From an uncultured delta proteobacterium (GTDB lineage: Bacteria > Myxococcota_A > Polyangia > Fen-1088), in contig CAWCMR010000022.1 of NCBI GenBank assembly GCA_963796685.1, forward strand, positions 64,001-128,000: a stretch of DNA of 64,000 bases, in the 5' to 3' direction. How positions within the stretch are numbered: position 1 is the first letter of the stretch; the number at the start of each line of letters is the position of its first letter. Of this stretch, positions 1-64,000 are shown piece by piece. Position numbers and translations under genes: made by a program. The notes below the pieces were generated by a model. It worked only from the letters and a program-made list of their open reading frames with translations, did no database searches and was not told the DNA's origin.

Positions 1-1416
1 CGAGCCGGACTTTCCCCCCGTGTCGGTTGCGCCGCCACTGCCGGTCCCTCCACCTGCACCCGCGCTGCTGCCGCCATGGCTGGCCACGCTGCCGCCCACG
101 CCGGGTGAGCCGCCGCTCCCGCTGCTGCCTCCCTTGTTGTCGCCGCCCGCACCGCTGCCCGAGCTTCCGGCACTGCCCGAGCTTCCGCCGCTGTCCGAGC
201 TTCCGCCGCTGCCCGACGTTCCGCCGCTGCCCGAGCCGCCGCCGGCGCTGCCCGACGTTCCGCCACTGGCGGCGGAGGTATCACTGCCAGGGGTAGCATC
301 GCGGCCGGCCGCCCCACCATCGCGCACGGTGGTGGAGCCCCCCGTGCCTGTGGCACCGCCTGCGCCGCTGGTTCCTCCCAATCCACTAGCCCCACCGGCC
401 CCACCACTGCCGCCGCCAGGAATGGCATCCGGGCACGCTGCCGTCTCGGGATCCTGGTCGCTGGCCTTGTCGAGGCCGAAGTACGCGGCGGTGGCACTGC
501 CGTCGAACGGCACCGCGTGCCCGACGCCGGACAATGCGAAGGTCTCGTAGACCGTGTAGCCACATTTGCTCTTCCAGTACTGGTGGGTGGTTCCGCTCTT
601 CGGGGTGTCGGTCCCGTCGGGGGTCGAGCTCAAGTCGAGAAGGTTGGTCCACTCCTTGATGTCCTCGGCCATGTTCTTGTAATTGAGCGTGGTGTCCGAG
701 GTGCCGTGCCAGTGTTGCATGCGCGGACGATGCCCGGTGTAACCCGGAAAATAGGATCGAACCAAATCCCCCCACTGCTGCGCGGTCTTGACCACGCTGC
801 CGTTCGCGCAGTCGCCGCTCCACTGACCGGTACCATCCGAGGGCTTGCCGGTGACATCGTTGTAGTTCACGCCCCAACAGCCGCACGGGACCCCCATGAG
901 CGAGATGCCTGCCATGAAGACATCGGGATACACGCCCAGCAACGCCTCGGTCATGATCCCGCCCGAGGAGCCACCCACCGTATACACACGATTCGCGTCG
1001 CCACCGTATTTGGACAGGGCGTACTTCACCATCTGCACGACGGCGCCGGTGTCGCCCTTGCCCCCGTGGCTGAGCGAGCGCGCCGAGCCGGCGTCCCAAC
1101 AGTTCTGTCCGGTGGCCTCGGGAAAGATCATGATGAAGCCGGTCTTGTCCGAGATGGACAGCAAGCTCGACGATTCGCTGTAGCTCGACGAGGCGGTCCC
1201 CTGGCAGTGATGGGGCACGACCACGATGGGCGGCTTGCTGGCCTGCTGCGCGGGCACGTAGATGTACATGTTCACGTAGCTAGGCAGACCGGTGACGCTC
1301 TCCCACCAGACGCTCTGCTCGACCTTCTGCATGGAAGCTGCACGCGCCGGCAGTGCGCACAGCAGCCCGAGCAGGAGCGAGGTCAGGACGAAGAGGTGAT
1401 GCCAGATTCGATTCAT
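1..1416 (-). CDS. Secreted PHB-depolymerase-family / CE1 acetylxylan-feruloyl esterase with Gly-rich linker; 3' end runs off the window
   Basis: Missing from the ORF track (no stop in window). Manual translation from ATG 1416: [26 protein letters not shown] (signal peptide), MYIYVP, HHCQG, NCWD, nucleophile elbow [25 protein letters not shown], then GSSGSG repeats. Confidence 0.85.
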
Positions 1417-1539
1417 CGTTTGTTGCTCCACTGAATGTTCAAGGCGTTGGAAGAAGTCTGCGACGAAGCGGCACCGACGAGATCGGCGCTGCCCCAACAC
1501 GGCTGTCCGCCGCAAAAACCCGGTACCAAGTCGAATCGG

Positions 1540-1568
1540 CCCGAGTTTCCCGAGTTTTCCCGAGATTT
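1540..1568. repeat. Three tandem ~10-bp repeats CCCGAG(T/A)TTT in a divergent intergenic region; possible operator
   Basis: CCCGAGTTT CCCGAGTTTT CCCGAGATTT. Confidence 0.4.
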
Positions 1569-1812
1569 CTCAGGGGCTTGGCCCGTGGTAGGCATTTTTC
1601 CGCGATGTTTGTCGAAACCCTCGAGACCGTGTCGAGCGTTGAGCATAAGGCATTCAAGCGCCACTTTCCCTTCGTTTTCATGTCGAGGCCAACCACGCTT
1701 CCCGCCCGGCGTCGAGGTCGCTGGACCGGGCTCCATCAGGGGCGTTACACGATGCACCGTGTAGCTGATGACCACCCGTGTCTGGCCTGGCTTCGATGCT
1801 ATCTTACTCGGC

Positions 1813-2754
1813 ATGAATCCGCCGCTGAACGTAGGTGCTGGCCACAAAGGCCTGAAGAGCGAGGCCATGAAAGTGGCCCTGGACGAGGCCCTGCGCGGCC
1901 GCCTGGACGATCTGCAGGGGTTGCTCGCACGCCATGGCAACATGCCCTCGCCGAAGCCGAATCTCGAATTGGCCGCAGCGTTTGGGGTCGAGGCCGCCGC
2001 CCAGACACGCGACGTGACGGCCCTTCTGACCACGTTGGCGGCCACCCATACCGAGGCCGATACTGCGGACGTCTTCGTGCCCATTGCCGCGGCCTACGGT
2101 TGGGTTGCTTTGCTGCGTTCATCGCCCGACAACCGGGACGCCTGGAACGCGGTCCACGAATTCCTGGCCGACGAGCGAACGCCTGTCCGCACGGGTATTC
2201 GAGACGCGCTCGTGCGCCATTGCGGCTACCCGTATCAGGCGGATCGGCTGATAGCCCAGGGCCTGCGCTGGATGGAGGAAGACGGCGACGAGCCGCAGTT
2301 TGGTGTGGCGGCGGTGCTCCTGGAGCTCTTCGCCAAGAAGACAATCACCAACAAGGTGGCTGACCCGTCCGTGCTGTGGGAATTCCTGTCGCGGGTCTTG
2401 GCGATCGTGTCGAATGCGTCCCGCTCTGCATCCCGCCGGGATGCGTATCGTCGCTTGCTGGCCGCGCTTCCCCCGGGCATCGCGGCTTGCGTGGCCAACG
2501 TCGGCTCGGCTAGCGGGCTGGCCCAAGCTGCCCACGCTTGGCTGAAGAACGAATGCACCCTCGCACGCGAAGAGTCGGTTCGCGGCCTTCTGTCCGAGAC
2601 CATCATTCAACTGCGCTCACCGGCGCACGGCCTCGCTGCTGGCCAGGTCGACGCTCTTCACGCGGCCTTGGCTGCGGGAACCAAGCCTACCCGCCGGGCG
2701 GAACGCATGCGACCTGGCCAGGGCAGGGGGAAGCTTTCCCGGCAGACCAGATAG
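1813..2754 (+). CDS. Conserved hypothetical alpha-helical (HEAT-like) protein
   Basis: Coding-like composition; N-terminal LARHGNMPSPKPNLELAAAF resembles the 'S.LPGPR.NLELA' family; start uncertain (1768/1813/1868). Confidence 0.65.
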   Translation: MNPPLNVGAGHKGLKSEAMKVALDEALRGRLDDLQGLLARHGNMPSPKPNLELAAAFGVEAAAQTRDVTALLTTLAATHTEADTADVFVPIAAAYGWVALLRSSPDNRDAWNAVHEFLADERTPVRTGIRDALVRHCGYPYQADRLIAQGLRWMEEDGDEPQFGVAAVLLELFAKKTITNKVADPSVLWEFLSRVLAIVSNASRSASRRDAYRRLLAALPPGIAACVANVGSASGLAQAAHAWLKNECTLAREESVRGLLSETIIQLRSPAHGLAAGQVDALHAALAAGTKPTRRAERMRPGQGRGKLSRQTR

Positions 2755-2997
2755 AGGTCTGCGCCGGACCAATCGGTGGCGCAGGTAGGAGCCGAATTTC
2801 TCGACGATGGTTTACGGCTCCGCAGCCGTCATCTCCCCAGGGACCGCGCGCGGCTGCAACCGCTTCCGTCAGGGATGGCTTCTCCCGGCCGGGTGGAGCT
2901 TCGACCGCCTCCGATATAGGGTTGTTGCGCAACCTGCACGTTGACACCCAGTCGGGTTGACAGGGCGACGGGCGCCGCTCAGATTTGTCGTCGAGCA

Positions 2998-4065
2998 ATG
3001 TCCACCCTTCGTGCCACGCTCGAACAGGCTGCGGCCGGGTTGGTCCTGGCCACGGGGCAACGTCACACCATCATCATCCCCTCGAAGATCGTGCGTGTGC
3101 GCATGGTGGGGATGCTCTTCGACACCGACAAGACCTTCCTGCTCCCGTCCTCGATGGCCGGCATCCAACGTCTCAAGCAGCTCTACGACGAGCACCACCC
3201 CAAGACCGTCCTGGTGTCTGGGCACACCGACCGGGCCGGGTCCGCCGATCACAACCTGACCCTGTCGGTAGAGCGCGCGCAAGCGGTGGCGGCGTTTCTG
3301 CAAGACGACGTCGACGACTGGCTGCCGCGCTACCGGGCGGGCCAGCACAAGTCGCTGACTTGGGGCGTGCGCGAGGACCAGCTCATGCTGGCGTATCTGC
3401 GCGACGGGAGCGGCAAGCCGTACCTGGTCGGCGCGGTCAGTAGCAAGTCCGGCCCTGCCACGCGGGACGCCACCCACCGTTTTCAAGCCGACAACGGGCT
3501 CGCCCAAGCGGCCATGAACGACGACACCCGGCGCATCCTCATCCGGAAGTACATGGCGACGGACGGCACGACCCTGCCCGACGACGCCACGCTGGCCATC
3601 CACGGCTGCGGGGAATCGCACCCGTCGGTGCCCACCGCGGACAGCGTGGCCTTGGCCGAGAATCGTCGGGTCGAGATCTTCTTCTTCTCCGGACCGGCCA
3701 AGCCACCGCCGGTCGACCCTTGCCCGTCAGGGGGATGCGCCGAGTACCCGCAGTGGGTGGCGCGCTCGTCGCAGACCATCGACATCAATGCAGCGCCCGA
3801 GGTCGTCGTGTTCCTGGTCGACGAGCTGGGCCTGCCCCTGCGCAACGCCGCGGTCCGCCTGCTCTTGCCGGGCGGCGCCAAGGAAGAGGCCCAGACCGAC
3901 GAGCACGGCACGGTCCGACCCCGCGTCGCCCCCGGCACCGCGTTCGACGTCGTGGTCCTCGACGTGCACGAGGGCGGGGCGCAGGACTCCCTCACCACAC
4001 CCTCCGGGCACCACTTCGCCGCGGGTGGCGTCGCGCCGGCAACCGACTCGGGAGGTGGCGCGTGA
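2998..4065 (+). CDS. OmpA-like domain protein with inserted peptidoglycan-binding region and C-terminal transthyretin-like domain; no signal peptide
   Basis: FDTDKTFLLP, VSGHTDRAGSADHNLTLSVERAQAV, GPATRDATHRFQADNGL, ENRRVEIFFF; C-terminal LVDELGLPLRNAAVRLLLPGG..AQTDEHG. Confidence 0.8.
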   Translation: MSTLRATLEQAAAGLVLATGQRHTIIIPSKIVRVRMVGMLFDTDKTFLLPSSMAGIQRLKQLYDEHHPKTVLVSGHTDRAGSADHNLTLSVERAQAVAAFLQDDVDDWLPRYRAGQHKSLTWGVREDQLMLAYLRDGSGKPYLVGAVSSKSGPATRDATHRFQADNGLAQAAMNDDTRRILIRKYMATDGTTLPDDATLAIHGCGESHPSVPTADSVALAENRRVEIFFFSGPAKPPPVDPCPSGGCAEYPQWVARSSQTIDINAAPEVVVFLVDELGLPLRNAAVRLLLPGGAKEEAQTDEHGTVRPRVAPGTAFDVVVLDVHEGGAQDSLTTPSGHHFAAGGVAPATDSGGGA

Positions 4066-5249
4066 CCCCGCGGGTGGCGTTCGTGCCGAGCACGCGCACG
4101 CAACCGCTGCGACTGCACGAGCTGGGCTTGACCCCGGAAGGGCACTGGGGGTTGATCGACGACGACGTGTGGCTGGGCGCCCAGGCCGCGCACGAGGTCG
4201 AGCTGCTCTATCTTTCCCACCCCGATTACCTGCACGCGGTCCGGCACCTCGATGCCGGCCAGATCGGCGAGGCCGTGCTGCGCCGGCGTCGGGTCTTCTC
4301 TGCTGCTCTGCCCAGCCAGGCCTTGGGCGAGGTCGCTCTGGCCGTGTCCCGCTGTATCTCGGCGATACCGGTCGGTGCATCGACCGGCGACGTCGTGCCG
4401 GATCTCCTGGCGGCCCTGGCCTCCTTCACCACCATGCCCCGCCTGGCCCACACCTCCCCCCTCGTGCTCATCGACTATCTGCGCGACGGCGAGGCCGAGG
4501 TCATCGCCCAGATCGAATCGCCGTCCATGTGCGCGGCCCAACCTGCCGGCGGCGGGCTCGATCCCGACGGCTCGGAGCGGGAGATCCGACGCCGATTCGC
4601 CACCGAGCTGGGCGCGATCGCGGCCGAGCGGGATCGCAGCGCCGACGTGCGTTTTCTTCCCTATGTCGATGTGTCGCGCACCTACTACGTCGAGCCCGCG
4701 AACCCCGAGGTGAAAAAGCGCGCCCACTTCCTGGGCGATCCGGTCCGAGACTGGGGCCAGGGCATGCTCTTGCCCCTGCCCGAGCGGGTGGCTGCCGACG
4801 TGAAGGTACTCGGGCATCGGCTGACCGTGGTGTTCCCGGCCGCCGGGCCCTTCCTGGGCGCCTTGCAGGAATGCACGGGGCCGCAGCTGGACGTGGAGCT
4901 GCACGAGCGCCTGAGCGCGCCCGGCCTCGCGGCCCATCTCGACCAGCAGCGACTGGAGCAGGCGGTCCTGCGCTCGGCGGCGCTGCTCGTGGCGGGTGCG
5001 GATGCGGAGCTTGGGCCAATTTTGCGCGCCCAGACCGAGCTGGAGGCGTCGGCCCTGCCAGGCTGGCTGACCCACGCTCAGGGTACGTTCTCGTCCTTGT
5101 CCGACCTGCCCCAGGAGCTGGCGGCCATCGTCGATACCGCCACCCTGCTGGCCGGGCTGTGCCGGCTCAAGGACAAGCCGGCCATCGCCGGCAAGGTCGA
5201 GGCGCTCGGCCGCGCGCTCTCGCACGTGGCCCGGGAAGCGAGGAGCTGA
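4062..5249 (+). CDS. Hypothetical protein
   Basis: GTG start overlaps upstream TGA (GTGA) with GGAGG RBS; high GC3 codons; no recognisable motif. Confidence 0.7.
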   Translation: MTPRVAFVPSTRTQPLRLHELGLTPEGHWGLIDDDVWLGAQAAHEVELLYLSHPDYLHAVRHLDAGQIGEAVLRRRRVFSAALPSQALGEVALAVSRCISAIPVGASTGDVVPDLLAALASFTTMPRLAHTSPLVLIDYLRDGEAEVIAQIESPSMCAAQPAGGGLDPDGSEREIRRRFATELGAIAAERDRSADVRFLPYVDVSRTYYVEPANPEVKKRAHFLGDPVRDWGQGMLLPLPERVAADVKVLGHRLTVVFPAAGPFLGALQECTGPQLDVELHERLSAPGLAAHLDQQRLEQAVLRSAALLVAGADAELGPILRAQTELEASALPGWLTHAQGTFSSLSDLPQELAAIVDTATLLAGLCRLKDKPAIAGKVEALGRALSHVAREARS

Positions 5250-5254
5250 TCGAC

Positions 5255-6448
5255 ATGGCCGCCTTCTACCACCTGTGGCACCACCCTGATCTCGACGGCA
5301 GCGCCCCCTTCGCCACTGTCGATCTCGACATCCCGGCCATCCAGGGTGGCAAGACCGAATCCAAGTCGTTCCAAAGCCTGAAGAACGACATGGCCAAGCT
5401 GCGCGACGACGGCGTGGGCAAGGGCATCGTGGACGGCAGCATCGTCGACGTGGGCAAGAGCACCGAGAGCCGGGAGCTGTGGGCCCTCAAGGTGGGCAAG
5501 GGCGCAGACCACAAGATCCTGGTCACCGGCTGCCACCATGCCCGGGAATGGATCTCGGTCGAGGTGCCCTTCCTGGTGGCCAAGTTCCTCATCGACAACT
5601 ACGCGGACGCGCCCACGGACGAGAAGGGCAAGCGCATCAAGCACCTGCTCGACAATCGCGAGATCTGGTTCGTACCGCTGGTCAATCCCGACGGCCACTG
5701 GCACTCGGCGATGAAGCTGCGCCTGTGGCGGCCCAATCGCCGCAAGGTCACCTTCGATCACGACCAGACCCTGCGCGCGCCCAGATTCGGCGGGGGCACG
5801 CGGACCATCAACATCAAGGCCGGAACCTACCAGGGCATCGATCTGAATCGCAACTACCCGAGCAAGCACTGGGGCGAGGAGACCCAAGCCACCAGCCGGA
5901 ACCCGGCCGACGCGCAGTGGGGCATCTGGGCCGGCCCCTCGGCGGGCTCGGAGGTCGAGACCCAGCTCATGGTCTCCTTGATCAAGGATCAGAAGTTTCG
6001 CTCGGGCATCACCTACCACAACTTCAGCCAGCTTCTGCTCTATCCGCCCGCAGCCCGCAAGGACGCCTTCACCCAGTTCGTGGGCCAGGGCATGAGCAAG
6101 CTCATCGACGCCAACGGCAACCCCTACCGGTACATGTCCGGCGACGATCTGTATCCGACCACGGGCGATCTGATGGAATACATGTACGGCGTGCTGCCCG
6201 GCCGCCCGAATTTCACCCCCGAGCTGCGCCCCAAGGACGGTGCGCCCGACGAGCGCGCCTTCAGCGGCCTGCCCGAGGACGAGATCGAGCCGACCTTCAA
6301 GGAGAACCTGGGCGCGGCCATGGCCCTCATCAACTGCGCCGGGTTCGATGCCCCGGCCAAGGAGGTGACCATCCGGTGGTCGCCGGACACCACGGTTGGA
6401 CAGGTGGTACGCAACGGCTGGCGTGTCTTCGAGGGGCCGGCCCCATGA
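5255..6448 (+). CDS. M14 family zinc carboxypeptidase, no signal peptide
   Basis: GKSTESRELW, HHAREW, VPLVNPDG, WRPNR, GIDLNRNY, SEVET, TYHNFSQ, PELRP; AGGAG RBS. Confidence 0.9.
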   Translation: MAAFYHLWHHPDLDGSAPFATVDLDIPAIQGGKTESKSFQSLKNDMAKLRDDGVGKGIVDGSIVDVGKSTESRELWALKVGKGADHKILVTGCHHAREWISVEVPFLVAKFLIDNYADAPTDEKGKRIKHLLDNREIWFVPLVNPDGHWHSAMKLRLWRPNRRKVTFDHDQTLRAPRFGGGTRTINIKAGTYQGIDLNRNYPSKHWGEETQATSRNPADAQWGIWAGPSAGSEVETQLMVSLIKDQKFRSGITYHNFSQLLLYPPAARKDAFTQFVGQGMSKLIDANGNPYRYMSGDDLYPTTGDLMEYMYGVLPGRPNFTPELRPKDGAPDERAFSGLPEDEIEPTFKENLGAAMALINCAGFDAPAKEVTIRWSPDTTVGQVVRNGWRVFEGPAP

Positions 6449-7641
6449 GCGTGGGGAGCTGGATCATGGTGCTGGGAGCCATCGGGATGGGTCGCGCCGC
6501 TGCCACGCCGGGCGAGCGAATCGTGCTGTGCAAGGATCCAGCGGGCATCTGCCGGCAGGGCACCGTGCTGGGCAAGAGCACGCACGGGATCTGGGCCCAG
6601 GTCGCCGACGACGCCGTGCTGGCCGCGCATCCTGTGCCGAGGGTGCTGTACTTCTCCGTGCCCGAGTACCAAGACGCCATGTCCGGGCTGTCCGACAAGG
6701 AGCGCGCACAGGCCATCCTTCGCCGGGACGAGGTCGTCGCGGGCAACCTGTCCGGCTGCCTGTTCGCGCAGCTCACGCGGGACCTGAAGGACAGCGCGCC
6801 CGGCGCCACCCGCGCGGATCTCGACGCCCTGATCGAGGCCGCGGCCGTGCTCGACGGCGGCAGCGAGCGCCTGCGCGGCTCGGGTGCCGGAGAGCTCCTG
6901 GACATGGCCAGCGCGGATCTGGCCCAGCTCGTGGTCGAGCTGCCCAAGGGCCCCCTGGTCGAGGCCTTCGCCAAGCAGGCCGAGGCCGTGGGCCGCCTGG
7001 CCACCGGCCTACGCAAGGACGGCAGCCGCTCGCCATTGCCCTTCGCCGAGCCGAGAGCCGTGTTCTTCATCCCCTCGCTGCCCGAGAAGGAGCTCCTCGT
7101 GCTGCGCGCCCTCGCGGGCTATCCGCACGCGTGGCATGGTGGCGTGGTCGCCATCGTGGATCGACACCAGCTCGCGCAGGCCCCCTTCAAGGGGCGTGCG
7201 CTCGAGCAGCTCTACCCAGGGCCCGCCGACTATCTCGCGGATCTGACCGAGCTGACGGCCGCCCAATTGGATCGCCGTCTGGCGACCCGCCTCAGGTCGG
7301 GCTTCGACCGGAACGGCTTCGTGGCCGAGCTGGCCTTTCGCCACGCCATCCTCTGTCGCGCGCTGACCACCCTGGCGCAGAAGAGCCGCATGCCCTGGGC
7401 CACCGAGTGGCAGGCCATCGACGCGATGGACGTCGACAATCTGCAACGGGTCCTGGCCGCGACCCGGCCCACCGCCACCTCGGAGCGCGAGCCTCGGGTC
7501 GACCGTGCACGCGGCGATTTCGCCTTGGCCGCCGGGCTCCTGCGCGATGGCGATGCCAGGCACCGGGCCATGTTGGTCAAGGCCACCGACGCCCTGTCGA
7601 AGCTTGCCCTTGGCAAGGGCTGGCCAAGGACCGACCCATGA
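6445..7641 (+). CDS. Hypothetical secreted protein
   Basis: ATGA overlap with M14 gene; N-terminal MSVGSWIMVLGAIGMGRAAA signal-like; helical composition. Confidence 0.7.
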   Translation: MSVGSWIMVLGAIGMGRAAATPGERIVLCKDPAGICRQGTVLGKSTHGIWAQVADDAVLAAHPVPRVLYFSVPEYQDAMSGLSDKERAQAILRRDEVVAGNLSGCLFAQLTRDLKDSAPGATRADLDALIEAAAVLDGGSERLRGSGAGELLDMASADLAQLVVELPKGPLVEAFAKQAEAVGRLATGLRKDGSRSPLPFAEPRAVFFIPSLPEKELLVLRALAGYPHAWHGGVVAIVDRHQLAQAPFKGRALEQLYPGPADYLADLTELTAAQLDRRLATRLRSGFDRNGFVAELAFRHAILCRALTTLAQKSRMPWATEWQAIDAMDVDNLQRVLAATRPTATSEREPRVDRARGDFALAAGLLRDGDARHRAMLVKATDALSKLALGKGWPRTDP

Positions 7642-10010
7642 CCAGCGCGGGCATGATGAGCTATCCCTCGCTGCGCGTGTCCTCATCACCAGGCGCGCAG
7701 ATCCTCCTGGTTCGCGCCACCGATGCGCTACGCCTGTGCCGGGAGGCGGGCTATCGGCTCCTGCCCGCCCATCGCACACTGCCGCTGCTCGGCACCCTCG
7801 ACCGCCGCGCACAAGGTGAGGTGAGAGCCTTCGTGGCCCATGTCTCGCGCACCCGACTGCGCCTGGAGGGTGCTCAGGATGCCCTGGTGCTGGCCTCGCT
7901 GCGCGAGCTGGTCCGAAGTCAGGACGTCGTCGCCATCTGCGAAGGTGACACCAGCCAGAGCCCCGACGGCGACGGGACCGCTGAGCAGCGCCGCCTGGTG
8001 CGCGCCATCGCGGCTCTGACCCGAGGCGGCCGGCTTGCATACCAAGGACGCGGGTATCGGTTGGTCGCCGCCCCTGACCTCGGGCGACTGCCTGACCGCG
8101 ACAGCTACGAGGTCGTTCGCCGCGCCGACGCCGAGCAGATCCTCACCGGTCTAGCCAATCACAGCACTGCCCCCTCGGCCCAGCTGGCCAGCCTACTCAC
8201 CCAGGCCAAAGGCATGCTGGCGCACGACTGGCGTCCGCCCATGGCGCCGGACGGGCTCGTCTTGTTCCGGCGTATCTCGACCGTCGCGGCCAGCAGCCCC
8301 AGCTCCGACCCCGCCATCACGCCGTCGCAGATGAAGAAGCTGGTCTCGGACTGGATCGAGATCGAGGTGGCCGACGAGGACGCCGTGCCTTACACCGGCA
8401 GCTACGCCCTGGACCTGCCCGATTCCAGCTCCATCGCCGGGACCTTCGACGACGACGGGTTCTACGGCAACCACGCCATCAGTACCGGGCAGTGCAAGCT
8501 GTTCCTGCCGGGCAAGCCGGAGGCCGCCGACGAATTCAAGGTGACGGTGGTCGACGAGACCGGTCAGCCGGTCGGGGGCGTGGCCCTCGTGTTCGGCGTC
8601 GGCGAGTCCAATTTCCCCGTCACCGCCGACGCCTCGGGCGTGGCCAAGCGCAAGGTGCCCAAGGCCAGCAGCGTGTCGGTCTCGTTCGCCGATGCGAGCG
8701 CCCTGGCCGCCACCATGAAGCCCCTCTGGGCCTCCCCGCGCAAGGTCGAGCGCAGCGCTTGGGTGCAGGAAGATGACGCCACCGCCACGGTGAGCCTGTG
8801 GGGCGGGCGCGTGGTGGAGGCGATCGCCGAAGACAGCGACGACAGCGACGACGGTCCCCTGCCCGAGGTCGAGGTCGAGCGCTTCGACGGCCTGCAGGTC
8901 GCGGCCGACAGACCGGGCATGTTGAGCGTCCAGCCGCTCGTGCTCATGGTCAGCCTGCTCGGCGAGCACTTCGACACCGACAAGTGTTTCCTTTTGCCCA
9001 AGGCGCTCGGCACCGTGCAGGACTTGGTGCAATTGCACCGGCAGTATCAGGACACCGACCTGCTCATCGTCGGTCACACCGACACCAGCGGGGCCGACGA
9101 CTACAACCTGGACCTGTCCCTCGAACGCACCTCCGCCATGCGGGCCTACCTCACCGACGACGCCGACGCCTGGCTCGCGTGGTACGACTTGGGCAAGCTG
9201 GCGAGCAAGCGCTGGGGCGAGACCGAGGACGCCTTGATGATCGGCGCCGTGGTGGACGGCAGCCCCTATCCCGCGTCCGTCCTCGGCTACCAGCAGTGGC
9301 ACAACGCACTGGCCGGCCGACAAGACGGCTACGAGGTCTTGGACGAGGACGGCGCCATCGGTCCGCACACGCGCAAGCAGCTCATCCTCGACTACATGCA
9401 CCGGGAGGACACCACGGTCCCGGCCGGCACCGCCATCGCGGTCCACGGCTGCGGCGAGCTCTTCCCGCTCGACGAATCGGGCACCGAGCTGGACCCGGCG
9501 GCGCAAGACGGGCAGGACCAACCGGAGGACCGGCGGGTCGAGGTGTTCCTGTTTCCAAAGGAGATCGGCATCGCACCGCCCGTGCCCGGCGACAAGGCCA
9601 GCCAGGGCGAAGAGGAATATCCCGAGTGGCGCCGGCGCGCCGTGGAGGCCGACCTGGCGTCCGACGTGCAGGCCGGCGACTGCGTGGTCTCGCTGGTCCT
9701 GGTCAGCAACTCGGGCAACGTGGTGCTGTCCAATCGGAAGTACGAATTGCGCATCGAAAACGGTCCGGTCTTGCAGGGCAAGACCGACGCCGACGGCTTC
9801 CTCGAGCACACCGGCCTTCCCGCGGGCGACCACACCCTGGTCGTGGATGGATGTGAATCCCGGGTCGGGGCAACCCCGCCGGACTGCACGCGCAGGCGCC
9901 ACATGATGGCGGGTTACGTGCTGATTGCGGGAGATGGCGGCGAAGACGGAGACGGCGAAGGCGGCGGAGACGGCGGGGGCGAAGGAGACGGCGAAGGAGA
10001 AGACATCTGA
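7638..10010 (+). CDS. Multidomain OmpA-like protein with three transthyretin-like repeats and an acidic Gly tail
   Basis: ATGA overlap; HFDTDKCFLLP, IVGHTDTSGADDYNLDLSLER, DGAIGPHTRK, EDRRVEVFLF; repeats WIEIEVADEDAVPY.., FKVTVVDETGQPVGG.., LSNRKYELRIENG..GKTDADG. Confidence 0.8.
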   Translation: MTSAGMMSYPSLRVSSSPGAQILLVRATDALRLCREAGYRLLPAHRTLPLLGTLDRRAQGEVRAFVAHVSRTRLRLEGAQDALVLASLRELVRSQDVVAICEGDTSQSPDGDGTAEQRRLVRAIAALTRGGRLAYQGRGYRLVAAPDLGRLPDRDSYEVVRRADAEQILTGLANHSTAPSAQLASLLTQAKGMLAHDWRPPMAPDGLVLFRRISTVAASSPSSDPAITPSQMKKLVSDWIEIEVADEDAVPYTGSYALDLPDSSSIAGTFDDDGFYGNHAISTGQCKLFLPGKPEAADEFKVTVVDETGQPVGGVALVFGVGESNFPVTADASGVAKRKVPKASSVSVSFADASALAATMKPLWASPRKVERSAWVQEDDATATVSLWGGRVVEAIAEDSDDSDDGPLPEVEVERFDGLQVAADRPGMLSVQPLVLMVSLLGEHFDTDKCFLLPKALGTVQDLVQLHRQYQDTDLLIVGHTDTSGADDYNLDLSLERTSAMRAYLTDDADAWLAWYDLGKLASKRWGETEDALMIGAVVDGSPYPASVLGYQQWHNALAGRQDGYEVLDEDGAIGPHTRKQLILDYMHREDTTVPAGTAIAVHGCGELFPLDESGTELDPAAQDGQDQPEDRRVEVFLFPKEIGIAPPVPGDKASQGEEEYPEWRRRAVEADLASDVQAGDCVVSLVLVSNSGNVVLSNRKYELRIENGPVLQGKTDADGFLEHTGLPAGDHTLVVDGCESRVGATPPDCTRRRHMMAGYVLIAGDGGEDGDGEGGGDGGGEGDGEGEDI

Positions 10011-11963
10011 TGGGCAAGGGCAAGAAGAAGCCGCAGGCCAAGCCACTCGATTCGACCTTCGCCATCGGCGGCTCGAACATCCTCATCACGGGCGACGACA
10101 GCAAGCCCACGAACGATGTCCTGCAACTGGTCTACTCGGGCTCCGAGGCCGAGGTCGACAAGGTCACGGTCACCCTGGTCGAGATCGACGAGGACGAGGA
10201 CATCGACCCCAAGCCGCCCGGTCCGGACGCCACGGTCGCGCAGTTCTTCGGCAAGATCTCGGGCAAGAAATTCGTCACCGATTCGGAGAAGCTCGCCACC
10301 GACAAGCTGCCCGCCAGCGCGCCCTTCATCCAGCTCTCCATCGGCGGCAAGTCCTACCCCAAGATCAAGCTGCCCGGGGTGGATAGCGAGAACGGCCTGT
10401 TCGAGCTGGGCGTCGTGGTCACCGCGGGCAGCTCGAAGTACCGCAGCACCTGGCGCGCCTATGCGCGCCACTACACCATCCGTCCGGCCATCGGGCCCGT
10501 GATGGCCTTCGTGACCGGGGCCGAGGACAACACCTTCTTCACCGCAGCCGGCAAATACTGGAAACAGCACGCCGACGCCGTGCTCAGCAAAGACGGAATG
10601 AGCCTGGAGGAGATCGTCAAGTACCTGGTCAAGCATCGCGAGGGCTTCGGCGACTACGGCGAGGTCAACATCGTCAGCCACGGCAATCGGCTCTCGGCCT
10701 TGCTGCGCATCGTGACCGGCGGCGAGCGCGAGCTGCGCCTCAAGACCTTGTTCCGCACCCTCGGCATCGAGGGCGAGGAGTCCGACGATCCCGTCACCAA
10801 GGCGGCGCAGGCGGCGAACCTGGAGAAGTTCAATCACACCGCCGCCCAGCTGGGCCTCGGCGACAAGTCCCGCGTGGTCTTCCGCGCGTGCAACATCGGC
10901 CATCGCCCCGACGTCCTGCAGGCCGTGCGCGAGCACATCTTCGCCGACGCGTGCGCGGTCTTCGCGCCCAAGTTCCTGCAGGGCTACGGCGACGGGGATT
11001 CTCATCACCAAGAAGAAGGTCGACCCGTTCGAGTTCTTCGCCGAGGATCTGCAGCACCACGTGCCGGGCAAGGTCAACCCGCCGCGCGCGCCCAACAAGG
11101 TCCCCGACGGGACCAGCCAGGAGGAGATGATGGCGCCCATCTTCAAGACCGACCATCCCTCGCTCAAGCTCGACGACGAGAAGGCCTCCTACACTTCCAA
11201 GATCTCGTCCACCAAGCCCGGCGATGCAACCTTCGGCCTGACCGGCACCGAGGCGACCTTCTTCGACTTCCTGGCCAACGCCAGCAAGACCGACGCCCAG
11301 CTCGGCGCGGAGATGCAGACCGGATTCGATGCCCAGCGCTCGGAGGACATGGAGTTCACCCAGTGGAAGCAATGGGTCGCAGAGCCCATCACCCGCAAGG
11401 ACCAGACCCAGAAGGTCGACAACAAGGTCGAGGTCCTGACCACGGAGAACGTGTGGGTCACCGTGGCCAGCAGCAAGGCCGTCCCGCACCAGTCCTTCGC
11501 CTCGCCCGGCGGCGAGCTGGCCCTGGGCTCGGATCCAGCCCTGGGCACGGCCACCTCCTCGGACGAGCGGCCGGCCGGCATCACCTTGCCCGACAAGAGC
11601 GTGGCGGCCCTGCACGCGAAGATCACCACCTCGGGCTCGCCCGACGCGGCGGTCGACGCGGAGACCGGTCAGACCGTCACCTTCCAAGGCAAGGCCGCGG
11701 GGTCGTTCACCGGCACGGTCCCGGTGTCGTTCTCGGTCGGCCCGTTCGCGATCTCCATGCGGCCCGAGAAGCAGCGCCTGGCCACGGCGCAATTGACCCG
11801 GACCCTGGTGCATTGGCGCCGGCCCTTGCGCAAGGACGACCCCAAGGTGTCGTACGGAAAAGATCGCCCTTTGGTCGTTCCCGACGTGGACAACAAGGAC
11901 CATTATGGCTCGAGTGATGATCCCGCACCGTCGGACGCCGATCTGGCCAAGCTCTTCGAGTAG
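10010..11963 (+). CDS. Putative His/Cys caspase-fold (DUF4347/C80-like) protein with apparent +1 frameshift near 10997
   Basis: VNIVSHGN and VVFRACNIG motifs; the frame turns Arg-rich after 10997 while the +1 frame (ILITKKKVDPFEFF..., stop 11963) has clean codon usage and no start codon before GTG 11061. Confidence 0.7.
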
Positions 11964-13597
11964 CCTCGCCATCGTCTTGCGCGTGGTGCTGGTCGGTGGC
12001 CTGGCGCAGGCGCAGCCGGCCGGCCCGGCGCGAGACGCGGGCGCGACCCCGATCCAGGACGCCGTGGCAGGTGCGGGCCACGACTTGGGCGACGCGCAGA
12101 CCAGGCTGCTCGAGCTGGCGGCCGCCGGACACGCCTTGTTCGTGCGACGCGCCCAGCGCGCGGGCTCGGCCTGCGACGAGGTCCGGCTGCGTCCGTCGGT
12201 GCCCGACGGCTCCGCCGGAGAGATAGCTCTCGGCGACCTGAAGGGCAGGTACGCGATCCGCCGGGGCCAGCTCGACGTGTTCCACGCCGGTCCGGCCACC
12301 GACTTCAGGGTAAGCGAGAGCTTCGTCCTGCACGGAGCCACCCGGGACGGCGTGCTGCTCGGCGGGGCCCTGCTCGCGGTCAGCAAGGAGGCTTGCCAGG
12401 GCCATACGTCTTATCGGCCTCTGGCCCTCAAGAGTGAGCGCTGCGCCCCGATCCCTCAGCTCGGCCGAGCCGTGTCGGCCACGGCCGACGACGCGCCCTG
12501 GGTGTTCAACCACCGTGGCCTGCTCGGGCCCTGTGGGTGGGCAGGGGCGTACTTTGCAAACGGGACACGCTATCCGCTGGAGCTGTTCGTGCCGCTCGGA
12601 CGGGCGTGGCTCTCCGGACCGCTCGCGGGCGGGACGGGCGAGCCACACATGGTCGATCTGCGCATCGAAACGGCCCGCCTGCGGCTGGGCGAGCGCATCC
12701 TCGAGCCCCTTCCCAGCGTCCTGTCGCAGGCGCCGGCCGACGCGAAGCCGGCGCGGATTGGGCCGGGCGGCCTCGCCGGTGGCCCAGCCGGTCACCCAGC
12801 CGGTGACCAAGATGGCGACTTCGCCGGCGACTTTCTGGGCGAGACGCGGCCCCTCTATCTTCCCGTGCTGCGCGAGCACGGCGTCACCTGCGCCGAGGTC
12901 GACCTGTCCAAGCTGCAAGCGACCATCACCCTGCCGAGCTTCTCGGGCAACCCGCGCAAGCTCGAATTCCAAAAGGACGACTTCGGCCTCTCGCTGTGGC
13001 CGGCGCGCTCCGAGAGAGGCAGCCTCGCGCAGGGCCGGCGTGCCGCGACCGTCGCCCTGTGCGACGGCGGGGCCATTCACCTCGCGGTTCACGGCCGGGA
13101 CGCCGACTCCTACCGCGTCGGCGGCTCGCGCTGGTTTTTCGACCGGGCCACCTGCGAGCGGCAACACGGCCACGTGCTGCCCGCGCTGGTCGATTCTCAT
13201 CAACCTCGCGAGCAAGCCGTGTGCGCCAAACGACGCCGGTCTGCAAGCTCGGCCCGCTGCTCATCTGACGAGCGGGACGTACTATGTGCGGTCGCCGGAC
13301 GCCCAGGACTGCGTCCCGATCGAGGTCGTCGGGCCCAAGCAACCCGGACTCGAGTCCGGATACGTGCGCGTGAAGCCTGGGCTGGCCACGGCCGAGCTGT
13401 GCGACATCCGCTTCGACGAGGTCGCGGGCGGTCGATACCTGTGGCGAAGCCGCCCCGATTCCCCCGATGGGGATTCGGTCGAGACCAAGCCGTTCCGAGA
13501 GGGTACTCACGTCGGCGTGCAAGTCGGCGCGAGCCGGTGGTATCGAGACCCGTCATCCTGTCGGGCTTCCGCTGCCGCGCGCGGCCCCACACGCTGA
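11917..13597 (+). CDS. Secreted protein with three Cys-containing repeats; apparent +1 frameshift near 13192
   Basis: Signal-like LAIVLRVVLVGGLAQA-QP; repeats end GVLLGGALLAVSKEAC, SYRVGGSRWFFDRATC, GVQVGASRWYRDPSSC, the third only in the +1 frame; start uncertain. Confidence 0.7.
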
Positions 13598-13775
13598 GCC
13601 CGTGCGCGCCACGGGCCGAGCTCCCCTCTTCTCGTCGGCGCGGAAGGCGTCACCCGCATTTCAGCGGTGGCCACGCCGCTGCCCATGCCCAAAGCCCGGA
13701 TTCGCCCCCTGGACGACTTTCATCAGCGGGACCAGGACCGGTCACCTGAGATACTGGAACATCCAGAGGCGCGCT

Positions 13776-15956
13776 CTACTTGGCGAGCTTCATGATGGCG
13801 GCGCGGCTCATGTCCGACCAGTACAGGGCCGCGTCGTCCTGGTAGAGCTTTCCGCTCGCGCTTTGCCCGGTCGCCATGGTCTTCGTTCCGGTGCAGCCCG
13901 ACGAGGCTGGCGAGCAACGGTTCAGATTGCCGCTGGCATCGAACCAGTACAGATACGAAGCGTCCTCTGTCGCCATCACGCTGGTTGAAGCGACGGCGGT
14001 GATGAGCTGCAGGGACGGCGAAGAACCCACCGGCACGCGATACAGGATTCCGGCGGTCGTCGAGGGGTCCCAGAGCAGCACCGACGGCGCATTGACGTCG
14101 ACGATGACCATGGACGAGGTAAGTCCCGAGGACAGCAGCTCCGTCGCATACGAGGCATTGTAGCCGATGGAAAACAGGCTGGTGGATGACGGATCGGTCC
14201 GGAGATAGAAGACGGTATTCTGGTAGGCGCTGAACGCGCTGTAACTGACGCTCGAGTAGTCGCTGAGCGTGTCGTCATACGACGCCTTCACATCGCCACC
14301 CGTGGTGTACCACGTGATGTTCGCCGGGGCCGAGGTGGGATTGTAGAGAGGAACATACGCTGGCTGTGAGCTGCCCCATGAGGCGGCGAACGCCCCGCCG
14401 TTGATGGACCCGAGCTGCACCTTGGTGCCCGCGGTCATGTCGTAGAGGTAGTTGGCGTCCATATTCTCGGCGAAGATGAACACGTCGTTGCCCACCACCC
14501 CGCGAAACGCAGCATAGGCATAGTTCGGAACCACCTGGGTGCTCGCGCTGCCCGCGGCCTTGCCCACTCGAGCAGCCGACGCTTCCACGAAGCCGGATTG
14601 ATAGACGGAGTAGTAGAGGTTCTGGGCGTCGATCCCGAACAGGCCCTGAAAGGTGTCTCCGAGGTTCGCGGCCACCGCGACCGGCTGGCACAGACCGCTG
14701 CTGCACGTCCCGCCGAGGCAGTCGTGCCCACAGGCTCCGCAATTATGGCCATCGGAGGTCACGTCGAGGCACGAGCCGCTGCACTCTTTCTTGGGCGAGG
14801 CACAGGTGCACGCGCCGAGGCTACACAGGTAGCCGCCGGCGCAAGCGGTCTGGTTCGCCCACGCTCCGCTCGTGCCGCACTTTTGCGGCACACCACCGGC
14901 GCTGCATTGAACCTGGTTTGGCGTACACACGCCGGTGCATCCGCCCGCGCTGACGTCACAGGTGTACGTGCAAGCCTCCACGCTGGGCATCGAGCATGAG
15001 CCGGCCGTGCAGGTGCCCACGGCTTGGTAGCCGGAGCTCGTGCAAGCCGGCGTTCCGCAGGAAAGGGTGGGGTAGGTGCAGGATGGGCTGGTCCCATCGC
15101 AAGCCGCGGCGCAGATATCGCTGCCCGTGCAGGGCGTGTGCCCCGTGTGGGGCGATGCTTTGGCGGCCAAGGTCTTGCAGGTTCCCGTGGAGCCACCGAC
15201 ATCGCACGCCTCGCACGAGCCCGTGCACGCCTTGTCACAACACACGCCATCGGGTGAGCAGTAGAGGCCGGCGGCGCATCCTCCACCCACGACCTGGCAG
15301 GCCGTTCCCTGCTTCGACTTGCAGGCCCCCGTCGAGTCGCAGGTGCCGCTGCAACGGCCGGTGGGATCGTCCTGGCCGACCAGGGCAACGCACGTGTTGC
15401 TGGCGTTGCAGGTCTTGCAGCTTCCGGCGCAATCCGCGGCGGTACAACAGGCAGTCGAATCGATGCACTCGCCGTTGCAGCTCACCTTGCCCGACGGGCA
15501 TCCCGCCGCATCGAGCGTGGCGGCGTCCATCCGCGCTGGAGCGTCCATGGCAGCGTCGGGGTTGCCATCCGCCGGCGCGTCGGCGAGCTCGCTATCGGTG
15601 GCCGGCTCGATGCGCGCGTCCGGCGTCGCGTCCAGTCGTGCACCGGGAAGGCCATCGCCAGGGGCGTCGTTGTTCACTTCGGCGCTTCCGTCGTTGGTCC
15701 CGGCTCCCGCTTCGCTCCCACCCATGGGCGAGGCGTCGCTGCGGCTGCCACCAAACCCGCCGCTTGGGGAGCAGGTCCCGGACGAGGTGTCGCACACGTA
15801 GCCGCTCGGACAGCCGGTCTGCGTCTTGCACCTCAGGCGCGACGGATCGGCGGCGTCGAAACAGCCTAGAAAGCCCGGTAAAGCGAGCGCAACGATCCAG
15901 AACCCGATCGGAAAAGGTCGCCGATTCTCTCGTCCAAGGGCGCGTGTCGTCTTCAC
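13776..15956 (-). CDS. Cys-rich lipoprotein with C-terminal beta-propeller-like domain
   Basis: GTG 15956 after AGGAG, overlapping upstream TAG; lipobox FLGC; CSPDGVCCDKAC, DGHNCGACGHDC; propeller-like DASYLYW, DDAALYW. Confidence 0.8.
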   Translation of the reverse strand: MKTTRALGRENRRPFPIGFWIVALALPGFLGCFDAADPSRLRCKTQTGCPSGYVCDTSSGTCSPSGGFGGSRSDASPMGGSEAGAGTNDGSAEVNNDAPGDGLPGARLDATPDARIEPATDSELADAPADGNPDAAMDAPARMDAATLDAAGCPSGKVSCNGECIDSTACCTAADCAGSCKTCNASNTCVALVGQDDPTGRCSGTCDSTGACKSKQGTACQVVGGGCAAGLYCSPDGVCCDKACTGSCEACDVGGSTGTCKTLAAKASPHTGHTPCTGSDICAAACDGTSPSCTYPTLSCGTPACTSSGYQAVGTCTAGSCSMPSVEACTYTCDVSAGGCTGVCTPNQVQCSAGGVPQKCGTSGAWANQTACAGGYLCSLGACTCASPKKECSGSCLDVTSDGHNCGACGHDCLGGTCSSGLCQPVAVAANLGDTFQGLFGIDAQNLYYSVYQSGFVEASAARVGKAAGSASTQVVPNYAYAAFRGVVGNDVFIFAENMDANYLYDMTAGTKVQLGSINGGAFAASWGSSQPAYVPLYNPTSAPANITWYTTGGDVKASYDDTLSDYSSVSYSAFSAYQNTVFYLRTDPSSTSLFSIGYNASYATELLSSGLTSSMVIVDVNAPSVLLWDPSTTAGILYRVPVGSSPSLQLITAVASTSVMATEDASYLYWFDASGNLNRCSPASSGCTGTKTMATGQSASGKLYQDDAALYWSDMSRAAIMKLAK

Positions 15957-16789
15957 TAGAATGCTCCTGTCAGTACGGCGCCGGCCTGACTTGTCCCGAT
16001 GACCGGCACCAGGGCGAGCCCGCTGGCCGGCCCTGATTTTTCCTTGAGCCCGATCCCGTAGAGGACGGCCCCGGTGACCACGCAGGCTGCCCCAAGTCCG
16101 TAGCCGACCCAAGCCAAGGCCTCGTAGGTCTTGCGGTCGGACTCCTTGGAATACCCGTCGTAGGTCGAGTACATGTCGTTAACCGTGTGGTTGGCCTTCA
16201 CGTTCAAGAGGATGCCAGCGCCCAAGGCCGCGACGCCGAAGGTCGCGACGACGATGCCGCCGGTTCGCAAGCCCGCGCCGCCGGACGGCGGTATGGGGCC
16301 CGGTGCGGGTTGCTGGATCACGGTCGGCTCGGGCGCTGTTGCCGGCGCCGACGCAGCGGGCGCGACCGGCGGAGCATCCACGACGGGTTGGGGGGCGGGC
16401 GAAGTGGGCACGATAGCCCGTTCTTGGGCCAGCATTTCCTTGCAGTAGGAGATGTGCTGGTCGGCGTCGGCCTTCTCGTTGCTCCCCAGCTTCTCGTGCC
16501 CCGCGAGCAAGAATTCCTGGAAGCGCGCAATGGCATCGTCGTACCGGCGGTTCTGCTCGAAGCAGCGTCCCTGGTTGAAGATGTAGGTCGCGTTCTTGGT
16601 TTCGACGAACAGTTTCGAGAGGACGGCGACCCCCTCGGCGTAGTTGCCGTCGAGGCATGCCTGGCGCGCAAGGTTCGCGCGCGCTTGCCTGCTGGCGGCC
16701 GACGCCGGCCGAGCCGCAAGCAGTGCGAAGACGATGGCGACTCCCACGAGGGTGGGAGTTTGAAGGGTGCGGCTTTGACGCTCGATCAT
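15956..16789 (-). CDS. Myxobacterial TPR-like secreted protein with C-terminal membrane/beta segment
   Basis: Signal peptide; ARQACLDGNYAEGV, YIFNQGRCFEQNRRYDDAIARFQEFL; Pro linker; ends GAVLTGAF. Confidence 0.8.
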   Translation of the reverse strand: MIERQSRTLQTPTLVGVAIVFALLAARPASAASRQARANLARQACLDGNYAEGVAVLSKLFVETKNATYIFNQGRCFEQNRRYDDAIARFQEFLLAGHEKLGSNEKADADQHISYCKEMLAQERAIVPTSPAPQPVVDAPPVAPAASAPATAPEPTVIQQPAPGPIPPSGGAGLRTGGIVVATFGVAALGAGILLNVKANHTVNDMYSTYDGYSKESDRKTYEALAWVGYGLGAACVVTGAVLYGIGLKEKSGPASGLALVPVIGTSQAGAVLTGAF

Positions 16790-16838
16790 GGCGGCGTACT
16801 TTGGTAGCGCTCCTGGCCGTAGGCAAGGAGATTCTGGG

Positions 16839-18266
16839 CTATTTCTCGTAGTGAACGCAGCCACGCAGCGCCGGTGTGCCACCCTCGCAATGGTGCTCGA
16901 AGGTGGCGGTGAACGAGATCAGGGAGCTGTTGCTCATGATCAAGGATTCCACTTGGAAGCTCCCGGTTACGGTGTTGCATCCTCGCCCGTCGCCGCTCAC
17001 GTCGAGCCCGGGATGGCCGGGAGACTCGAACGGCCAACGCTCCGCTCCCTCGTAGACCTGTGTGGTGATGGGCGCCGGAATCTGCGAAGTTTCGAAGTAG
17101 AGATCCCACCACAGGCCCTGCGATTCGTTGGACGGCGTGACCGAGATGTGGACCTCGCCCGTCGACGCGCTGGCCGACCACTGTCCCTGGGTGATGGTCT
17201 CTATCCCCGAGTAGACGTAGTCGCCTGAATCGCCGTTGAAGAAGATCACATTCCCTCCGGCAAGGCACGGCGAATCCGAACCGATACCGGTGGGAGCGAC
17301 CAAGGTAATCTCCTGGCTGTTGGCCACCACGGTGTTCGGCGCTGAAGCGAGCGCGAGTGTGATGCGCACGGTACCGGGGCACCACGAGGAGGCGGCGGCG
17401 CTGCACGGAGTGAAATACGCGGTGGCTCCGGTCGGGGTGAGTGTGAGGGTATTGGGCGAAATGGTGCCCGCGCCCGCTCGCGAGGTGTCCAGCACGACCG
17501 TGGCCGTCGAAGGAGCTCCATCAGCGGTGGTGCCAAGAATGGTGACGGGTATCGTCGAGTAGCCGTCGGCCCCGATGGTCGTGACCCCGACGCGCACGAT
17601 GAACTGTTCGCCTCCTGCATCGGGCACTGGCACGCACTCCCCACCGACCGCCTCGGTTCCAGGCCCGCACGCAAGGGTGGTGCCTCCATCGCTTGGATCG
17701 GAGAGACACTGATTTCCTGACTGATGAGTTCCTGGGCCGCAGACCATCGTGCTACCGGCGTCACTGGGATTGGGAAGGCATGTGCCTCCCGATTGGTGAG
17801 TTCCCGGGCCACAAACCATCGTGGCGCCGGCGTCGCTGGGATCGGGAAGGCATTGCGCGCCCGATAGGTGTGTGCCGACACCGCATCCGATAGGTGGACC
17901 GGCATCTGCTCCTACGGGAACACACTGATTTGCGACGGCCACGGTTCCCGCACCGCACACGACGGCTGTGCTCCCGGCATCGCTCGGCACGACGACACAT
18001 TGACCGCCCACCAGCCGCGTCCCGGAACCGCAAGAGACGCTTGCATCCACATCCGACAGACAGACATTCCCCACCATCGTCGTCCCGGGGCCGCAGGTCG
18101 TGTCGACAATGCACTTTCCGCCCTCCGGGTGCGTTCCGGCTCCGCACTGGCTCGAGGAGAGCCCGTTGCTGCTGCAGGCGACACCTACGGCAAGCCCCAA
18201 TACGGCCGTCATGCAAACGCCAGGAAGGAAGGGTCGGGAGATTGATCCGGTCGTCAGGGTCGTCAT
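16839..18266 (-). CDS. Lipoprotein with ~8 tandem CGxGT..C repeats and a C-terminal globular domain
   Basis: Lipobox GVAC; repeats such as CGPGTHQSGGTCLPNPSDAG; C-terminal GLDVSGDGRGCN..FEHHCEG. Confidence 0.8.
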   Translation of the reverse strand: MTTLTTGSISRPFLPGVCMTAVLGLAVGVACSSNGLSSSQCGAGTHPEGGKCIVDTTCGPGTTMVGNVCLSDVDASVSCGSGTRLVGGQCVVVPSDAGSTAVVCGAGTVAVANQCVPVGADAGPPIGCGVGTHLSGAQCLPDPSDAGATMVCGPGTHQSGGTCLPNPSDAGSTMVCGPGTHQSGNQCLSDPSDGGTTLACGPGTEAVGGECVPVPDAGGEQFIVRVGVTTIGADGYSTIPVTILGTTADGAPSTATVVLDTSRAGAGTISPNTLTLTPTGATAYFTPCSAAASSWCPGTVRITLALASAPNTVVANSQEITLVAPTGIGSDSPCLAGGNVIFFNGDSGDYVYSGIETITQGQWSASASTGEVHISVTPSNESQGLWWDLYFETSQIPAPITTQVYEGAERWPFESPGHPGLDVSGDGRGCNTVTGSFQVESLIMSNSSLISFTATFEHHCEGGTPALRGCVHYEK

Positions 18267-18616
18267 AAGGCACCACCTTTCACTTCGTAGTGGACCAAGT
18301 TTCAGGTCCGCATTTTGCCCTGTCGCGCAAGTCGGCGGGTGGAAATTCGATCCCTGACTTGCCACTTTGGCTTGAAACGGGAATCCTCCGCGCCGATTCG
18401 CCGGAGCACAGTCCGTTCGAGCGCCGCTTTGCTTTCACGTCTGATAAGAAGCATCACATCAACCACAACGACCTACACGCCAGTCTGAGCCAAGCGGGAC
18501 AAGCGAGGAGTCTTGGTCAATCGCCCCGCCCTATCCTGCGGCAGCCGAAGCCCATGGTTGCATGCTTCGGCGGTCTCGCTTGACGGATTGTGGACCAGCT
18601 GGCCACTGCCAAGGCA

Positions 18617-20170
18617 ATGTCATGGGTTCCACACGATTCTCGGCCGGCTCAGTTGCTGGGTGCGATGGCTGTCGTCGCTCTCGCGCTGTTCGGCTTCGCT
18701 TGTTCCGCATCAGATGGAGGCCATGGTGGGACAGGTGGGGGAAGCGGCGGGGCGTCTGTGGCGGCTTCCGGGGGCGCCGGCTCGGGTGGAGTCATGAGCA
18801 CCGGTGCTGGGGGCGGCGGTTTTGGGGGTAGTTCCGCAACTGGCTCTGGCGGCGACGCCCGCGGGGGAGCGGGCAGTGGCGGCAAAGCCGGATCCGGCGG
18901 CGCTGGCAACGGGGGCGCGGCTGGCACCACCAGCAACGGCTCGGGAGGTGATTCGGTCGATGGCGGCTCGAGCGCCGGCGGTAAGCTGGGCACGGGAGGT
19001 GCCAAGTCGACAGGCGGGAGCTCCGCAGCCACGGGTGACGCCAGCGCGACGGGCGGGAAGACCTCCACAGGCGGTGCGACGAGCACGGGAGGCTCGAATC
19101 AACAGGGTGGGTCCACCGGCGGTACTGCTGCGGGCGGTTCTGCTACTGGTGGGGCCACCGGGTCAGGAGGCGCAAGTGCAACCGGACCCTGTGATATCTT
19201 CGCGGCCGGCAGCACACCCTGCGTTGCGGCCCACAGCACGGTCCGCCTTCTGGCCGGAAGCTACGGCGGACCGCTTTACCAGGCTCGTCGCGCCTCGGAC
19301 GGCAAGACCCAGGACATTGGAGCTCTGGCGCAGTTTGGTGTGGCCGACGCCGCCGCACAGGAAACCTTCTGCACGGGTACGACGTGCACCATCTCCGTCA
19401 TCTACGATCAATCCGGCAAGGGGAATCACCTCACGAGGTCGCAGGGAGGTGCCGAGGTGTGCCGGCACCAGGATCTCGAGGCCGTGGCAGACGCGCTACC
19501 CCTGACCCTCAACGGTCATAGGGTGTACGGGATCAAGGTCGTTTCGGACGACAACGCCGGTTGTACGCCGCCGGCAGGTGGCGAGGGGACCGGCTATCGG
19601 CTGGACAAGACGACGGGCGTGGCAGTTGGAGATGAGGCGGAGACCGAATACATGGTGACCAGCGGTGACACCCCGGCTTACCAAAACAGTGGTTGCTGCT
19701 TCGACTATGGCAACGTGGAAACGGATGACAAGGATGACGGCGCCGCGACCATGGAGGCCATCTACTTCGGAGGCGGCGCCGGCTGGGGTCATGGAGGTGG
19801 CAACGGGCCGTGGGTCATGGCCGACATGGAGAACGGAATATTTTCCGGATCCACCAATGCCTATACCGGCAACACGTCCGTGCCCTATCCCTACGTGACC
19901 GGCGTTCTGATCGGCCGGGCCGGAGGGACGTACGCCCTCATGGCCGGGAACGCACAGACCGGCAATCTCACGACCATGTACGACGGAGCCCGGCCGAGCG
20001 GGTACACCAAGATGAAGAAGCAAGGAGCTATCGTCCTCGGGACAGGTGGCGATAACAGCGACCATGGTCGGGGATATTTCTTCGAAGGTGTGATGACCTC
20101 GGGTGCGGCGACCGCTGCTACCATGAGCGCGGTTCAAGCCAATATCGTCGCTGCCGGCTACGGCAAGTGA
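18617..20170 (+). CDS. Alpha-L-arabinofuranosidase B catalytic domain (GH54) lipoprotein with Gly-rich linker
   Basis: GPCDIF..TPCVAAHSTVR, IYDQSGKGNHL, GCCFDYGNVE, MEAIYFG, GPWVMADMENG, MKKQGAIVLGTGGDNS..FFEGVMT, VQANIVAAGY. Confidence 0.93.
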   Translation: MSWVPHDSRPAQLLGAMAVVALALFGFACSASDGGHGGTGGGSGGASVAASGGAGSGGVMSTGAGGGGFGGSSATGSGGDARGGAGSGGKAGSGGAGNGGAAGTTSNGSGGDSVDGGSSAGGKLGTGGAKSTGGSSAATGDASATGGKTSTGGATSTGGSNQQGGSTGGTAAGGSATGGATGSGGASATGPCDIFAAGSTPCVAAHSTVRLLAGSYGGPLYQARRASDGKTQDIGALAQFGVADAAAQETFCTGTTCTISVIYDQSGKGNHLTRSQGGAEVCRHQDLEAVADALPLTLNGHRVYGIKVVSDDNAGCTPPAGGEGTGYRLDKTTGVAVGDEAETEYMVTSGDTPAYQNSGCCFDYGNVETDDKDDGAATMEAIYFGGGAGWGHGGGNGPWVMADMENGIFSGSTNAYTGNTSVPYPYVTGVLIGRAGGTYALMAGNAQTGNLTTMYDGARPSGYTKMKKQGAIVLGTGGDNSDHGRGYFFEGVMTSGAATAATMSAVQANIVAAGYGK

Positions 20171-20248
20171 TTCCGCCCCGAGGGAATTGACCCTACATGA
20201 AGCTGCTCGAGTCCGGTCGGATGGTTCGAAGCGGGGGTGGTCGGCTGA

Positions 20249-20632
20249 GGACTCCAGCATGGAGACTTGACCCCATCTCCGAGCGGGCTGTATCTTTGAC
20301 TGAAGAACAATCCCCAATCGACGCGACTGAAGCACTGGAAGATCTACCAGGAAATCACCACCGCCTCCAAGCAGACCGGTCTGAGGGAGGTCGTCTTGCT
20401 TTCCTGCAAGGTCGGGAATGCCATCGATTTCGTGAAAAAGATTGCCAACGATTTTGGCGCCATTGTTCGCGCCTACAAGGTGCAGGTCGGTCTCGATCAG
20501 AATGGATCAAGACCCAAGGTCTTCTTGGTCAATCACGCCCCGCCCTATCCCACGGCAGCCGAAACTATTCTCCATGAGGAATACTTGCCGTACTCGCCCA
20601 ACGACACCCTTCTCGTCGGGCCTCCACTTTGA
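20249..20632 (+). pseudogene. Gene remnant with in-frame TGA at 20297; possible His/Cys domain fragment
   Basis: One frame reads QHGDLTPSPSGLYL*LKNNPQ..LREVVLLSCKVGNAIDFVKKIANDFGAIVRAY..; no plausible start. Confidence 0.45.
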
Positions 20633-20783
20633 GCTGACGACGGCTTGGTCACTGCCGGGGGCAAGGCGGAGAGGCTTGGTGCGAAGTCCTTCGGCGCAAG
20701 ACAACGACATCCGTGTCGCGGAACGGACCGCAAGTCTTTGGCAGGAGGGCCGCGATTCGGCCCGTTTCTCCCCGGCGCGGGCC

Positions 20784-20799
20784 TGGCCCGGCGATTGCT
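20784..20799 (+). promoter_or_regulatory. Sigma54 -24/-12 promoter
   Basis: TGGCCCGGCGATTGCT (GG-N10-GC) 21 bp before ATG 20821. Confidence 0.55.
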
Positions 20800-20820
20800 A
20801 GATTGCTTGAACGTCAGATC

Positions 20821-21219
20821 ATGCGATTTCCGCTCGGCATGCCTCTTCTTTTCGCCGCGTGCATAGTCACGCTCTTCCCGGGTTGCCTTGGAGGTGGTTG
20901 TTACGCCACGCAAGAGAATTTTCGCGTAACGCCGACGGAGAGCTGCATCCAGCCGGTGTTCGACGTCTGCGATGCCCAAGCGGGTTCTCTGACGGTGAGG
21001 AACAATTGTGCCGACCCGTTGGTCGTTCTCGACAGCTCTGTGGGCGATTCCGGCGCCGGCGGAACCTCGCAAGCGGACATTACGATCGAGCCTGGCGCGA
21101 AAGACGAGATCGAATGCGCTCCATTCACCGATTCATCCAACAGCGGGCTGTGGCACGTCACGATTCCCGCCGTGCTCGGCACAACCTCCATCGTGATCAC
21201 TTTCGATATCGCGCGCTAG
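20821..21219 (+). CDS. Small lipoprotein
   Basis: MRFPLGMPLLFAACIVTLFPGC signal/lipobox; LTVRNNCADPL. Confidence 0.7.
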   Translation: MRFPLGMPLLFAACIVTLFPGCLGGGCYATQENFRVTPTESCIQPVFDVCDAQAGSLTVRNNCADPLVVLDSSVGDSGAGGTSQADITIEPGAKDEIECAPFTDSSNSGLWHVTIPAVLGTTSIVITFDIAR

Positions 21220-21370
21220 TCAAGCGATTCCAGCCAGGCCAAAGCTACAGACCGGCTTCAGAGCTGGGCACGAGCGAAACGCTGGGAAAACCGGGGTGTT
21301 GAGAAGCCGGCGACTGAAACCGGGATTGACGCCCTGGCGGCCGCGTAACGGCCGTATCGCCTCTCGGCAA

Positions 21371-21453
21371 GTGAGGGGCCGACGCGCTCGCTCTTTCGCG
21401 CGCCCCTCACCCGCCGACGCGGACGTCGGCGGCCTCACCCCGACGGGGAGAGG
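21371..21453. repeat. REP-like palindromic element between convergent genes
   Basis: GTGAGGGGC..GCCCCTCAC stem; CCCTCACCCGCCGACG..CGTCGGCGG CCTCACCCCGACGGGGAGAGG. Confidence 0.6.
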
Positions 21454-21518
21454 CTGGGATCTTAGCCTGCGCGAACACCTCGAGACCCGAGCACATTGCC
21501 ACTCTTCCGGACGCCCAG

Positions 21519-22523
21519 CTAGAGTCGGACGCGGCAATCGAGGGTGCAGAGGCCGCTGTCGTTGAACGGGCCGTCGTCACACTCCTCGCCCCACGCACTG
21601 TCCACCTTGCCGTCGCCACAGTAGGCCGGAACCGTGCACGTATCGGTGCAGCCGCTCCGAGCCCCATAGACCGCCGTGTTCTTGCCCCAGCCAAGGTCGC
21701 ACGTCTCCGGGCCGTTGACGATACCGTCGCCACAGAGGAGGTAGCGGCAGTGGGTGCTGCAGCCGCCATAGTTGCTGTCGTCGTTGGCGGAACCGTCGTC
21801 GCATTCCTCGGCGCCCTCGAGCTTGCCGTTGCCGCAATAGACGCCGTCGACCGGCAGCCCCGCACAATTGCCGCCGTCGACGTAGGGCAGCCGGCGCAGG
21901 CAAGCTCCGCTCGAACAGTCCCAACAGGGCTCCGTCAGACAGAGGCTCGAGCAGCCATCGCCGCTCATCGAATTGCCGTCGTCGCAGCTCTCGCTGCCGA
22001 CGAGCAGGCCATCGCCGCAGATCGGGCTGCAACGCCGTCCGGGCACCGGGCAGTGGAAGCCTGGCTCGACCGCGCAGCTCGACGAGCAGCCGTCGCCATC
22101 CGCGAGATTGCCGTCGTCGCAGAGCTCGCCGGCGCCGAGCAAGCCATCGCCGCAGACCACCTGACGCGGGTAGGGCGGCGACGGACAGTCCGACCAGCCA
22201 CACTCGATCTGGCAGGTGGGATCGCAGCCATCGCCCGGGAGGGTGTTGCCATCGTCGCACGTCTCCCCGGGATCGACGAAGCCATCACCGCAGCTCGGGC
22301 CACGCAAGTCGAAGGCGGTGTCGGGTGGGGAGCGCGGTGGGAGGTCCGGGCTCGACAAGGGCGCGAGATCCGGTGCGAGAGCGGCGTCCTCGGCTGCCGC
22401 CGGGCTCGGACCTCGACCCGCGTCCGGCGGTCCGACCTGCGCGAGATGCGTGCGGCCGCAGGCCAGGGCCCCGCCTGTGCCCAAGAGCAGCGCGGCGTAC
22501 CGCCATCGCGTCGTGCTTGCCAT
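21519..22523 (-). CDS. Myxococcus cysteine-rich repeat (DUF4215) lipoprotein
   Basis: Lipobox ALAC; repeated CGDG..GExCDDGN..GDGC. Confidence 0.9.
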   Translation of the reverse strand: MASTTRWRYAALLLGTGGALACGRTHLAQVGPPDAGRGPSPAAAEDAALAPDLAPLSSPDLPPRSPPDTAFDLRGPSCGDGFVDPGETCDDGNTLPGDGCDPTCQIECGWSDCPSPPYPRQVVCGDGLLGAGELCDDGNLADGDGCSSSCAVEPGFHCPVPGRRCSPICGDGLLVGSESCDDGNSMSGDGCSSLCLTEPCWDCSSGACLRRLPYVDGGNCAGLPVDGVYCGNGKLEGAEECDDGSANDDSNYGGCSTHCRYLLCGDGIVNGPETCDLGWGKNTAVYGARSGCTDTCTVPAYCGDGKVDSAWGEECDDGPFNDSGLCTLDCRVRL

Positions 22524-22691
22524 GCGTTGGTATTCTATTCTCCTCTCTGAGCGCTGCCCAGAGGGCGCGATACCCTGCCGCCATCCTTTGGCGGCGCGAT
22601 ATAATCGTCGCCGGATGGGGTGAAACGTCCTGCGCCCGACCAAGAAACGCCGTTGCCGGTTGGCACATCCAAGTCAACGAGGTCCACGCGC

Positions 22692-22961
22692 ATGTGCAGG
22701 AACATTCGAACCCTGTTCAATTTCGATCCACCCGTCACGCCCGAGGAGGTGCAAGCCGCATCCTTGCAGTTCGTGCGCAAGATCAGCGGCTTCACCAAGC
22801 CGTCGAAGGCGAACGAAACCGCGTTTCAAGGAGCGGTCGACGCCATCACCGAGATCGCCAACCGGCTTCTCCATGCCCTGGAAACCGCCGCGCCTCCCAA
22901 GAACCGCGAAGAGGAAGCCGCCAAGGCCAAGGCGCGTGCAGCCGCGCGGTATGGCGGGTAG
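22692..22961 (+). CDS. DUF2277 family protein
   Basis: MCRNIRTLFNFDPPVTPEEVQAASLQFVRKISGFTKPSKANE. Confidence 0.92.
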   Translation: MCRNIRTLFNFDPPVTPEEVQAASLQFVRKISGFTKPSKANETAFQGAVDAITEIANRLLHALETAAPPKNREEEAAKAKARAAARYGG

Positions 22962-23097
22962 GGCAGGGTTTCAGCCCGCGGGCCGACCAGTCACGGCACG
23001 GAGTGTGGTGCGGAAGACACACCCTCGCTGCCTACCCCTGGAAACCGAAGAGTTCTTCGTGCAGTACCAGACGGGACAACGCGCGCGGCGTTCTGGA

Positions 23098-24147
23098 TCA
23101 GTAGGGCACCACCTGGATGATCTTGTCGCTGGGCTTGCCCGACTGCGCGTCGGCGCCGCCGCAGATGTACCCGGCCCACATCGACGAAACCCAGGTGCCC
23201 ACGTGGCCGCCCACGTAGAGGGGAAGCGCGAAGTCGAGGGGCGTCGCCTCGCCGGCCATCGGATCGAAGCTGAGGATCGAGGTGTACCCCGTCGAATTGC
23301 TGGCGCTGCCAGCCGGCAGATAGAAGAAGTCGCCGTCGCCGAAAGCCGGCGCGCCCCACAACGCATAAGGAAGATTGCCGGCCAAGGTCGCCTCGCCGGT
23401 CGCTGGATCGAACACCTGTACGGCGTTCGTTGCGACGCCAGTCGTGCCGGCGGCATCCGCCTTGCCGCCGAGGATCCAGACCACACTGCCGTCCCAGAAG
23501 ACGCCCGGCTCCTCGACGCCAACCGGCAAGGTCGCCGCCACGCTCGTGAGCGTGTCGCTGGTCGGATCGTAGCGCAGGATCTGCGCCAGGTGCCCGCCAG
23601 CCACGCCTCCGACGACGTAGATGGCAGAGTCGGCCCACACCGCGGTCACGTTGTAGGCGGCGCTGGGTAACAGGGCGTTCATGATGGTGACCGTACCCGT
23701 GCCGGGCACATACCGGACGATCCGGCGAAGCGCACCGGTCTTGTCGAGCCCGCCGAACAGGTAGGCGCCCGTCGGGGTCCAGGCCACGCCCGCCGCGTAC
23801 ATCGGCGTCGGCAGGGCCTCGGGCAACACGGTCACGGCCCCGGTACCGGGATCGAAGCGAACGATATCGGCCAATAGCGTGCTCTTGTCGTCGAGCCCCC
23901 CCGCCACGAAGACCGCGTTGCCGTCGGAAAATACCGCCGGCTCGTGCCGCGGCGTCGGCAAGACCGCGCCGAGCACGGTAGCGCCCGGCGGTAGCAGTGG
24001 CGGCAGCATGGCGTCGCCGTGGGCTCCGCCGTCGGCTGTGCCCTTGCTGGAGCCGCCGCACGCCAAGAGTGCCAGGCCAAGGCAGCCACAAAGAAGGCGC
24101 GGCCACGCACGGGATGCATTACCGGCAAAGAGCCAAGCTCGGGGCAT
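23098..24147 (-). CDS. Kelch-repeat lipoprotein
   Basis: Lipobox LLAC; six repeats with V/LxxGG..I.RYDP..LP. Confidence 0.85.
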   Translation of the reverse strand: MPRAWLFAGNASRAWPRLLCGCLGLALLACGGSSKGTADGGAHGDAMLPPLLPPGATVLGAVLPTPRHEPAVFSDGNAVFVAGGLDDKSTLLADIVRFDPGTGAVTVLPEALPTPMYAAGVAWTPTGAYLFGGLDKTGALRRIVRYVPGTGTVTIMNALLPSAAYNVTAVWADSAIYVVGGVAGGHLAQILRYDPTSDTLTSVAATLPVGVEEPGVFWDGSVVWILGGKADAAGTTGVATNAVQVFDPATGEATLAGNLPYALWGAPAFGDGDFFYLPAGSASNSTGYTSILSFDPMAGEATPLDFALPLYVGGHVGTWVSSMWAGYICGGADAQSGKPSDKIIQVVPY

Positions 24148-24280
24148 GAAGCGGTCCTTTCCGTTGGGTTGTCGGCGCGAGCATACCCGATGTGCCGTCA
24201 TCCCGGTGTAGATTGGTCGATTCGAAGAACCCGCGGCCTCGAAGTGAGGCAGCCTGGCGCCAGCGGGCGTGTACGATGTC

Positions 24281-24829
24281 TCAGAGGCCGAAAAGGGAAG
24301 CGTCTCTTCTGGCCGTTGCGGTGTCCAGGCGGATCGTGGCGGTGTCCAGGCGAAGCGTTGTTGCGTCTCCGCCTGGGGCCGCGTCCCTCTTGATGGTCAC
24401 CGTGTCTTGCTTGGTTGCTGGGCCATCGTGGAGCGCCGTCGCGGAATCGCGTTCGGAAGCCGTCGCGTCTCGGCCATTCATCCCGGCATCGCGATTGCCA
24501 CCCGAGCCCGACGATCCGCCCTTGGCCGAGCCGCCCATTCCCGAGGTTCCCCCTGATTCCGTGGATCCCCCGGTTGCTTTCCCGCCAGCGCCATTGCCGC
24601 CGGTATCGTTGGAATTGGTCGACGAGGTCTGACCTTCGGTTCCGGCTCCCCCGGCTCCGGTTCCGCCTGTCCCGCCAGCGCCGGTCGCGCCGCCATCTCC
24701 GGTGGGGGCGGCGTCGGTCTTGGTGAGTTCACCGCCCGTCGGCATGCAGCTGAAGATAGAGATCAGGGCTCCGCAGCACAGAGCCTTCGCCCAATTGCAA
24801 CTCCCCTCGGCCTTGGTTCCGGCGTTCAT
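24281..24829 (-). CDS. Gly-rich low-complexity lipoprotein without a globular domain
   Basis: GALISIFSC lipobox-like, GG linker, DTATIRL repeats. Confidence 0.6.
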   Translation of the reverse strand: MNAGTKAEGSCNWAKALCCGALISIFSCMPTGGELTKTDAAPTGDGGATGAGGTGGTGAGGAGTEGQTSSTNSNDTGGNGAGGKATGGSTESGGTSGMGGSAKGGSSGSGGNRDAGMNGRDATASERDSATALHDGPATKQDTVTIKRDAAPGGDATTLRLDTATIRLDTATARRDASLFGL

Positions 24830-25216
24830 GGCGCTTTTCAACCGTGGGCGGAAAGCTCCCACCATCGTGGCCGAAAGTCCAGGGGCCGAACATGGATCCC
24901 TGATTCCGACCAGCGAGGGCACATTCTTACCCTTGGGATTAACCACATGGACCTACATGCGTGATTGTCCTCCTCTCCCTGAGCGGTCTTGGCTGTTGTC
25001 TTCACAGGCAGCGTGTAACAGCCCTGCTTTTGCGCGCCCGCTCCAAGTGACGAAGCGCACTGGGCGGTGATCTGGTCAAAAAAAAATTAACGCCCCGAAA
25101 CCAATTCCTGGCAGTGTACGCACGAGGTAAGTTCGCCACCGACCGGCGCGCCCGCGTGTTGTGCCATGTGCTCGGCCTCCACTGGCTGGGGAGCGCCATA
25201 GAAAGGAAAGAACCCG

Positions 25217-27958
25217 ATGACCAAGAGAATGACTTCTCAGATTCAAGTAGGCAGTTCTCACCCATCTTCAGGTCTTCTGCCATGCCTCGCGGCCTTCTTC
25301 GCCGCGAGCCTGGCGGTTGGCTGCAGTAGCTCCTCGAGTACGCCCCCTCCGAAGGATGGCGCGGTGGACCAAGCAAAGGACACTGCAAACAACACTGCAC
25401 TCGACACTGCAAAGGACGTAGGCAGCGATACCGCAAAGCTTGATCTCGCCATGGACACTGGCGGCTGCTACGAAAACGGCCAGTTCTACGCCTTCGGCGC
25501 CACCGTCGTCACGTCCGGCAGTTGTACCTCCACGTGCACGTGCCTCAGCAACGGCACGGTCGGCCTGTGTACGACCACCTGTTACGATGCCAGCGTGCCT
25601 GATGTCCCCCCGACGGATACCCCGATTACCTGCACCAGGGCCGGCAAGTCCTACAATCCTGGCGAAACCGTTCCTCTCAACGACGGGTGCGGAGGGACCT
25701 GCGTTTGCCTGACGACCGGCGTTCTCGGGTCATGCATAAACACGTGCCCGCTCGACACCGGGGTCAAAGATACCAATCAACCGGATCAGCCACCACCGGT
25801 AGACACCCAGCCACCCATCGACACTGGTTGCGCCGCCGGAGCGGCCTGCAACCTGGCAAGCGGCGTCAAAGGCTTCTGCGCTGCCGGCGTCTGCAAGGCG
25901 TGCGCGGGCGCAACGGACGATGCCTCTTGCAAGACAGCCTACGGGGTCGGAAACATCTGCATCGCCGGTGCCTGCACGGCTGGCGACTGCCACGACTCCA
26001 CGGGCTGCTCGGCGGGCCGCATCTGCGGTTCCAGCGTGGCCCACGCCTGTGGCGACTGCACCACCGACACCCAGTGCACCGGGGATACGCGCTACGGGGC
26101 GGGATCCCTCTGCGTGAATAATCTCTGTGTCCAGGGCGACTGCCACGACACCAGCGCCGACTGCACCGGCACCACCAAGGTGGGCCAGGTGTGCGGGGCC
26201 ACCACGGCCCACACCTGCGGCGCCTGCACCGCTGACACGCAGTGTGCGGACGATGCAACCTACTCGGCTGCAACCCCGCCCAAGTCCATCTGCACGACGA
26301 CCACCGGTTTGGCCAAAGCTGGCCAGTGCGTCGCCAATCCCACGACCGGCACCGGCAATCTCTGCACCAGCAACAACGTGGTGTGCCCGGCCAACAGTGC
26401 CGACTTCTGCTGCGGCAACAAGTGCGTTGCCGGCAATTGTTGCGGCGATGCCGATTGCACGACTCTCGGCTCCGACTTCGTCTGCCGCCAAAACACGTGC
26501 ACGCGCTGCGACACCGCCACTGGCTATGCCTACTTCGTCGATCCCATCAATGGTGACGATGCGACGGCCACCGGCAGCGGCATGTCCGGGGGAACCGCCG
26601 CGGCAGCTTGCAGCTTCCGCACGATCAAGCAGGCCCTGACCGTCATCAATGGTCTCACGGCGCCGACCGGAACGGCCTTCACCGTCACCGTGGTCGGCCA
26701 AACCACCGGCACCACCTCTCTGTACATGGTTGCTGCCGGCGGGGTAACCAGTGTCGAAGCTCTGCCCATCGTGGTGCCTGCCAACGTGACCATCACGACC
26801 AAGACCGGCCCGGTGAGTCTCGCATTACGCGTCGGCGATACCCTCGGCTTCCGTCTTGCCGGAGCCGGCGCAGGCCTCAAGCCTGTCACCGCCGCGCCCT
26901 TGACCATCAATGGAGCGGCCCGAGCGAACAGTGTTGGTATCGTGATCGCCCCTACCAGCGGAACCGCAAGCCTCGGCAACGTCACGGTGACGAACACGGC
27001 CAGTGACGGCATCCAGGTTACAGGAGGCACGGCCAGTATTCTTGCCGGCGTCACCGTAACCGGCGCTGGCGCCAACGGGCTCAGTATCTCGGCAGGTTCG
27101 GCAACCATGAGCGCCGGCATCACCATCACGAACGCCGGCACCAACGGCATCAACATCTCGGGCACCGGCGCGGCCACCATGAGTGGCGGCGTCAGCGTCA
27201 CAGGCGCGACCAACCACGGTATCAATATCCTGGGCACCGGTGCGGCAACCATCGGTGCTGGCGTCAGTGTGACAGGCTCGGACGCCAACGGCCTCAACAT
27301 CCAAGGCGGCGGCACGGCAACCATCACGGTGACGAGCGCCACCGCTGCCAGCACGGTCTTCGACAGCAATGGTCAGTACGGCATCTCCGTGGCGGGAACC
27401 GGTGTGCTTACCATCAGCGGCGCAACGGTCGCGACCGGAACCACGGTACGCACGGTTTCGGCCAAGAGCAATACCTTGAGCAACGTCTATTTCGCCAGCA
27501 CATCCACGGCTCTGAGTACCATCGATCATTTCTATTCCTACAATAGCTCGGCGGATGGACTGCGCATTGCAGCGGGCAGCACGATTCAAGTCCGCAACAG
27601 CGTCTTCAGAAGGAATGCTGGCGATGGTATCCATATCATTTCATCTACCAGCACCGACGATCTCTCCAATATCGACCTCGGGACCTCCGCTACAACGGAT
27701 GCCGGCAACAATGAGCTTCAGAGTGCAGCGACCGGCACCAAGAACACCGGCGCAGGTCTATGCGTGGATCTGACCCTGACCACCACACCCGCGCAAACTC
27801 TGGAGGCCAGGGGTAACCAGTTCACGGGTGTCGACTGCACGGCGACTGGGGCAGGTGCAATCACCAAGAATGCGACCTGTGCTTCAGGTGTTGACCTGGG
27901 TATTACGGCGGCTGGCCCGACCGTGACTGTCAACACCAACCTCTGCACGCATCCGTAA
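25217..27958 (+). CDS. Large Cys-rich lipoprotein with right-handed beta-helix C-terminus
   Basis: Lipobox AVGC; VWC-like CTCLSNG; GDCHD repeats; YFVDPINGDD..SFRTIKQAL; helix repeats (GVTVTGAGANGLSI); IDLGT..DAGNN. Confidence 0.85.
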   Translation: MTKRMTSQIQVGSSHPSSGLLPCLAAFFAASLAVGCSSSSSTPPPKDGAVDQAKDTANNTALDTAKDVGSDTAKLDLAMDTGGCYENGQFYAFGATVVTSGSCTSTCTCLSNGTVGLCTTTCYDASVPDVPPTDTPITCTRAGKSYNPGETVPLNDGCGGTCVCLTTGVLGSCINTCPLDTGVKDTNQPDQPPPVDTQPPIDTGCAAGAACNLASGVKGFCAAGVCKACAGATDDASCKTAYGVGNICIAGACTAGDCHDSTGCSAGRICGSSVAHACGDCTTDTQCTGDTRYGAGSLCVNNLCVQGDCHDTSADCTGTTKVGQVCGATTAHTCGACTADTQCADDATYSAATPPKSICTTTTGLAKAGQCVANPTTGTGNLCTSNNVVCPANSADFCCGNKCVAGNCCGDADCTTLGSDFVCRQNTCTRCDTATGYAYFVDPINGDDATATGSGMSGGTAAAACSFRTIKQALTVINGLTAPTGTAFTVTVVGQTTGTTSLYMVAAGGVTSVEALPIVVPANVTITTKTGPVSLALRVGDTLGFRLAGAGAGLKPVTAAPLTINGAARANSVGIVIAPTSGTASLGNVTVTNTASDGIQVTGGTASILAGVTVTGAGANGLSISAGSATMSAGITITNAGTNGINISGTGAATMSGGVSVTGATNHGINILGTGAATIGAGVSVTGSDANGLNIQGGGTATITVTSATAASTVFDSNGQYGISVAGTGVLTISGATVATGTTVRTVSAKSNTLSNVYFASTSTALSTIDHFYSYNSSADGLRIAAGSTIQVRNSVFRRNAGDGIHIISSTSTDDLSNIDLGTSATTDAGNNELQSAATGTKNTGAGLCVDLTLTTTPAQTLEARGNQFTGVDCTATGAGAITKNATCASGVDLGITAAGPTVTVNTNLCTHP

Positions 27959-28006
27959 CCACCGTACCTGAACGCAGCTCCTAATTGCGAGCCGCTCCAA
28001 TCAATC

Positions 28007-28048
28007 AACGCCCCGGCAGGTCCAATCCCTCGCCGGGGCGTTTTCTTT
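28007..28048 (+). terminator. Rho-independent terminator
   Basis: AACGCCCCGGC..GCCGGGGCGTT followed by TTCTTT. Confidence 0.75.
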
Positions 28049-28103
28049 GGCTCGCGATGCATGGGAAGAACGAACCCGGCGGCCAGTCGGTGTCGCGATG
28101 GCG

Positions 28104-30584
28104 TTACTGGCACGAGCTGAGCAGCACGCTCACGGTGTCCGAGCCTTGGTTCGTGACCACGATGTCCGGCTTGCCGTCGCCGTTCACATCGCCCATCGCT
28201 ACCGAGTCCGGACCACCGTCGCAGGGCATACAGATGGAAGCGGCCGCATAGTCCACTTCCCGCGCGAAGGTCCCGTCACCATTGCCAAGAAACAGGCCCA
28301 CGGTGCCGGTACGGTTCGCCGTCACCAGATCCATCTTGCCGTCGCCGTTCAAGTCGCCCACGGCCACGGACTTAGGGCTCAGGGAAGGTAAGGTCGGGTA
28401 GTCGTCTCTGGCAGTGAAGGTCCCGTCGCCCTTTCCAAGCAGGATACCGAGGGCGTCGCTGAAGGCGTGGTTCGTGGTGAGGATGTCCAACACGCCATCA
28501 CCGTTCAAGTCGCCCAGAACCACGGAGGTCGGGAGGTTCGGCGTCGGGTAGTCCTTCTTCGCGGCGAAGGTTCCGTTGCCTTTGCCGAGCAGCACGCTCA
28601 CGCTCTGCGAGTCGTAGCTCGCGGTCGCAACATCCAGCTTGCCATCGCCGTTCAAGTCGCCCAGCGCCAGCGCGCTTGGGGCCCCCCCGGTTGGGCAGCC
28701 CGTGCTCGCGGTGAAGGTTCCATCGCCCTTGCCGAGCAGCACGCCCACCATATTCGAACCGGAGAGAGCAACGACGAGGTCCAACTTGCCATCGCCATTC
28801 AAGTCACCTAGTGCCAGCGCGACGCCCGACATGGTGTAGTCCACTTTGGCGACAAAGGTCCCGTCGCCCTTTCCCAGCGACACCCTGACCACCTGCGGGC
28901 TCGCTTCGATCGCGACGACATCCGGCTTGCCATCGCCATCGAGATCGCCGAACACCGCCGAATCGCCCGACAGGCTGGTGTCGGGTGCGTTGGCAGTGAA
29001 GGAGCCGTCGCCTTTCCCAAGCAACACGGTCAACCAAGGGCCTACCCCAACCAGGTCGACGTTGCCATCACCGTTCAAGTCCCTCATCAGCACCCCATTT
29101 GCCAACACGCCTTCATAGTTCGCCAGGTTGGCGAAGTTTCCATCGCCCTTCCCGAGTTGAACACTTAGGGTACTGGAGTCGTTCGTCGCGACGAGATCCA
29201 GCTTGCTGTCGCCGTTCAAGTCGCTTAGCGCTACCGAGGTCGGGTGTCCTCCGGTCGGAAAGTCCACCCTGGTCGCGAAGGTCCCATCGCCTTTCCCTGG
29301 CAGCACGCTCACCGTGCCCGCGATGTCGTTCGCCGCGACGAGGTCGAGCGCGCCGTCGCCGTTCACGTCACCCAGCGCCAACGAAATCGGCATGCCGATT
29401 ATTGGCGTGGTATCGAGCTCGTACCCCCCGGCCGCGTAGTCCACCTTGGCCGCGAAGGTCCCATGGCCCATTCCCAGCAGCACGCTCACGGACATCGAGA
29501 AGTAGCTCGTGGTCACGATGTCCAGCCTGTTGTCGCCGTTCAAGTCACCCAGGACCACCGAGTACAAGGCCCTTCCAGCAGCGTAGTCCGCCTTGGCGGC
29601 AAAGGTCCCGTCGCCCTTCCCGAGCAGCACGCTCACCGTGCTTGCGCTGGAGTTTGCCGTCACGAGGTCCAGCTTGCCATCGCCGTTCAGGTCGCCCAGC
29701 GCCACCGATTGCGGCATAGACCCGGTGGCGTAGTCCACCTTGGCGGCAAAGGCACCGCCATCCTTTCCAAGCAGCACGCTCACCGTGTTCGCGTCGTTGT
29801 TCGTCGCGACGATGTCCGGCCTGCCGTCGCCGTTCAGGTCGCCCAAGGCCACCGCAATGGGGGAAGCCCCGGTCGCATAGTCCACCTTGGCGGCGAAAGT
29901 CCCATCGCCTTTGCCGAGCAGCACGCTGACTGTGTTCGCGTCCAGATTGGTCGTCACGACGTCCAGCTCGCCGTCGCCGTTCAGGTCTGCAAGCGCCAGC
30001 GAAGTCGGAGAAGCCCCGGTCGGGTAGTCCGCTTTGGCGGCGAACGTCCCGTCGCCTTTGCCAAGCAGCACGCTCACCGTGGCCGCGCCTTGGTTGGCGG
30101 TAACGAGGTCGGGTTCGTGGTCGCCGTTCAGATCCCCCCATGCCAGCGAATTCGGGCCTGCCCCGGTTTCCATCAGTGGGAACGAGCCGAACGAGAGTGT
30201 TCCAGGGCACGCTGTCGAACCACCACTGTCCAAGCCGGCTTCCTTCTTGCCCATGGCCTCGCTCGCAGCATCCTGCTTGATGGGCGCCGTATCCGGAATT
30301 GCTGCCGTGCCTGGGATTGCGCTGTCGTGGTCAGGGCTTGCGCTGTCGTGGCCGGAAAGAGGTGCATCCAGACCGCTATCGATGATGTCGACACCCGCAT
30401 CGACGGTCGCGTCCTTGTAGACGGCATCGCTGTCGCCTGGCAGGTCACGTTGCGAACCGAGATCGGGTACGCTCGTCCCCGAATCATTGGTCTTGCGGGT
30501 TCTCAGCGTGGAGCTGCCGCACGCGGCGAGGACAAGGGCGGACGCGATGACGAAACCAATCCTCCTGGCGGTGCATGAGACCAT
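28104..30584 (-). CDS. FG-GAP/VCBS repeat lipoprotein
   Basis: Lipobox LAAC; ~14 repeats LGDLNGDGKLDLVTAN..VSVLLGKGDGTF. Confidence 0.93.
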   Translation of the reverse strand: MVSCTARRIGFVIASALVLAACGSSTLRTRKTNDSGTSVPDLGSQRDLPGDSDAVYKDATVDAGVDIIDSGLDAPLSGHDSASPDHDSAIPGTAAIPDTAPIKQDAASEAMGKKEAGLDSGGSTACPGTLSFGSFPLMETGAGPNSLAWGDLNGDHEPDLVTANQGAATVSVLLGKGDGTFAAKADYPTGASPTSLALADLNGDGELDVVTTNLDANTVSVLLGKGDGTFAAKVDYATGASPIAVALGDLNGDGRPDIVATNNDANTVSVLLGKDGGAFAAKVDYATGSMPQSVALGDLNGDGKLDLVTANSSASTVSVLLGKGDGTFAAKADYAAGRALYSVVLGDLNGDNRLDIVTTSYFSMSVSVLLGMGHGTFAAKVDYAAGGYELDTTPIIGMPISLALGDVNGDGALDLVAANDIAGTVSVLPGKGDGTFATRVDFPTGGHPTSVALSDLNGDSKLDLVATNDSSTLSVQLGKGDGNFANLANYEGVLANGVLMRDLNGDGNVDLVGVGPWLTVLLGKGDGSFTANAPDTSLSGDSAVFGDLDGDGKPDVVAIEASPQVVRVSLGKGDGTFVAKVDYTMSGVALALGDLNGDGKLDLVVALSGSNMVGVLLGKGDGTFTASTGCPTGGAPSALALGDLNGDGKLDVATASYDSQSVSVLLGKGNGTFAAKKDYPTPNLPTSVVLGDLNGDGVLDILTTNHAFSDALGILLGKGDGTFTARDDYPTLPSLSPKSVAVGDLNGDGKMDLVTANRTGTVGLFLGNGDGTFAREVDYAAASICMPCDGGPDSVAMGDVNGDGKPDIVVTNQGSDTVSVLLSSCQ

Positions 30585-30804
30585 GGGGCCCTCCGATGGC
30601 TACGTTCTTCCCGACCGAAGAAGCCCCTTCTAGCACGATTGCGGCTCTCCGAGGAGAGCCCAAGGTCAAGGCGTCATGGCGAGACCGTGGTGGATTCGTG
30701 GCAGGAATGTGGTGGCAGGGCTGACCAGCGCGAGCATCGTTTGGGCGAGAGGAAATTGCTGGTGGGTCGACGCCGGGGACCGCCGGGCAGGATGGTAGGA
30801 GCAA

Positions 30805-31299
30805 ATGAGAATTCGACTTGTCTATCCGGATCCGAACCCTCGCGTTGGGTTGAGTGGGCGAAAGGTCGAGAGCGCCGCGCTCCAGCTCTTGGCGGCGATT
30901 ACCCCGGCTGAGCACGAGGTCTCCATCGTGCAAGAGCATTTGGGCGACCGCGTTTCCTTCGACGACGCGGATATCGACCTGGTGGGCATCACGGCCATGA
31001 CCATCCAGTCCCGTCGCGCCTACGAGATCGCGGACGGGTTCCGGCGCGCGGGCAAGACCGTGGTTCTGGGCGGAATCCACCCATCCGTGCTGCCCGACGA
31101 GGCGCTGGCGCACGCGGACGCCGTGGTGGTGGGCGAAGCCGAGCCGGTGTGGCCGCAGGTGCTCGCCGATGCGGCGAAGCATTCGCTGCGGGGCATCTAT
31201 CGCGGGCACCTGCCGGGCCCCAATTTGACCAACTTGACCAACCAGGGCTGGGATGTCAAAGTTAGCATCAAGGTCGAGGGAACATGCGCAAGGCTGTGA
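30805..31299 (+). pseudogene. Truncated B12-binding radical SAM protein (cobalamin-binding domain only)
   Basis: DLVGITAMT..RAYEIAD..VVLGGIHPS..DAVVVGEAE..IYRG, then the frame degenerates; no SRGC/CxxxCxxC motif follows. Confidence 0.75.
31223..31241. promoter_or_regulatory. Direct repeat TTGACCAAC x2 upstream of the antitoxin; likely TA operator
   Basis: ttgaccaac ttgaccaac ~45 bp before ATG 31284; GTCAAA downstream. Confidence 0.45.
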
Positions 31300-31523
31300 A
31301 TATCTACCAAGCCAAGAGCCAGCTGTCGGACATGGTAAGCCGGGCAGCCGACGGCGAGGAATTTGTCATTGCCAAGTCGGGAAAGCCACGTGCGCGCTTG
31401 GTACCCCTGGCCGCTCACCCGGTTCGCCGACGGCCAGGCGGTGGCAAGGGCAAGGTGTGGGTTGCGGATGACTTCGACGCGCCTTTGCCGGCCGATCTGG
31501 TTGCCGCCTTCGAGGGCCGCTAG
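31284..31523 (+). CDS. Phd/YefM family antitoxin
   Basis: VNIYQAKSQLS..GEEFVIAKSGKPRARLVP..DDFDAPLP. Confidence 0.92.
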   Translation: MRKAVNIYQAKSQLSDMVSRAADGEEFVIAKSGKPRARLVPLAAHPVRRRPGGGKGKVWVADDFDAPLPADLVAAFEGR

Positions 31524-31525
31524 CC

Positions 31526-31900
31526 TTGCGACTACTTCTCGATACGCATGCGTTCTTGTGGTGGTGGGCCGGGGACCGGAAAATTGGCGCCAAGGTCCGT
31601 GCCACGATCGGCGGCGCCGACACCGTGTTGGTGAGCGCGGTGTCGGCGTGGGAAATGACCATCAAGATGTCTCTCGGCAAACTGCGTTTTGATGGCGGCA
31701 TTGCCGATGCCGCGGAAGCTTGTGGCTTCAAGCGCCTTGACATGCAATTCGAACACGCCGAGGCCGTTCGCAGTTTGCCTTCTCACCACAGCGATCCTTT
31801 CGACCGAATGCTGATCGCACAAGCCATCGTCGAAGGCGCGACCTTCGTCACCCACGACCGTGCCATCGCGAACTACCTCATTCCTACTTTGTGGATCTAG
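31526..31900 (+). CDS. vapC: VapC family PIN-domain toxin
   Basis: LLLDTHAFLWW, VSAVSAWE, HHSDPFDRMLIAQA, VTHD. Confidence 0.92.
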   Translation: MRLLLDTHAFLWWWAGDRKIGAKVRATIGGADTVLVSAVSAWEMTIKMSLGKLRFDGGIADAAEACGFKRLDMQFEHAEAVRSLPSHHSDPFDRMLIAQAIVEGATFVTHDRAIANYLIPTLWI

Positions 31901-31953
31901 TTTCGATAAGGACGACATCAGACCGAGGACATCCTCAAGAAGATCCTTGGTCC

Positions 31954-34900
31954 TCAATCCGAGCAAGGAATCAGCACCTCCACGGCATGCTCTTGGCGAT
32001 CATCCGTCAAGGGAATCACGGGATCGGGTTGCGCAACGCCGTCGAGGGTCACCCTCATGCCGCGGCTGACGACCGAGCGCGTGACTCGAAGGTGGTACAC
32101 GGTTTCGCGATACCGGTAGTGGACCCTGAAGGTTTGCCAGCTCGCGGGAAGACAGGGGGCAAGGTGCAGCTTGTCGACCTCTAGCCGCAGGCCAAGCAAG
32201 GATTCCACCATGAGTCGGTAGAGCCAGCCAGCCGAACCGGTGTACCACGACCAGCCACCCCGGCCGATGTGCGGCGCCACGGCGTAAACGTCGGCAGCGA
32301 CGACGTAGGGCTCCACCTTGTAGGTCGCGATCGCCTCGGGAGAGGTACCGTGGTTCACGGGATTGATCATGGCCAGCAGCTCCCAGGCGCGCTTGGCGTC
32401 GCCCAGGGCCGCAAAGGCCATCGCCGCCCAAATCGCCGCGTGCGTATACTGACCGCCATTTTCGCGCACGCCGGGAACGTAACCTTTGATGTAGCCCGGA
32501 TCCAAGGTCGACTTGTCGAAGGGGGGATCGAGCAATTGGACGAGCGCGTGGTCGCGCCGAACCAGTCGCTGGTCGAGCGCGTCCATGGCCAGGCGGGACC
32601 TTGCGATGTCGCCGGCCCCGGACAGCACGGACCAGCTCTGCGCGATGGAATCGATCTGGCACTCGGGGCTGCTTGCCGACCCGAGCGCCGAGCCGTCGTC
32701 GAAGTAGGCGCGCCGGTACCACTCGCCATCCCAGCCGCTCTCCTCGATGCTTTGCCGCAGCTTGGCAGCTTCGGTCTGGCAGCGCTCGGCAAAGGGCACG
32801 TCGCCGCGCAGCCGGGCCAGCTTGGTGAAGCGTTCGAGCACGTCGCAGAGGAAGAAGCCGAGCCACACGCTTTCGCCCTTGCCTTGCACGCCCACGCGGT
32901 TCATGCCGTCGTTCCAGTCGCCCGAGCCCATCAGGGGCAGGCCGTGCTCGCCGAAGCGAAGCCCGTGCAGGATGGCGCGGGTGCAGTGCGCGTACAGCGT
33001 GTCTGCTTCAGCCGAGCGCCGGGGCAGGTCGTAGTACGAGTCCTCTTCCGCGCCAACGGGGCGACCCTCGAGAAAGGGAACCACCTCGTCGAGCACGCCG
33101 GTGTCTCCGGTGCCGAAAACGTAGCGGCAGGCGGCCAGCGGCAGCCAAAGGAAGTCGTCCGAGCAGTGGGTGCGCACGCCTCGGCCGAGGGGTGGATGCC
33201 ACCAATGCTGAACATCGCCCTCGTGGAACTGATGGGCCGCGCACAGGAGCAGTTGCTCGCGCAGCAGGCGCGGTTCGCAGTGAATGAGCGCCATCGCGTC
33301 TTGCAACTGGTCGCGGAAACCGAAGGCGCCTCCCGATTGGTAGGATCCGCTGCGCGCCCACAGCCGGCACGCCAGGGTTTGGTATAAAAGCCAGCCATTG
33401 GCCAGCACGTCGAAGGTGGGGTCAGGGGTTTCCACCTGGACCGCGCCGAGAGTGTGGTTCCAGTACTGCCAAACCGCCTCCAGGGCGGTGCGCGCCGCCT
33501 GCGGGCCACGATGGCGGTGCACCAGGCTGGCGGCGTCGTCGATACCTCTTCCGACGCCGAGCCGGAAGACAATCTCGCGCTCTTGCCCCGGGTAAAGCTC
33601 GATGGGGACCTGGATGGCGGCGCAGGGATCCAAGGTGGCCCCGAGCTTGCCGGACAGTCGTTCGCGCATCATGGCCGCGGGACTTTGCATGGTTCCGTTG
33701 CGTCCCAGAAACTCGGTTCGATCGCCGGTCACGCTTCCCGTCCTGTCGTCGGTGTCCAGGAAGGCGACGCGGTCGGAGAACTCCATGCTGTAGGGGTTGC
33801 GCGCGAAGAGCGCCCCCGTCCCGGGGTCGGCCTCGACCAAGATATGGGGGGCTGTCTTCGCCCGCTCGTCCCCCAGCACCCATTCCACGTAGGCCGTGGC
33901 CGACAGTTTCCGGTGTCGGCCAGAGTCGTTGCGCACCTTGAGCACGGAGAACTTCAGCGGCGCATCCACGTCGACATAAATGCTCAGCTCGGTGTGAATG
34001 CCGGCCTGGTTGTGCTCGAAGACGCTGTAGCCGAAACCGTGGCGGGTGATGGTGGGCTGGTCGGTGGTGCCTTGGCCGGGAAGCAAGGTGGGGGACCAGA
34101 ACTGGCCGCTCTCCTCGTCGCGCAAGTAGACGGCCTCCCCGCTGGTATCGCCGACGGGGTCGTTGTTCCAAGGCGTAAGGCGAAACTCGTGCGCGTTCTC
34201 GGCCCAGGTGTAGGCCGAGCCGCTCTCCGACAGCACGGTGCCGAAGCGTGGGTTGGCCAGCACGTTGGACCAAGGCGCCGGGGTGACCAGCCCCGGCCGG
34301 GTGGTGATGATGTATTCGCGTCCATCGGGCGTGAAGCCACCCAGTCCATTCCACAGGATAAGGTCGGTGCGAGGTCCTGCGGTGGCCGCGAAGTCCGCCG
34401 CGGGTCTTGCACGCTGGCCCCGGACGGCGAGCGGTGGTGGGTAGATTCGGATGCTCTGACTGCGCCGTCCCAGCTGGTCGGCCAGATCTCCCTGCACGTC
34501 GCTCAGCACGACGCGCGCCACGGTCTCTACCAGGATGCGATCCTCCTCGGCGATCTGGTCGGCCGGCCGCACGAAAATGCCGCCGGGTCGATCGGTCTCG
34601 TTGCTCTCTCCACCCTCGGCGATGAGCGCCATGATCTGATCGCTCAGGACTTGCCGGTAGCCGGAGTGATCCTCGTTCCAGATCACGAGGTCCACCTTCA
34701 ATCCACGCCGCCGCCAATAGGCGTGGGCCTGAACCAGCTGGCGAACCAACCCGGTGCTCGTCAATTCCCGTATCTTCAGCAAGACGATGGGCAGATCGCC
34801 GGAGATCGAATACCCCCACAGGCCGGACTGGCCGCGACGGTTGTTCTTGACCACGCTGGGGGCGGCCCGGAGCGCGGCGTTGGCATAAAGGACGGCGCCG

Positions 34901-37900
34901 GCCAGCCCGCTGTACAGTTGCGCTTCGGCTTCGCTGGCGTTGATCTGTTGCAACGCCACCCGGCTGTGGGTCCAGGCCAGATCGAACACGCGGCTCGCCA
35001 GGCGGCGGTCTTGATACTTGTCGACCAGCCCCAAGCAACCCTCGCGTGTCTCGGCCACGCCGGTCACGATGTCGACCGTTGCGGACGCGTTCGGTTCAAG
35101 CGTGATGCGTTGGCGGATGGCGACGATGGGATCGAGCACCGAGCCTTGGCTGTCGGACAGCGTCGCGCCGGTGGTCATGGCCTGTGGATCCGCGACGGTG
35201 CGACCACGCCCGAGGAAGCGCGAGCGATCGGTCTCGTACGAGCTCTCTCCCGCCGTGGCTCCGTGCACGGCCATGAGATGGAACATCCATGGCGACGCCT
35301 CACCCGCCGAGCGCGGACGGCGCGTGCACAGGATGGCGTCCTTTTGCCGCAAGAGCTCGGTCTGCACGAACAGATTGCTGAACCCCGGATGTTGCGCGTC
35401 CGCGGCCGGCGAGGCCAGCACGACCTCGGCGTAACTGGTGACATCGATGGTCCTGCGCTTGCGGGCGCGGTTGGTGATGGTCACGCGGCGGAGCTCGATG
35501 TCATCCTCGGGCGAAACCGCAATCTCCGTGTGGGTGTCGAGATCGTGCTTGCGGCAACGAAACTCCGCCCGGGATTCGGAAAAGATCGCCTCGTAGCTCT
35601 CGCAGCGCTGGGTCGCCGGTTGGTAGGCGGTCGACCAGAAGGTCCTGCTGGCGCTGTCGCGCACGTAGCAGAAGGTGCCCCAGTGATCGCGGGTGCTGTC
35701 TTCGCGCCAGCGCGTGATGGCGAGATCCTTCCAGCGGCTATAGCCACCACCGGCGTTGGTGAGCATTACGTGGTAGCGGCCGTTCGACAAGAGCTGCACT
35801 TCGGGCGAAGGCGTGTGGGGCGTGTCGAAGACCCGCACCGGCGTCTCGGTGAAGGCGGTGGCGGTACGCGACTGGGCAAGCTCGGACGTGTGCAGATAGG
35901 GAGCCACGGGTTTGGGAATGCGCTCCTGCAGGAGCAGCGTCGTGGCTTGAAACGTCCGGTCCGCCGCGAATCGCTTTTGCATCGGGTGGTCCAGCAGAAG
36001 GTGGGCCAGCGCCAGCAAGCCCATCCCTTGGTGGTGGACCATGAACGATTGAACCAGGGCGCTGGTCTGACCGGGCGGCAAACGCGATGGCGTGTAGTCG
36101 ATGGCCTCGAAGAACCCATAGCGCCCCTCGCACCCCGCGGCGGCAAGGCGGCGCAGATTCGCGCAGGCTTCCTCGGGTGCCACCATCAGCGCCAGCAACG
36201 AAGCATAGGGCGCCACCACCAGATCCTCGGCGAGCCCACGCCTGAGCCCCAGGCCGGGAACGCCGAACGCGCGGTACTGGTAGTTGAGATGCGCGTCCAC
36301 CAGGTTGTAGCCCGATTCCGACATGCCCCACGGCACGCCCCGCTGATGCCCGTACGCGATCTGTCGCTCGACCACCGCCCGGCACGTCTGGTCGAGCAGG
36401 GTGCCTTCGTAGGTCGGCATCACCAGCATCGGCATCAGGTACTCGAACATCGACCCGCTCCAAGACAGCAGGATGGGTTTGCCGCCTTCGCTGGTCAGAC
36501 GGCGTCCCAAGGCAAACCAACTTTCTTGCGAGAGTCGTCCCTGCGCGATGGCCACGAACGTGGCAAGCCTGGCTTCGGAGGCGAGGAGGTCGTAGTAGCT
36601 CGCATCGCGCCGACAATCGTCCACGTTGTACCCTATGGCCAGCAGGTGGCGGGTGCGGTCGAAGAGAAAATCGTACTCGACGCACGCGAGGTCGCCAGCG
36701 GCGAGGGCGAGGCGCTGCACGGCCGCGATTCTCTTCTTGGCGCGCCGACGACACTCGTCGATGAGGCCCGGTCGTTCGCCCTCCGCGCGCGGAGTCGCGC
36801 CGTCCGGTGACGATGGCGTCACGGCCTCGGCGAGCTCGCGAAGGGTCGGGATCCGGCGGTGGCCGACAAACCCTTCCAAACCCGAGCTCGCCTCCGGCAA
36901 CGAGGCCCAGGAGGCGATGAAGGCGAGATCGGCGGTCGCATCTCTACACTGCCGGACCAGCGCCATGGCCCACACCCTGGCTTGGTCCTCGGGGCCGGTT
37001 GCAAGCCGCGCGGCAAGCGCCTCGGCCGCCTTGGTGACCGTTTCGACCGCTTTGCGCACGGCTACGAGCGTGCCCGGTGGAACGTGCGTGGCAGCGGTCA
37101 AGGCGTTCTCGACGGCGGCGATCTCGCCGAGGCGGCGGTCTTGCAAGGCGTCGACGATCAGCAACAGCGTGTCTTGCATGCCGGCGAACAGACGTGGCCC
37201 GGCGATCTTCTCGTCGACGAGCGCGAGCAATCCCTGGCGCAAGGTCAGGAGGTGTCCGGCGAGGTTGCCGCTGTCGACGCTGGAGATGTAGTGCGGGCGC
37301 AGCGGTGCGAGCGACTGGGTGTCGTACCAATTGTAGAAATGGCCGCGATGGCGTTCCAGGGCCTTCAGGGTGTGCATGGCATTGGCCGTGCGCTCGATGA
37401 GTCGCCCGGTCGAGATGAAGCCGAAGTCGTGGGCGGTCAGGTTGGCGAGCAGGGACAGTCCCATGTTGGTCGGTGACGTGCGATGGGCGATGACGGTCGT
37501 CGGATGCTCTTGCACGTTGTCGGGCGGCAGCCAGTGATCCTTCGGACCGACGAAGGTCTCGAAGAAGTCCCAGGTCTTGCGAGCCGCTCTGCGCAGAAAG
37601 CGCGTGTCGGCATCGGTCAACTTGGCAGGGTGGCGAGGGACGGCCCGGCCGAGCCACCACGCCACGGCCGGCCCGGCAAACCACAGCGCCAGGAAGGGCG
37701 CGGCGACGACCAGTGCGTGCGGGTGAAAACGCGCGAGATAGATCGACGTCAGCAGAGACAGAACGGGCCCAATCCACATGGCACGAAGGCACGTCGCGAG
37801 ACCGGATCCGGCCCGATGTCTCGGATCGCTTGGGTTCCATTCCAAGAGCCGCCGATGGCTGATGAGGACTCGGAATACCGTGCGCGCGATGGCCACGAAG

Positions 37901-40644
37901 CTGAACAGCGCCTCGTACGGCAGGCAGGCCAGTGAAAAGAACGCCTGCGCAAAACGGACCGCGGCCGAGCGACCCGCCCCGGTCAGGTGCTGGACCAGCA
38001 GCACGTCCGCTGGCTTGCGCACGGTATCGACGAGGGACGCGACCATGGGTAAGCTCAGAAAGGTACCCAGTACCGACAGCGTCCAGAGCCAGGGCTGGAA
38101 TGGGGCTATCCAGCCCAGCAGCAACAACAGCAGCGAGGCAATCGGAACCAAGCTGCGGCGAAGGTTGTCGAAGATCTTCCAGCGTGACAGGCGTGACAGC
38201 GGATTCTTCTGCCAACCCCGGTGCGGGACGCGAACCCATGGCAGGGTCCAGAACGCTATCTGCCAATCGCCTCGAATCCACCGCTCGCGGCGGAGCACAT
38301 CCGCCGCGTAGCGGGTGGGATACGCTTCATACAACTGGACGTCGGTGAGCAGCCCCGAGCGCGCGTAACAACCCTCGACCAGATCGTGGCTGAGGATGCG
38401 ATCTTCGGGAAACCGTCCTGACAGTGCGCGCTCGAAGGCGTCGACATCGTAGATCCCCTTGCCGATGAACGAGCCTTCTTGGAAGAGATCCTGGTAGACG
38501 TCGGAGACGGCGCGCGTGTAGGGGTCGACCCCCGGTTCGCTGCCCCAGAGCTGGGCGTAGCGGGACCGGATCCCCGACAGGCTCTCGGCCATGCGTGGCT
38601 GAAGAATCCCGTAGCCCGCATCGACGCGTTGGGTGCGTTCGTCGAAGGTCGCCCGATTGAGCGGGTGGGCCATGGCTCCGACGAGCTCGCGGGCGGCGTC
38701 GCGCGGTAGCTGCGTGTCGGTGTCGAGGGTGATGACGTACTTGACGTGCGAGAGCTCGGCGCTGTTGCCGACGACCAGCGAGAAGTCGCCCTGGGCATTC
38801 CCGTGGCGAAGAAAGGCGTTCAGCGCTCCCAGCTTGCCGCGCTTTCGCTCGTAGCCCATCCAGGTGCGTTCGCGGGGATTGAAGCGGCGCGGACGATGGA
38901 ACAGAAGAAAAGGGCTGCCGCCCGGGCCGCCGTGGCCGAGGTACTTGCCGTTGAGCTCCTCGATCCCGCTCTTGGCCAGCGATATCAAGGCGTCGTCCTC
39001 GGGCAAGGTTTCCTCGGGGGCATCCAGCAGATCGGTCAGCAGGGCAAAGTGGAGATTTGCGTCCTGGTTGGCAAGGTATCGAACCTCCAGCCCTTCGAGG
39101 AGATCCGCGATGCCCGCGGCGCTTCCGAGCATGGTCGGAATCACGACCAGGGTGCGCGACTCGGATGGAATTCCGTCCGAGAAGTCCAGGCGCGGCAGCA
39201 GGCGTGGTCTGGCCAGCAGGGTCGTCGTCCAGTCCACCAGGGCCACGGCGAGCTGGCTCGCGCACAGCAGGGCGAGGATCCCGGTCAGCGCGAGAAGCCA
39301 GGGCGGGCCCGCGTCGGCCCGGGCCTTGGCCACGAGCGCACCGGAGCCGAGGCCGGCCAGCAGGACAATGCACGTCCAATAGACGAAGAACGGGAATCGG
39401 CCGCCCGGTCCGCGCAAGACTCCCGCGGTCGAACCGCGCATGTGTGCCGCACGTTCGAGCAAGGGCAAGCCCTGGTCGATGAGATAGAAGCCGACGTGGC
39501 GCGTGCGTTCGTGTGCGGCGCCGCTCGTCGGTTCCGCCTCGGCAAGAAGGATCGCCTGCCGGGCCACCTCGCCTTCCATGAGCGCGCTGCGCTTGGCGAT
39601 GGTCTCGACCACGCGGCGGTAGCGGTCGCGCGTGGCGAACTCCATTTCACCGTAGGCGCCGGCCGGATCCTCGCGCAAGGTTCGCTCGACCGCGCTCAGG
39701 CTCTCGACGAACTTGCGCCAGTCGGTCGCCCCCAGGGTGCGCAGGCTGCCGATGCTGTTGCTGATGGAAACTTGGTCGGCAGCCTGTTGCTGATTCTCCA
39801 TGTGGACCATCTGCTCGATGGACAGATTGGACTCGGAGAGCCGCTGCGCTATCCACGTGAGCGGGAGCGTGAGGCTCAGACCCTGCAGCCGGTGGGCCAG
39901 CTCGGCCACGAACGAGCTCACCATCGGCGGATTGGTGCGCGCCATGTCCGCGGTCACCAGGATGAGGCTCTTGGGATCCTCCAGGGCCACCTCGGCCATG
40001 CGCCCGGCCCACAAGGCGGCACGGTCGCGCTCGATGCGTGCGGAGACGACGCGCGTGCTCACCCGCCTGAGATTCTCGATGAGCGCCAGACGCAGCATGA
40101 TGGGGATGGCCCACAATTCGCCGAGCTTCAGCGTGGTCACCGACTGGTAAGCGGCCACGAATCCATCCAGGCTCTCGGGATCCACGCGTCCGTCGCCGTG
40201 CGCGATCGCCTCCAGGGCGATGTCGTACACGCGCGGAAGGCCTGCCGAGGGTCCGCTTTGCAGACGGGGCAGCTCCCGGCTGTAGCCCCTCGGCAGGTGT
40301 CGCCGGGCGGTGCGAATCTGTTCTTCGACCAGATAGAAATTGTCGAGCAGCCATTCCCCTGCCGGCACGATGCGACGATTGTCCGCCAGCGTCTCGGTGA
40401 GGAGCCTGCAGGCCTCGATCAGGATCTGCTCATTGTCGGCAAGCCGCGAGAGCAGGCGATCGGGGGCCCAACGCCGCGCCAGCTCGTGTGCCGCCGCAAG
40501 GGTCCTTCCGTGCTGCTTCATCTGCTCGGCGCTGAGCAGCTCGGCGCGCAGGGGCGGCTCATGGGCCGCGTTGCCACTCGTTAAAACGCTGCCGCGCAGG
40601 CGCGCCATCCACGCGATCAAGGTCTTCCCGATCGATCGGGGCAT
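31954..40644 (-). CDS. ndvB: Cyclic beta-1,2-glucan synthase (ChvB/NdvB/Cgs; GT84 plus glucoamylase-like plus GH94)
   Basis: ~2900 aa; [94 protein letters not shown]. Confidence 0.93.
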
Positions 40645-40692
40645 CGCTTGCACGTGCAGGTACGGCACGCTCCGGACGTGGTTGCCGGCCGA

Positions 40693-40971
40693 CTATTGCT
40701 TGAGGGCCTTGAATGCATTCTCGAGGTCGTGCCAGGCGGTCTCGACGCCACCCTTGAAGTTGTCCCATTTCTGGCCATTGGCGGCCCTGAACGCGGTCAG
40801 CTTGCTCTGCACCACGGCGTGCTTTTCCTTGATGTGATCGATCTGCTTGCGATAGTCGACCTTGACCTCGGTCCCGGCTTCGTCGGCCTTGAGCACCAAT
40901 CTGTCGAGCTTGGCGCCTAGCTGTCGCAGTCGCGTTTCGATCTTTCCTACCTCTTGTCCTACTGAATCCAT
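40693..40971 (-). CDS. Small coiled-coil stress protein (sll1863-like)
   Basis: KIETRLRQLGAKLD..KWDNFKGGVETAWHDLENAF; GGAG RBS. Confidence 0.8.
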   Translation of the reverse strand: MDSVGQEVGKIETRLRQLGAKLDRLVLKADEAGTEVKVDYRKQIDHIKEKHAVVQSKLTAFRAANGQKWDNFKGGVETAWHDLENAFKALKQ

Positions 40972-41003
40972 GGGGTCTCCTTGCAACGTTGCCCCAATGA
41001 CAA

Positions 41004-41118
41004 TGCAGCATTCGGGCCACGCCCCCACCTCCGTGACTTCAACCCCTTACGCGCGCGACGGCCGCGAAAGCACGAGTCATTTCCATCAGAATGATGGGAC
41101 GACTCATTCAATTCGACG
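41004..41118 (-). promoter_or_regulatory. Sigma54 promoter P1 with IHF-like box and enhancer pair
   Basis: TGGCCCGAATGCTGCA (41019-41004); TTCAACCCCTTA 41038; CCATCAGAATGATG 41083; CATTCAATTCGACG 41105. Confidence 0.8.
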
Positions 41119-41129
41119 GGCAGGGTGCG

Positions 41130-41922
41130 CTAGGCGAACGACGCGACCAAGACACGCGGTCCAGGCGACACGATAGCGGAGCTCTCGGAGACCACGGGAA
41201 GTGTGTCAGGCTTTGGCATGGGTTCACCGAGGTCGACGAGTAGGATCTCGGATTCGTCGCAGGCGGTCAGCGAGACCGCGCGTTCGGCCGTGACGCCAAC
41301 ACCATCGCCCGCGGTCAGAACGATGTCACCCAGGGTGATCTCGCCCTTTACGACGTGCAGCCAGGCGCTGCGCCCCTGGGAGAAGCTCGCGGACCACGTG
41401 TTGCCCGGGGTCGAGCAGGGCCGAGTAGACAAGGGCGTCCTGGTGAATGCGCAGCGACCCTCTGCGAGCGTCGGGCGAGGCAATGGCGCACAATCCGCCG
41501 CGACGCTGGGCGGTGGTGAAACGCCTTTGCTCACAGCCGGGCTCGAGGCCGATTGCGGACGGGCGCAACCAGATCTGGAAAAAGTGCGCCCAGTCGGACC
41601 GCGATGCATTGGTCTGGCTGTGGCGAAGGCGCTGGCCGGCGGTCACGCGCTGGAACTCGCCGGTTTGCAAGATGCCCGAGCCGCCGAGCGAGTTCTCGTA
41701 GGCGAGCGCGCCCTCGCGAACGTAGGTCAAGATCTCGATGTCTTGACCCAAGGTGCGAGGAACGCCGGCGCCTGGTGCGAGGCGCGACTCTTTGAGGATC
41801 TCGATGTTCCCCAAGCCATCGACGAGTCTATCCGCTGGATCCTTCGGGTCGAAGGTGAGCCAGGTTTCGAGCTTCCGGCTCTTGTCGTGGTGTCGTTCCG
41901 CGGCCCTGCGAAGGGTGATCAT
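41130..41922 (-). CDS. Pirin family protein with apparent +1 frameshift near 41380
   Basis: MITLRRAAERHH, EILTYVREGALAYENSLG, FFQIWL; the C-terminus GRSAWLHVVKGEITL..GDGVG..EILLVDL is in another frame. Confidence 0.85.
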
Positions 41923-41931
41923 CGCTCCGCC

Positions 41932-43575
<1,644 letters not shown>

Positions 43576-43866
43576 CTACTTGTCGAGAATCGCGAGGATG
43601 TCGTCCTCGCGCAGAATGATGTGGTCTTCGCCGTCGAGCTTCACTTCGGAGCCCGTGTATTTGCCGATCAGCACCTTGTCACCAACGTGGACCGAGAGCG
43701 CTTGCAGCTTGCCATTGTCGAGAATCTTGCCGTCGCCGACGGCGATGACCCGCGCTTCGAGCGGCTTCTCCTTGGCCGTGTCGGGAATGAACAAGCCACC
43801 GGCTGTCTGGTCTTCCTCGGCCAGTCGCTTGGCCAAGATGCGGTCATGGATCGGTCGGATCTTCAT
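43576..43866 (-). CDS. groS: Co-chaperonin GroES
   Basis: [39 protein letters not shown]; AAGGAG RBS. Confidence 0.97.
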
Positions 43867-43905
43867 GTGAATGCTCCTTCGAGACGTACCCAATCATCTG
43901 GGTAC

Positions 43906-44020
43906 AGCAGCTTTCGTGCCATGTGCGAAAAGCGCATGGGTTCGCCGTCCTTGAGTACGAGCGGCTCTCGCGCATGACTTTTCTCCATCAGGATGAAGTA
44001 CCTCTTCATTCAATCCGAAG
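43906..44020 (-). promoter_or_regulatory. Sigma54 promoter P2 (groESL) with enhancer pair
   Basis: TGGCACGAAAGCTGCT (43921-43906); CCATCAGGATGAAG 43985; CATTCAATCCGAAG 44007. Confidence 0.82.
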
Positions 44021-44071
44021 CAGGGCGAGCGGTGCTCCCCACATCTACCCACCCTGGACGTGTGTCGGATT

Positions 44072-44087
44072 TGGCGTATTCGTTGCA
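44072..44087 (+). promoter_or_regulatory. Divergent sigma54 promoter for the Omp85 gene
   Basis: TGGCGTATTCGTTGCA, GG-N10-GC. Confidence 0.65.
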
Positions 44088-44122
44088 AGCAGACTGCTGT
44101 CCTTGCAGAAAGAAACAGCCAC

Positions 44123-45508
44123 ATGCGCGGCGCTCGATTCCGCCTTGCCGGTCTGATCGCGGTCTTTGTCGCCGCCTTGCAATCCTCTGCCGAGGCTCGG
44201 CTTGTCGTGGATCGCGTCGTTGTCCGGGGTGCGACCAATGTCACGACACGGGTATTGACGGCGCGCATGCACCTCTACTCGGGCGATACCGTGGATTACG
44301 CGGTGCTCAGTGCGGCGCAGCAGCGTTTGATTGAAAGCGATCTGTTCAGCAAGGTGCGCGTGTTTATCGAGCTCTCCACATCCGAGGCGGTGCGGCGGAT
44401 GTACCTTGACGACACCGACTACCCGGTCGAAGTCGTGGTGGAGGCCACTGGCAAACAGCCTTGGTTCATCTTCCCCACCGCCAGTTTCGGCAGTGGAGAC
44501 TGGGCCGGTGGCGTCGCCTATGCGAACCAGAATTTGCTCGGCCGCGACGTACAGCTCATTGGCGCCGGGCAGATCGGGCAGTCTCGCAGCTACGCCTTCG
44601 TGGGGTACCGCGACCCGCTTGTCGTGGGCGCCCCGCTTACCTACGCGGTGAGCGCACTCTACCGGCGAGAGCAGATCCGCTTGTTCGCAAACCACGCCAT
44701 GGTCATGCAGGTGCCGACCATCGTGGCCGGCGGCGACGGTCAAATCGGCTGGGTGCTCACGCCACACACCCGCGCGTCTCTTGGCGTGTCTGCCCGCTAC
44801 CAGACCGTGAAACCCGCCCAAGGTCTTGCGCCTGACGCGATTCCGCTGCCTTACAATTCCCGGGGCGGTCGCATTTTCCTTTTGCAGTTCCAGTTCCAAT
44901 ACGACGACACGCGCGCCGAGGAGGGACTGCGGCAAGGGATTCTGCTCTTCCTCAAGAACGAGGTCTCCGACCGCTATTGGCTTTCGGATTTCGACTACTC
45001 CAAGTTCGAGACGCGGGCGGAGCTATACGGCCACTACTGGTGGAACTATCCGTCGCTCATTTTGAAGATGGTTCTCGACTACCCCACCTCGGACCGCGGG
45101 GTTCCCGTCACGGAAGAGCTCCGCATCGGCGGGCAGGAACTGCGTGGCTATCTTACCAATGAGTTCCACGGCGACACGCTCTTCAGCGCGCAAATCGAGG
45201 ACCAGGCGGTCCTCATGCGCTTGCGGGTCCCCTGGACGCGAACGCGGTTCAATGTCGCCGCGGCGATCTTCGTCGACGCGGCGACTCTTCTCGATCGTCA
45301 CCCAGGCGGCACCACGGTTCCACCGCCCGACAGCTTGCCTTCCCCGGTACGCTCCAAGCTCGACGATATTCACGCGAGCTTCGGCGGCGGTGTGCGGTTC
45401 ATTCTACCCGGCGTGGTGGTCCCGGCCCTCAAGATTGACGTCGGTTACGGCATCGACGTCCGCGATGTGGCCGTCACGGTTTCGATCGCTGGCGGCGGGA
45501 TCATGTAG
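44123..45508 (+). CDS. Omp85/BamA-TamA family outer membrane protein (one POTRA plus barrel)
   Basis: Signal peptide; VVVRGATNVT, QRLIESDLFSKV, NQNLLGR, IGGQELRGY..EFHGD, SFGGGVRF, KIDVGYG. Confidence 0.85.
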   Translation: MRGARFRLAGLIAVFVAALQSSAEARLVVDRVVVRGATNVTTRVLTARMHLYSGDTVDYAVLSAAQQRLIESDLFSKVRVFIELSTSEAVRRMYLDDTDYPVEVVVEATGKQPWFIFPTASFGSGDWAGGVAYANQNLLGRDVQLIGAGQIGQSRSYAFVGYRDPLVVGAPLTYAVSALYRREQIRLFANHAMVMQVPTIVAGGDGQIGWVLTPHTRASLGVSARYQTVKPAQGLAPDAIPLPYNSRGGRIFLLQFQFQYDDTRAEEGLRQGILLFLKNEVSDRYWLSDFDYSKFETRAELYGHYWWNYPSLILKMVLDYPTSDRGVPVTEELRIGGQELRGYLTNEFHGDTLFSAQIEDQAVLMRLRVPWTRTRFNVAAAIFVDAATLLDRHPGGTTVPPPDSLPSPVRSKLDDIHASFGGGVRFILPGVVVPALKIDVGYGIDVRDVAVTVSIAGGGIM

Positions 45509-45515
45509 GCGCCGG

Positions 45516-45779
45516 TCAAGTTGATACTGTATCGGTCGCCTCCGTCCCGCGCGAATCGGGGCTCTTGCCATTGCGGTGCAACTTCGCGCGCAGATCGTGG
45601 CGGAGCTCGCTTCCGACTTTTGGCGCCAAAAGCAACGCTACGCCGGCACCGACCAGCAGCCCGATGCCGAAGGTGCCGAGCGTCCCGAGCAACTGATTGG
45701 TAAAGGACCGCTTGGTCTCGAGGCCAAGAATGCCGAGATAGTCGTCTTTGTCCATGTTCCTGATGTCCTGCAATTTCAT
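45516..45779 (-). CDS. YtxH domain protein
   Basis: FGIGLLVGAGVALLLAPKVGSELRHDL. Confidence 0.85.
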   Translation of the reverse strand: MKLQDIRNMDKDDYLGILGLETKRSFTNQLLGTLGTFGIGLLVGAGVALLLAPKVGSELRHDLRAKLHRNGKSPDSRGTEATDTVST

Positions 45780-45979
45780 TGGTCATTCTCCTGGTTGGGT
45801 TTCGACTTCGATCCGGTGAGAGTTTGCGCTATCTCTCTTTGAAAGGTTGGCAGCGCCGCCATCAGGCCAATGCGCAACCCGGTCCCTAGAATCTTCCCCG
45901 CGAGCCGGGTGAAAAGCCCGCCGCCCAGGACGAAGCTATCCATGCGTTGTCTCCTTGTGGTCAGGGTCCTCGTGCTCAT
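45776..45979 (-). CDS. Small hypothetical membrane-associated protein
   Basis: ATGA overlaps on both sides; FVLGGGLFTRLAGKIL. Confidence 0.65.
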   Translation of the reverse strand: MSTRTLTTRRQRMDSFVLGGGLFTRLAGKILGTGLRIGLMAALPTFQREIAQTLTGSKSKPNQENDQ

Positions 45980-46185
45980 CGTTGCCCAAGAAAGAGGCCG
46001 AGGCCAAAGGCAAGGGCGACCGCCATGCCAGGCTTGCGGCGCACCCACCGTCGCCAGTCCAGGCTGCGCGTCACCTCGGCCTCCAACGCGCCCATCGAAA
46101 CGACAAACTGCTCGCGCGAATGCTCGAGTTGCATGCTTGCGTGCGCGAGCGCGGAATCCGCTTCCGTCGCGGTGCTAATGGACAC
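45976..46185 (-). CDS. Small tail-anchored protein (DUF3618/ElaB-like)
   Basis: LEHSREQF..LDWRRWVRRKPGMAVALAFGLGLFLG. Confidence 0.7.
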   Translation of the reverse strand: MSISTATEADSALAHASMQLEHSREQFVVSMGALEAEVTRSLDWRRWVRRKPGMAVALAFGLGLFLGQR

Positions 46186-46600
46186 GGGAGTTTCCCGGAG
46201 ACGACGCGACGTCGGGAGCAGTCGCTTTGTCCAGTGCTGCCAGGCTGCTGCTCATGGCGGCGGCGGAGCTGTCCATGAGGCGCCCACCGCGCGAACGGAG
46301 TGGCGAGAAGAGGAGGCCCACGCCGGCACCGGCGATGTGGACGAGCCCGATGACCACGAGAGGAAGACCGACTGCGGGGTGGCCGCCGAGCAGGACCGCC
46401 AACCCGGCCATTGCCAATCCATATCCAAGAGCAACCAGTGTGGCCAGCACCGCGATAAGGCTGGCACGTCGACCCATCCCGTGCATTTCCGCTTTGAGCT
46501 CGAGCTGGGCGACCTTCACGTGTTGCCCGAGTAGGTGGCCAAATCCCAGCACTGCCTCCTTGGCCAGCACCGACACGCCTGGGTTTGACGTCGTCTTCAT
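46175..46600 (-). CDS. Phage-holin-family (holin-X/YqjE-like) membrane protein
   Basis: LLGQHVKVAQLELKAE followed by two TM helices; ATGA overlap. Confidence 0.75.
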   Translation of the reverse strand: MKTTSNPGVSVLAKEAVLGFGHLLGQHVKVAQLELKAEMHGMGRRASLIAVLATLVALGYGLAMAGLAVLLGGHPAVGLPLVVIGLVHIAGAGVGLLFSPLRSRGGRLMDSSAAAMSSSLAALDKATAPDVASSPGNSRVH

Positions 46601-47799
46601 GTGCGGGTGACTCCTGGCGAGCTCGACGCCTCCGAGGCGTGCTTTTGGCCGTGCAACACGGCATCGATAGCGACCTCGCTGCCGGTTTCGGCCGCCTTGG
46701 CCAACGCCTTGTGGTCCGTGAGCACGCGGTCTGACAGATATCCCCGCAGCCAGTGGCGCTCGACGATGGGGTAGGCGGCCACCAGGGGCAGCACCAAGAC
46801 GGCCCCGATGATTCCTTGCAACCGCCCCCCGACGAGTAGGGCAAGAAGTACCGACAGGCTGGAGATCTTGAGCTTGTTGCCATAGATGCGCGGTAACAGA
46901 AAGTAGGTCTCGAAGAGGTGATAGGCCACGTATGCGGCCAGCACTGCCACCGCGGCACCCGGCGACACCGCGAGCGCCAATAGAATGGCTGGAACCGTGG
47001 CCAGCAGAATGCCCAACACCGGGATGATGTCGCAGAATCCGGCAACCACGGCCAAGGGTGCAGCGGCCGGGACCCGCAGAATGGTCAAGAGAACGGCGGT
47101 AAAAATCGCAAAGAGCAGCGCGGCGAGAAGCTGGCCGCTGACATAGGCGTGCACCACGTCGGATACCTCGTGCATGGTGGTGGCCAACCTTTCGCGATAG
47201 GTGCGCGGTATGAAGGCCAGTATCCAAGCGTAAAGACTTTTGCCGTGGAGCAACAGATAGAGGGTGAGAACGAGAATGACTACGGTCACTACGACACCTG
47301 AGGCGGCGCTCTGGCCCCAGGCAAACCATCGACTGAAGGCACCCGCTGCCATGGAGGAGGATGCTGATTCGAAAAGCTCTCGAATAATCTTGTGGATCCC
47401 CGGATAGCGCAACGGGATTCTGCTCAGGACGCGTGCGCGGAATTCAGGAAGATTTTCCAGTAGATGGGTCAGCTGTCCGGTAAGCGGCGGCATGACGAAC
47501 ATGACGAAGACCGCCAAAAGTACAATGGCAAGGGCCGCAATAATAGCGACGCTCAATGCTCGACGGAGCCGCCTTTGCTCCATCCACCGGACGGCCGGAG
47601 ACAGCGTGACTGCAAACAGAACCGAGATGAGGAACAACAAGAACTCGGGCCACAAGAGGTAGGTCGCCCACAGGCCAAGGCCGCTTCCGATGAGCTTGAA
47701 GACCGTGGCCATCGGGATGCGAAGGTCTCGCGTGCGTCGGGTCTGAGGCGCCTTGATCTCGGTCGTGGTGTTCCATTCACCTTGCACGGGGACCCCCAT
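46597..47799 (-). CDS. AI-2E family transporter
   Basis: LSPAVRWMEQ, AYVSGQL, DIIPVLG, ETYFLLPRIYG, GGRLQGIIGAVLVLP; start uncertain. Confidence 0.9.
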   Translation of the reverse strand: MGVPVQGEWNTTTEIKAPQTRRTRDLRIPMATVFKLIGSGLGLWATYLLWPEFLLFLISVLFAVTLSPAVRWMEQRRLRRALSVAIIAALAIVLLAVFVMFVMPPLTGQLTHLLENLPEFRARVLSRIPLRYPGIHKIIRELFESASSSMAAGAFSRWFAWGQSAASGVVVTVVILVLTLYLLLHGKSLYAWILAFIPRTYRERLATTMHEVSDVVHAYVSGQLLAALLFAIFTAVLLTILRVPAAAPLAVVAGFCDIIPVLGILLATVPAILLALAVSPGAAVAVLAAYVAYHLFETYFLLPRIYGNKLKISSLSVLLALLVGGRLQGIIGAVLVLPLVAAYPIVERHWLRGYLSDRVLTDHKALAKAAETGSEVAIDAVLHGQKHASEASSSPGVTRT

Positions 47800-47918
47800 C
47801 TTTTGCCGCGAATGCCAATGGTCCAACTCTTGTCCAAAGCGACTGGGAGGTCAGGTGTGAGGGAGCACCCCCGACCTCCACGAGTCCTAGGCTAGATAGT
47901 TTAGGCAAACCAAGCTCC

Positions 47919-48836
47919 TCAGCGCACGCTGAGATGCGAAGGCTGAATGATGATCTCGACACGGCGGTTGTTGGCGCGGTTCTCGGCGTTGCTATTGTCG
48001 ACGAGTGGATGGCTCGAGCCCATTCCGACAGCGCTAATCTTGGCGCTGTCCACGCCACGCGATACCAGGTAGTTGCGCACGGCGTCTGCCCGGTTCAGCG
48101 AGAGCGGTTGATTGATCCTGTCCGAACCCTGGCTGTCGGTGTAGCCCTCGACGATCATCCGCTTGTCGGAATTCTGTGCCTTGAGTGCCTCGGCCACTTG
48201 ATCGAGCTTGGTCATCGCAGTGTCGAGCAGAGCATACTTGTTCGAAGCGAAGAGAATGCTGCCGGAAAGGGTGATGACCAGCCCTCGGGAGTCTTCTTTG
48301 ATCGCGGCAATGGCGGCCAGATCCTTCATCGCACCAGCCAGCTTGCTTTCGGCCGCCACACGCGCTTGCGTCTCGGCTGCCAATTGGTCGGTGGTCTTTT
48401 CAATCTCCGCCGTCTTCGCGTTGCTGTCCCGCTGCTCTTCTTTGAGCTGCTCGCGCGTCGACGAGAGCGCCGCTCGGGTACTCTTCACCTGGTTGTCACG
48501 AGCCGTCACGCCGGCCTTCACCGCTTCGGCGATCTTCTGGCGGTCGAGCTCCGTGCGAGCCTTCGCGTCTGCCAGTTCTACCTTGTTCTGCGCGATGTAC
48601 GCGTAATCACGGCACATAACAGTGTCGCCGTGCTCGTCGAACTCCTTGTTCGCCTTGGCCAGGACTATCCAAGCATCGTGCAACTCGGTGGGGGTCAGCT
48701 TCGCCGCCAACCCGGTGTTCGCCGCCGTAAACGAAGTGCGCGCCTGAACCAATTCGGGGGGCGCAGTGGTGGCACATCCGCTAATCAATCCTGCGAGTGC
48801 GATGCTCGCCAACAAATTGGTCTTTGTGATCTTCAT
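47919..48836 (-). CDS. OmpA family lipoprotein with DUF4398-like N-terminus and coiled coil
   Basis: Lipobox ISGC; RGLVITLSGSILF, VEGYTDSQGS, RADAVRNYL, RANNRRVEII. Confidence 0.9.
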   Translation of the reverse strand: MKITKTNLLASIALAGLISGCATTAPPELVQARTSFTAANTGLAAKLTPTELHDAWIVLAKANKEFDEHGDTVMCRDYAYIAQNKVELADAKARTELDRQKIAEAVKAGVTARDNQVKSTRAALSSTREQLKEEQRDSNAKTAEIEKTTDQLAAETQARVAAESKLAGAMKDLAAIAAIKEDSRGLVITLSGSILFASNKYALLDTAMTKLDQVAEALKAQNSDKRMIVEGYTDSQGSDRINQPLSLNRADAVRNYLVSRGVDSAKISAVGMGSSHPLVDNSNAENRANNRRVEIIIQPSHLSVR

Positions 48837-48870
48837 GGTGAAATCCTTTGTAAGAGTGGTGGATGGAAAA

Positions 48871-49221
48871 CTAGTTGGTTCCGCGTGAGCGAACGGCCTT
48901 CAGATCTTCGGTCGCCCTGAGGGCGTCCTGGTGTACCGAGACTTCGCGGGCAAGCCCGATGGCCAGCTCGGCATCCGAATCGGCACGAGCAAGCACCAGT
49001 ACAGCCCGCGTTTCTCCGGCAGCGGCCATCTTCTTGGCCGTGTCGGTCTGGTCTTTGGCCAGTTGCAGATGCAGTTTGGCGGCGGGCACGCCGCTCGCAC
49101 CCACTTCTTCGGCGCCGCGGATGCTCGCCTCCGAATTTGCGAGTTGATCGGGAGAAAGCTGCACCGTGGCGCAACCTGCCAGGCCTAGAACGGCTAGCAA
49201 CATCATCAATCTTTTCATCAT
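48871..49221 (-). CDS. DUF4398 lipoprotein
   Basis: LAGC; ASIRGAEEVGA..PAAKLHLQLAKDQ..RADSDAELA. Confidence 0.85.
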   Translation of the reverse strand: MMKRLMMLLAVLGLAGCATVQLSPDQLANSEASIRGAEEVGASGVPAAKLHLQLAKDQTDTAKKMAAAGETRAVLVLARADSDAELAIGLAREVSVHQDALRATEDLKAVRSRGTN

Positions 49222-49273
49222 GGACAGTTCCTTTGCGTAGAGGTTGTTGGGTTACAAGAGACTTTGGATTCGG

Positions 49274-50572
49274 CTACAACGGACACCCACTGCCCGGCAC
49301 GGAAACCACGTTCGAGTCGAATACGAAGGCCCCGGCACCCCCTACCCACGCCCCTGCCATCGAGCGGCCGCACGCCGTAGACCCGGTCTTCATCGTGATA
49401 TCGAAGCCCGCCAGCACGTTGCCTTGGAACTCGGTGTACGAGCCAAGTGTTGCCGAGCTCGCCACTTGCCACCAGACATTGGACGCCTTGGTCCCGTTGG
49501 TCAGCAAAATGCGAGCATGGGCTCCTGGGCTGGGGGCGCCGTCGGCCGTCGTAAGGGAGCTGGCCGATTGGAAGACGAAGACGGCGTTTGCGTCGCCTTG
49601 GCCGTCGAGCGTGACATCTCCGGCGAGCAAGAGTGACGTGGTCGAGGTGTAGACGCCAGGCGTGAACCAGTTGTCACCGAGCACGAGGGGACTTCCAGCC
49701 ACGTTCCCCAAGGTCGTGGGCGCTGCGATGGGCGTACCCCCACCCAAGGAACCAACTGCCGGTGGTCCGGCCAAGGGTGTGATGGCGAGAAACGCCGCGT
49801 TCAAGTCGGCCTTGATGGCGCTTGCCGTGGTCGTGTCCGGATACGTGTTGGTAATGACCGTTCCGCTGATCGTCGGAGGCATGCCACCGCAAAGGCCGAA
49901 GCCGCCGGCGTTGTCGACCGTCACGGCGTTGCACGTTCGATCCGGCGTGAGCACCACGTCACCATTGATGTGGGTGATCGGCGACGTGATGGTGTTGGTA
50001 ATACCCGCCGTGGCCGCAATCGCAAACGGCTCGGCCTTTCCAAGGTTTACGACGATGGCAGGCCCTGACGCGGAGCCATCGATGTTCTCGAAATCCGTGG
50101 TCTCCGCGTCGATGAGGGCCGCGTCGAGCTTTTCGGTGTCGATGCCGGGCACGTCGGCGGCATGAGCGTCCAGGATTGGAACATTGCTCTCGGGAACGTC
50201 GAGGACCGAAACGTCGGGGACAAGGACATCGCCGATAGGCGCGTCGGAGACAGCGACGTCGAAACTGCCGGTGTCGGGAGTGCCGGCTTCTGCGATGGGT
50301 GTATCGGCAGTGCCGCTGTCGACCTTCGCCGCGTCGGCGACGTCCGTCTTGAGCTCCACGGTGTCGGCATTTGCGCCATCCGCGTTTGCGCTGTCGGGGT
50401 TCGCCAGGTCGAGATTTCCGGCGTCGGGGATCGCCCTATCGCCGCTGACGGCATCGGCCTTTCCGGCGTCTGGCTGGGCTGCATCGGTGGGAGGAAACTC
50501 GACGAGCTGTCCTCCGCAGGCGGGCAAAAGGATCAAGGACAAAAACAGCGCGTGGTGTTGGAGGGTCTTCAT
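49274..50572 (-). CDS. Ice-binding family (DUF3494) lipoprotein with Asp-rich spacer
   Basis: LPAC lipobox; VNLGKAEPFAI, TPGVY, VTLDGQGDANAVFVFQ, ASNVWWQVASSATLG..FQGNVLA..ITMKTG. Confidence 0.88.
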   Translation of the reverse strand: MKTLQHHALFLSLILLPACGGQLVEFPPTDAAQPDAGKADAVSGDRAIPDAGNLDLANPDSANADGANADTVELKTDVADAAKVDSGTADTPIAEAGTPDTGSFDVAVSDAPIGDVLVPDVSVLDVPESNVPILDAHAADVPGIDTEKLDAALIDAETTDFENIDGSASGPAIVVNLGKAEPFAIAATAGITNTITSPITHINGDVVLTPDRTCNAVTVDNAGGFGLCGGMPPTISGTVITNTYPDTTTASAIKADLNAAFLAITPLAGPPAVGSLGGGTPIAAPTTLGNVAGSPLVLGDNWFTPGVYTSTTSLLLAGDVTLDGQGDANAVFVFQSASSLTTADGAPSPGAHARILLTNGTKASNVWWQVASSATLGSYTEFQGNVLAGFDITMKTGSTACGRSMAGAWVGGAGAFVFDSNVVSVPGSGCPL

Positions 50573-50573
50573 A

Positions 50574-51746
50574 TTACTTGCTCCCGTCATTGAGGATCGT
50601 GAAGTAGACGACGAACTCGACACGGCGGTTGTTTTCACGGCCGGCGATGGTTTCGTTGGTATCGATCGGAACGGATGAGCCGAAGCCTTTCGAGGCCAGG
50701 CGTTCCTTGTCGATACCGTGCGATACCAGATAGTTCAGCACCGCCTCGGCCCGCTGCTCGGAAAGGGTCTGATTACGCTCGTCCCCACCTTCCGACGAGG
50801 AATGCCCCTCGACCTGAACGCGAAAACCCTTGTTGTCATTCAAAGCCTGCACGACTTCATCCAGAACCGGGAACGAGACTTCCTGAAGAACGGCCTGGTT
50901 CCAGGCGAAGTAGAGCTTCTCGTTCAGCTCGAGCTTGTCCTTCTTGATGACGAGCTTCTTGTACGTGGGGCAGCCCCAGTTGTCCATCGGCCCGACCACG
51001 TCGGGGCAGTGGTCTACATTATCGGGGATGCCATCGTGGTCCCGGTCCGGGCAAACGAAAAGCTTCTTCTCGACGCTTCGAGCTTCGGGAGGGGCGGCAA
51101 TGGGGGCTCGACGTTCCGAGCCCATGGCAACCTCGAGGCTTACGCCCAGGCTCAAGAGCTTGGCGTCGTTGTTGTCGTACCCGCGACGCTCTTGCTGCAT
51201 GATTTGAAAGTAGCGCGCGAACGGACCGACCCAGAAGAGACGCGACCTGCCGATCGGCACCGATAAACCGACAGCTGCCGCGAAACCTGGCCGGTTGAGG
51301 TGTCCGGTGCGAACGTAGAGAAGGTCCGCGTCCGCCCAGGGCAAGACCCCGAGAAATAGATCGCTCGCGGTTCGCGGGGGGCGGACACGTAGGCTTCCGC
51401 CGAAGGTCCATGCCGTTCCACCTTCTGCACCGGCTGTTTCGTTGGGCAGCGCCAGAAAGGTTGCGCTGGGCCCGATGTCCACGAGCTGGTTGACGACCCA
51501 CAGCGCCTTGATGGTTTCACCGCCGCCGGTCTTGAAAATGCGAGACTGCGGGTTCGTGAGCGGCAAAGCAACACCAGGCTCGAGCTTCAAGGCAAAGTCC
51601 CCGACCTGGGCCGGCACGGGGGCCTCGTCGGAGGTATCGCCTTCGTCCGCCTGTGCCAAGTGGTCGAATAGCAGCAGGACAGCAGCAGTCAGGGCTATCG
51701 TCGTCGAGTACGCGTATCGGACTCTCGTGTGCATTGGTGTCTCCAT
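50574..51746 (-). CDS. OmpA family outer membrane protein with thrombospondin type 3 repeat
   Basis: Signal peptide, barrel-like N-terminus, DRDHDGIPDNVDHCP, VEGH, RAEAVLNYL, ENNRRVEF. Confidence 0.9.
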   Translation of the reverse strand: METPMHTRVRYAYSTTIALTAAVLLLFDHLAQADEGDTSDEAPVPAQVGDFALKLEPGVALPLTNPQSRIFKTGGGETIKALWVVNQLVDIGPSATFLALPNETAGAEGGTAWTFGGSLRVRPPRTASDLFLGVLPWADADLLYVRTGHLNRPGFAAAVGLSVPIGRSRLFWVGPFARYFQIMQQERRGYDNNDAKLLSLGVSLEVAMGSERRAPIAAPPEARSVEKKLFVCPDRDHDGIPDNVDHCPDVVGPMDNWGCPTYKKLVIKKDKLELNEKLYFAWNQAVLQEVSFPVLDEVVQALNDNKGFRVQVEGHSSSEGGDERNQTLSEQRAEAVLNYLVSHGIDKERLASKGFGSSVPIDTNETIAGRENNRRVEFVVYFTILNDGSK

Positions 51747-51768
51747 GTTGATCTTTGCTGGCGGCTAA

Positions 51769-51884
51769 AGCAGCAATCGGGCCACTGCCCTGACGCTCAT
51801 GACTTCAGGTACTTGCACCGAGGCGAGTTGTGAAGACGAAGGCCATCCCAATCAAGATGACGTGGACCATCGTTCAAAATGAGT
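51769..51884 (-). promoter_or_regulatory. Sigma54 promoter P3 with IHF-like box and enhancer pair
   Basis: TGGCCCGATTGCTGCT (51784-51769); TTCAGGTACTTG 51804; CAATCAAGATGACG 51849; CGTTCAAAATGAGT 51871. Confidence 0.8.
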
Positions 51885-51950
51885 CGGTCGAGGGATTGTG
51901 GCCAGCAGAGTGGCCTTGGCGTCAAACATCTCCCGAGCCGGACATACGGG

Positions 51951-53360
51951 TCAGTAAGCGTTCTGACGCTTCTTGGCGCCAAAGATGGTCAGGAAGATAA
52001 TCTTCAGGTCCAGAAGCAGATTCCAATCGCGGATGTACTCCATGTCGTGGCGAACCCGTTCTTCCATCTTCTCTAGCTCGGCGGTTTCGCCCCGCCATCC
52101 GTTCACCTGCGCCCAACCTGTAATTCCCGGTTTGACCATGTGGCGAAGCATGTATCCGTGAATGATGGCCCGGTATCGCTCATTATGTGCGACCGCATGC
52201 GGCCGTGGTCCGACGAGAGAAAGCTCACCGGTCAGCACCTGTAGGAACTGCGGGAATTCGTCGAGGGACGTGCGTCGCAGGAACTTGCCCAGCTTCGTCA
52301 CACGTACATCGTCCTTGGTGGCCTGGACCACGTCTAGCCCATCCTCGCAGACTGTCATGGTTCGGAACTTGAGTATGCGAATCCGCTTACCGCACAGGCC
52401 ATAGCGCCACTGCCGGAAGAAGATTGGCCCCGGCGACTTGAGCTTGATGGCAAGTGCGATGAAGAGCATTGGGATGGACGTGAGACAAACGATAATACTG
52501 CCAAGCGTTAGGTCCTCGATGCGTTTGATCCAACCGACGACGCCTTGGAAGGGAGAATCGTGTAGGCTGACAATGGGGATGCCACCCACCTGGCCCCATT
52601 GTGCACGCAGGAGGGAGAAATAGAGCATGTCGGCCACAAGGTACACGGTGACGGTCGTGTCGGCCAAAGCCGCTAGAATCACCGCGGTGCGCTCTTCGGC
52701 GCGAAGCGGAAGCGCAACGTAGACCGCGTCGAGCTTACCTTGATGGCATGCCTGGACAAGATCCTCGGATTTGCCGACCACAGAACAATGCGGGTGGGAG
52801 CTGACATGTCGCCTGTCCTTCGACCGGTCGTCATAAACGCCCAAGAGTTTGAGCCCTAGCCAGGGCATGGCCTCGAAGGATTCAGCCAAGCGCTCGGCAT
52901 CCTTCGTACAGCCCAAAATGGCTACCCTGTGAATGTTGCGGCCTTGAAGTCGCACGATGCGCAGGACGATACGAACGCCCACCCGCACGAGGCAGAGGGT
53001 GAGCGGTGCGAACAGGAACCACGCGAAGGAGGCAACACGAGAGTAGTGCGAGGCGGTCTTGGTGAAGAACCAGAAGGCAAATAGGACGGTTGGCACCGCC
53101 AGCCAAGCGAGTAGGGCGTCCTTGGACTCGCGCAGGATGGTTCCGGTGCGCCAGGGCCGGTAGAGGCCACTCATTTCCGCCGCGAAGCCGAATACCAGCA
53201 GGGCGATGACGGTGATGGTCGTGGTCTGGTCGCTCCAGGGCTCGGGGTAGATGGCGTGGGCCACGGCCTGCGCGCCAACGATGACGACAAGGTCCACGAG
53301 TCGCTGAAGCATGCACACCCAGGATTCATTTCTGCGCAGAGGCCCATCTATTTCAGTCAT
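51951..53360 (-). CDS. wcaJ: Undecaprenyl-phosphate glucose phosphotransferase (WcaJ-like)
   Basis: N-terminal TMs; KRIEDL, SPGPIFFRQ, KFRTM, LRRTSLDEFPQ, SLVGPRPHAVAHN, VKPGITGWAQVNGWRGET, NAY end. Confidence 0.93.
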   Translation of the reverse strand: MTEIDGPLRRNESWVCMLQRLVDLVVIVGAQAVAHAIYPEPWSDQTTTITVIALLVFGFAAEMSGLYRPWRTGTILRESKDALLAWLAVPTVLFAFWFFTKTASHYSRVASFAWFLFAPLTLCLVRVGVRIVLRIVRLQGRNIHRVAILGCTKDAERLAESFEAMPWLGLKLLGVYDDRSKDRRHVSSHPHCSVVGKSEDLVQACHQGKLDAVYVALPLRAEERTAVILAALADTTVTVYLVADMLYFSLLRAQWGQVGGIPIVSLHDSPFQGVVGWIKRIEDLTLGSIIVCLTSIPMLFIALAIKLKSPGPIFFRQWRYGLCGKRIRILKFRTMTVCEDGLDVVQATKDDVRVTKLGKFLRRTSLDEFPQFLQVLTGELSLVGPRPHAVAHNERYRAIIHGYMLRHMVKPGITGWAQVNGWRGETAELEKMEERVRHDMEYIRDWNLLLDLKIIFLTIFGAKKRQNAY

Positions 53361-53376
53361 GTTAGGCCGGGTCTAA

Positions 53377-53491
53377 AGCAGCATTCGAGCCATAGGCCGG
53401 AAGAAGGTAAGTTCAAGCGCTTGGCGCGTGGAAGACCCTCGGGAATGGCTTGACGCAATCAAAACGAAGCGAAGCGCCCATCATTGCGAGC
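53377..53491 (-). promoter_or_regulatory. Sigma54 promoter P4 with IHF-like box and enhancer pair
   Basis: TGGCTCGAATGCTGCT (53392-53377); TTCAAGCGCTTG 53412; CAATCAAAACGAAG 53456; CCATCATTGCGAGC 53478. Confidence 0.8.
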
Positions 53492-53514
53492 GAGCTGTCC
53501 TGGCTGCGATGGCG

Positions 53515-54111
53515 CTATTCACTTGGAACTGAAGTGACGGCCCGAGGAAAGACGATGAGCGCCAGTTGGTCAGCTCTTGCCCACTCGGTCGCAAAGCCGT
53601 CGCGGCTGTTCACGCGTAGGCCGTGCGCCGGATCGAGCGTGAGAATGCGTTGCCGCTGGCGGTTGATCCCCACCACGACCTCGTAGTGGGGATAGTAGCG
53701 GAAAAGGTAGCGCTTCATCATGCCGACCAGGACGGGACGGTGTCGCTGAATCTCGCGGTCTAGGTCGCCCTGTCGGCCTTGAATGAGGAAGGCCTGAAGA
53801 CCCTTCCTGCGAGCGAAGTCGCGGAGAGCCGCAGCAGGAATGCCCCGTTCGGGGGCGGGTGGGTTGGCGGCGACGACCTCGGCGCCCGTAACCGGGTACC
53901 CCCAGCGTTGGAGAACCATGGCCAGGGCTGCGGCACCGCAGTCCTCGCGTGTCACTTGGCGCACGTCGGGGACCGCCTCGACTACCTGCCATCCGCCCTC
54001 GCGCGCCAATTGCGACGGCGTGGTCGTCCTGGCGGAGCCCAGATAGCAACCGCTCGCCAGGACGAGCCCGACTAGCGCAAGGCGCCCCGGGCATCGATCG
54101 GGTAGCCTCAT
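53515..54111 (-). CDS. Stand-alone C39-family cysteine peptidase lipoprotein
   Basis: LASGC lipobox; RQVTREDCGAAALAMVL, HYEVVVG, LDPAHG; no ABC domain. Confidence 0.88.
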   Translation of the reverse strand: MRLPDRCPGRLALVGLVLASGCYLGSARTTTPSQLAREGGWQVVEAVPDVRQVTREDCGAAALAMVLQRWGYPVTGAEVVAANPPAPERGIPAAALRDFARRKGLQAFLIQGRQGDLDREIQRHRPVLVGMMKRYLFRYYPHYEVVVGINRQRQRILTLDPAHGLRVNSRDGFATEWARADQLALIVFPRAVTSVPSE

Positions 54112-54146
54112 GCGGGTAGCCTCATGCTGCTTGCCAATGCCGGAAG

Positions 54147-54461
54147 CTAGCGCACGAGCAGGATGACTACCACCACCAGCAACGTCACGACAAGTGCGCC
54201 GGTACCGATGTAGATTCCGCCGCCACCGCCCGCAAAGCCGGCGAGCTGGGGAGCCGCCCTCTCCCGCGCGGCGTAGTCCGATGTGCTGCCTGGGTAGTCC
54301 GGTGTGCTGCCCTGAGAGACATCAAGCTGCGCCGGCTTGGCAAGCTCATTGCCAGGGACATTGTTTATCGCGACCTGGGGCGCTCCCATGGGTTCAGCAT
54401 GAGCGAAGGCCGGAACGCAAGATAGCGCCACGAGCAACGCGCCTATGATGAGCCTCTTCAT
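54147..54461 (-). CDS. Small secreted protein with Gly-Gly motif and C-terminal hydrophobic helix
   Basis: MKRLIIGALLVALSCVPAFAHA signal; YAARERAAPQLAGFAGG-GGGIYIGTGALVVTLLVVVVILLVR. Confidence 0.8.
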   Translation of the reverse strand: MKRLIIGALLVALSCVPAFAHAEPMGAPQVAINNVPGNELAKPAQLDVSQGSTPDYPGSTSDYAARERAAPQLAGFAGGGGGIYIGTGALVVTLLVVVVILLVR

Positions 54462-54525
54462 GGAATGTCCCTCCGACACTGGACCAGGCGACTCGACAAA
54501 ACTACTGGCATCGTCCAAAGCATGT

Positions 54526-54852
54526 TCATGCCTCTTTCGTCTGACGTTTGGCGCGTTCGACCTTGGGATCGGTAGAATGCGATTTTGCTGTGTGAAGGGC
54601 TGCCAACTGGCCTTGGATCTTCGTCCAGGTGTCTTTGTGAACCGCTCTTCTGAGTAGCACGCGCCCCATGGGTGGGGTCGTCGCGAGCGCACTCCGGACG
54701 CCTTGTTCGAGATCCTCCAAGTCGATATACTCCTCACCCTCGAGCGGACGAACCGCTGTTTCGGCAGTGCTTACGGAAGCGACTTCGCCGTCGGACAGCA
54801 GCATCAAGATACTCTCGCGGGTTACGTGCTCTGCTCTTGCATCGGTGTTCAT
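54526..54852 (-). CDS. Conserved hypothetical protein
   Basis: GGAG RBS; TRESILMLLSDGEVASVSTAE..GEEYIDLEDLEQGV..TWTKI. Confidence 0.75.
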   Translation of the reverse strand: MNTDARAEHVTRESILMLLSDGEVASVSTAETAVRPLEGEEYIDLEDLEQGVRSALATTPPMGRVLLRRAVHKDTWTKIQGQLAALHTAKSHSTDPKVERAKRQTKEA

Positions 54853-54918
54853 GGCATTCTCCAATCAAGGAAATCAATCATGGGTTCAGGTAGATCTTCA
54901 TCTGCGACGGCTCTCCGT

Positions 54919-55443
54919 TCACGGGGCATGTGTCGCCAGCAAGGAAGCGCCGGTCGTCCCGAGAACGACGTGTGCGTGCTCGATCATCTCGGCGCTGCCG
55001 CGCGCGAGCACGAGGAATTTCCCGGCCTTGACGTCGAGCTCATACTTCACGATGCTGTCTTTGGGGATCCCGATGCTTGTCAGCGCCGCAGCGAAGACAC
55101 CTGCCGCGCCACCGATGGCGGCACCCTCCAGTGCACCGACAATCCATCCCACCAGCGGGCCCATCACAACCAGCGGGCCGAGGACGGGAATGAAGAAGAA
55201 GGCGCCACCGAACAGGAGTCCCCAGAGGCTTCCCCAAAACGCCCCACGGACGCCCCAAAACTTCATGCGGTCGCCCGAGGTGTAGAAACCGAGGGCATGT
55301 TCCTCTGTGTGATAGTCCTGGCCGATGATCGACAGTCGCTTCATGTCGAGCCCCGCTTTCTGAAGATCCCTCAAGGCGGCTTCAGCGCCGGTATGCGAGT
55401 CATAGATAGCGACGATTGAGTGTTCCTGTGTGCTTGGAGTCAT
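54919..55443 (-). CDS. General stress membrane protein (YflT/DUF1269-like)
   Basis: VAIYDSHTGAEAAL..LSIIGQD..GAFWGSLWGLLFG..LTSIGIP..YELDVKAGKFLV. Confidence 0.85.
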   Translation of the reverse strand: MTPSTQEHSIVAIYDSHTGAEAALRDLQKAGLDMKRLSIIGQDYHTEEHALGFYTSGDRMKFWGVRGAFWGSLWGLLFGGAFFFIPVLGPLVVMGPLVGWIVGALEGAAIGGAAGVFAAALTSIGIPKDSIVKYELDVKAGKFLVLARGSAEMIEHAHVVLGTTGASLLATHAP

Positions 55444-55470
55444 GGTGTTTGTTTTCCTCCTTCGAATGAC

Positions 55471-57981
55471 CTACCTCTGCCAAAGCATCCATCCCGCCCC
55501 CGGATCTTGTGCGAGGGAGTCGTGCTTCGCCATGATGCGCGCCGTATAGTCCGCTGCCGGACGTGCGGAAGAGACTGTGGCACGGTAGTCGTACGCGTCC
55601 GAAGCGTTCCCTTCTCGCCGTGTGCCTGTCATTGCTTGTTTCACGGCGCCGCCGGCCTGGTCGCCGTCGGCATAGAGCTCGACGCAAACCGAGTCCGGAC
55701 TGACATCGTTCAGGAACACCTCGACCGCGATGTGGTGCTCCCCCCCTTGGGTCAGGACAGTGACGGCACCAAAACGGATGGCGGCCAGTTTCTGCGCCAG
55801 CGTGTTTTGGCCGTCGAGGAGCTTCCGAGTGGCGGCACCTTTGTCCGCCACCTGGCTGCGATAGGCGGTTGCTGCAGGAAGATAGTGTTGCTCTGTGTAT
55901 TCGCGCACCGCGCGGCTGGCGGAAAACCTGGGCGTCAGGCGCGCCATGCTTTCCCGCATGCGTGCGATCCACGCCGTGGGAATTCCTTTGTCGGTGCGTG
56001 CGAAGAATTCCGGAATCACCTCCTGTTCGAGCATCTCGTAAAGCGCCTCGGCCTCGGATGCGTCCCAGGCCGGATTGTCGCCATGCTCGTTGCCGTCTCC
56101 CAAAGCCCAGCCGAGCACCGGCTTATAGGCCTCGGCCCACCAGCCGTCGAGCTCGGAGATGTTGACACCGCCATTGACCAACACCTTCATACCGCTCGTG
56201 CCGCTGGCTTCCCACGGTCGCCGAGGTGTGTTGATCCACACGTCGACCCCTTGCGCCATGCGTTCGGCCAATAACATGTCGTAGTCGGCCAAGAAGAACA
56301 CCGGCACGCTTCCATCGCCACGACCGATGAATTGCGTCCATTCCTGAATCAGGGCCTGGCCGGCTTGGTCAGCCGGATGTGCCTTGCCCGCGAGAATGAG
56401 CTGGATGGGACGTTCCGGGTGATTGAGGATGCCGAGCAGGCGGTTGATGTCGTGGAGAAGAAGATTGGGCCTCTTGTAGGTCGCGAATCGTCGCGCAAAA
56501 CCCAGGGTCATGACCTCGGGATCCAGCCGCGCTTGGCTTCGGGCGATGGCCGCGGGCAGGGCTCCGACGGCGGCCATCTGGCGACCGATGCCTTCGCGGG
56601 CATATTCCACGAGCAGCCTGCGACTCGTGTTGCGCATGGCCCACAACTTCTCGTCCGAAACCAGGCGGAGATCTGCCTCGAGGGTAGTCGACGTACCCAT
56701 CCAGCGACTCTTGCCACAGGCGTCGGTCCAAACTTCGTCGGCCGCCGCCGAATCCCATGTCGGCATGTGCACGCCGTTGGTTACGTGACCGACCGGAACC
56801 TCGCTCTCCGGCCAGCGAGGGAAGAGCGGCGCGAAGATATGCCGGCTCACCTGACCGTGCAACCGGCTGACGGCATTGACGCCCCCACATCCACGCATCG
56901 CAAGGTAGGCCATGTTGAAGGGCTCGCGCGCGTCCGATGGGTCCTTGCGCCCCAAGGCCAAGAGCTCGTGCAGGGAAAGACCCAATTCCTGCAGTGCATA
57001 CTGTCCGAGGTACTGCTCGATCAAGGCCGGAGGGAAGAGGTCGAAGCCCGCACTCACTGCGGTGTGCGTGGTGAAGAGATTTCCGGCCCGCGTAGCCGCC
57101 AGCGCCACCGCGAACGGATTCCCATTCTCCTGCATGAAAGCGCGGGCACGTTCCAGCAAGGCGAAGGCCGCATGCCCTTCATTGAGATGGCAGACCTCCG
57201 GCTTGATCCCGAGCGCATCGAGCAAACGCCAGCCGCCAAGCCCGAGCACGATCTCCTGCTTCAAGCGCAACTCCGCGCCGCCACCGTAGAGCTCGCCGGT
57301 GATTCCACGGTGAATAGGAGCATTGGCCGCATCATTCGAGTCGAGCAGGTACAGTTTTCGCCGACCCACCTGGACCTGCCAGGTGCGCAGCCAAACCGGA
57401 GAGCCGGGTAACTCGATCTTCAGGCGCAGCCGTTCGCCGTTCGGCTGATACACAGGGGTGATCGGGAGCTGTCCTGGATCATTGGACGGATACAGCGCTT
57501 GCTGAGCCCCGTTGCGATCGATAACCTGGCGGAAATAGCCGTGCTGGTAGAGCAAGCCGATGCCGACCACCGGAACACCGAGATCGCTGGCGGCCTTCAG
57601 TTGATCTCCCGCCACGTTACCAAGCCCGCCCGAATAGATCGGGAGCGCTTCGCTCAGCATGAATTCCATGCAGAAGTAGGCGACGCACGAAAGGGGTGTC
57701 TGGGGATATCTCTCTTGAAACCAGGCCGGCTCCGTCGACGACTGGCGTTTGGCCTGCACCAGGCGGTCCAGCGCTTGGCAGAAGTCGGGATCGGCAAGAG
57801 CGCTCGCGAGCTTGTCACGCGCGACGTTTTGAAGAACCGCGTTCGGGTGACGGGTCAGCGCCCATAGCTCGGGGTCAAGCCTTTGCCACAATTCATCCGA
57901 GCTGTGGTTCCACGACCAGCGTAGATCCATGGCCAGCTCGGTCAGAGCGTCCATGCCTTGTGGTAGGGGAGAAGCGGTCAA
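55471..57981 (-). CDS. glgP: Alpha-glucan phosphorylase (GT35)
   Basis: AYFCMEF, YSGGLGNVAGD, HLNEGH, FARRFATYKR, AGKAHPAD, EASGTSGMK, LDGWWAE. Confidence 0.95.
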   Translation of the reverse strand: MTASPLPQGMDALTELAMDLRWSWNHSSDELWQRLDPELWALTRHPNAVLQNVARDKLASALADPDFCQALDRLVQAKRQSSTEPAWFQERYPQTPLSCVAYFCMEFMLSEALPIYSGGLGNVAGDQLKAASDLGVPVVGIGLLYQHGYFRQVIDRNGAQQALYPSNDPGQLPITPVYQPNGERLRLKIELPGSPVWLRTWQVQVGRRKLYLLDSNDAANAPIHRGITGELYGGGAELRLKQEIVLGLGGWRLLDALGIKPEVCHLNEGHAAFALLERARAFMQENGNPFAVALAATRAGNLFTTHTAVSAGFDLFPPALIEQYLGQYALQELGLSLHELLALGRKDPSDAREPFNMAYLAMRGCGGVNAVSRLHGQVSRHIFAPLFPRWPESEVPVGHVTNGVHMPTWDSAAADEVWTDACGKSRWMGTSTTLEADLRLVSDEKLWAMRNTSRRLLVEYAREGIGRQMAAVGALPAAIARSQARLDPEVMTLGFARRFATYKRPNLLLHDINRLLGILNHPERPIQLILAGKAHPADQAGQALIQEWTQFIGRGDGSVPVFFLADYDMLLAERMAQGVDVWINTPRRPWEASGTSGMKVLVNGGVNISELDGWWAEAYKPVLGWALGDGNEHGDNPAWDASEAEALYEMLEQEVIPEFFARTDKGIPTAWIARMRESMARLTPRFSASRAVREYTEQHYLPAATAYRSQVADKGAATRKLLDGQNTLAQKLAAIRFGAVTVLTQGGEHHIAVEVFLNDVSPDSVCVELYADGDQAGGAVKQAMTGTRREGNASDAYDYRATVSSARPAADYTARIMAKHDSLAQDPGAGWMLWQR

Positions 57982-58745
57982 ACGTGCCCTCCTGCGCGCT
58001 CTTCCAGGGCCGGCTTGGCCAGCTCATGATCCGCAGTCTTCTCGATGTCCGCCTTGGAAAGCGTCACGTAGACTTTCGATTCCTTGTAGCTGATTCGCTT
58101 TACCTTGTCCGTCGGGATCCGGATCTCCTTGCCCGAATACCAGTGGCCCGCTTCGACGACCAGCTCGTGGATCGCCCAGCTTCGGTCGTCGACGAGGAAC
58201 CCGGTCACGTGGCCGATCTGTCCGTCAACCGTCTCCATGGCGTAGCCGGTTACTTCCCGAGCGCTGTGGAGATGCTTATCGCCTTTGTCGCGGTGTCTCT
58301 CGACGGCCTCCACCTCCTGTTTCGAATGCGGCAGGATCACCGGGTATCCGCCCAGTCCCCATATCGCCCCGCCATCCCAGTAAGCTGGCCAGCCGTAGTA
58401 GCTGTAATAGTCGGCCTCGTACTGTCGCGAAACCGGCTTGTGGGACTCGATCGAGGGACTATCCTGGATCTGCATTTTACGCAGATTGATGTGCATTGTC
58501 TTTTCCCCCTGGTCTAGCTTGCCAAAAGCATGAGGAGAGAGCAGGACCAGTCGACCGGTCAGCCAGGATCCCGTGTCCGCAACCGCATAGCGGATCACCC
58601 AGTGCTTGTCCTCGAAGTAGAAGTCCCTGATCTGGCCAATGTCACCATCCAGGGCCACGAGCTTGTCACCGTAAAGCTCGGTGGTGTTTTCGAGATGCGA
58701 GTCAGAAAATGCAACGGTGGGGTACTTTTCCGTGGTCCGAGTCAT
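57978..58745 (-). CDS. Tandem PRC-barrel domain protein
   Basis: DGDIGQIRDFYFEDKHWVIRY..DTGSWL; second DGQIGHVTGFLVDDRSWAI. Confidence 0.88.
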   Translation of the reverse strand: MTRTTEKYPTVAFSDSHLENTTELYGDKLVALDGDIGQIRDFYFEDKHWVIRYAVADTGSWLTGRLVLLSPHAFGKLDQGEKTMHINLRKMQIQDSPSIESHKPVSRQYEADYYSYYGWPAYWDGGAIWGLGGYPVILPHSKQEVEAVERHRDKGDKHLHSAREVTGYAMETVDGQIGHVTGFLVDDRSWAIHELVVEAGHWYSGKEIRIPTDKVKRISYKESKVYVTLSKADIEKTADHELAKPALEERAGGHV

Positions 58746-58780
58746 GTGCGCTCCTTGCATCTAGGTCTTCACCGACCTAC

Positions 58781-58893
58781 AGCAGGTTTCGGGCCATCAT
58801 CGGTCGGCAATGAATTCAGGAGCTTGCACGGAGGATGTCTCTTTTCGCCGGCCTGTTCCATCAACGTGACGTACCTCTTCCATCAAATCGAAG
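58781..58893 (-). promoter_or_regulatory. Sigma54 promoter P5 with IHF-like box and enhancer pair
   Basis: TGGCCCGAAACCTGCT (58796-58781); TTCAGGAGCTTG 58815; CCATCAACGTGACG 58858; CCATCAAATCGAAG 58880. Confidence 0.82.
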
Positions 58894-58966
58894 GACCGTC
58901 GGCACGTCGCGCCGGTCCCCGACATCCTAGAGAGCGACCAGCAAGGGTGCGCAGGTCGCGTTGCAT

Positions 58967-58982
58967 GGGCACAATTGATGCA
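58967..58982 (+). promoter_or_regulatory. Possible divergent sigma54 promoter
   Basis: GGGCACAATTGATGCA, GG-N10-GC. Confidence 0.45.
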
Positions 58983-59022
58983 ACGTCTTCCGCTCATGAA
59001 AAGAGACTCGTCGATGGACGTT

Positions 59023-59217
59023 ATGGTCAGAAAGACCAAAACTGGCCGGGGAAGGCGACTGGCGATCGTGGCGGCTGCCGTGCTTGTTGTCGCTGGTCTC
59101 ATCGGGGTAGTGGTCGCCGGATTCCGAGGTAGGCGGACAAAACAGGATGCCGCAGCAATGACGACACCTGCAGCGGCACCGGCTAAGACCGGGTGGCGGC
59201 CATGGTGGTTGCAATGA
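59023..59217 (+). CDS. Small single-TM protein
   Basis: Basic N-terminus, LAIVAAAVLVVAGLIGVVVAG, ends GWRPWWLQ; start uncertain. Confidence 0.5.
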   Translation: MVRKTKTGRGRRLAIVAAAVLVVAGLIGVVVAGFRGRRTKQDAAAMTTPAAAPAKTGWRPWWLQ

Positions 59218-61776
59218 CCTGCGCCCGTAAGGAATGGGAATCGCGGCACCTCGCGCGCGGCCCAGGACATGCATCGGCCGATTGCTCGTCATTTTCAGCA
59301 CCTGGCGACATCCAAATCAACTCTCCCAATCCCTTCCATGACAAGCGAGACCTCAGCCCTTTCGATGTCAGAGCATTCCCCTCTTGGCGCGTCTAGACGT
59401 TGGGATTCACCCCTTGGAACTTACGCTTTGATTGAAAGTTGGTAGAACCATGATCGACAGACCAGCAGACAGCGCTCGACCCTTGGTGCCCGCGAGCGAG
59501 AAGAACGGAGTTGCCGGAGTCTCTGGAATACTCAGGCGATGGCATCCGCTAAGGCCGCTCATCATCGCAGCGGTCGTACTCATCGCTCTTTTGACGACAA
59601 CCCTCGGCTATATTCAGAACGGCCTATGGATGCAGCAACTCGGCTACACTGGCATATTCTGGAAGCTTCTCTTCTTGCGCTGGGGGTTGTCCTCCGCAGC
59701 CTTTGTCGTCGTCTTTCTATATCTATGGATCAATGTTCGTCTCGCGGCCCAAAACAGCGGGATATACCGTGTGGGTCTGTCAAACGACTCCACCGCCCTC
59801 GCGAAGCTCGACATCAAGATCTCTGCCACGGCCTTCAGGGTTGCGACCTACGTGATCGCCGCCGCCGCCGCGCTGGTCTTCGCCCATATCTTCTACGGGC
59901 AATGGGATACGTACCTTCGACTTCGCTACGGGGGGGCGTTCGGGCTATCCGACCCGCTCTTCGGGGTCGAGCTTGGATACTATATCTTCCGCCTTCCCCT
60001 CTATGAGCTACTGCAGGGAAGTCTCTCCGTATTGGCGTTGATCACGGTCCTGCTTGTCGCCTTACTCTACGGATATTCCGGGTCGCTGCGCGCCGGTCAA
60101 GCCGGACAAATGGCGAGTAGTCGTACCAAGGCCGTTTCACACCTGTCCCTGCTGTCGTTCGTGCTGGTTGCCGCCTGGGGCTGGGGTTTCTACTTGGACC
60201 ACTATGAGCTTCTCTACTCCAGCCTGGGAGTCGTCTACGGGGCCGGCTATACGGCCGACCGAGTGACCAGGCTCGCTTACTGGATCATGACCGGCGCCGC
60301 CGCCGCGCTCTGTGCGCTGCTGGTGCTCACGGTCTTTCGACCCCGATTCAAAGTGATGGCCATTGGCGCTGCTGTCTACGTAGGCTTGTACTGCGTCGCA
60401 GTGTGGATCATGCCGATGCTTTTCCAGAGATTCAAGGTGCAACCCAACGAGCTGGCTCTCGAAACTCCATATCTCAAGAACAACATAGATTTCACGCGTA
60501 AGGCGTTCGGTCTGGACGCGATTCAGGAAACAGCCTACCCGGCCTTGGCCGACCTGACACCAGAGGTGATCGCGAGAAATCAAGATACGATCCAAAACAT
60601 TCGGCTGTGGGACTACCGGCCCTTGCTTCAAATGTACCAACAGGCACAAGAGATACGGCTCTACTATCAGTTTTACGAGGTCGATGTGGACCGCTACCAT
60701 CTACAAGACGGTTATCATCAAGTGATGTTGTCCTCGCGCGAGCTCTCTCCCGAGCTTCCCGCGGAGGCCCAAACCTGGGTCAATAAGAAGTTGCAGTTCA
60801 CCCACGGTTACGGTTTGGCGATGAGCTTCGTATCGCAGACGACCGGAGGCGGTTTTCCACGGTACGTCATGGAGAACATACCACCCGAGTCTTCCTTCGG
60901 CCTGAACGCCAAGCAGCCATCGATTTACTACGGCGAGTCGATGCCGGGATATCGGATCGTCGCGACAAGCGTGAAAGAATTCGACTATCCCCAAGGGAAT
61001 AAGAATGTCTACACAAGCTATGACGGAAAGGGGGGCATTCGCCTAGACAGTTTGTGGAAGCGACTTCTATTCGCGTGGACCCAGTCGGACGTCAATATCC
61101 TGTTTACATCCTACCTCAAACCCGAGAGCAAGATTCAGATCTGGAGGCGTGTTCAGGAGCGAGTGCAGCAGATCGCGCCATTCTTGCGCCTCGACCGGGA
61201 TCCCTATGCCGTCGTGAGCGACGGGAAACAGTATTGGATACAGGACGCCTACACCGTCTCGGACCACTTCCCCTACTCGACGCCTCACGGATCGGCGTTC
61301 GAGGAAGTGATCAACTACATTCGAAACTCCGTCAAGGTGGTGGTGGACATGTACGACGGAACGGTCGCGTTCTACGTCATGGACCCCAAAGACCCCGTTC
61401 TAGGGGCCTATCGGCGTGCGTTTCCGGGCGTCTTCAAAGACCTGAATCAGCTTTCGGCAGATCTGAGGACACACTTGCGGTACGCGGAGGGTCTCTTCTC
61501 GATCCAGGCCGACCAGTACCGCACATTCCACATGACGGTTCCGCAGGTCTATTACAACCGCGAGGACCTCTGGGTGTTTCCCAACGAGGCATATGCGGGT
61601 GTGGTCGCGCCCATGCATCCCTACTACATTCTCATGAAGCTCCCGGGAAGTGACCGGCTCGAGTACCTTCTGATGACTCCGTTTACGCCTCAAAAGAGAA
61701 ACAACATGGTGTCCTGGCTGGCTGCCAGGTGCGATTTCCCCGAATACGGAAAGATGCTTTTCTACGAGCTTCCTAA

Positions 61777-63240
61777 CACTACTGATTGAAACACGAGATT
61801 CTCCGTCGGTGTTCAGTGGCATGTGCACCAGACGGTGTGGTCCATCGTCTTCGGTGACAAAGGGGACAGCGGGGCAACCACCTGGTCAGGACACGCGCGA
61901 CGGCCAAGCGCACGGTGATGAAGGAATCCGGGAAGTGCCGCTCCGGGCGAGTTGACGTTCGCACCGTCGTGACGATGCGGCGCTCTCCGCGTGGCGGCTT
62001 TTCCGGTCGAGGGGGGAAAAGCCCTGGAGCGCTCGGCAACGATAAACGCGAAGCAAACCAGCACGATGGAGACATGGTGGTTCCAGCCACGGAAGGAGCG
62101 CCCCTCGTAGTGGTCGAGTCCCAGCTCTCCCTTGGCGTCCTCATACACGCGCTCGGTGCGCCACCGCTGCTTGATCCGCCGGACGAGCTGCCGTCGGGTC
62201 ATGGTCGCCGGCAACGTGGCCGCGGTGAAGTCGGTCGGCCCCTCTTCACCGTCGGGCCATTCCATGACCAGCCAGACCGCCTCGCGCTTTGACGGGTCGA
62301 CCAAGTCGTCCTGTGCGAGCACGACACGCTCGACGGCGAAGCGCGACGACATCTTGCCCTTGGTTCCCTCCCGCCAGGTCACCCGCCGGAAGCCTTGCCG
62401 CCCGATGGCGATGGCGAGGTCGCCGACCGCCACGGGGCTACCGATACGCCGCCCGCGCGAGTCCAGGCGCCACACCGTCGTCGTACAGTGCAGGCCCACG
62501 GCGTAGTCCAGGCCCTCGCAACGCACGCGACGACGAAACTCGGCGTTGTCCCCATACGCGCTGTCGGCCAGCACCAGCCCCGTCGGTAACCCGTCCGCGA
62601 CCGCACGGTCAATCATTTCCACTCCCAGCTCGGGCTTGGTCTTGAACGTCACCTCGTCGGGGATGTGGGCCTCGGCCCGCCGCGAGGGATTCTCGGTCCA
62701 GCTCTCGGGCAGGTATAGCGCGAAGTCCACCGGCAGGTGCTCCGTTCGCGTGGCGATGGTCAAGCTGGCTGCCACCTGGCAATTCGCAATCTTGCCGAGG
62801 GTGCCGGAGTACTGTCGCTGCACGCCTACCGAGTGCGTGCCCTGCTTGGGGAAGCCGGTGTCGTCGATGATCCAGTCCGTGACCGGCCCCCGGGCCGTCA
62901 TCGCCGCCAGCGCGTAGCGCGCGGCCTCCCGGCGTACATCACGGTCGGACCACTCCGCGTCTCGGGTGAAGTAGGTCAGCCGCTGGTGTGCGGCATCCAC
63001 CAGCTCCGGGTCCGGGCAAGCCCGCGCCGCCATCGGTTCCGCACTCTTCCGCTCTCCGTCGCCCATCAAGCCCAAGGCATAGGTGGCAAACGACGCCCGC
63101 GACGGCGCCGTCCGCAAAACACCGCCGATTCGGTCGAAATAGGCGGCCAACCGACGCTCTCCCTTGCGATCAAGCTGGTATTCCATCCCCGATCTTTCGT
63201 CGATTTCTCGACGGACTGGCAAATTTCTCAATCAGTAGTG
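61777..63240 (-). mobile_element. IS701-family insertion sequence, 1464 bp
   Basis: 13-bp perfect terminal IRs CACTACTGATTGA (61777-61789; 63228-63240); CTAA target duplication at 61773-61776 and 63241-63244. Confidence 0.95.
61813..63186 (-). CDS. IS701 family DDE transposase
   Basis: ERKSAEPMA, IIDDTGFPKQGTHSVGVQRQYSGTLGKIANCQ, LYLPESW, ADSAYG, RWRTE..KGELGLDHYEGRSFRGWNHH. Confidence 0.95.
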   Translation of the reverse strand: MEYQLDRKGERRLAAYFDRIGGVLRTAPSRASFATYALGLMGDGERKSAEPMAARACPDPELVDAAHQRLTYFTRDAEWSDRDVRREAARYALAAMTARGPVTDWIIDDTGFPKQGTHSVGVQRQYSGTLGKIANCQVAASLTIATRTEHLPVDFALYLPESWTENPSRRAEAHIPDEVTFKTKPELGVEMIDRAVADGLPTGLVLADSAYGDNAEFRRRVRCEGLDYAVGLHCTTTVWRLDSRGRRIGSPVAVGDLAIAIGRQGFRRVTWREGTKGKMSSRFAVERVVLAQDDLVDPSKREAVWLVMEWPDGEEGPTDFTAATLPATMTRRQLVRRIKQRWRTERVYEDAKGELGLDHYEGRSFRGWNHHVSIVLVCFAFIVAERSRAFPPSTGKAATRRAPHRHDGANVNSPGAALPGFLHHRALGRRACPDQVVAPLSPLSPKTMDHTVWCTCH

Positions 63241-63798
63241 CTAAGGACAAGCTGGTCTACGGCCCGATGCAAATCGAGGCAATGATCGACCAGAACACGA
63301 CGATCGCGCAACAATTGACCTTGTGGGACCAGAAGGGGTCGAGAGTGATTCGAGGGAATCTCATCGCGGTGCCGATTGAGAACTCCTTTCTGTATGTGGT
63401 ACCAGTCTACCTTACGGCGGAGGGTACCGATTTCCCTCAGCTCAAACGGGTCATCGTGATTTCCGGCAACAAGGTGGCGATGGAGCCGACGCTTGATGAG
63501 GCAATTCAAGCCGTCTTCGGGACCGGGCAACCTCCACGGACCGGGCAGTTGCCGCAAGAACATCCGGAATTGGCTCAGGCGAGAACGCAATTCGAAGAAG
63601 CACAAAGATCGATGAAACAGGGAGACTGGCGAGATTTCGGCAAGGCGATGGATGCGCTGAAGAGCATGTTTGCCGTGTCTGCGAAATCGGCAGTCCACAA
63701 TTGAGTCTGGTGGACCGACGCATCGACGCCCCTTGAGAAGGCCGGGGCGTGACAGCAGACGACGACGCCTTGTGCGGTCGAAAGATCCGACCACTTCC

Positions 63799-63911
63799 TT
63801 TCAAATTGATGGCTTGAGTGCTCCATTTTGATTGGTTCGACCACATGTCTGGATATGTGCGGGTGCAAGTATTTGAACTTACAGCACCTCGCGCGCGGCC
63901 CAGGTTCTGCA
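63799..63911 (+). promoter_or_regulatory. Sigma54 promoter P6 with IHF-like box and enhancer pair, for a gene starting at or past the window edge
   Basis: TTTCAAATTGATGG 63799; CTCCATTTTGATTG 63821; CAAGTATTTGAA 63866; CGGCCCAGGTTCTGCA 63896-63911. Confidence 0.75.
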
Positions 63912-64000
63912 TCAGCCGAGGGTAGACCCTGTCCGCACATCGCAAACGTCGCGGGGCACGGACTTCACTCAACGAACAGGAAAAGAGGCGAGACAGCAAT

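Follow-up and report, generated by a model that had tools for sequence, protein, structure and literature searches.

The window, by which we mean the whole 64,000-nucleotide stretch of contig C22 that was analysed, carries six promoters of one architecture (P1 to P6, Table 1). P1 precedes a small stress response gene and a gene for a 2904-aa protein which we take to be cyclic beta-1,2-glucan synthase-like. P2 heads groES, groEL and a pirin gene, this groEL being one of three copies in the genome. The P2 enhancer pair is probably common to two divergent promoters; the candidate second box lies about one helical turn closer to the sites and precedes an Omp85-family gene ending at 45508. The string under P3 encodes an OmpA-domain protein, an ice-binding-like protein, a small lipoprotein and a DUF4398-OmpA protein, together with an AI-2E transporter, holin-like and small membrane proteins, and a YtxH-like protein. 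Under P5 we found genes for a PRC-barrel protein, an alpha-glucan phosphorylase, a YflT-domain protein (its YflT stretch scores below the Pfam cut-off), a small secreted protein and a C39-like peptidase, while the weaker divergent box candidate precedes a short membrane-type ORF and a UPF0182 gene. With its start at 63999, the first P6 gene extends past the window end into a long co-oriented carbon-metabolism/transport string.

Table 1. Promoter elements and downstream genes in the window, and the two candidate activator genes outside it.
Feature	Position	Strand	Remark
P1 sigma54 -24/-12 box	41004..41019	-	read from sequence
P1 IHF-like box	41038..41049	.	8/8 positions
P1 enhancer pair, 17-bp sites	41082..41120	.	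centres 41090, 41112
sll1863-family stress response protein, 92 aa, first P1 gene	40693..40971	-	NF052504 75.8 bits, cut-off 35
GH94/glucoamylase-domain protein, 2904 aa	31954..40668	-	co-transcription from P1 probable, given the 24-bp gap
P2 sigma54 box	43906..43921	-	no IHF-like box (5/8 positions)
P2 enhancer pair	43984..44022	.	centres 43992, 44014
groES, groEL, pirin gene, under P2	41326..43866	-	
Candidate divergent sigma54 box	44072..44087	+	putative; 58 bp to nearer site centre
P3 sigma54 box	51769..51784	-	IHF-like box 51804-51815
P3 enhancer pair	51848..51886	.	centres 51856, 51878
Gene string under P3	45516..51734	-	co-oriented; presumably a single transcript
P4 sigma54 box	53377..53392	-	IHF-like box 53412-53423
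P4 enhancer pair	53455..53493	.	weakest among the six; centres 53463, 53485
WcaJ-type undecaprenyl-phosphate glucose phosphotransferase, under P4	51951..53312	-	TIGR03023 above cut-off
P5 sigma54 box	58781..58796	-	IHF-like box 58815-58826
P5 enhancer pair	58857..58895	.	centres 58865, 58887
Gene string under P5	53515..58745	-	probably a single transcript
Weaker candidate divergent sigma54 box	58967..58982	+	putative; 80 bp to nearer site centre
P6 enhancer pair	63797..63835	.	centres 63805, 63827
P6 IHF-like box (63866-63877) and sigma54 box (63896-63911)	63866..63911	+	
Activator copy, C22	C22:157.3-158.9 kb		29 kb beyond the window, same contig
Activator copy, C9	28.4-30.1 kb of contig C9		

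Promoter architecture and genome-wide distribution

The -24/-12 boxes proposed in the initial annotation at 41019, 43921, 51784, 53392 and 58796 (minus strand) and 63896 (plus strand) were recovered as quoted, as were the 22-bp spacing of the site pairs and the proximal distances of 64, 64, 65, 64, 62 and 62 bp. The sites had been described as 14-bp CNWTCA-N3-YGANN words, a pattern matched exactly by 11 of the 12 and with one mismatch by that at 63834 (CAATCAAAATGGAG). Their pairing and spacing held, but their length did not, as each enhancer site spans a 17-bp palindrome, TCCWTCR-N3-YGAWGGA, and the two sites of a pair lie 21-22 bp apart. The proposed TTCAR-N4-TTR element was found at 41038, 51804, 53412, 58815 and 63877 at offsets of 19-20, the 43921 promoter lacking it; this IHF-like word is fixed in position in five of the six promoters and departs from the E. 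coli consensus. The boxes also read CTGC at -12 as claimed (12 of the 15 regulon promoters of the genome), but this did not hold up as a mark of the regulon. The variable base is frequently C in relatives (C39/G18/T16/A15, n = 88), and TTGC occurs in 0 of 6 other TGGCACR-type boxes of the genome. The CTGC reading is a habit of the lineage and not diagnostic of the regulon. A second rpoN with CTGC specificity was rejected, since one rpoN was found in the genome and CTGC lacks specificity.

Written as a loose pattern, the complete architecture matched six times in the window, whereas 150 fourth-order Markov resamples averaged 0.053 matches and never exceeded 1, a test that is partly circular because the pattern was written from the same six promoters. 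The rest of the genome gave 0.044 matches per 64 kb. In a held-out scan of the 7.3-Mb genome, a matrix trained on the six recovered nine further promoters at or above 30.6 bits, with the next match at 22.9; these share the same geometry and are grouped in two genome clusters. The regulon comprises at least 15 promoters in this genome, plus likely divergent ones. Every one of them is a GG-N10-GC box (6/6 in the window, 15/15 in the genome); at one of them the gene is no longer present. When the matrix was built from relatives' sites instead, it found 16 pairs at a gap of 22 bp, all 16 with a sigma54 box, and between 0 and 3 pairs at each of 12 other gaps. A chance origin of the six promoters was rejected on the strength of the resamples, the held-out scan and the relatives' matrix. 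Recent duplication of one promoter was rejected for most of them, the related group consisting of only four promoters (44-79% spacer identity). Because the promoter spacers are mostly unrelated (16-45% identity), the conservation of the motifs reflects selection and not recent copying. P5 is weakly related to the activator-proximal promoters (44-47% in spacers).

The same grammar was found in relatives, where kin are not independent. At the loci of activator orthologues, 76 full promoters were identified in 49 of 80 loci. A pair gap of 22 bp gave 69 matches, 21 bp gave 22 and 26 bp gave 12, with at most 4 at each of 19 other gaps. Site-to-box distances fell at 62-66 bp in 70 of 109 cases and at 52-56 bp in 18, one helical turn lying between the clusters. 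An IHF-like box was present in 43 of 70 relatives' promoters, 34 of these at one of two positions, and some 19 bp separate its end from the -24 element downstream. Profile matches in the studied genome comprised one rpoN and seven IHF/HU-family genes, among which the profiles do not tell IHF from HU. A strict pattern occurred in 30 of 50 activator-bearing genomes (picked from 77, favouring long flanks or a promoter match, and with the activator-proximal promoter counted) versus 8 of the 356 genomes of the phylum in which no activator was matched. The reversed pattern, used as a control, gave 0 in both sets. Of the 44 genomes of the phylum in which the sensor was matched, 35 lacked the strict pattern.

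A candidate XylR_N/V4R activator

The initial annotation placed the activator outside the window. Candidates were found on the same contig and on contig C9, and, judging from sequence, a one-component sigma54 activator of XylR_N/V4R type, present in these two copies, is the most likely activator of the regulon. It combines an XylR_N and V4R sensor with a GAFTGA-bearing AAA+ domain and a Fis-type HTH, and both copies stand head-to-head with a regulon-type promoter. The predicted structure has a mean pLDDT of 69.6, with much of the sensor domain below 50. The family counts 3079 proteins at E 1e-30 or better, not all of them orthologues, and its recognition helix is nearly invariant.

A co-conserved activator near the island had been suggested as a test, and one was found. 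Among 77 orthologue loci (80 retrieved, three dropped for short flanks), a site pair of at least 20 bits lay within 300 bp upstream of 61, across several phyla, and in 58 of those 61 it held a fixed position against the activator start codon, from which only a few bases separate the distal site. A strong pair was missing at the other 16. In the studied genome the same test was positive for none of 5794 other upstream regions and none of the 26 other activators of GAFTGA type; these controls come from one genome, whereas the orthologue loci differ in base composition. The only gene common to the loci was the activator (76/80), the next being pirin with 24. This comparative evidence supports the earlier view of one activator acting through paired sites and an IHF-like box on stress-type genes. 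We consider it probable, as the best explanation, that the six are sigma54 promoters of one regulon driven by the XylR_N/V4R activator, and the enhancer motif can with good probability be assigned to it.

The literature searched, mostly open full text without figures, gave no description of the regulator or motif. OrpR was set aside as a PAS iron-sulfur sensor and not a V4R protein. The initial annotation had not recognised the enhancer among the described myxobacterial ones, and by eye it differs from the motifs of NmpR (GCGCA-N5-TGCGC), Nla28 (CT(C/G)CG(C/G)AG) and PexR (CACCG-n6-CGGTG) of M. xanthus, the comparison covering these three. The three regulators likewise control multi-promoter sigma54 regulons in the same phylum through paired or tandem sites, but with sensors that differ from XylR_N/V4R. 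The Desulfovibrio vulgaris sigma54 regulome (PMC4641369) shares our comparative logic and lists one response regulator, DVU3305, under 'General stress response, transmembrane transport'; however, DVU3305 is a two-component regulator of two local operons, and the main text mentions neither V4R nor XylR.

Sensor pocket, signal and alternative readings

The candidate shares XylR_N, V4R, AAA+ (GAFTGA) and HTH domains with XylR, DmpR, MopR and PoxR, and the Cys3-Glu zinc site of XylR, DmpR and MopR is retained at all four positions in 77/77 orthologues. According to two reports, the XylR/DmpR type has its regulator divergent from the target promoter, two upstream sites and an IHF site (PMC13682980, PMC3063778). 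Here too the regulator gene is divergent from a target promoter, with the sites overlapping its own 5' region. By eye, the presumed sites of the proteobacterial relatives have similar CATCA/TGATG-like half-sites, with a 2-bp spacer compared to 3 bp here. The xylR-xylS region reached a best matrix score of 5.7 versus 7.6-23.6 for the training sites. At 35% identity to XylR, the new family forms a clade apart from the XylR/DmpR type (SH-aLRT 98 and 99 in a quick tree), has GSATLYRKL in the recognition helix where the XylR type has TRPAMAYRL, and scored 350.6 against the MobR NCBIfam model NF041906 (cut-off 999).

The pocket itself differs. Trp128, called strictly conserved (PMC7264223), is replaced in the new family (L66/V5/I5/M1 of 77, Trp 0/77), a call made from a sequence alignment in which the position adjoins a gap. 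Phe93 and Tyr155 of the XylR-type pocket are also replaced, the pocket hairpin is about 5 residues shorter, and His100 of the phenol sensors is kept in 46/77. Given this remodelling, a phenol is probably not the signal; as a low-confidence suggestion, the sensor may respond to a small stress metabolite of endogenous origin.

It is also conceivable, though unlikely, that the same activator and sites read one chemical stress (membrane-active aromatics, solvents or organic acids) and form a solvent or envelope-damage tolerance regulon. The XylR_N/V4R sensor with its invariant zinc ligands and frequent His100 would fit, as would the many envelope proteins and chaperones among the targets, but the loss of the three pocket residues speaks against it, as does the presence of Dps, SOD, CsbD and glycogen phosphorylase among the targets. 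Furthermore, efflux-pump and aromatic catabolic families numbered 0 among the 45 commonest neighbour families, as read from N-terminal sequence.

Both activator copies read as frameshifted in the assembly, and this strain could accordingly have a silent regulon. A regulon real by ancestry but dead or decaying here, as an acquired island with pseudogene activators, would account for three indels in the two copies (one in C9, two in C22), for a promoter facing the C22 copy that has lost its gene, for an IS that splits the UPF0182 gene, and for a regional GC of 0.60-0.62 versus 0.64-0.65 in most contigs. It is also consistent with the rarity of broken readings at other loci (1 of 16 in the island, 1 of 18 elsewhere), by a test that missed the C9 indel. 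However, each of the three indels falls within or next to a GAGCTC-type word, a pattern suggestive of base-calling errors tied to the motif. Comparison of paralogues revealed nine frameshifts, four of them in a single repeated element, and three of the nine are at such words (background 17%), as is one more seen by eye. The C9 copy keeps an open 537-codon frame with a TTG start behind AAGGAG, and 15 promoters remain near consensus, and we regard decay as improbable. Among sequencing runs the best share was 0.21, the contigs deriving from relatives; one such peat-metagenome contig, not of this strain, spans the activator start and promoter.

That the XylR-like gene is a mere passenger of the stress island, with its sites read by another activator such as a two-component regulator fed by the island's PAS kinases and CheB/CheR proteins, is very improbable: the frameshifts, the approximately 44 sigma54 activators in the genome (two of which, besides the candidate, lie within 25 kb of the island) and two genomes with promoters but no activator match would allow it, but the fixed pair at the start codon (58/77 orthologues, 0/26 other activators), the absence of any other recurring activator family in the loci and a nearly invariant recognition helix, which a single shared motif would demand, argue against it. 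These two genomes, G217 (two promoters, 94% complete) and G302 (one, 90%), have promoters that look genuine ahead of DUF4398/OmpA-like and ice-binding genes. An XylR_N search of five genomes gave no matches, and its controls likewise gave none. The nearby activators at C22:168 kb (PAS type) and C22:183 kb were not singled out by the upstream-site test.

Stress-type output and proposed model

Targets of the XylR_N/V4R-linked promoters recurring across genomes include GroESL, Hsp20, CsbD, YflT, SOD, pirin, ice-binding and OmpA proteins. The general-stress regulon of the initial annotation stands in that the gene content is of stress type, but not all targets are stress genes, since kinases, PAS histidine kinases and CheB/CheR recur as well. 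Among first genes under the promoters, 29 of 61 had no Pfam match, and an aromatic catabolic operon was the target in 0 of the 32 that had one. The XylR type controls one catabolic operon, whereas the targets here are many, dispersed and of stress type. From its gene content, the output would be a stress and stationary-phase survival programme of chaperones, envelope lipoproteins, glucan/glycogen metabolism, Dps and SOD. Control of the island groESL by CIRCE is weakly rejected, as a strict CIRCE pattern has no match anywhere in the genome.

CsbD, YflT, YtxH, Dps, SOD and like families are typical general-stress genes. RpoS, SigB and EcfG are alternative sigma70-type factors under anti-sigma factors or proteolysis. 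Overlap with their regulons was seen in CsbD, YflT, YtxH, Dps, lmo0937-family, sll1863-family, WrbA-like flavodoxin and SOD genes. The role of EcfG in the general stress response is described in PMC6599016. These systems use a dedicated sigma70-type factor, whereas sigma54 with a one-component ATPase activator is proposed here; models for RpoS, SigB/F/G and NepR gave none over cut-off in this 88.6%-complete genome.

Following established bEBP biology, two activator dimers would sit on one helix face at the paired sites, the sensor domain would hold the ATPase off until the signal arrives, and IHF would bend the DNA so that the oligomer contacts sigma54-RNA polymerase. From its position, activator bound over its own 5' end may repress the activator gene. 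The activator-promoter unit would move between phyla and recruit nearby and distant genes. We tentatively propose a fourth design of general stress response, in which sigma54 and one ligand-gated V4R activator would replace RpoS, SigB or EcfG in Myxococcota, Acidobacteriota, Desulfobacterota and Gemmatimonadota, as a portable unit whose remodelled pocket reads a cellular stress signal.

The broad stress response of myxobacteria, acidobacteria and related soil phyla is poorly known, and the present analysis offers a candidate regulator, binding site, promoter grammar and target list. The motif offers a way to read stress genes of obscure function from the genomes of uncultured bacteria. If true, the XylR/DmpR sensor, familiar from pollutant sensing and biosensors, would extend to a large family that differs in pocket and function. 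On sequence grounds, a XylR/DmpR relative found in many bacteria of soils and sediments appears to govern genes for stress protection, among them those for chaperones and envelope proteins, and not degradation enzymes.

Promoter architecture and extent of the regulon

The initial annotation had described six sigma54 promoters with paired upstream sites, and all six boxes were found in the window as quoted, together with their site pairs, the gap of 22 bp and the site-to-box distances. Its 14-bp site consensus is exact in 11 of the 12 sites, with one mismatch in the site at 63834, and the IHF-like word is borne out at five promoters and missing at the 43921 promoter. Chance occurrence had been named as grounds for rejecting the regulon. 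A loose architecture pattern occurred six times in the window, whereas 150 resamples averaged 0.053 and genomic sequence outside the window had 0.044 per 64 kb; as the pattern was derived from these same six promoters, the weight rests on held-out tests.

The window spans C22:64001-128000 of the source genome. The genome scan proposed at that stage, with a matrix trained on the six promoters, recovered nine further promoters in two clusters, all scoring at least 30.6 bits (next match, 22.9). A second site matrix was built from 122 sites of relatives (consensus TCCWTCR-N3-YGAWGGA), which were themselves located with the genome-trained matrix, so it is not fully independent; in the source genome it scored 16 pairs with a 22-bp gap at more than 20 bits, each accompanied by a sigma54 box, while 12 other gaps yielded 0-3 pairs apiece. 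The sixteenth pair is strong and lies outside both clusters. Promoter spacer DNA is mostly unrelated (16-45% identity between promoters), except in one group of four promoters (44-79%).

It was noted that the two clusters have duplicated, rearranged blocks of about 79-89% identity in common, comprising the activator, a CheB/CheR fusion, a PAS protein and small genes, and that the promoter opposite the C22 activator no longer has a gene. One window pair apparently serves two divergent boxes whose distances differ by one helical turn, and pairs in two other loci (L102 and L073) apparently do likewise. A near-copy of the P6 core is possibly a decayed duplicate.

Coordinates of regulon features and neighboring loci (C, contigs of the source genome; L, individual loci)
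Feature	Location	Remark
Promoters P1-P5	window 41019, 43921, 51784, 53392, 58796 (-)	-24/-12 boxes
Promoter P6	window 63896 (+)	-24/-12 box
Further promoters (six)	C22:152-165 kb	matrix matches
Further promoters (three)	C9:24-30 kb	matrix matches
Sixteenth pair	C25:1241272-1241294	box 82 bp away; no called gene behind; transposase genes nearby
Pair apparently serving two boxes	window 43984-44022	
Candidate second, divergent box	window 44072	ahead of Omp85 gene; faces window pair
Weaker candidate divergent box	window 58967	faces second window pair
Near-copy of P6 core	window 59247-59275 (+)	CGGC...TGCA box and upstream flank, without enhancer pair; ahead of UPF0182 gene
Duplicated clusters	C9:17.7-30.6 kb; C22:152-159 kb	
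Activator copy 1	C9:28.4-30.06 kb	head-to-head with regulon promoter
Activator copy 2	C22:157.3-158.9 kb	head-to-head with regulon promoter
Frameshift loci	C9:28.4-30.1 kb; C22:157.3-158.9 kb; C25:352076; C13:431.6 kb; C13:6961; C8:665077	
Stand-alone XylR_N/V4R-like ORF	C25:221594-222118 (+)	without AAA+; 240-codon frame
PTS enzyme I-like gene	L005:6484-8271 (-)	directly behind C9 activator; reads in two frames
123-aa Cys-motif protein	C22:152564-152864 (L002:5493-5864, -)	
UPF0182 gene	window 59432-63704	split by DDE_5 transposase gene (61813-63231); 3' end continues past element
Phd/YefM antitoxin and PIN-like genes	window 31284-31900 (+)	island left end
RelA/SpoT-domain (two) and sigma70 targets, G385	L120:13816-14367; L122:13723-14823; L120:7010-8233	

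Candidate activator and its link to the site pairs

About 44 sigma54 activator domains were found in the genome. The two inside the promoter clusters are paralogous, about 85% alike across the sensor, and both carry XylR_N, V4R, AAA+ and HTH domains. Among solved structures, DmpR/CapR (6iy8) gave the best end-to-end match, and the closest named proteins come from Polyangia. At E 1e-20 or better, 44 of 400 other genomes of the phylum contained the sensor, with 55% identity or more in about 32. Going by record titles, Myxococcota, Acidobacteriota, Desulfobacterota and Gemmatimonadota are among the phyla represented in the best 80 loci of the species collection; the 76 full-length orthologues from these loci are 67-87% identical to the source protein, a similarity across phyla that points to transfer between them.

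The co-conserved activator anticipated by the initial annotation has a candidate in this protein, encoded outside the window. With the matrix trained on the source genome only, 61 of 77 orthologues (80 loci minus three with short flanks) had a pair of at least 20 bits in the upstream 300 bp and 16 had no strong pair, compared to 0/5794 other upstream regions and 0/26 other activators in the source genome. In 58 of the 61, the pair stopped 43-57 bp short of the match start, or roughly 4-18 bp short of the start codon. Read on the activator strand, the distal site's outer arm is GAAGGA, which may also act as the ribosome-binding site of the activator.

Full promoters numbered 76, in 49 of the 80 loci. 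Gaps of 22, 21 and 26 gave 69, 22 and 12 matches, most others being far behind gaps 22 and 21. With a neutral sigma54 matrix, site-to-box distances were 62-66 in 70/109 and 52-56 in 18/109, two classes that differ by one helical turn; the IHF-like word occurred in 43/70 and 6/18 of these, starting mostly 30-31 bp upstream of the box. The sole gene family common to the loci was the activator (76/80).

A strict promoter pattern was found in 18 of 401 phylum genomes: the source, 9/44 with a sensor match and 8/356 without (Fisher p 1.3e-5, overstated by kinship). From the printed sequence, two of the nine and six of the eight look like chance coding matches; the other two sensor-negative genomes (G217 and G302) have real-looking promoters, and no activator match was found in either. 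The pattern also occurred in 30 of 50 activator-bearing genomes, picked from 77 with preference for long flanks or a promoter match. Several matches were distant from the activator or on a different contig, and one genome (G385) had eight matches, which indicates that the regulon is not confined to the activator's neighborhood. This is a real, conserved sigma54 regulon, and the sequence comparisons make the XylR_N/V4R protein its probable activator.

Both activator copies read frameshifted in the source assembly. All three activator indels fall within or next to GAGCTC-type words, and so do 3/9 frameshifts from paralogue comparison (background, 17%), four of the nine belonging to one repeated element. 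This placement makes base-calling error a plausible source and suggests that a methylated motif may trip the base caller. A close relative (L046) also has an indel, at a different place; the PTS enzyme I-like gene is absent from the corresponding place in this locus.

Predicted target genes

The window targets encode an sll1863-family protein and a GH94 glucan enzyme; groES, groEL and pirin; OmpA, ice-binding-like, DUF4398-OmpA, AI-2E and YtxH proteins; WcaJ; and a PRC-barrel protein, a glucan phosphorylase and a YflT-like protein. Targets elsewhere in the genome are lmo0937-family, second sll1863-family, CBS-domain and Dps genes. Relatives supplied 104 promoters. No gene was called behind 32 of these, and the set yielded 61 distinct first genes, 32 with a Pfam match: ice-binding (7), PAS kinases (3), CsbD, YflT, SOD, SPFH, DUF4398 and RelA/SpoT (2 each), with GroES, GroEL, Hsp20, pirin, flavodoxin, OmpA, DUF5670, a sigma factor and a Ser/Thr kinase also encountered. 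By eye, several of the 29 without a match are sll1863-family-like.

RpoS, SigB/F/G and NepR models returned nothing at cut-off in the 88.6%-complete genome, which does contain other sigma70 paralogues. At one regulon promoter, the first gene encodes a 123-aa protein that combines Cys motifs with a C-terminus resembling sigma70 region 4 and may be a secondary regulator. In G385, regulon promoters lie in front of two genes with RelA/SpoT domains and one for a sigma70 factor, a hint of a connection to alarmone signalling and of a cascade.

Sensor, DNA recognition and proposed mechanism

The literature drawn on was PMC13682980, PMC3063778, PMC4641369, PMC12316311, PMC7264223, PMC11841059, PMC9765219, PMC12754779, PMC8359166 and PMC6599016. 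No description of the regulator or motif was found in a search whose scope left out subscription papers, figures and Desulfovibrio motif supplements, and two supplements of PMC13682980 gave no match for the DmpR Po sequence. The initial annotation had not recognised the motif among the described myxobacterial enhancers; this was borne out for the three compared, NmpR, Nla28 and PexR, whose motifs, set against it by eye, differ from the regulon's site.

The four zinc ligands of the sensor are invariant (77/77). According to the DmpR study, His100 and the strictly conserved Trp128 contact the phenol hydroxyl (PMC7264223). In the 77 orthologues, the Trp128 position is Leu in 66, Val in 5, Ile in 5 and Met in 1, His100 is retained in 46, Phe93 is replaced by Arg or Gln in 59 and Tyr155 by Leu in 74. 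The GSATLYRKL recognition helix hardly varies across the family and does not resemble its counterpart in XylR. In a quick tree built from 119 sensor domains, the family sat within a 40-row clade (SH-aLRT 98), whose two basal rows retain Trp, separate from the XylR clade (SH-aLRT 99). By eye, the words that we take to be XylR sites in the XylR regions of pWW0 and three proteobacterial relatives have similar half-sites with a 2-bp spacer.

Site geometry, synteny and gene content are read directly from the sequence. By analogy with established bEBP biology, two activator dimers would bind the palindromes on the same helical face, a small signal would lift repression by the sensor domain, IHF would bend the spacer and the AAA+ oligomer would open the sigma54 complex, while binding over the activator's own 5' end would limit its level. 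The protein would work like XylR/DmpR, but its pocket, helix and tree position place it outside the aromatic-responsive group on the features tested.
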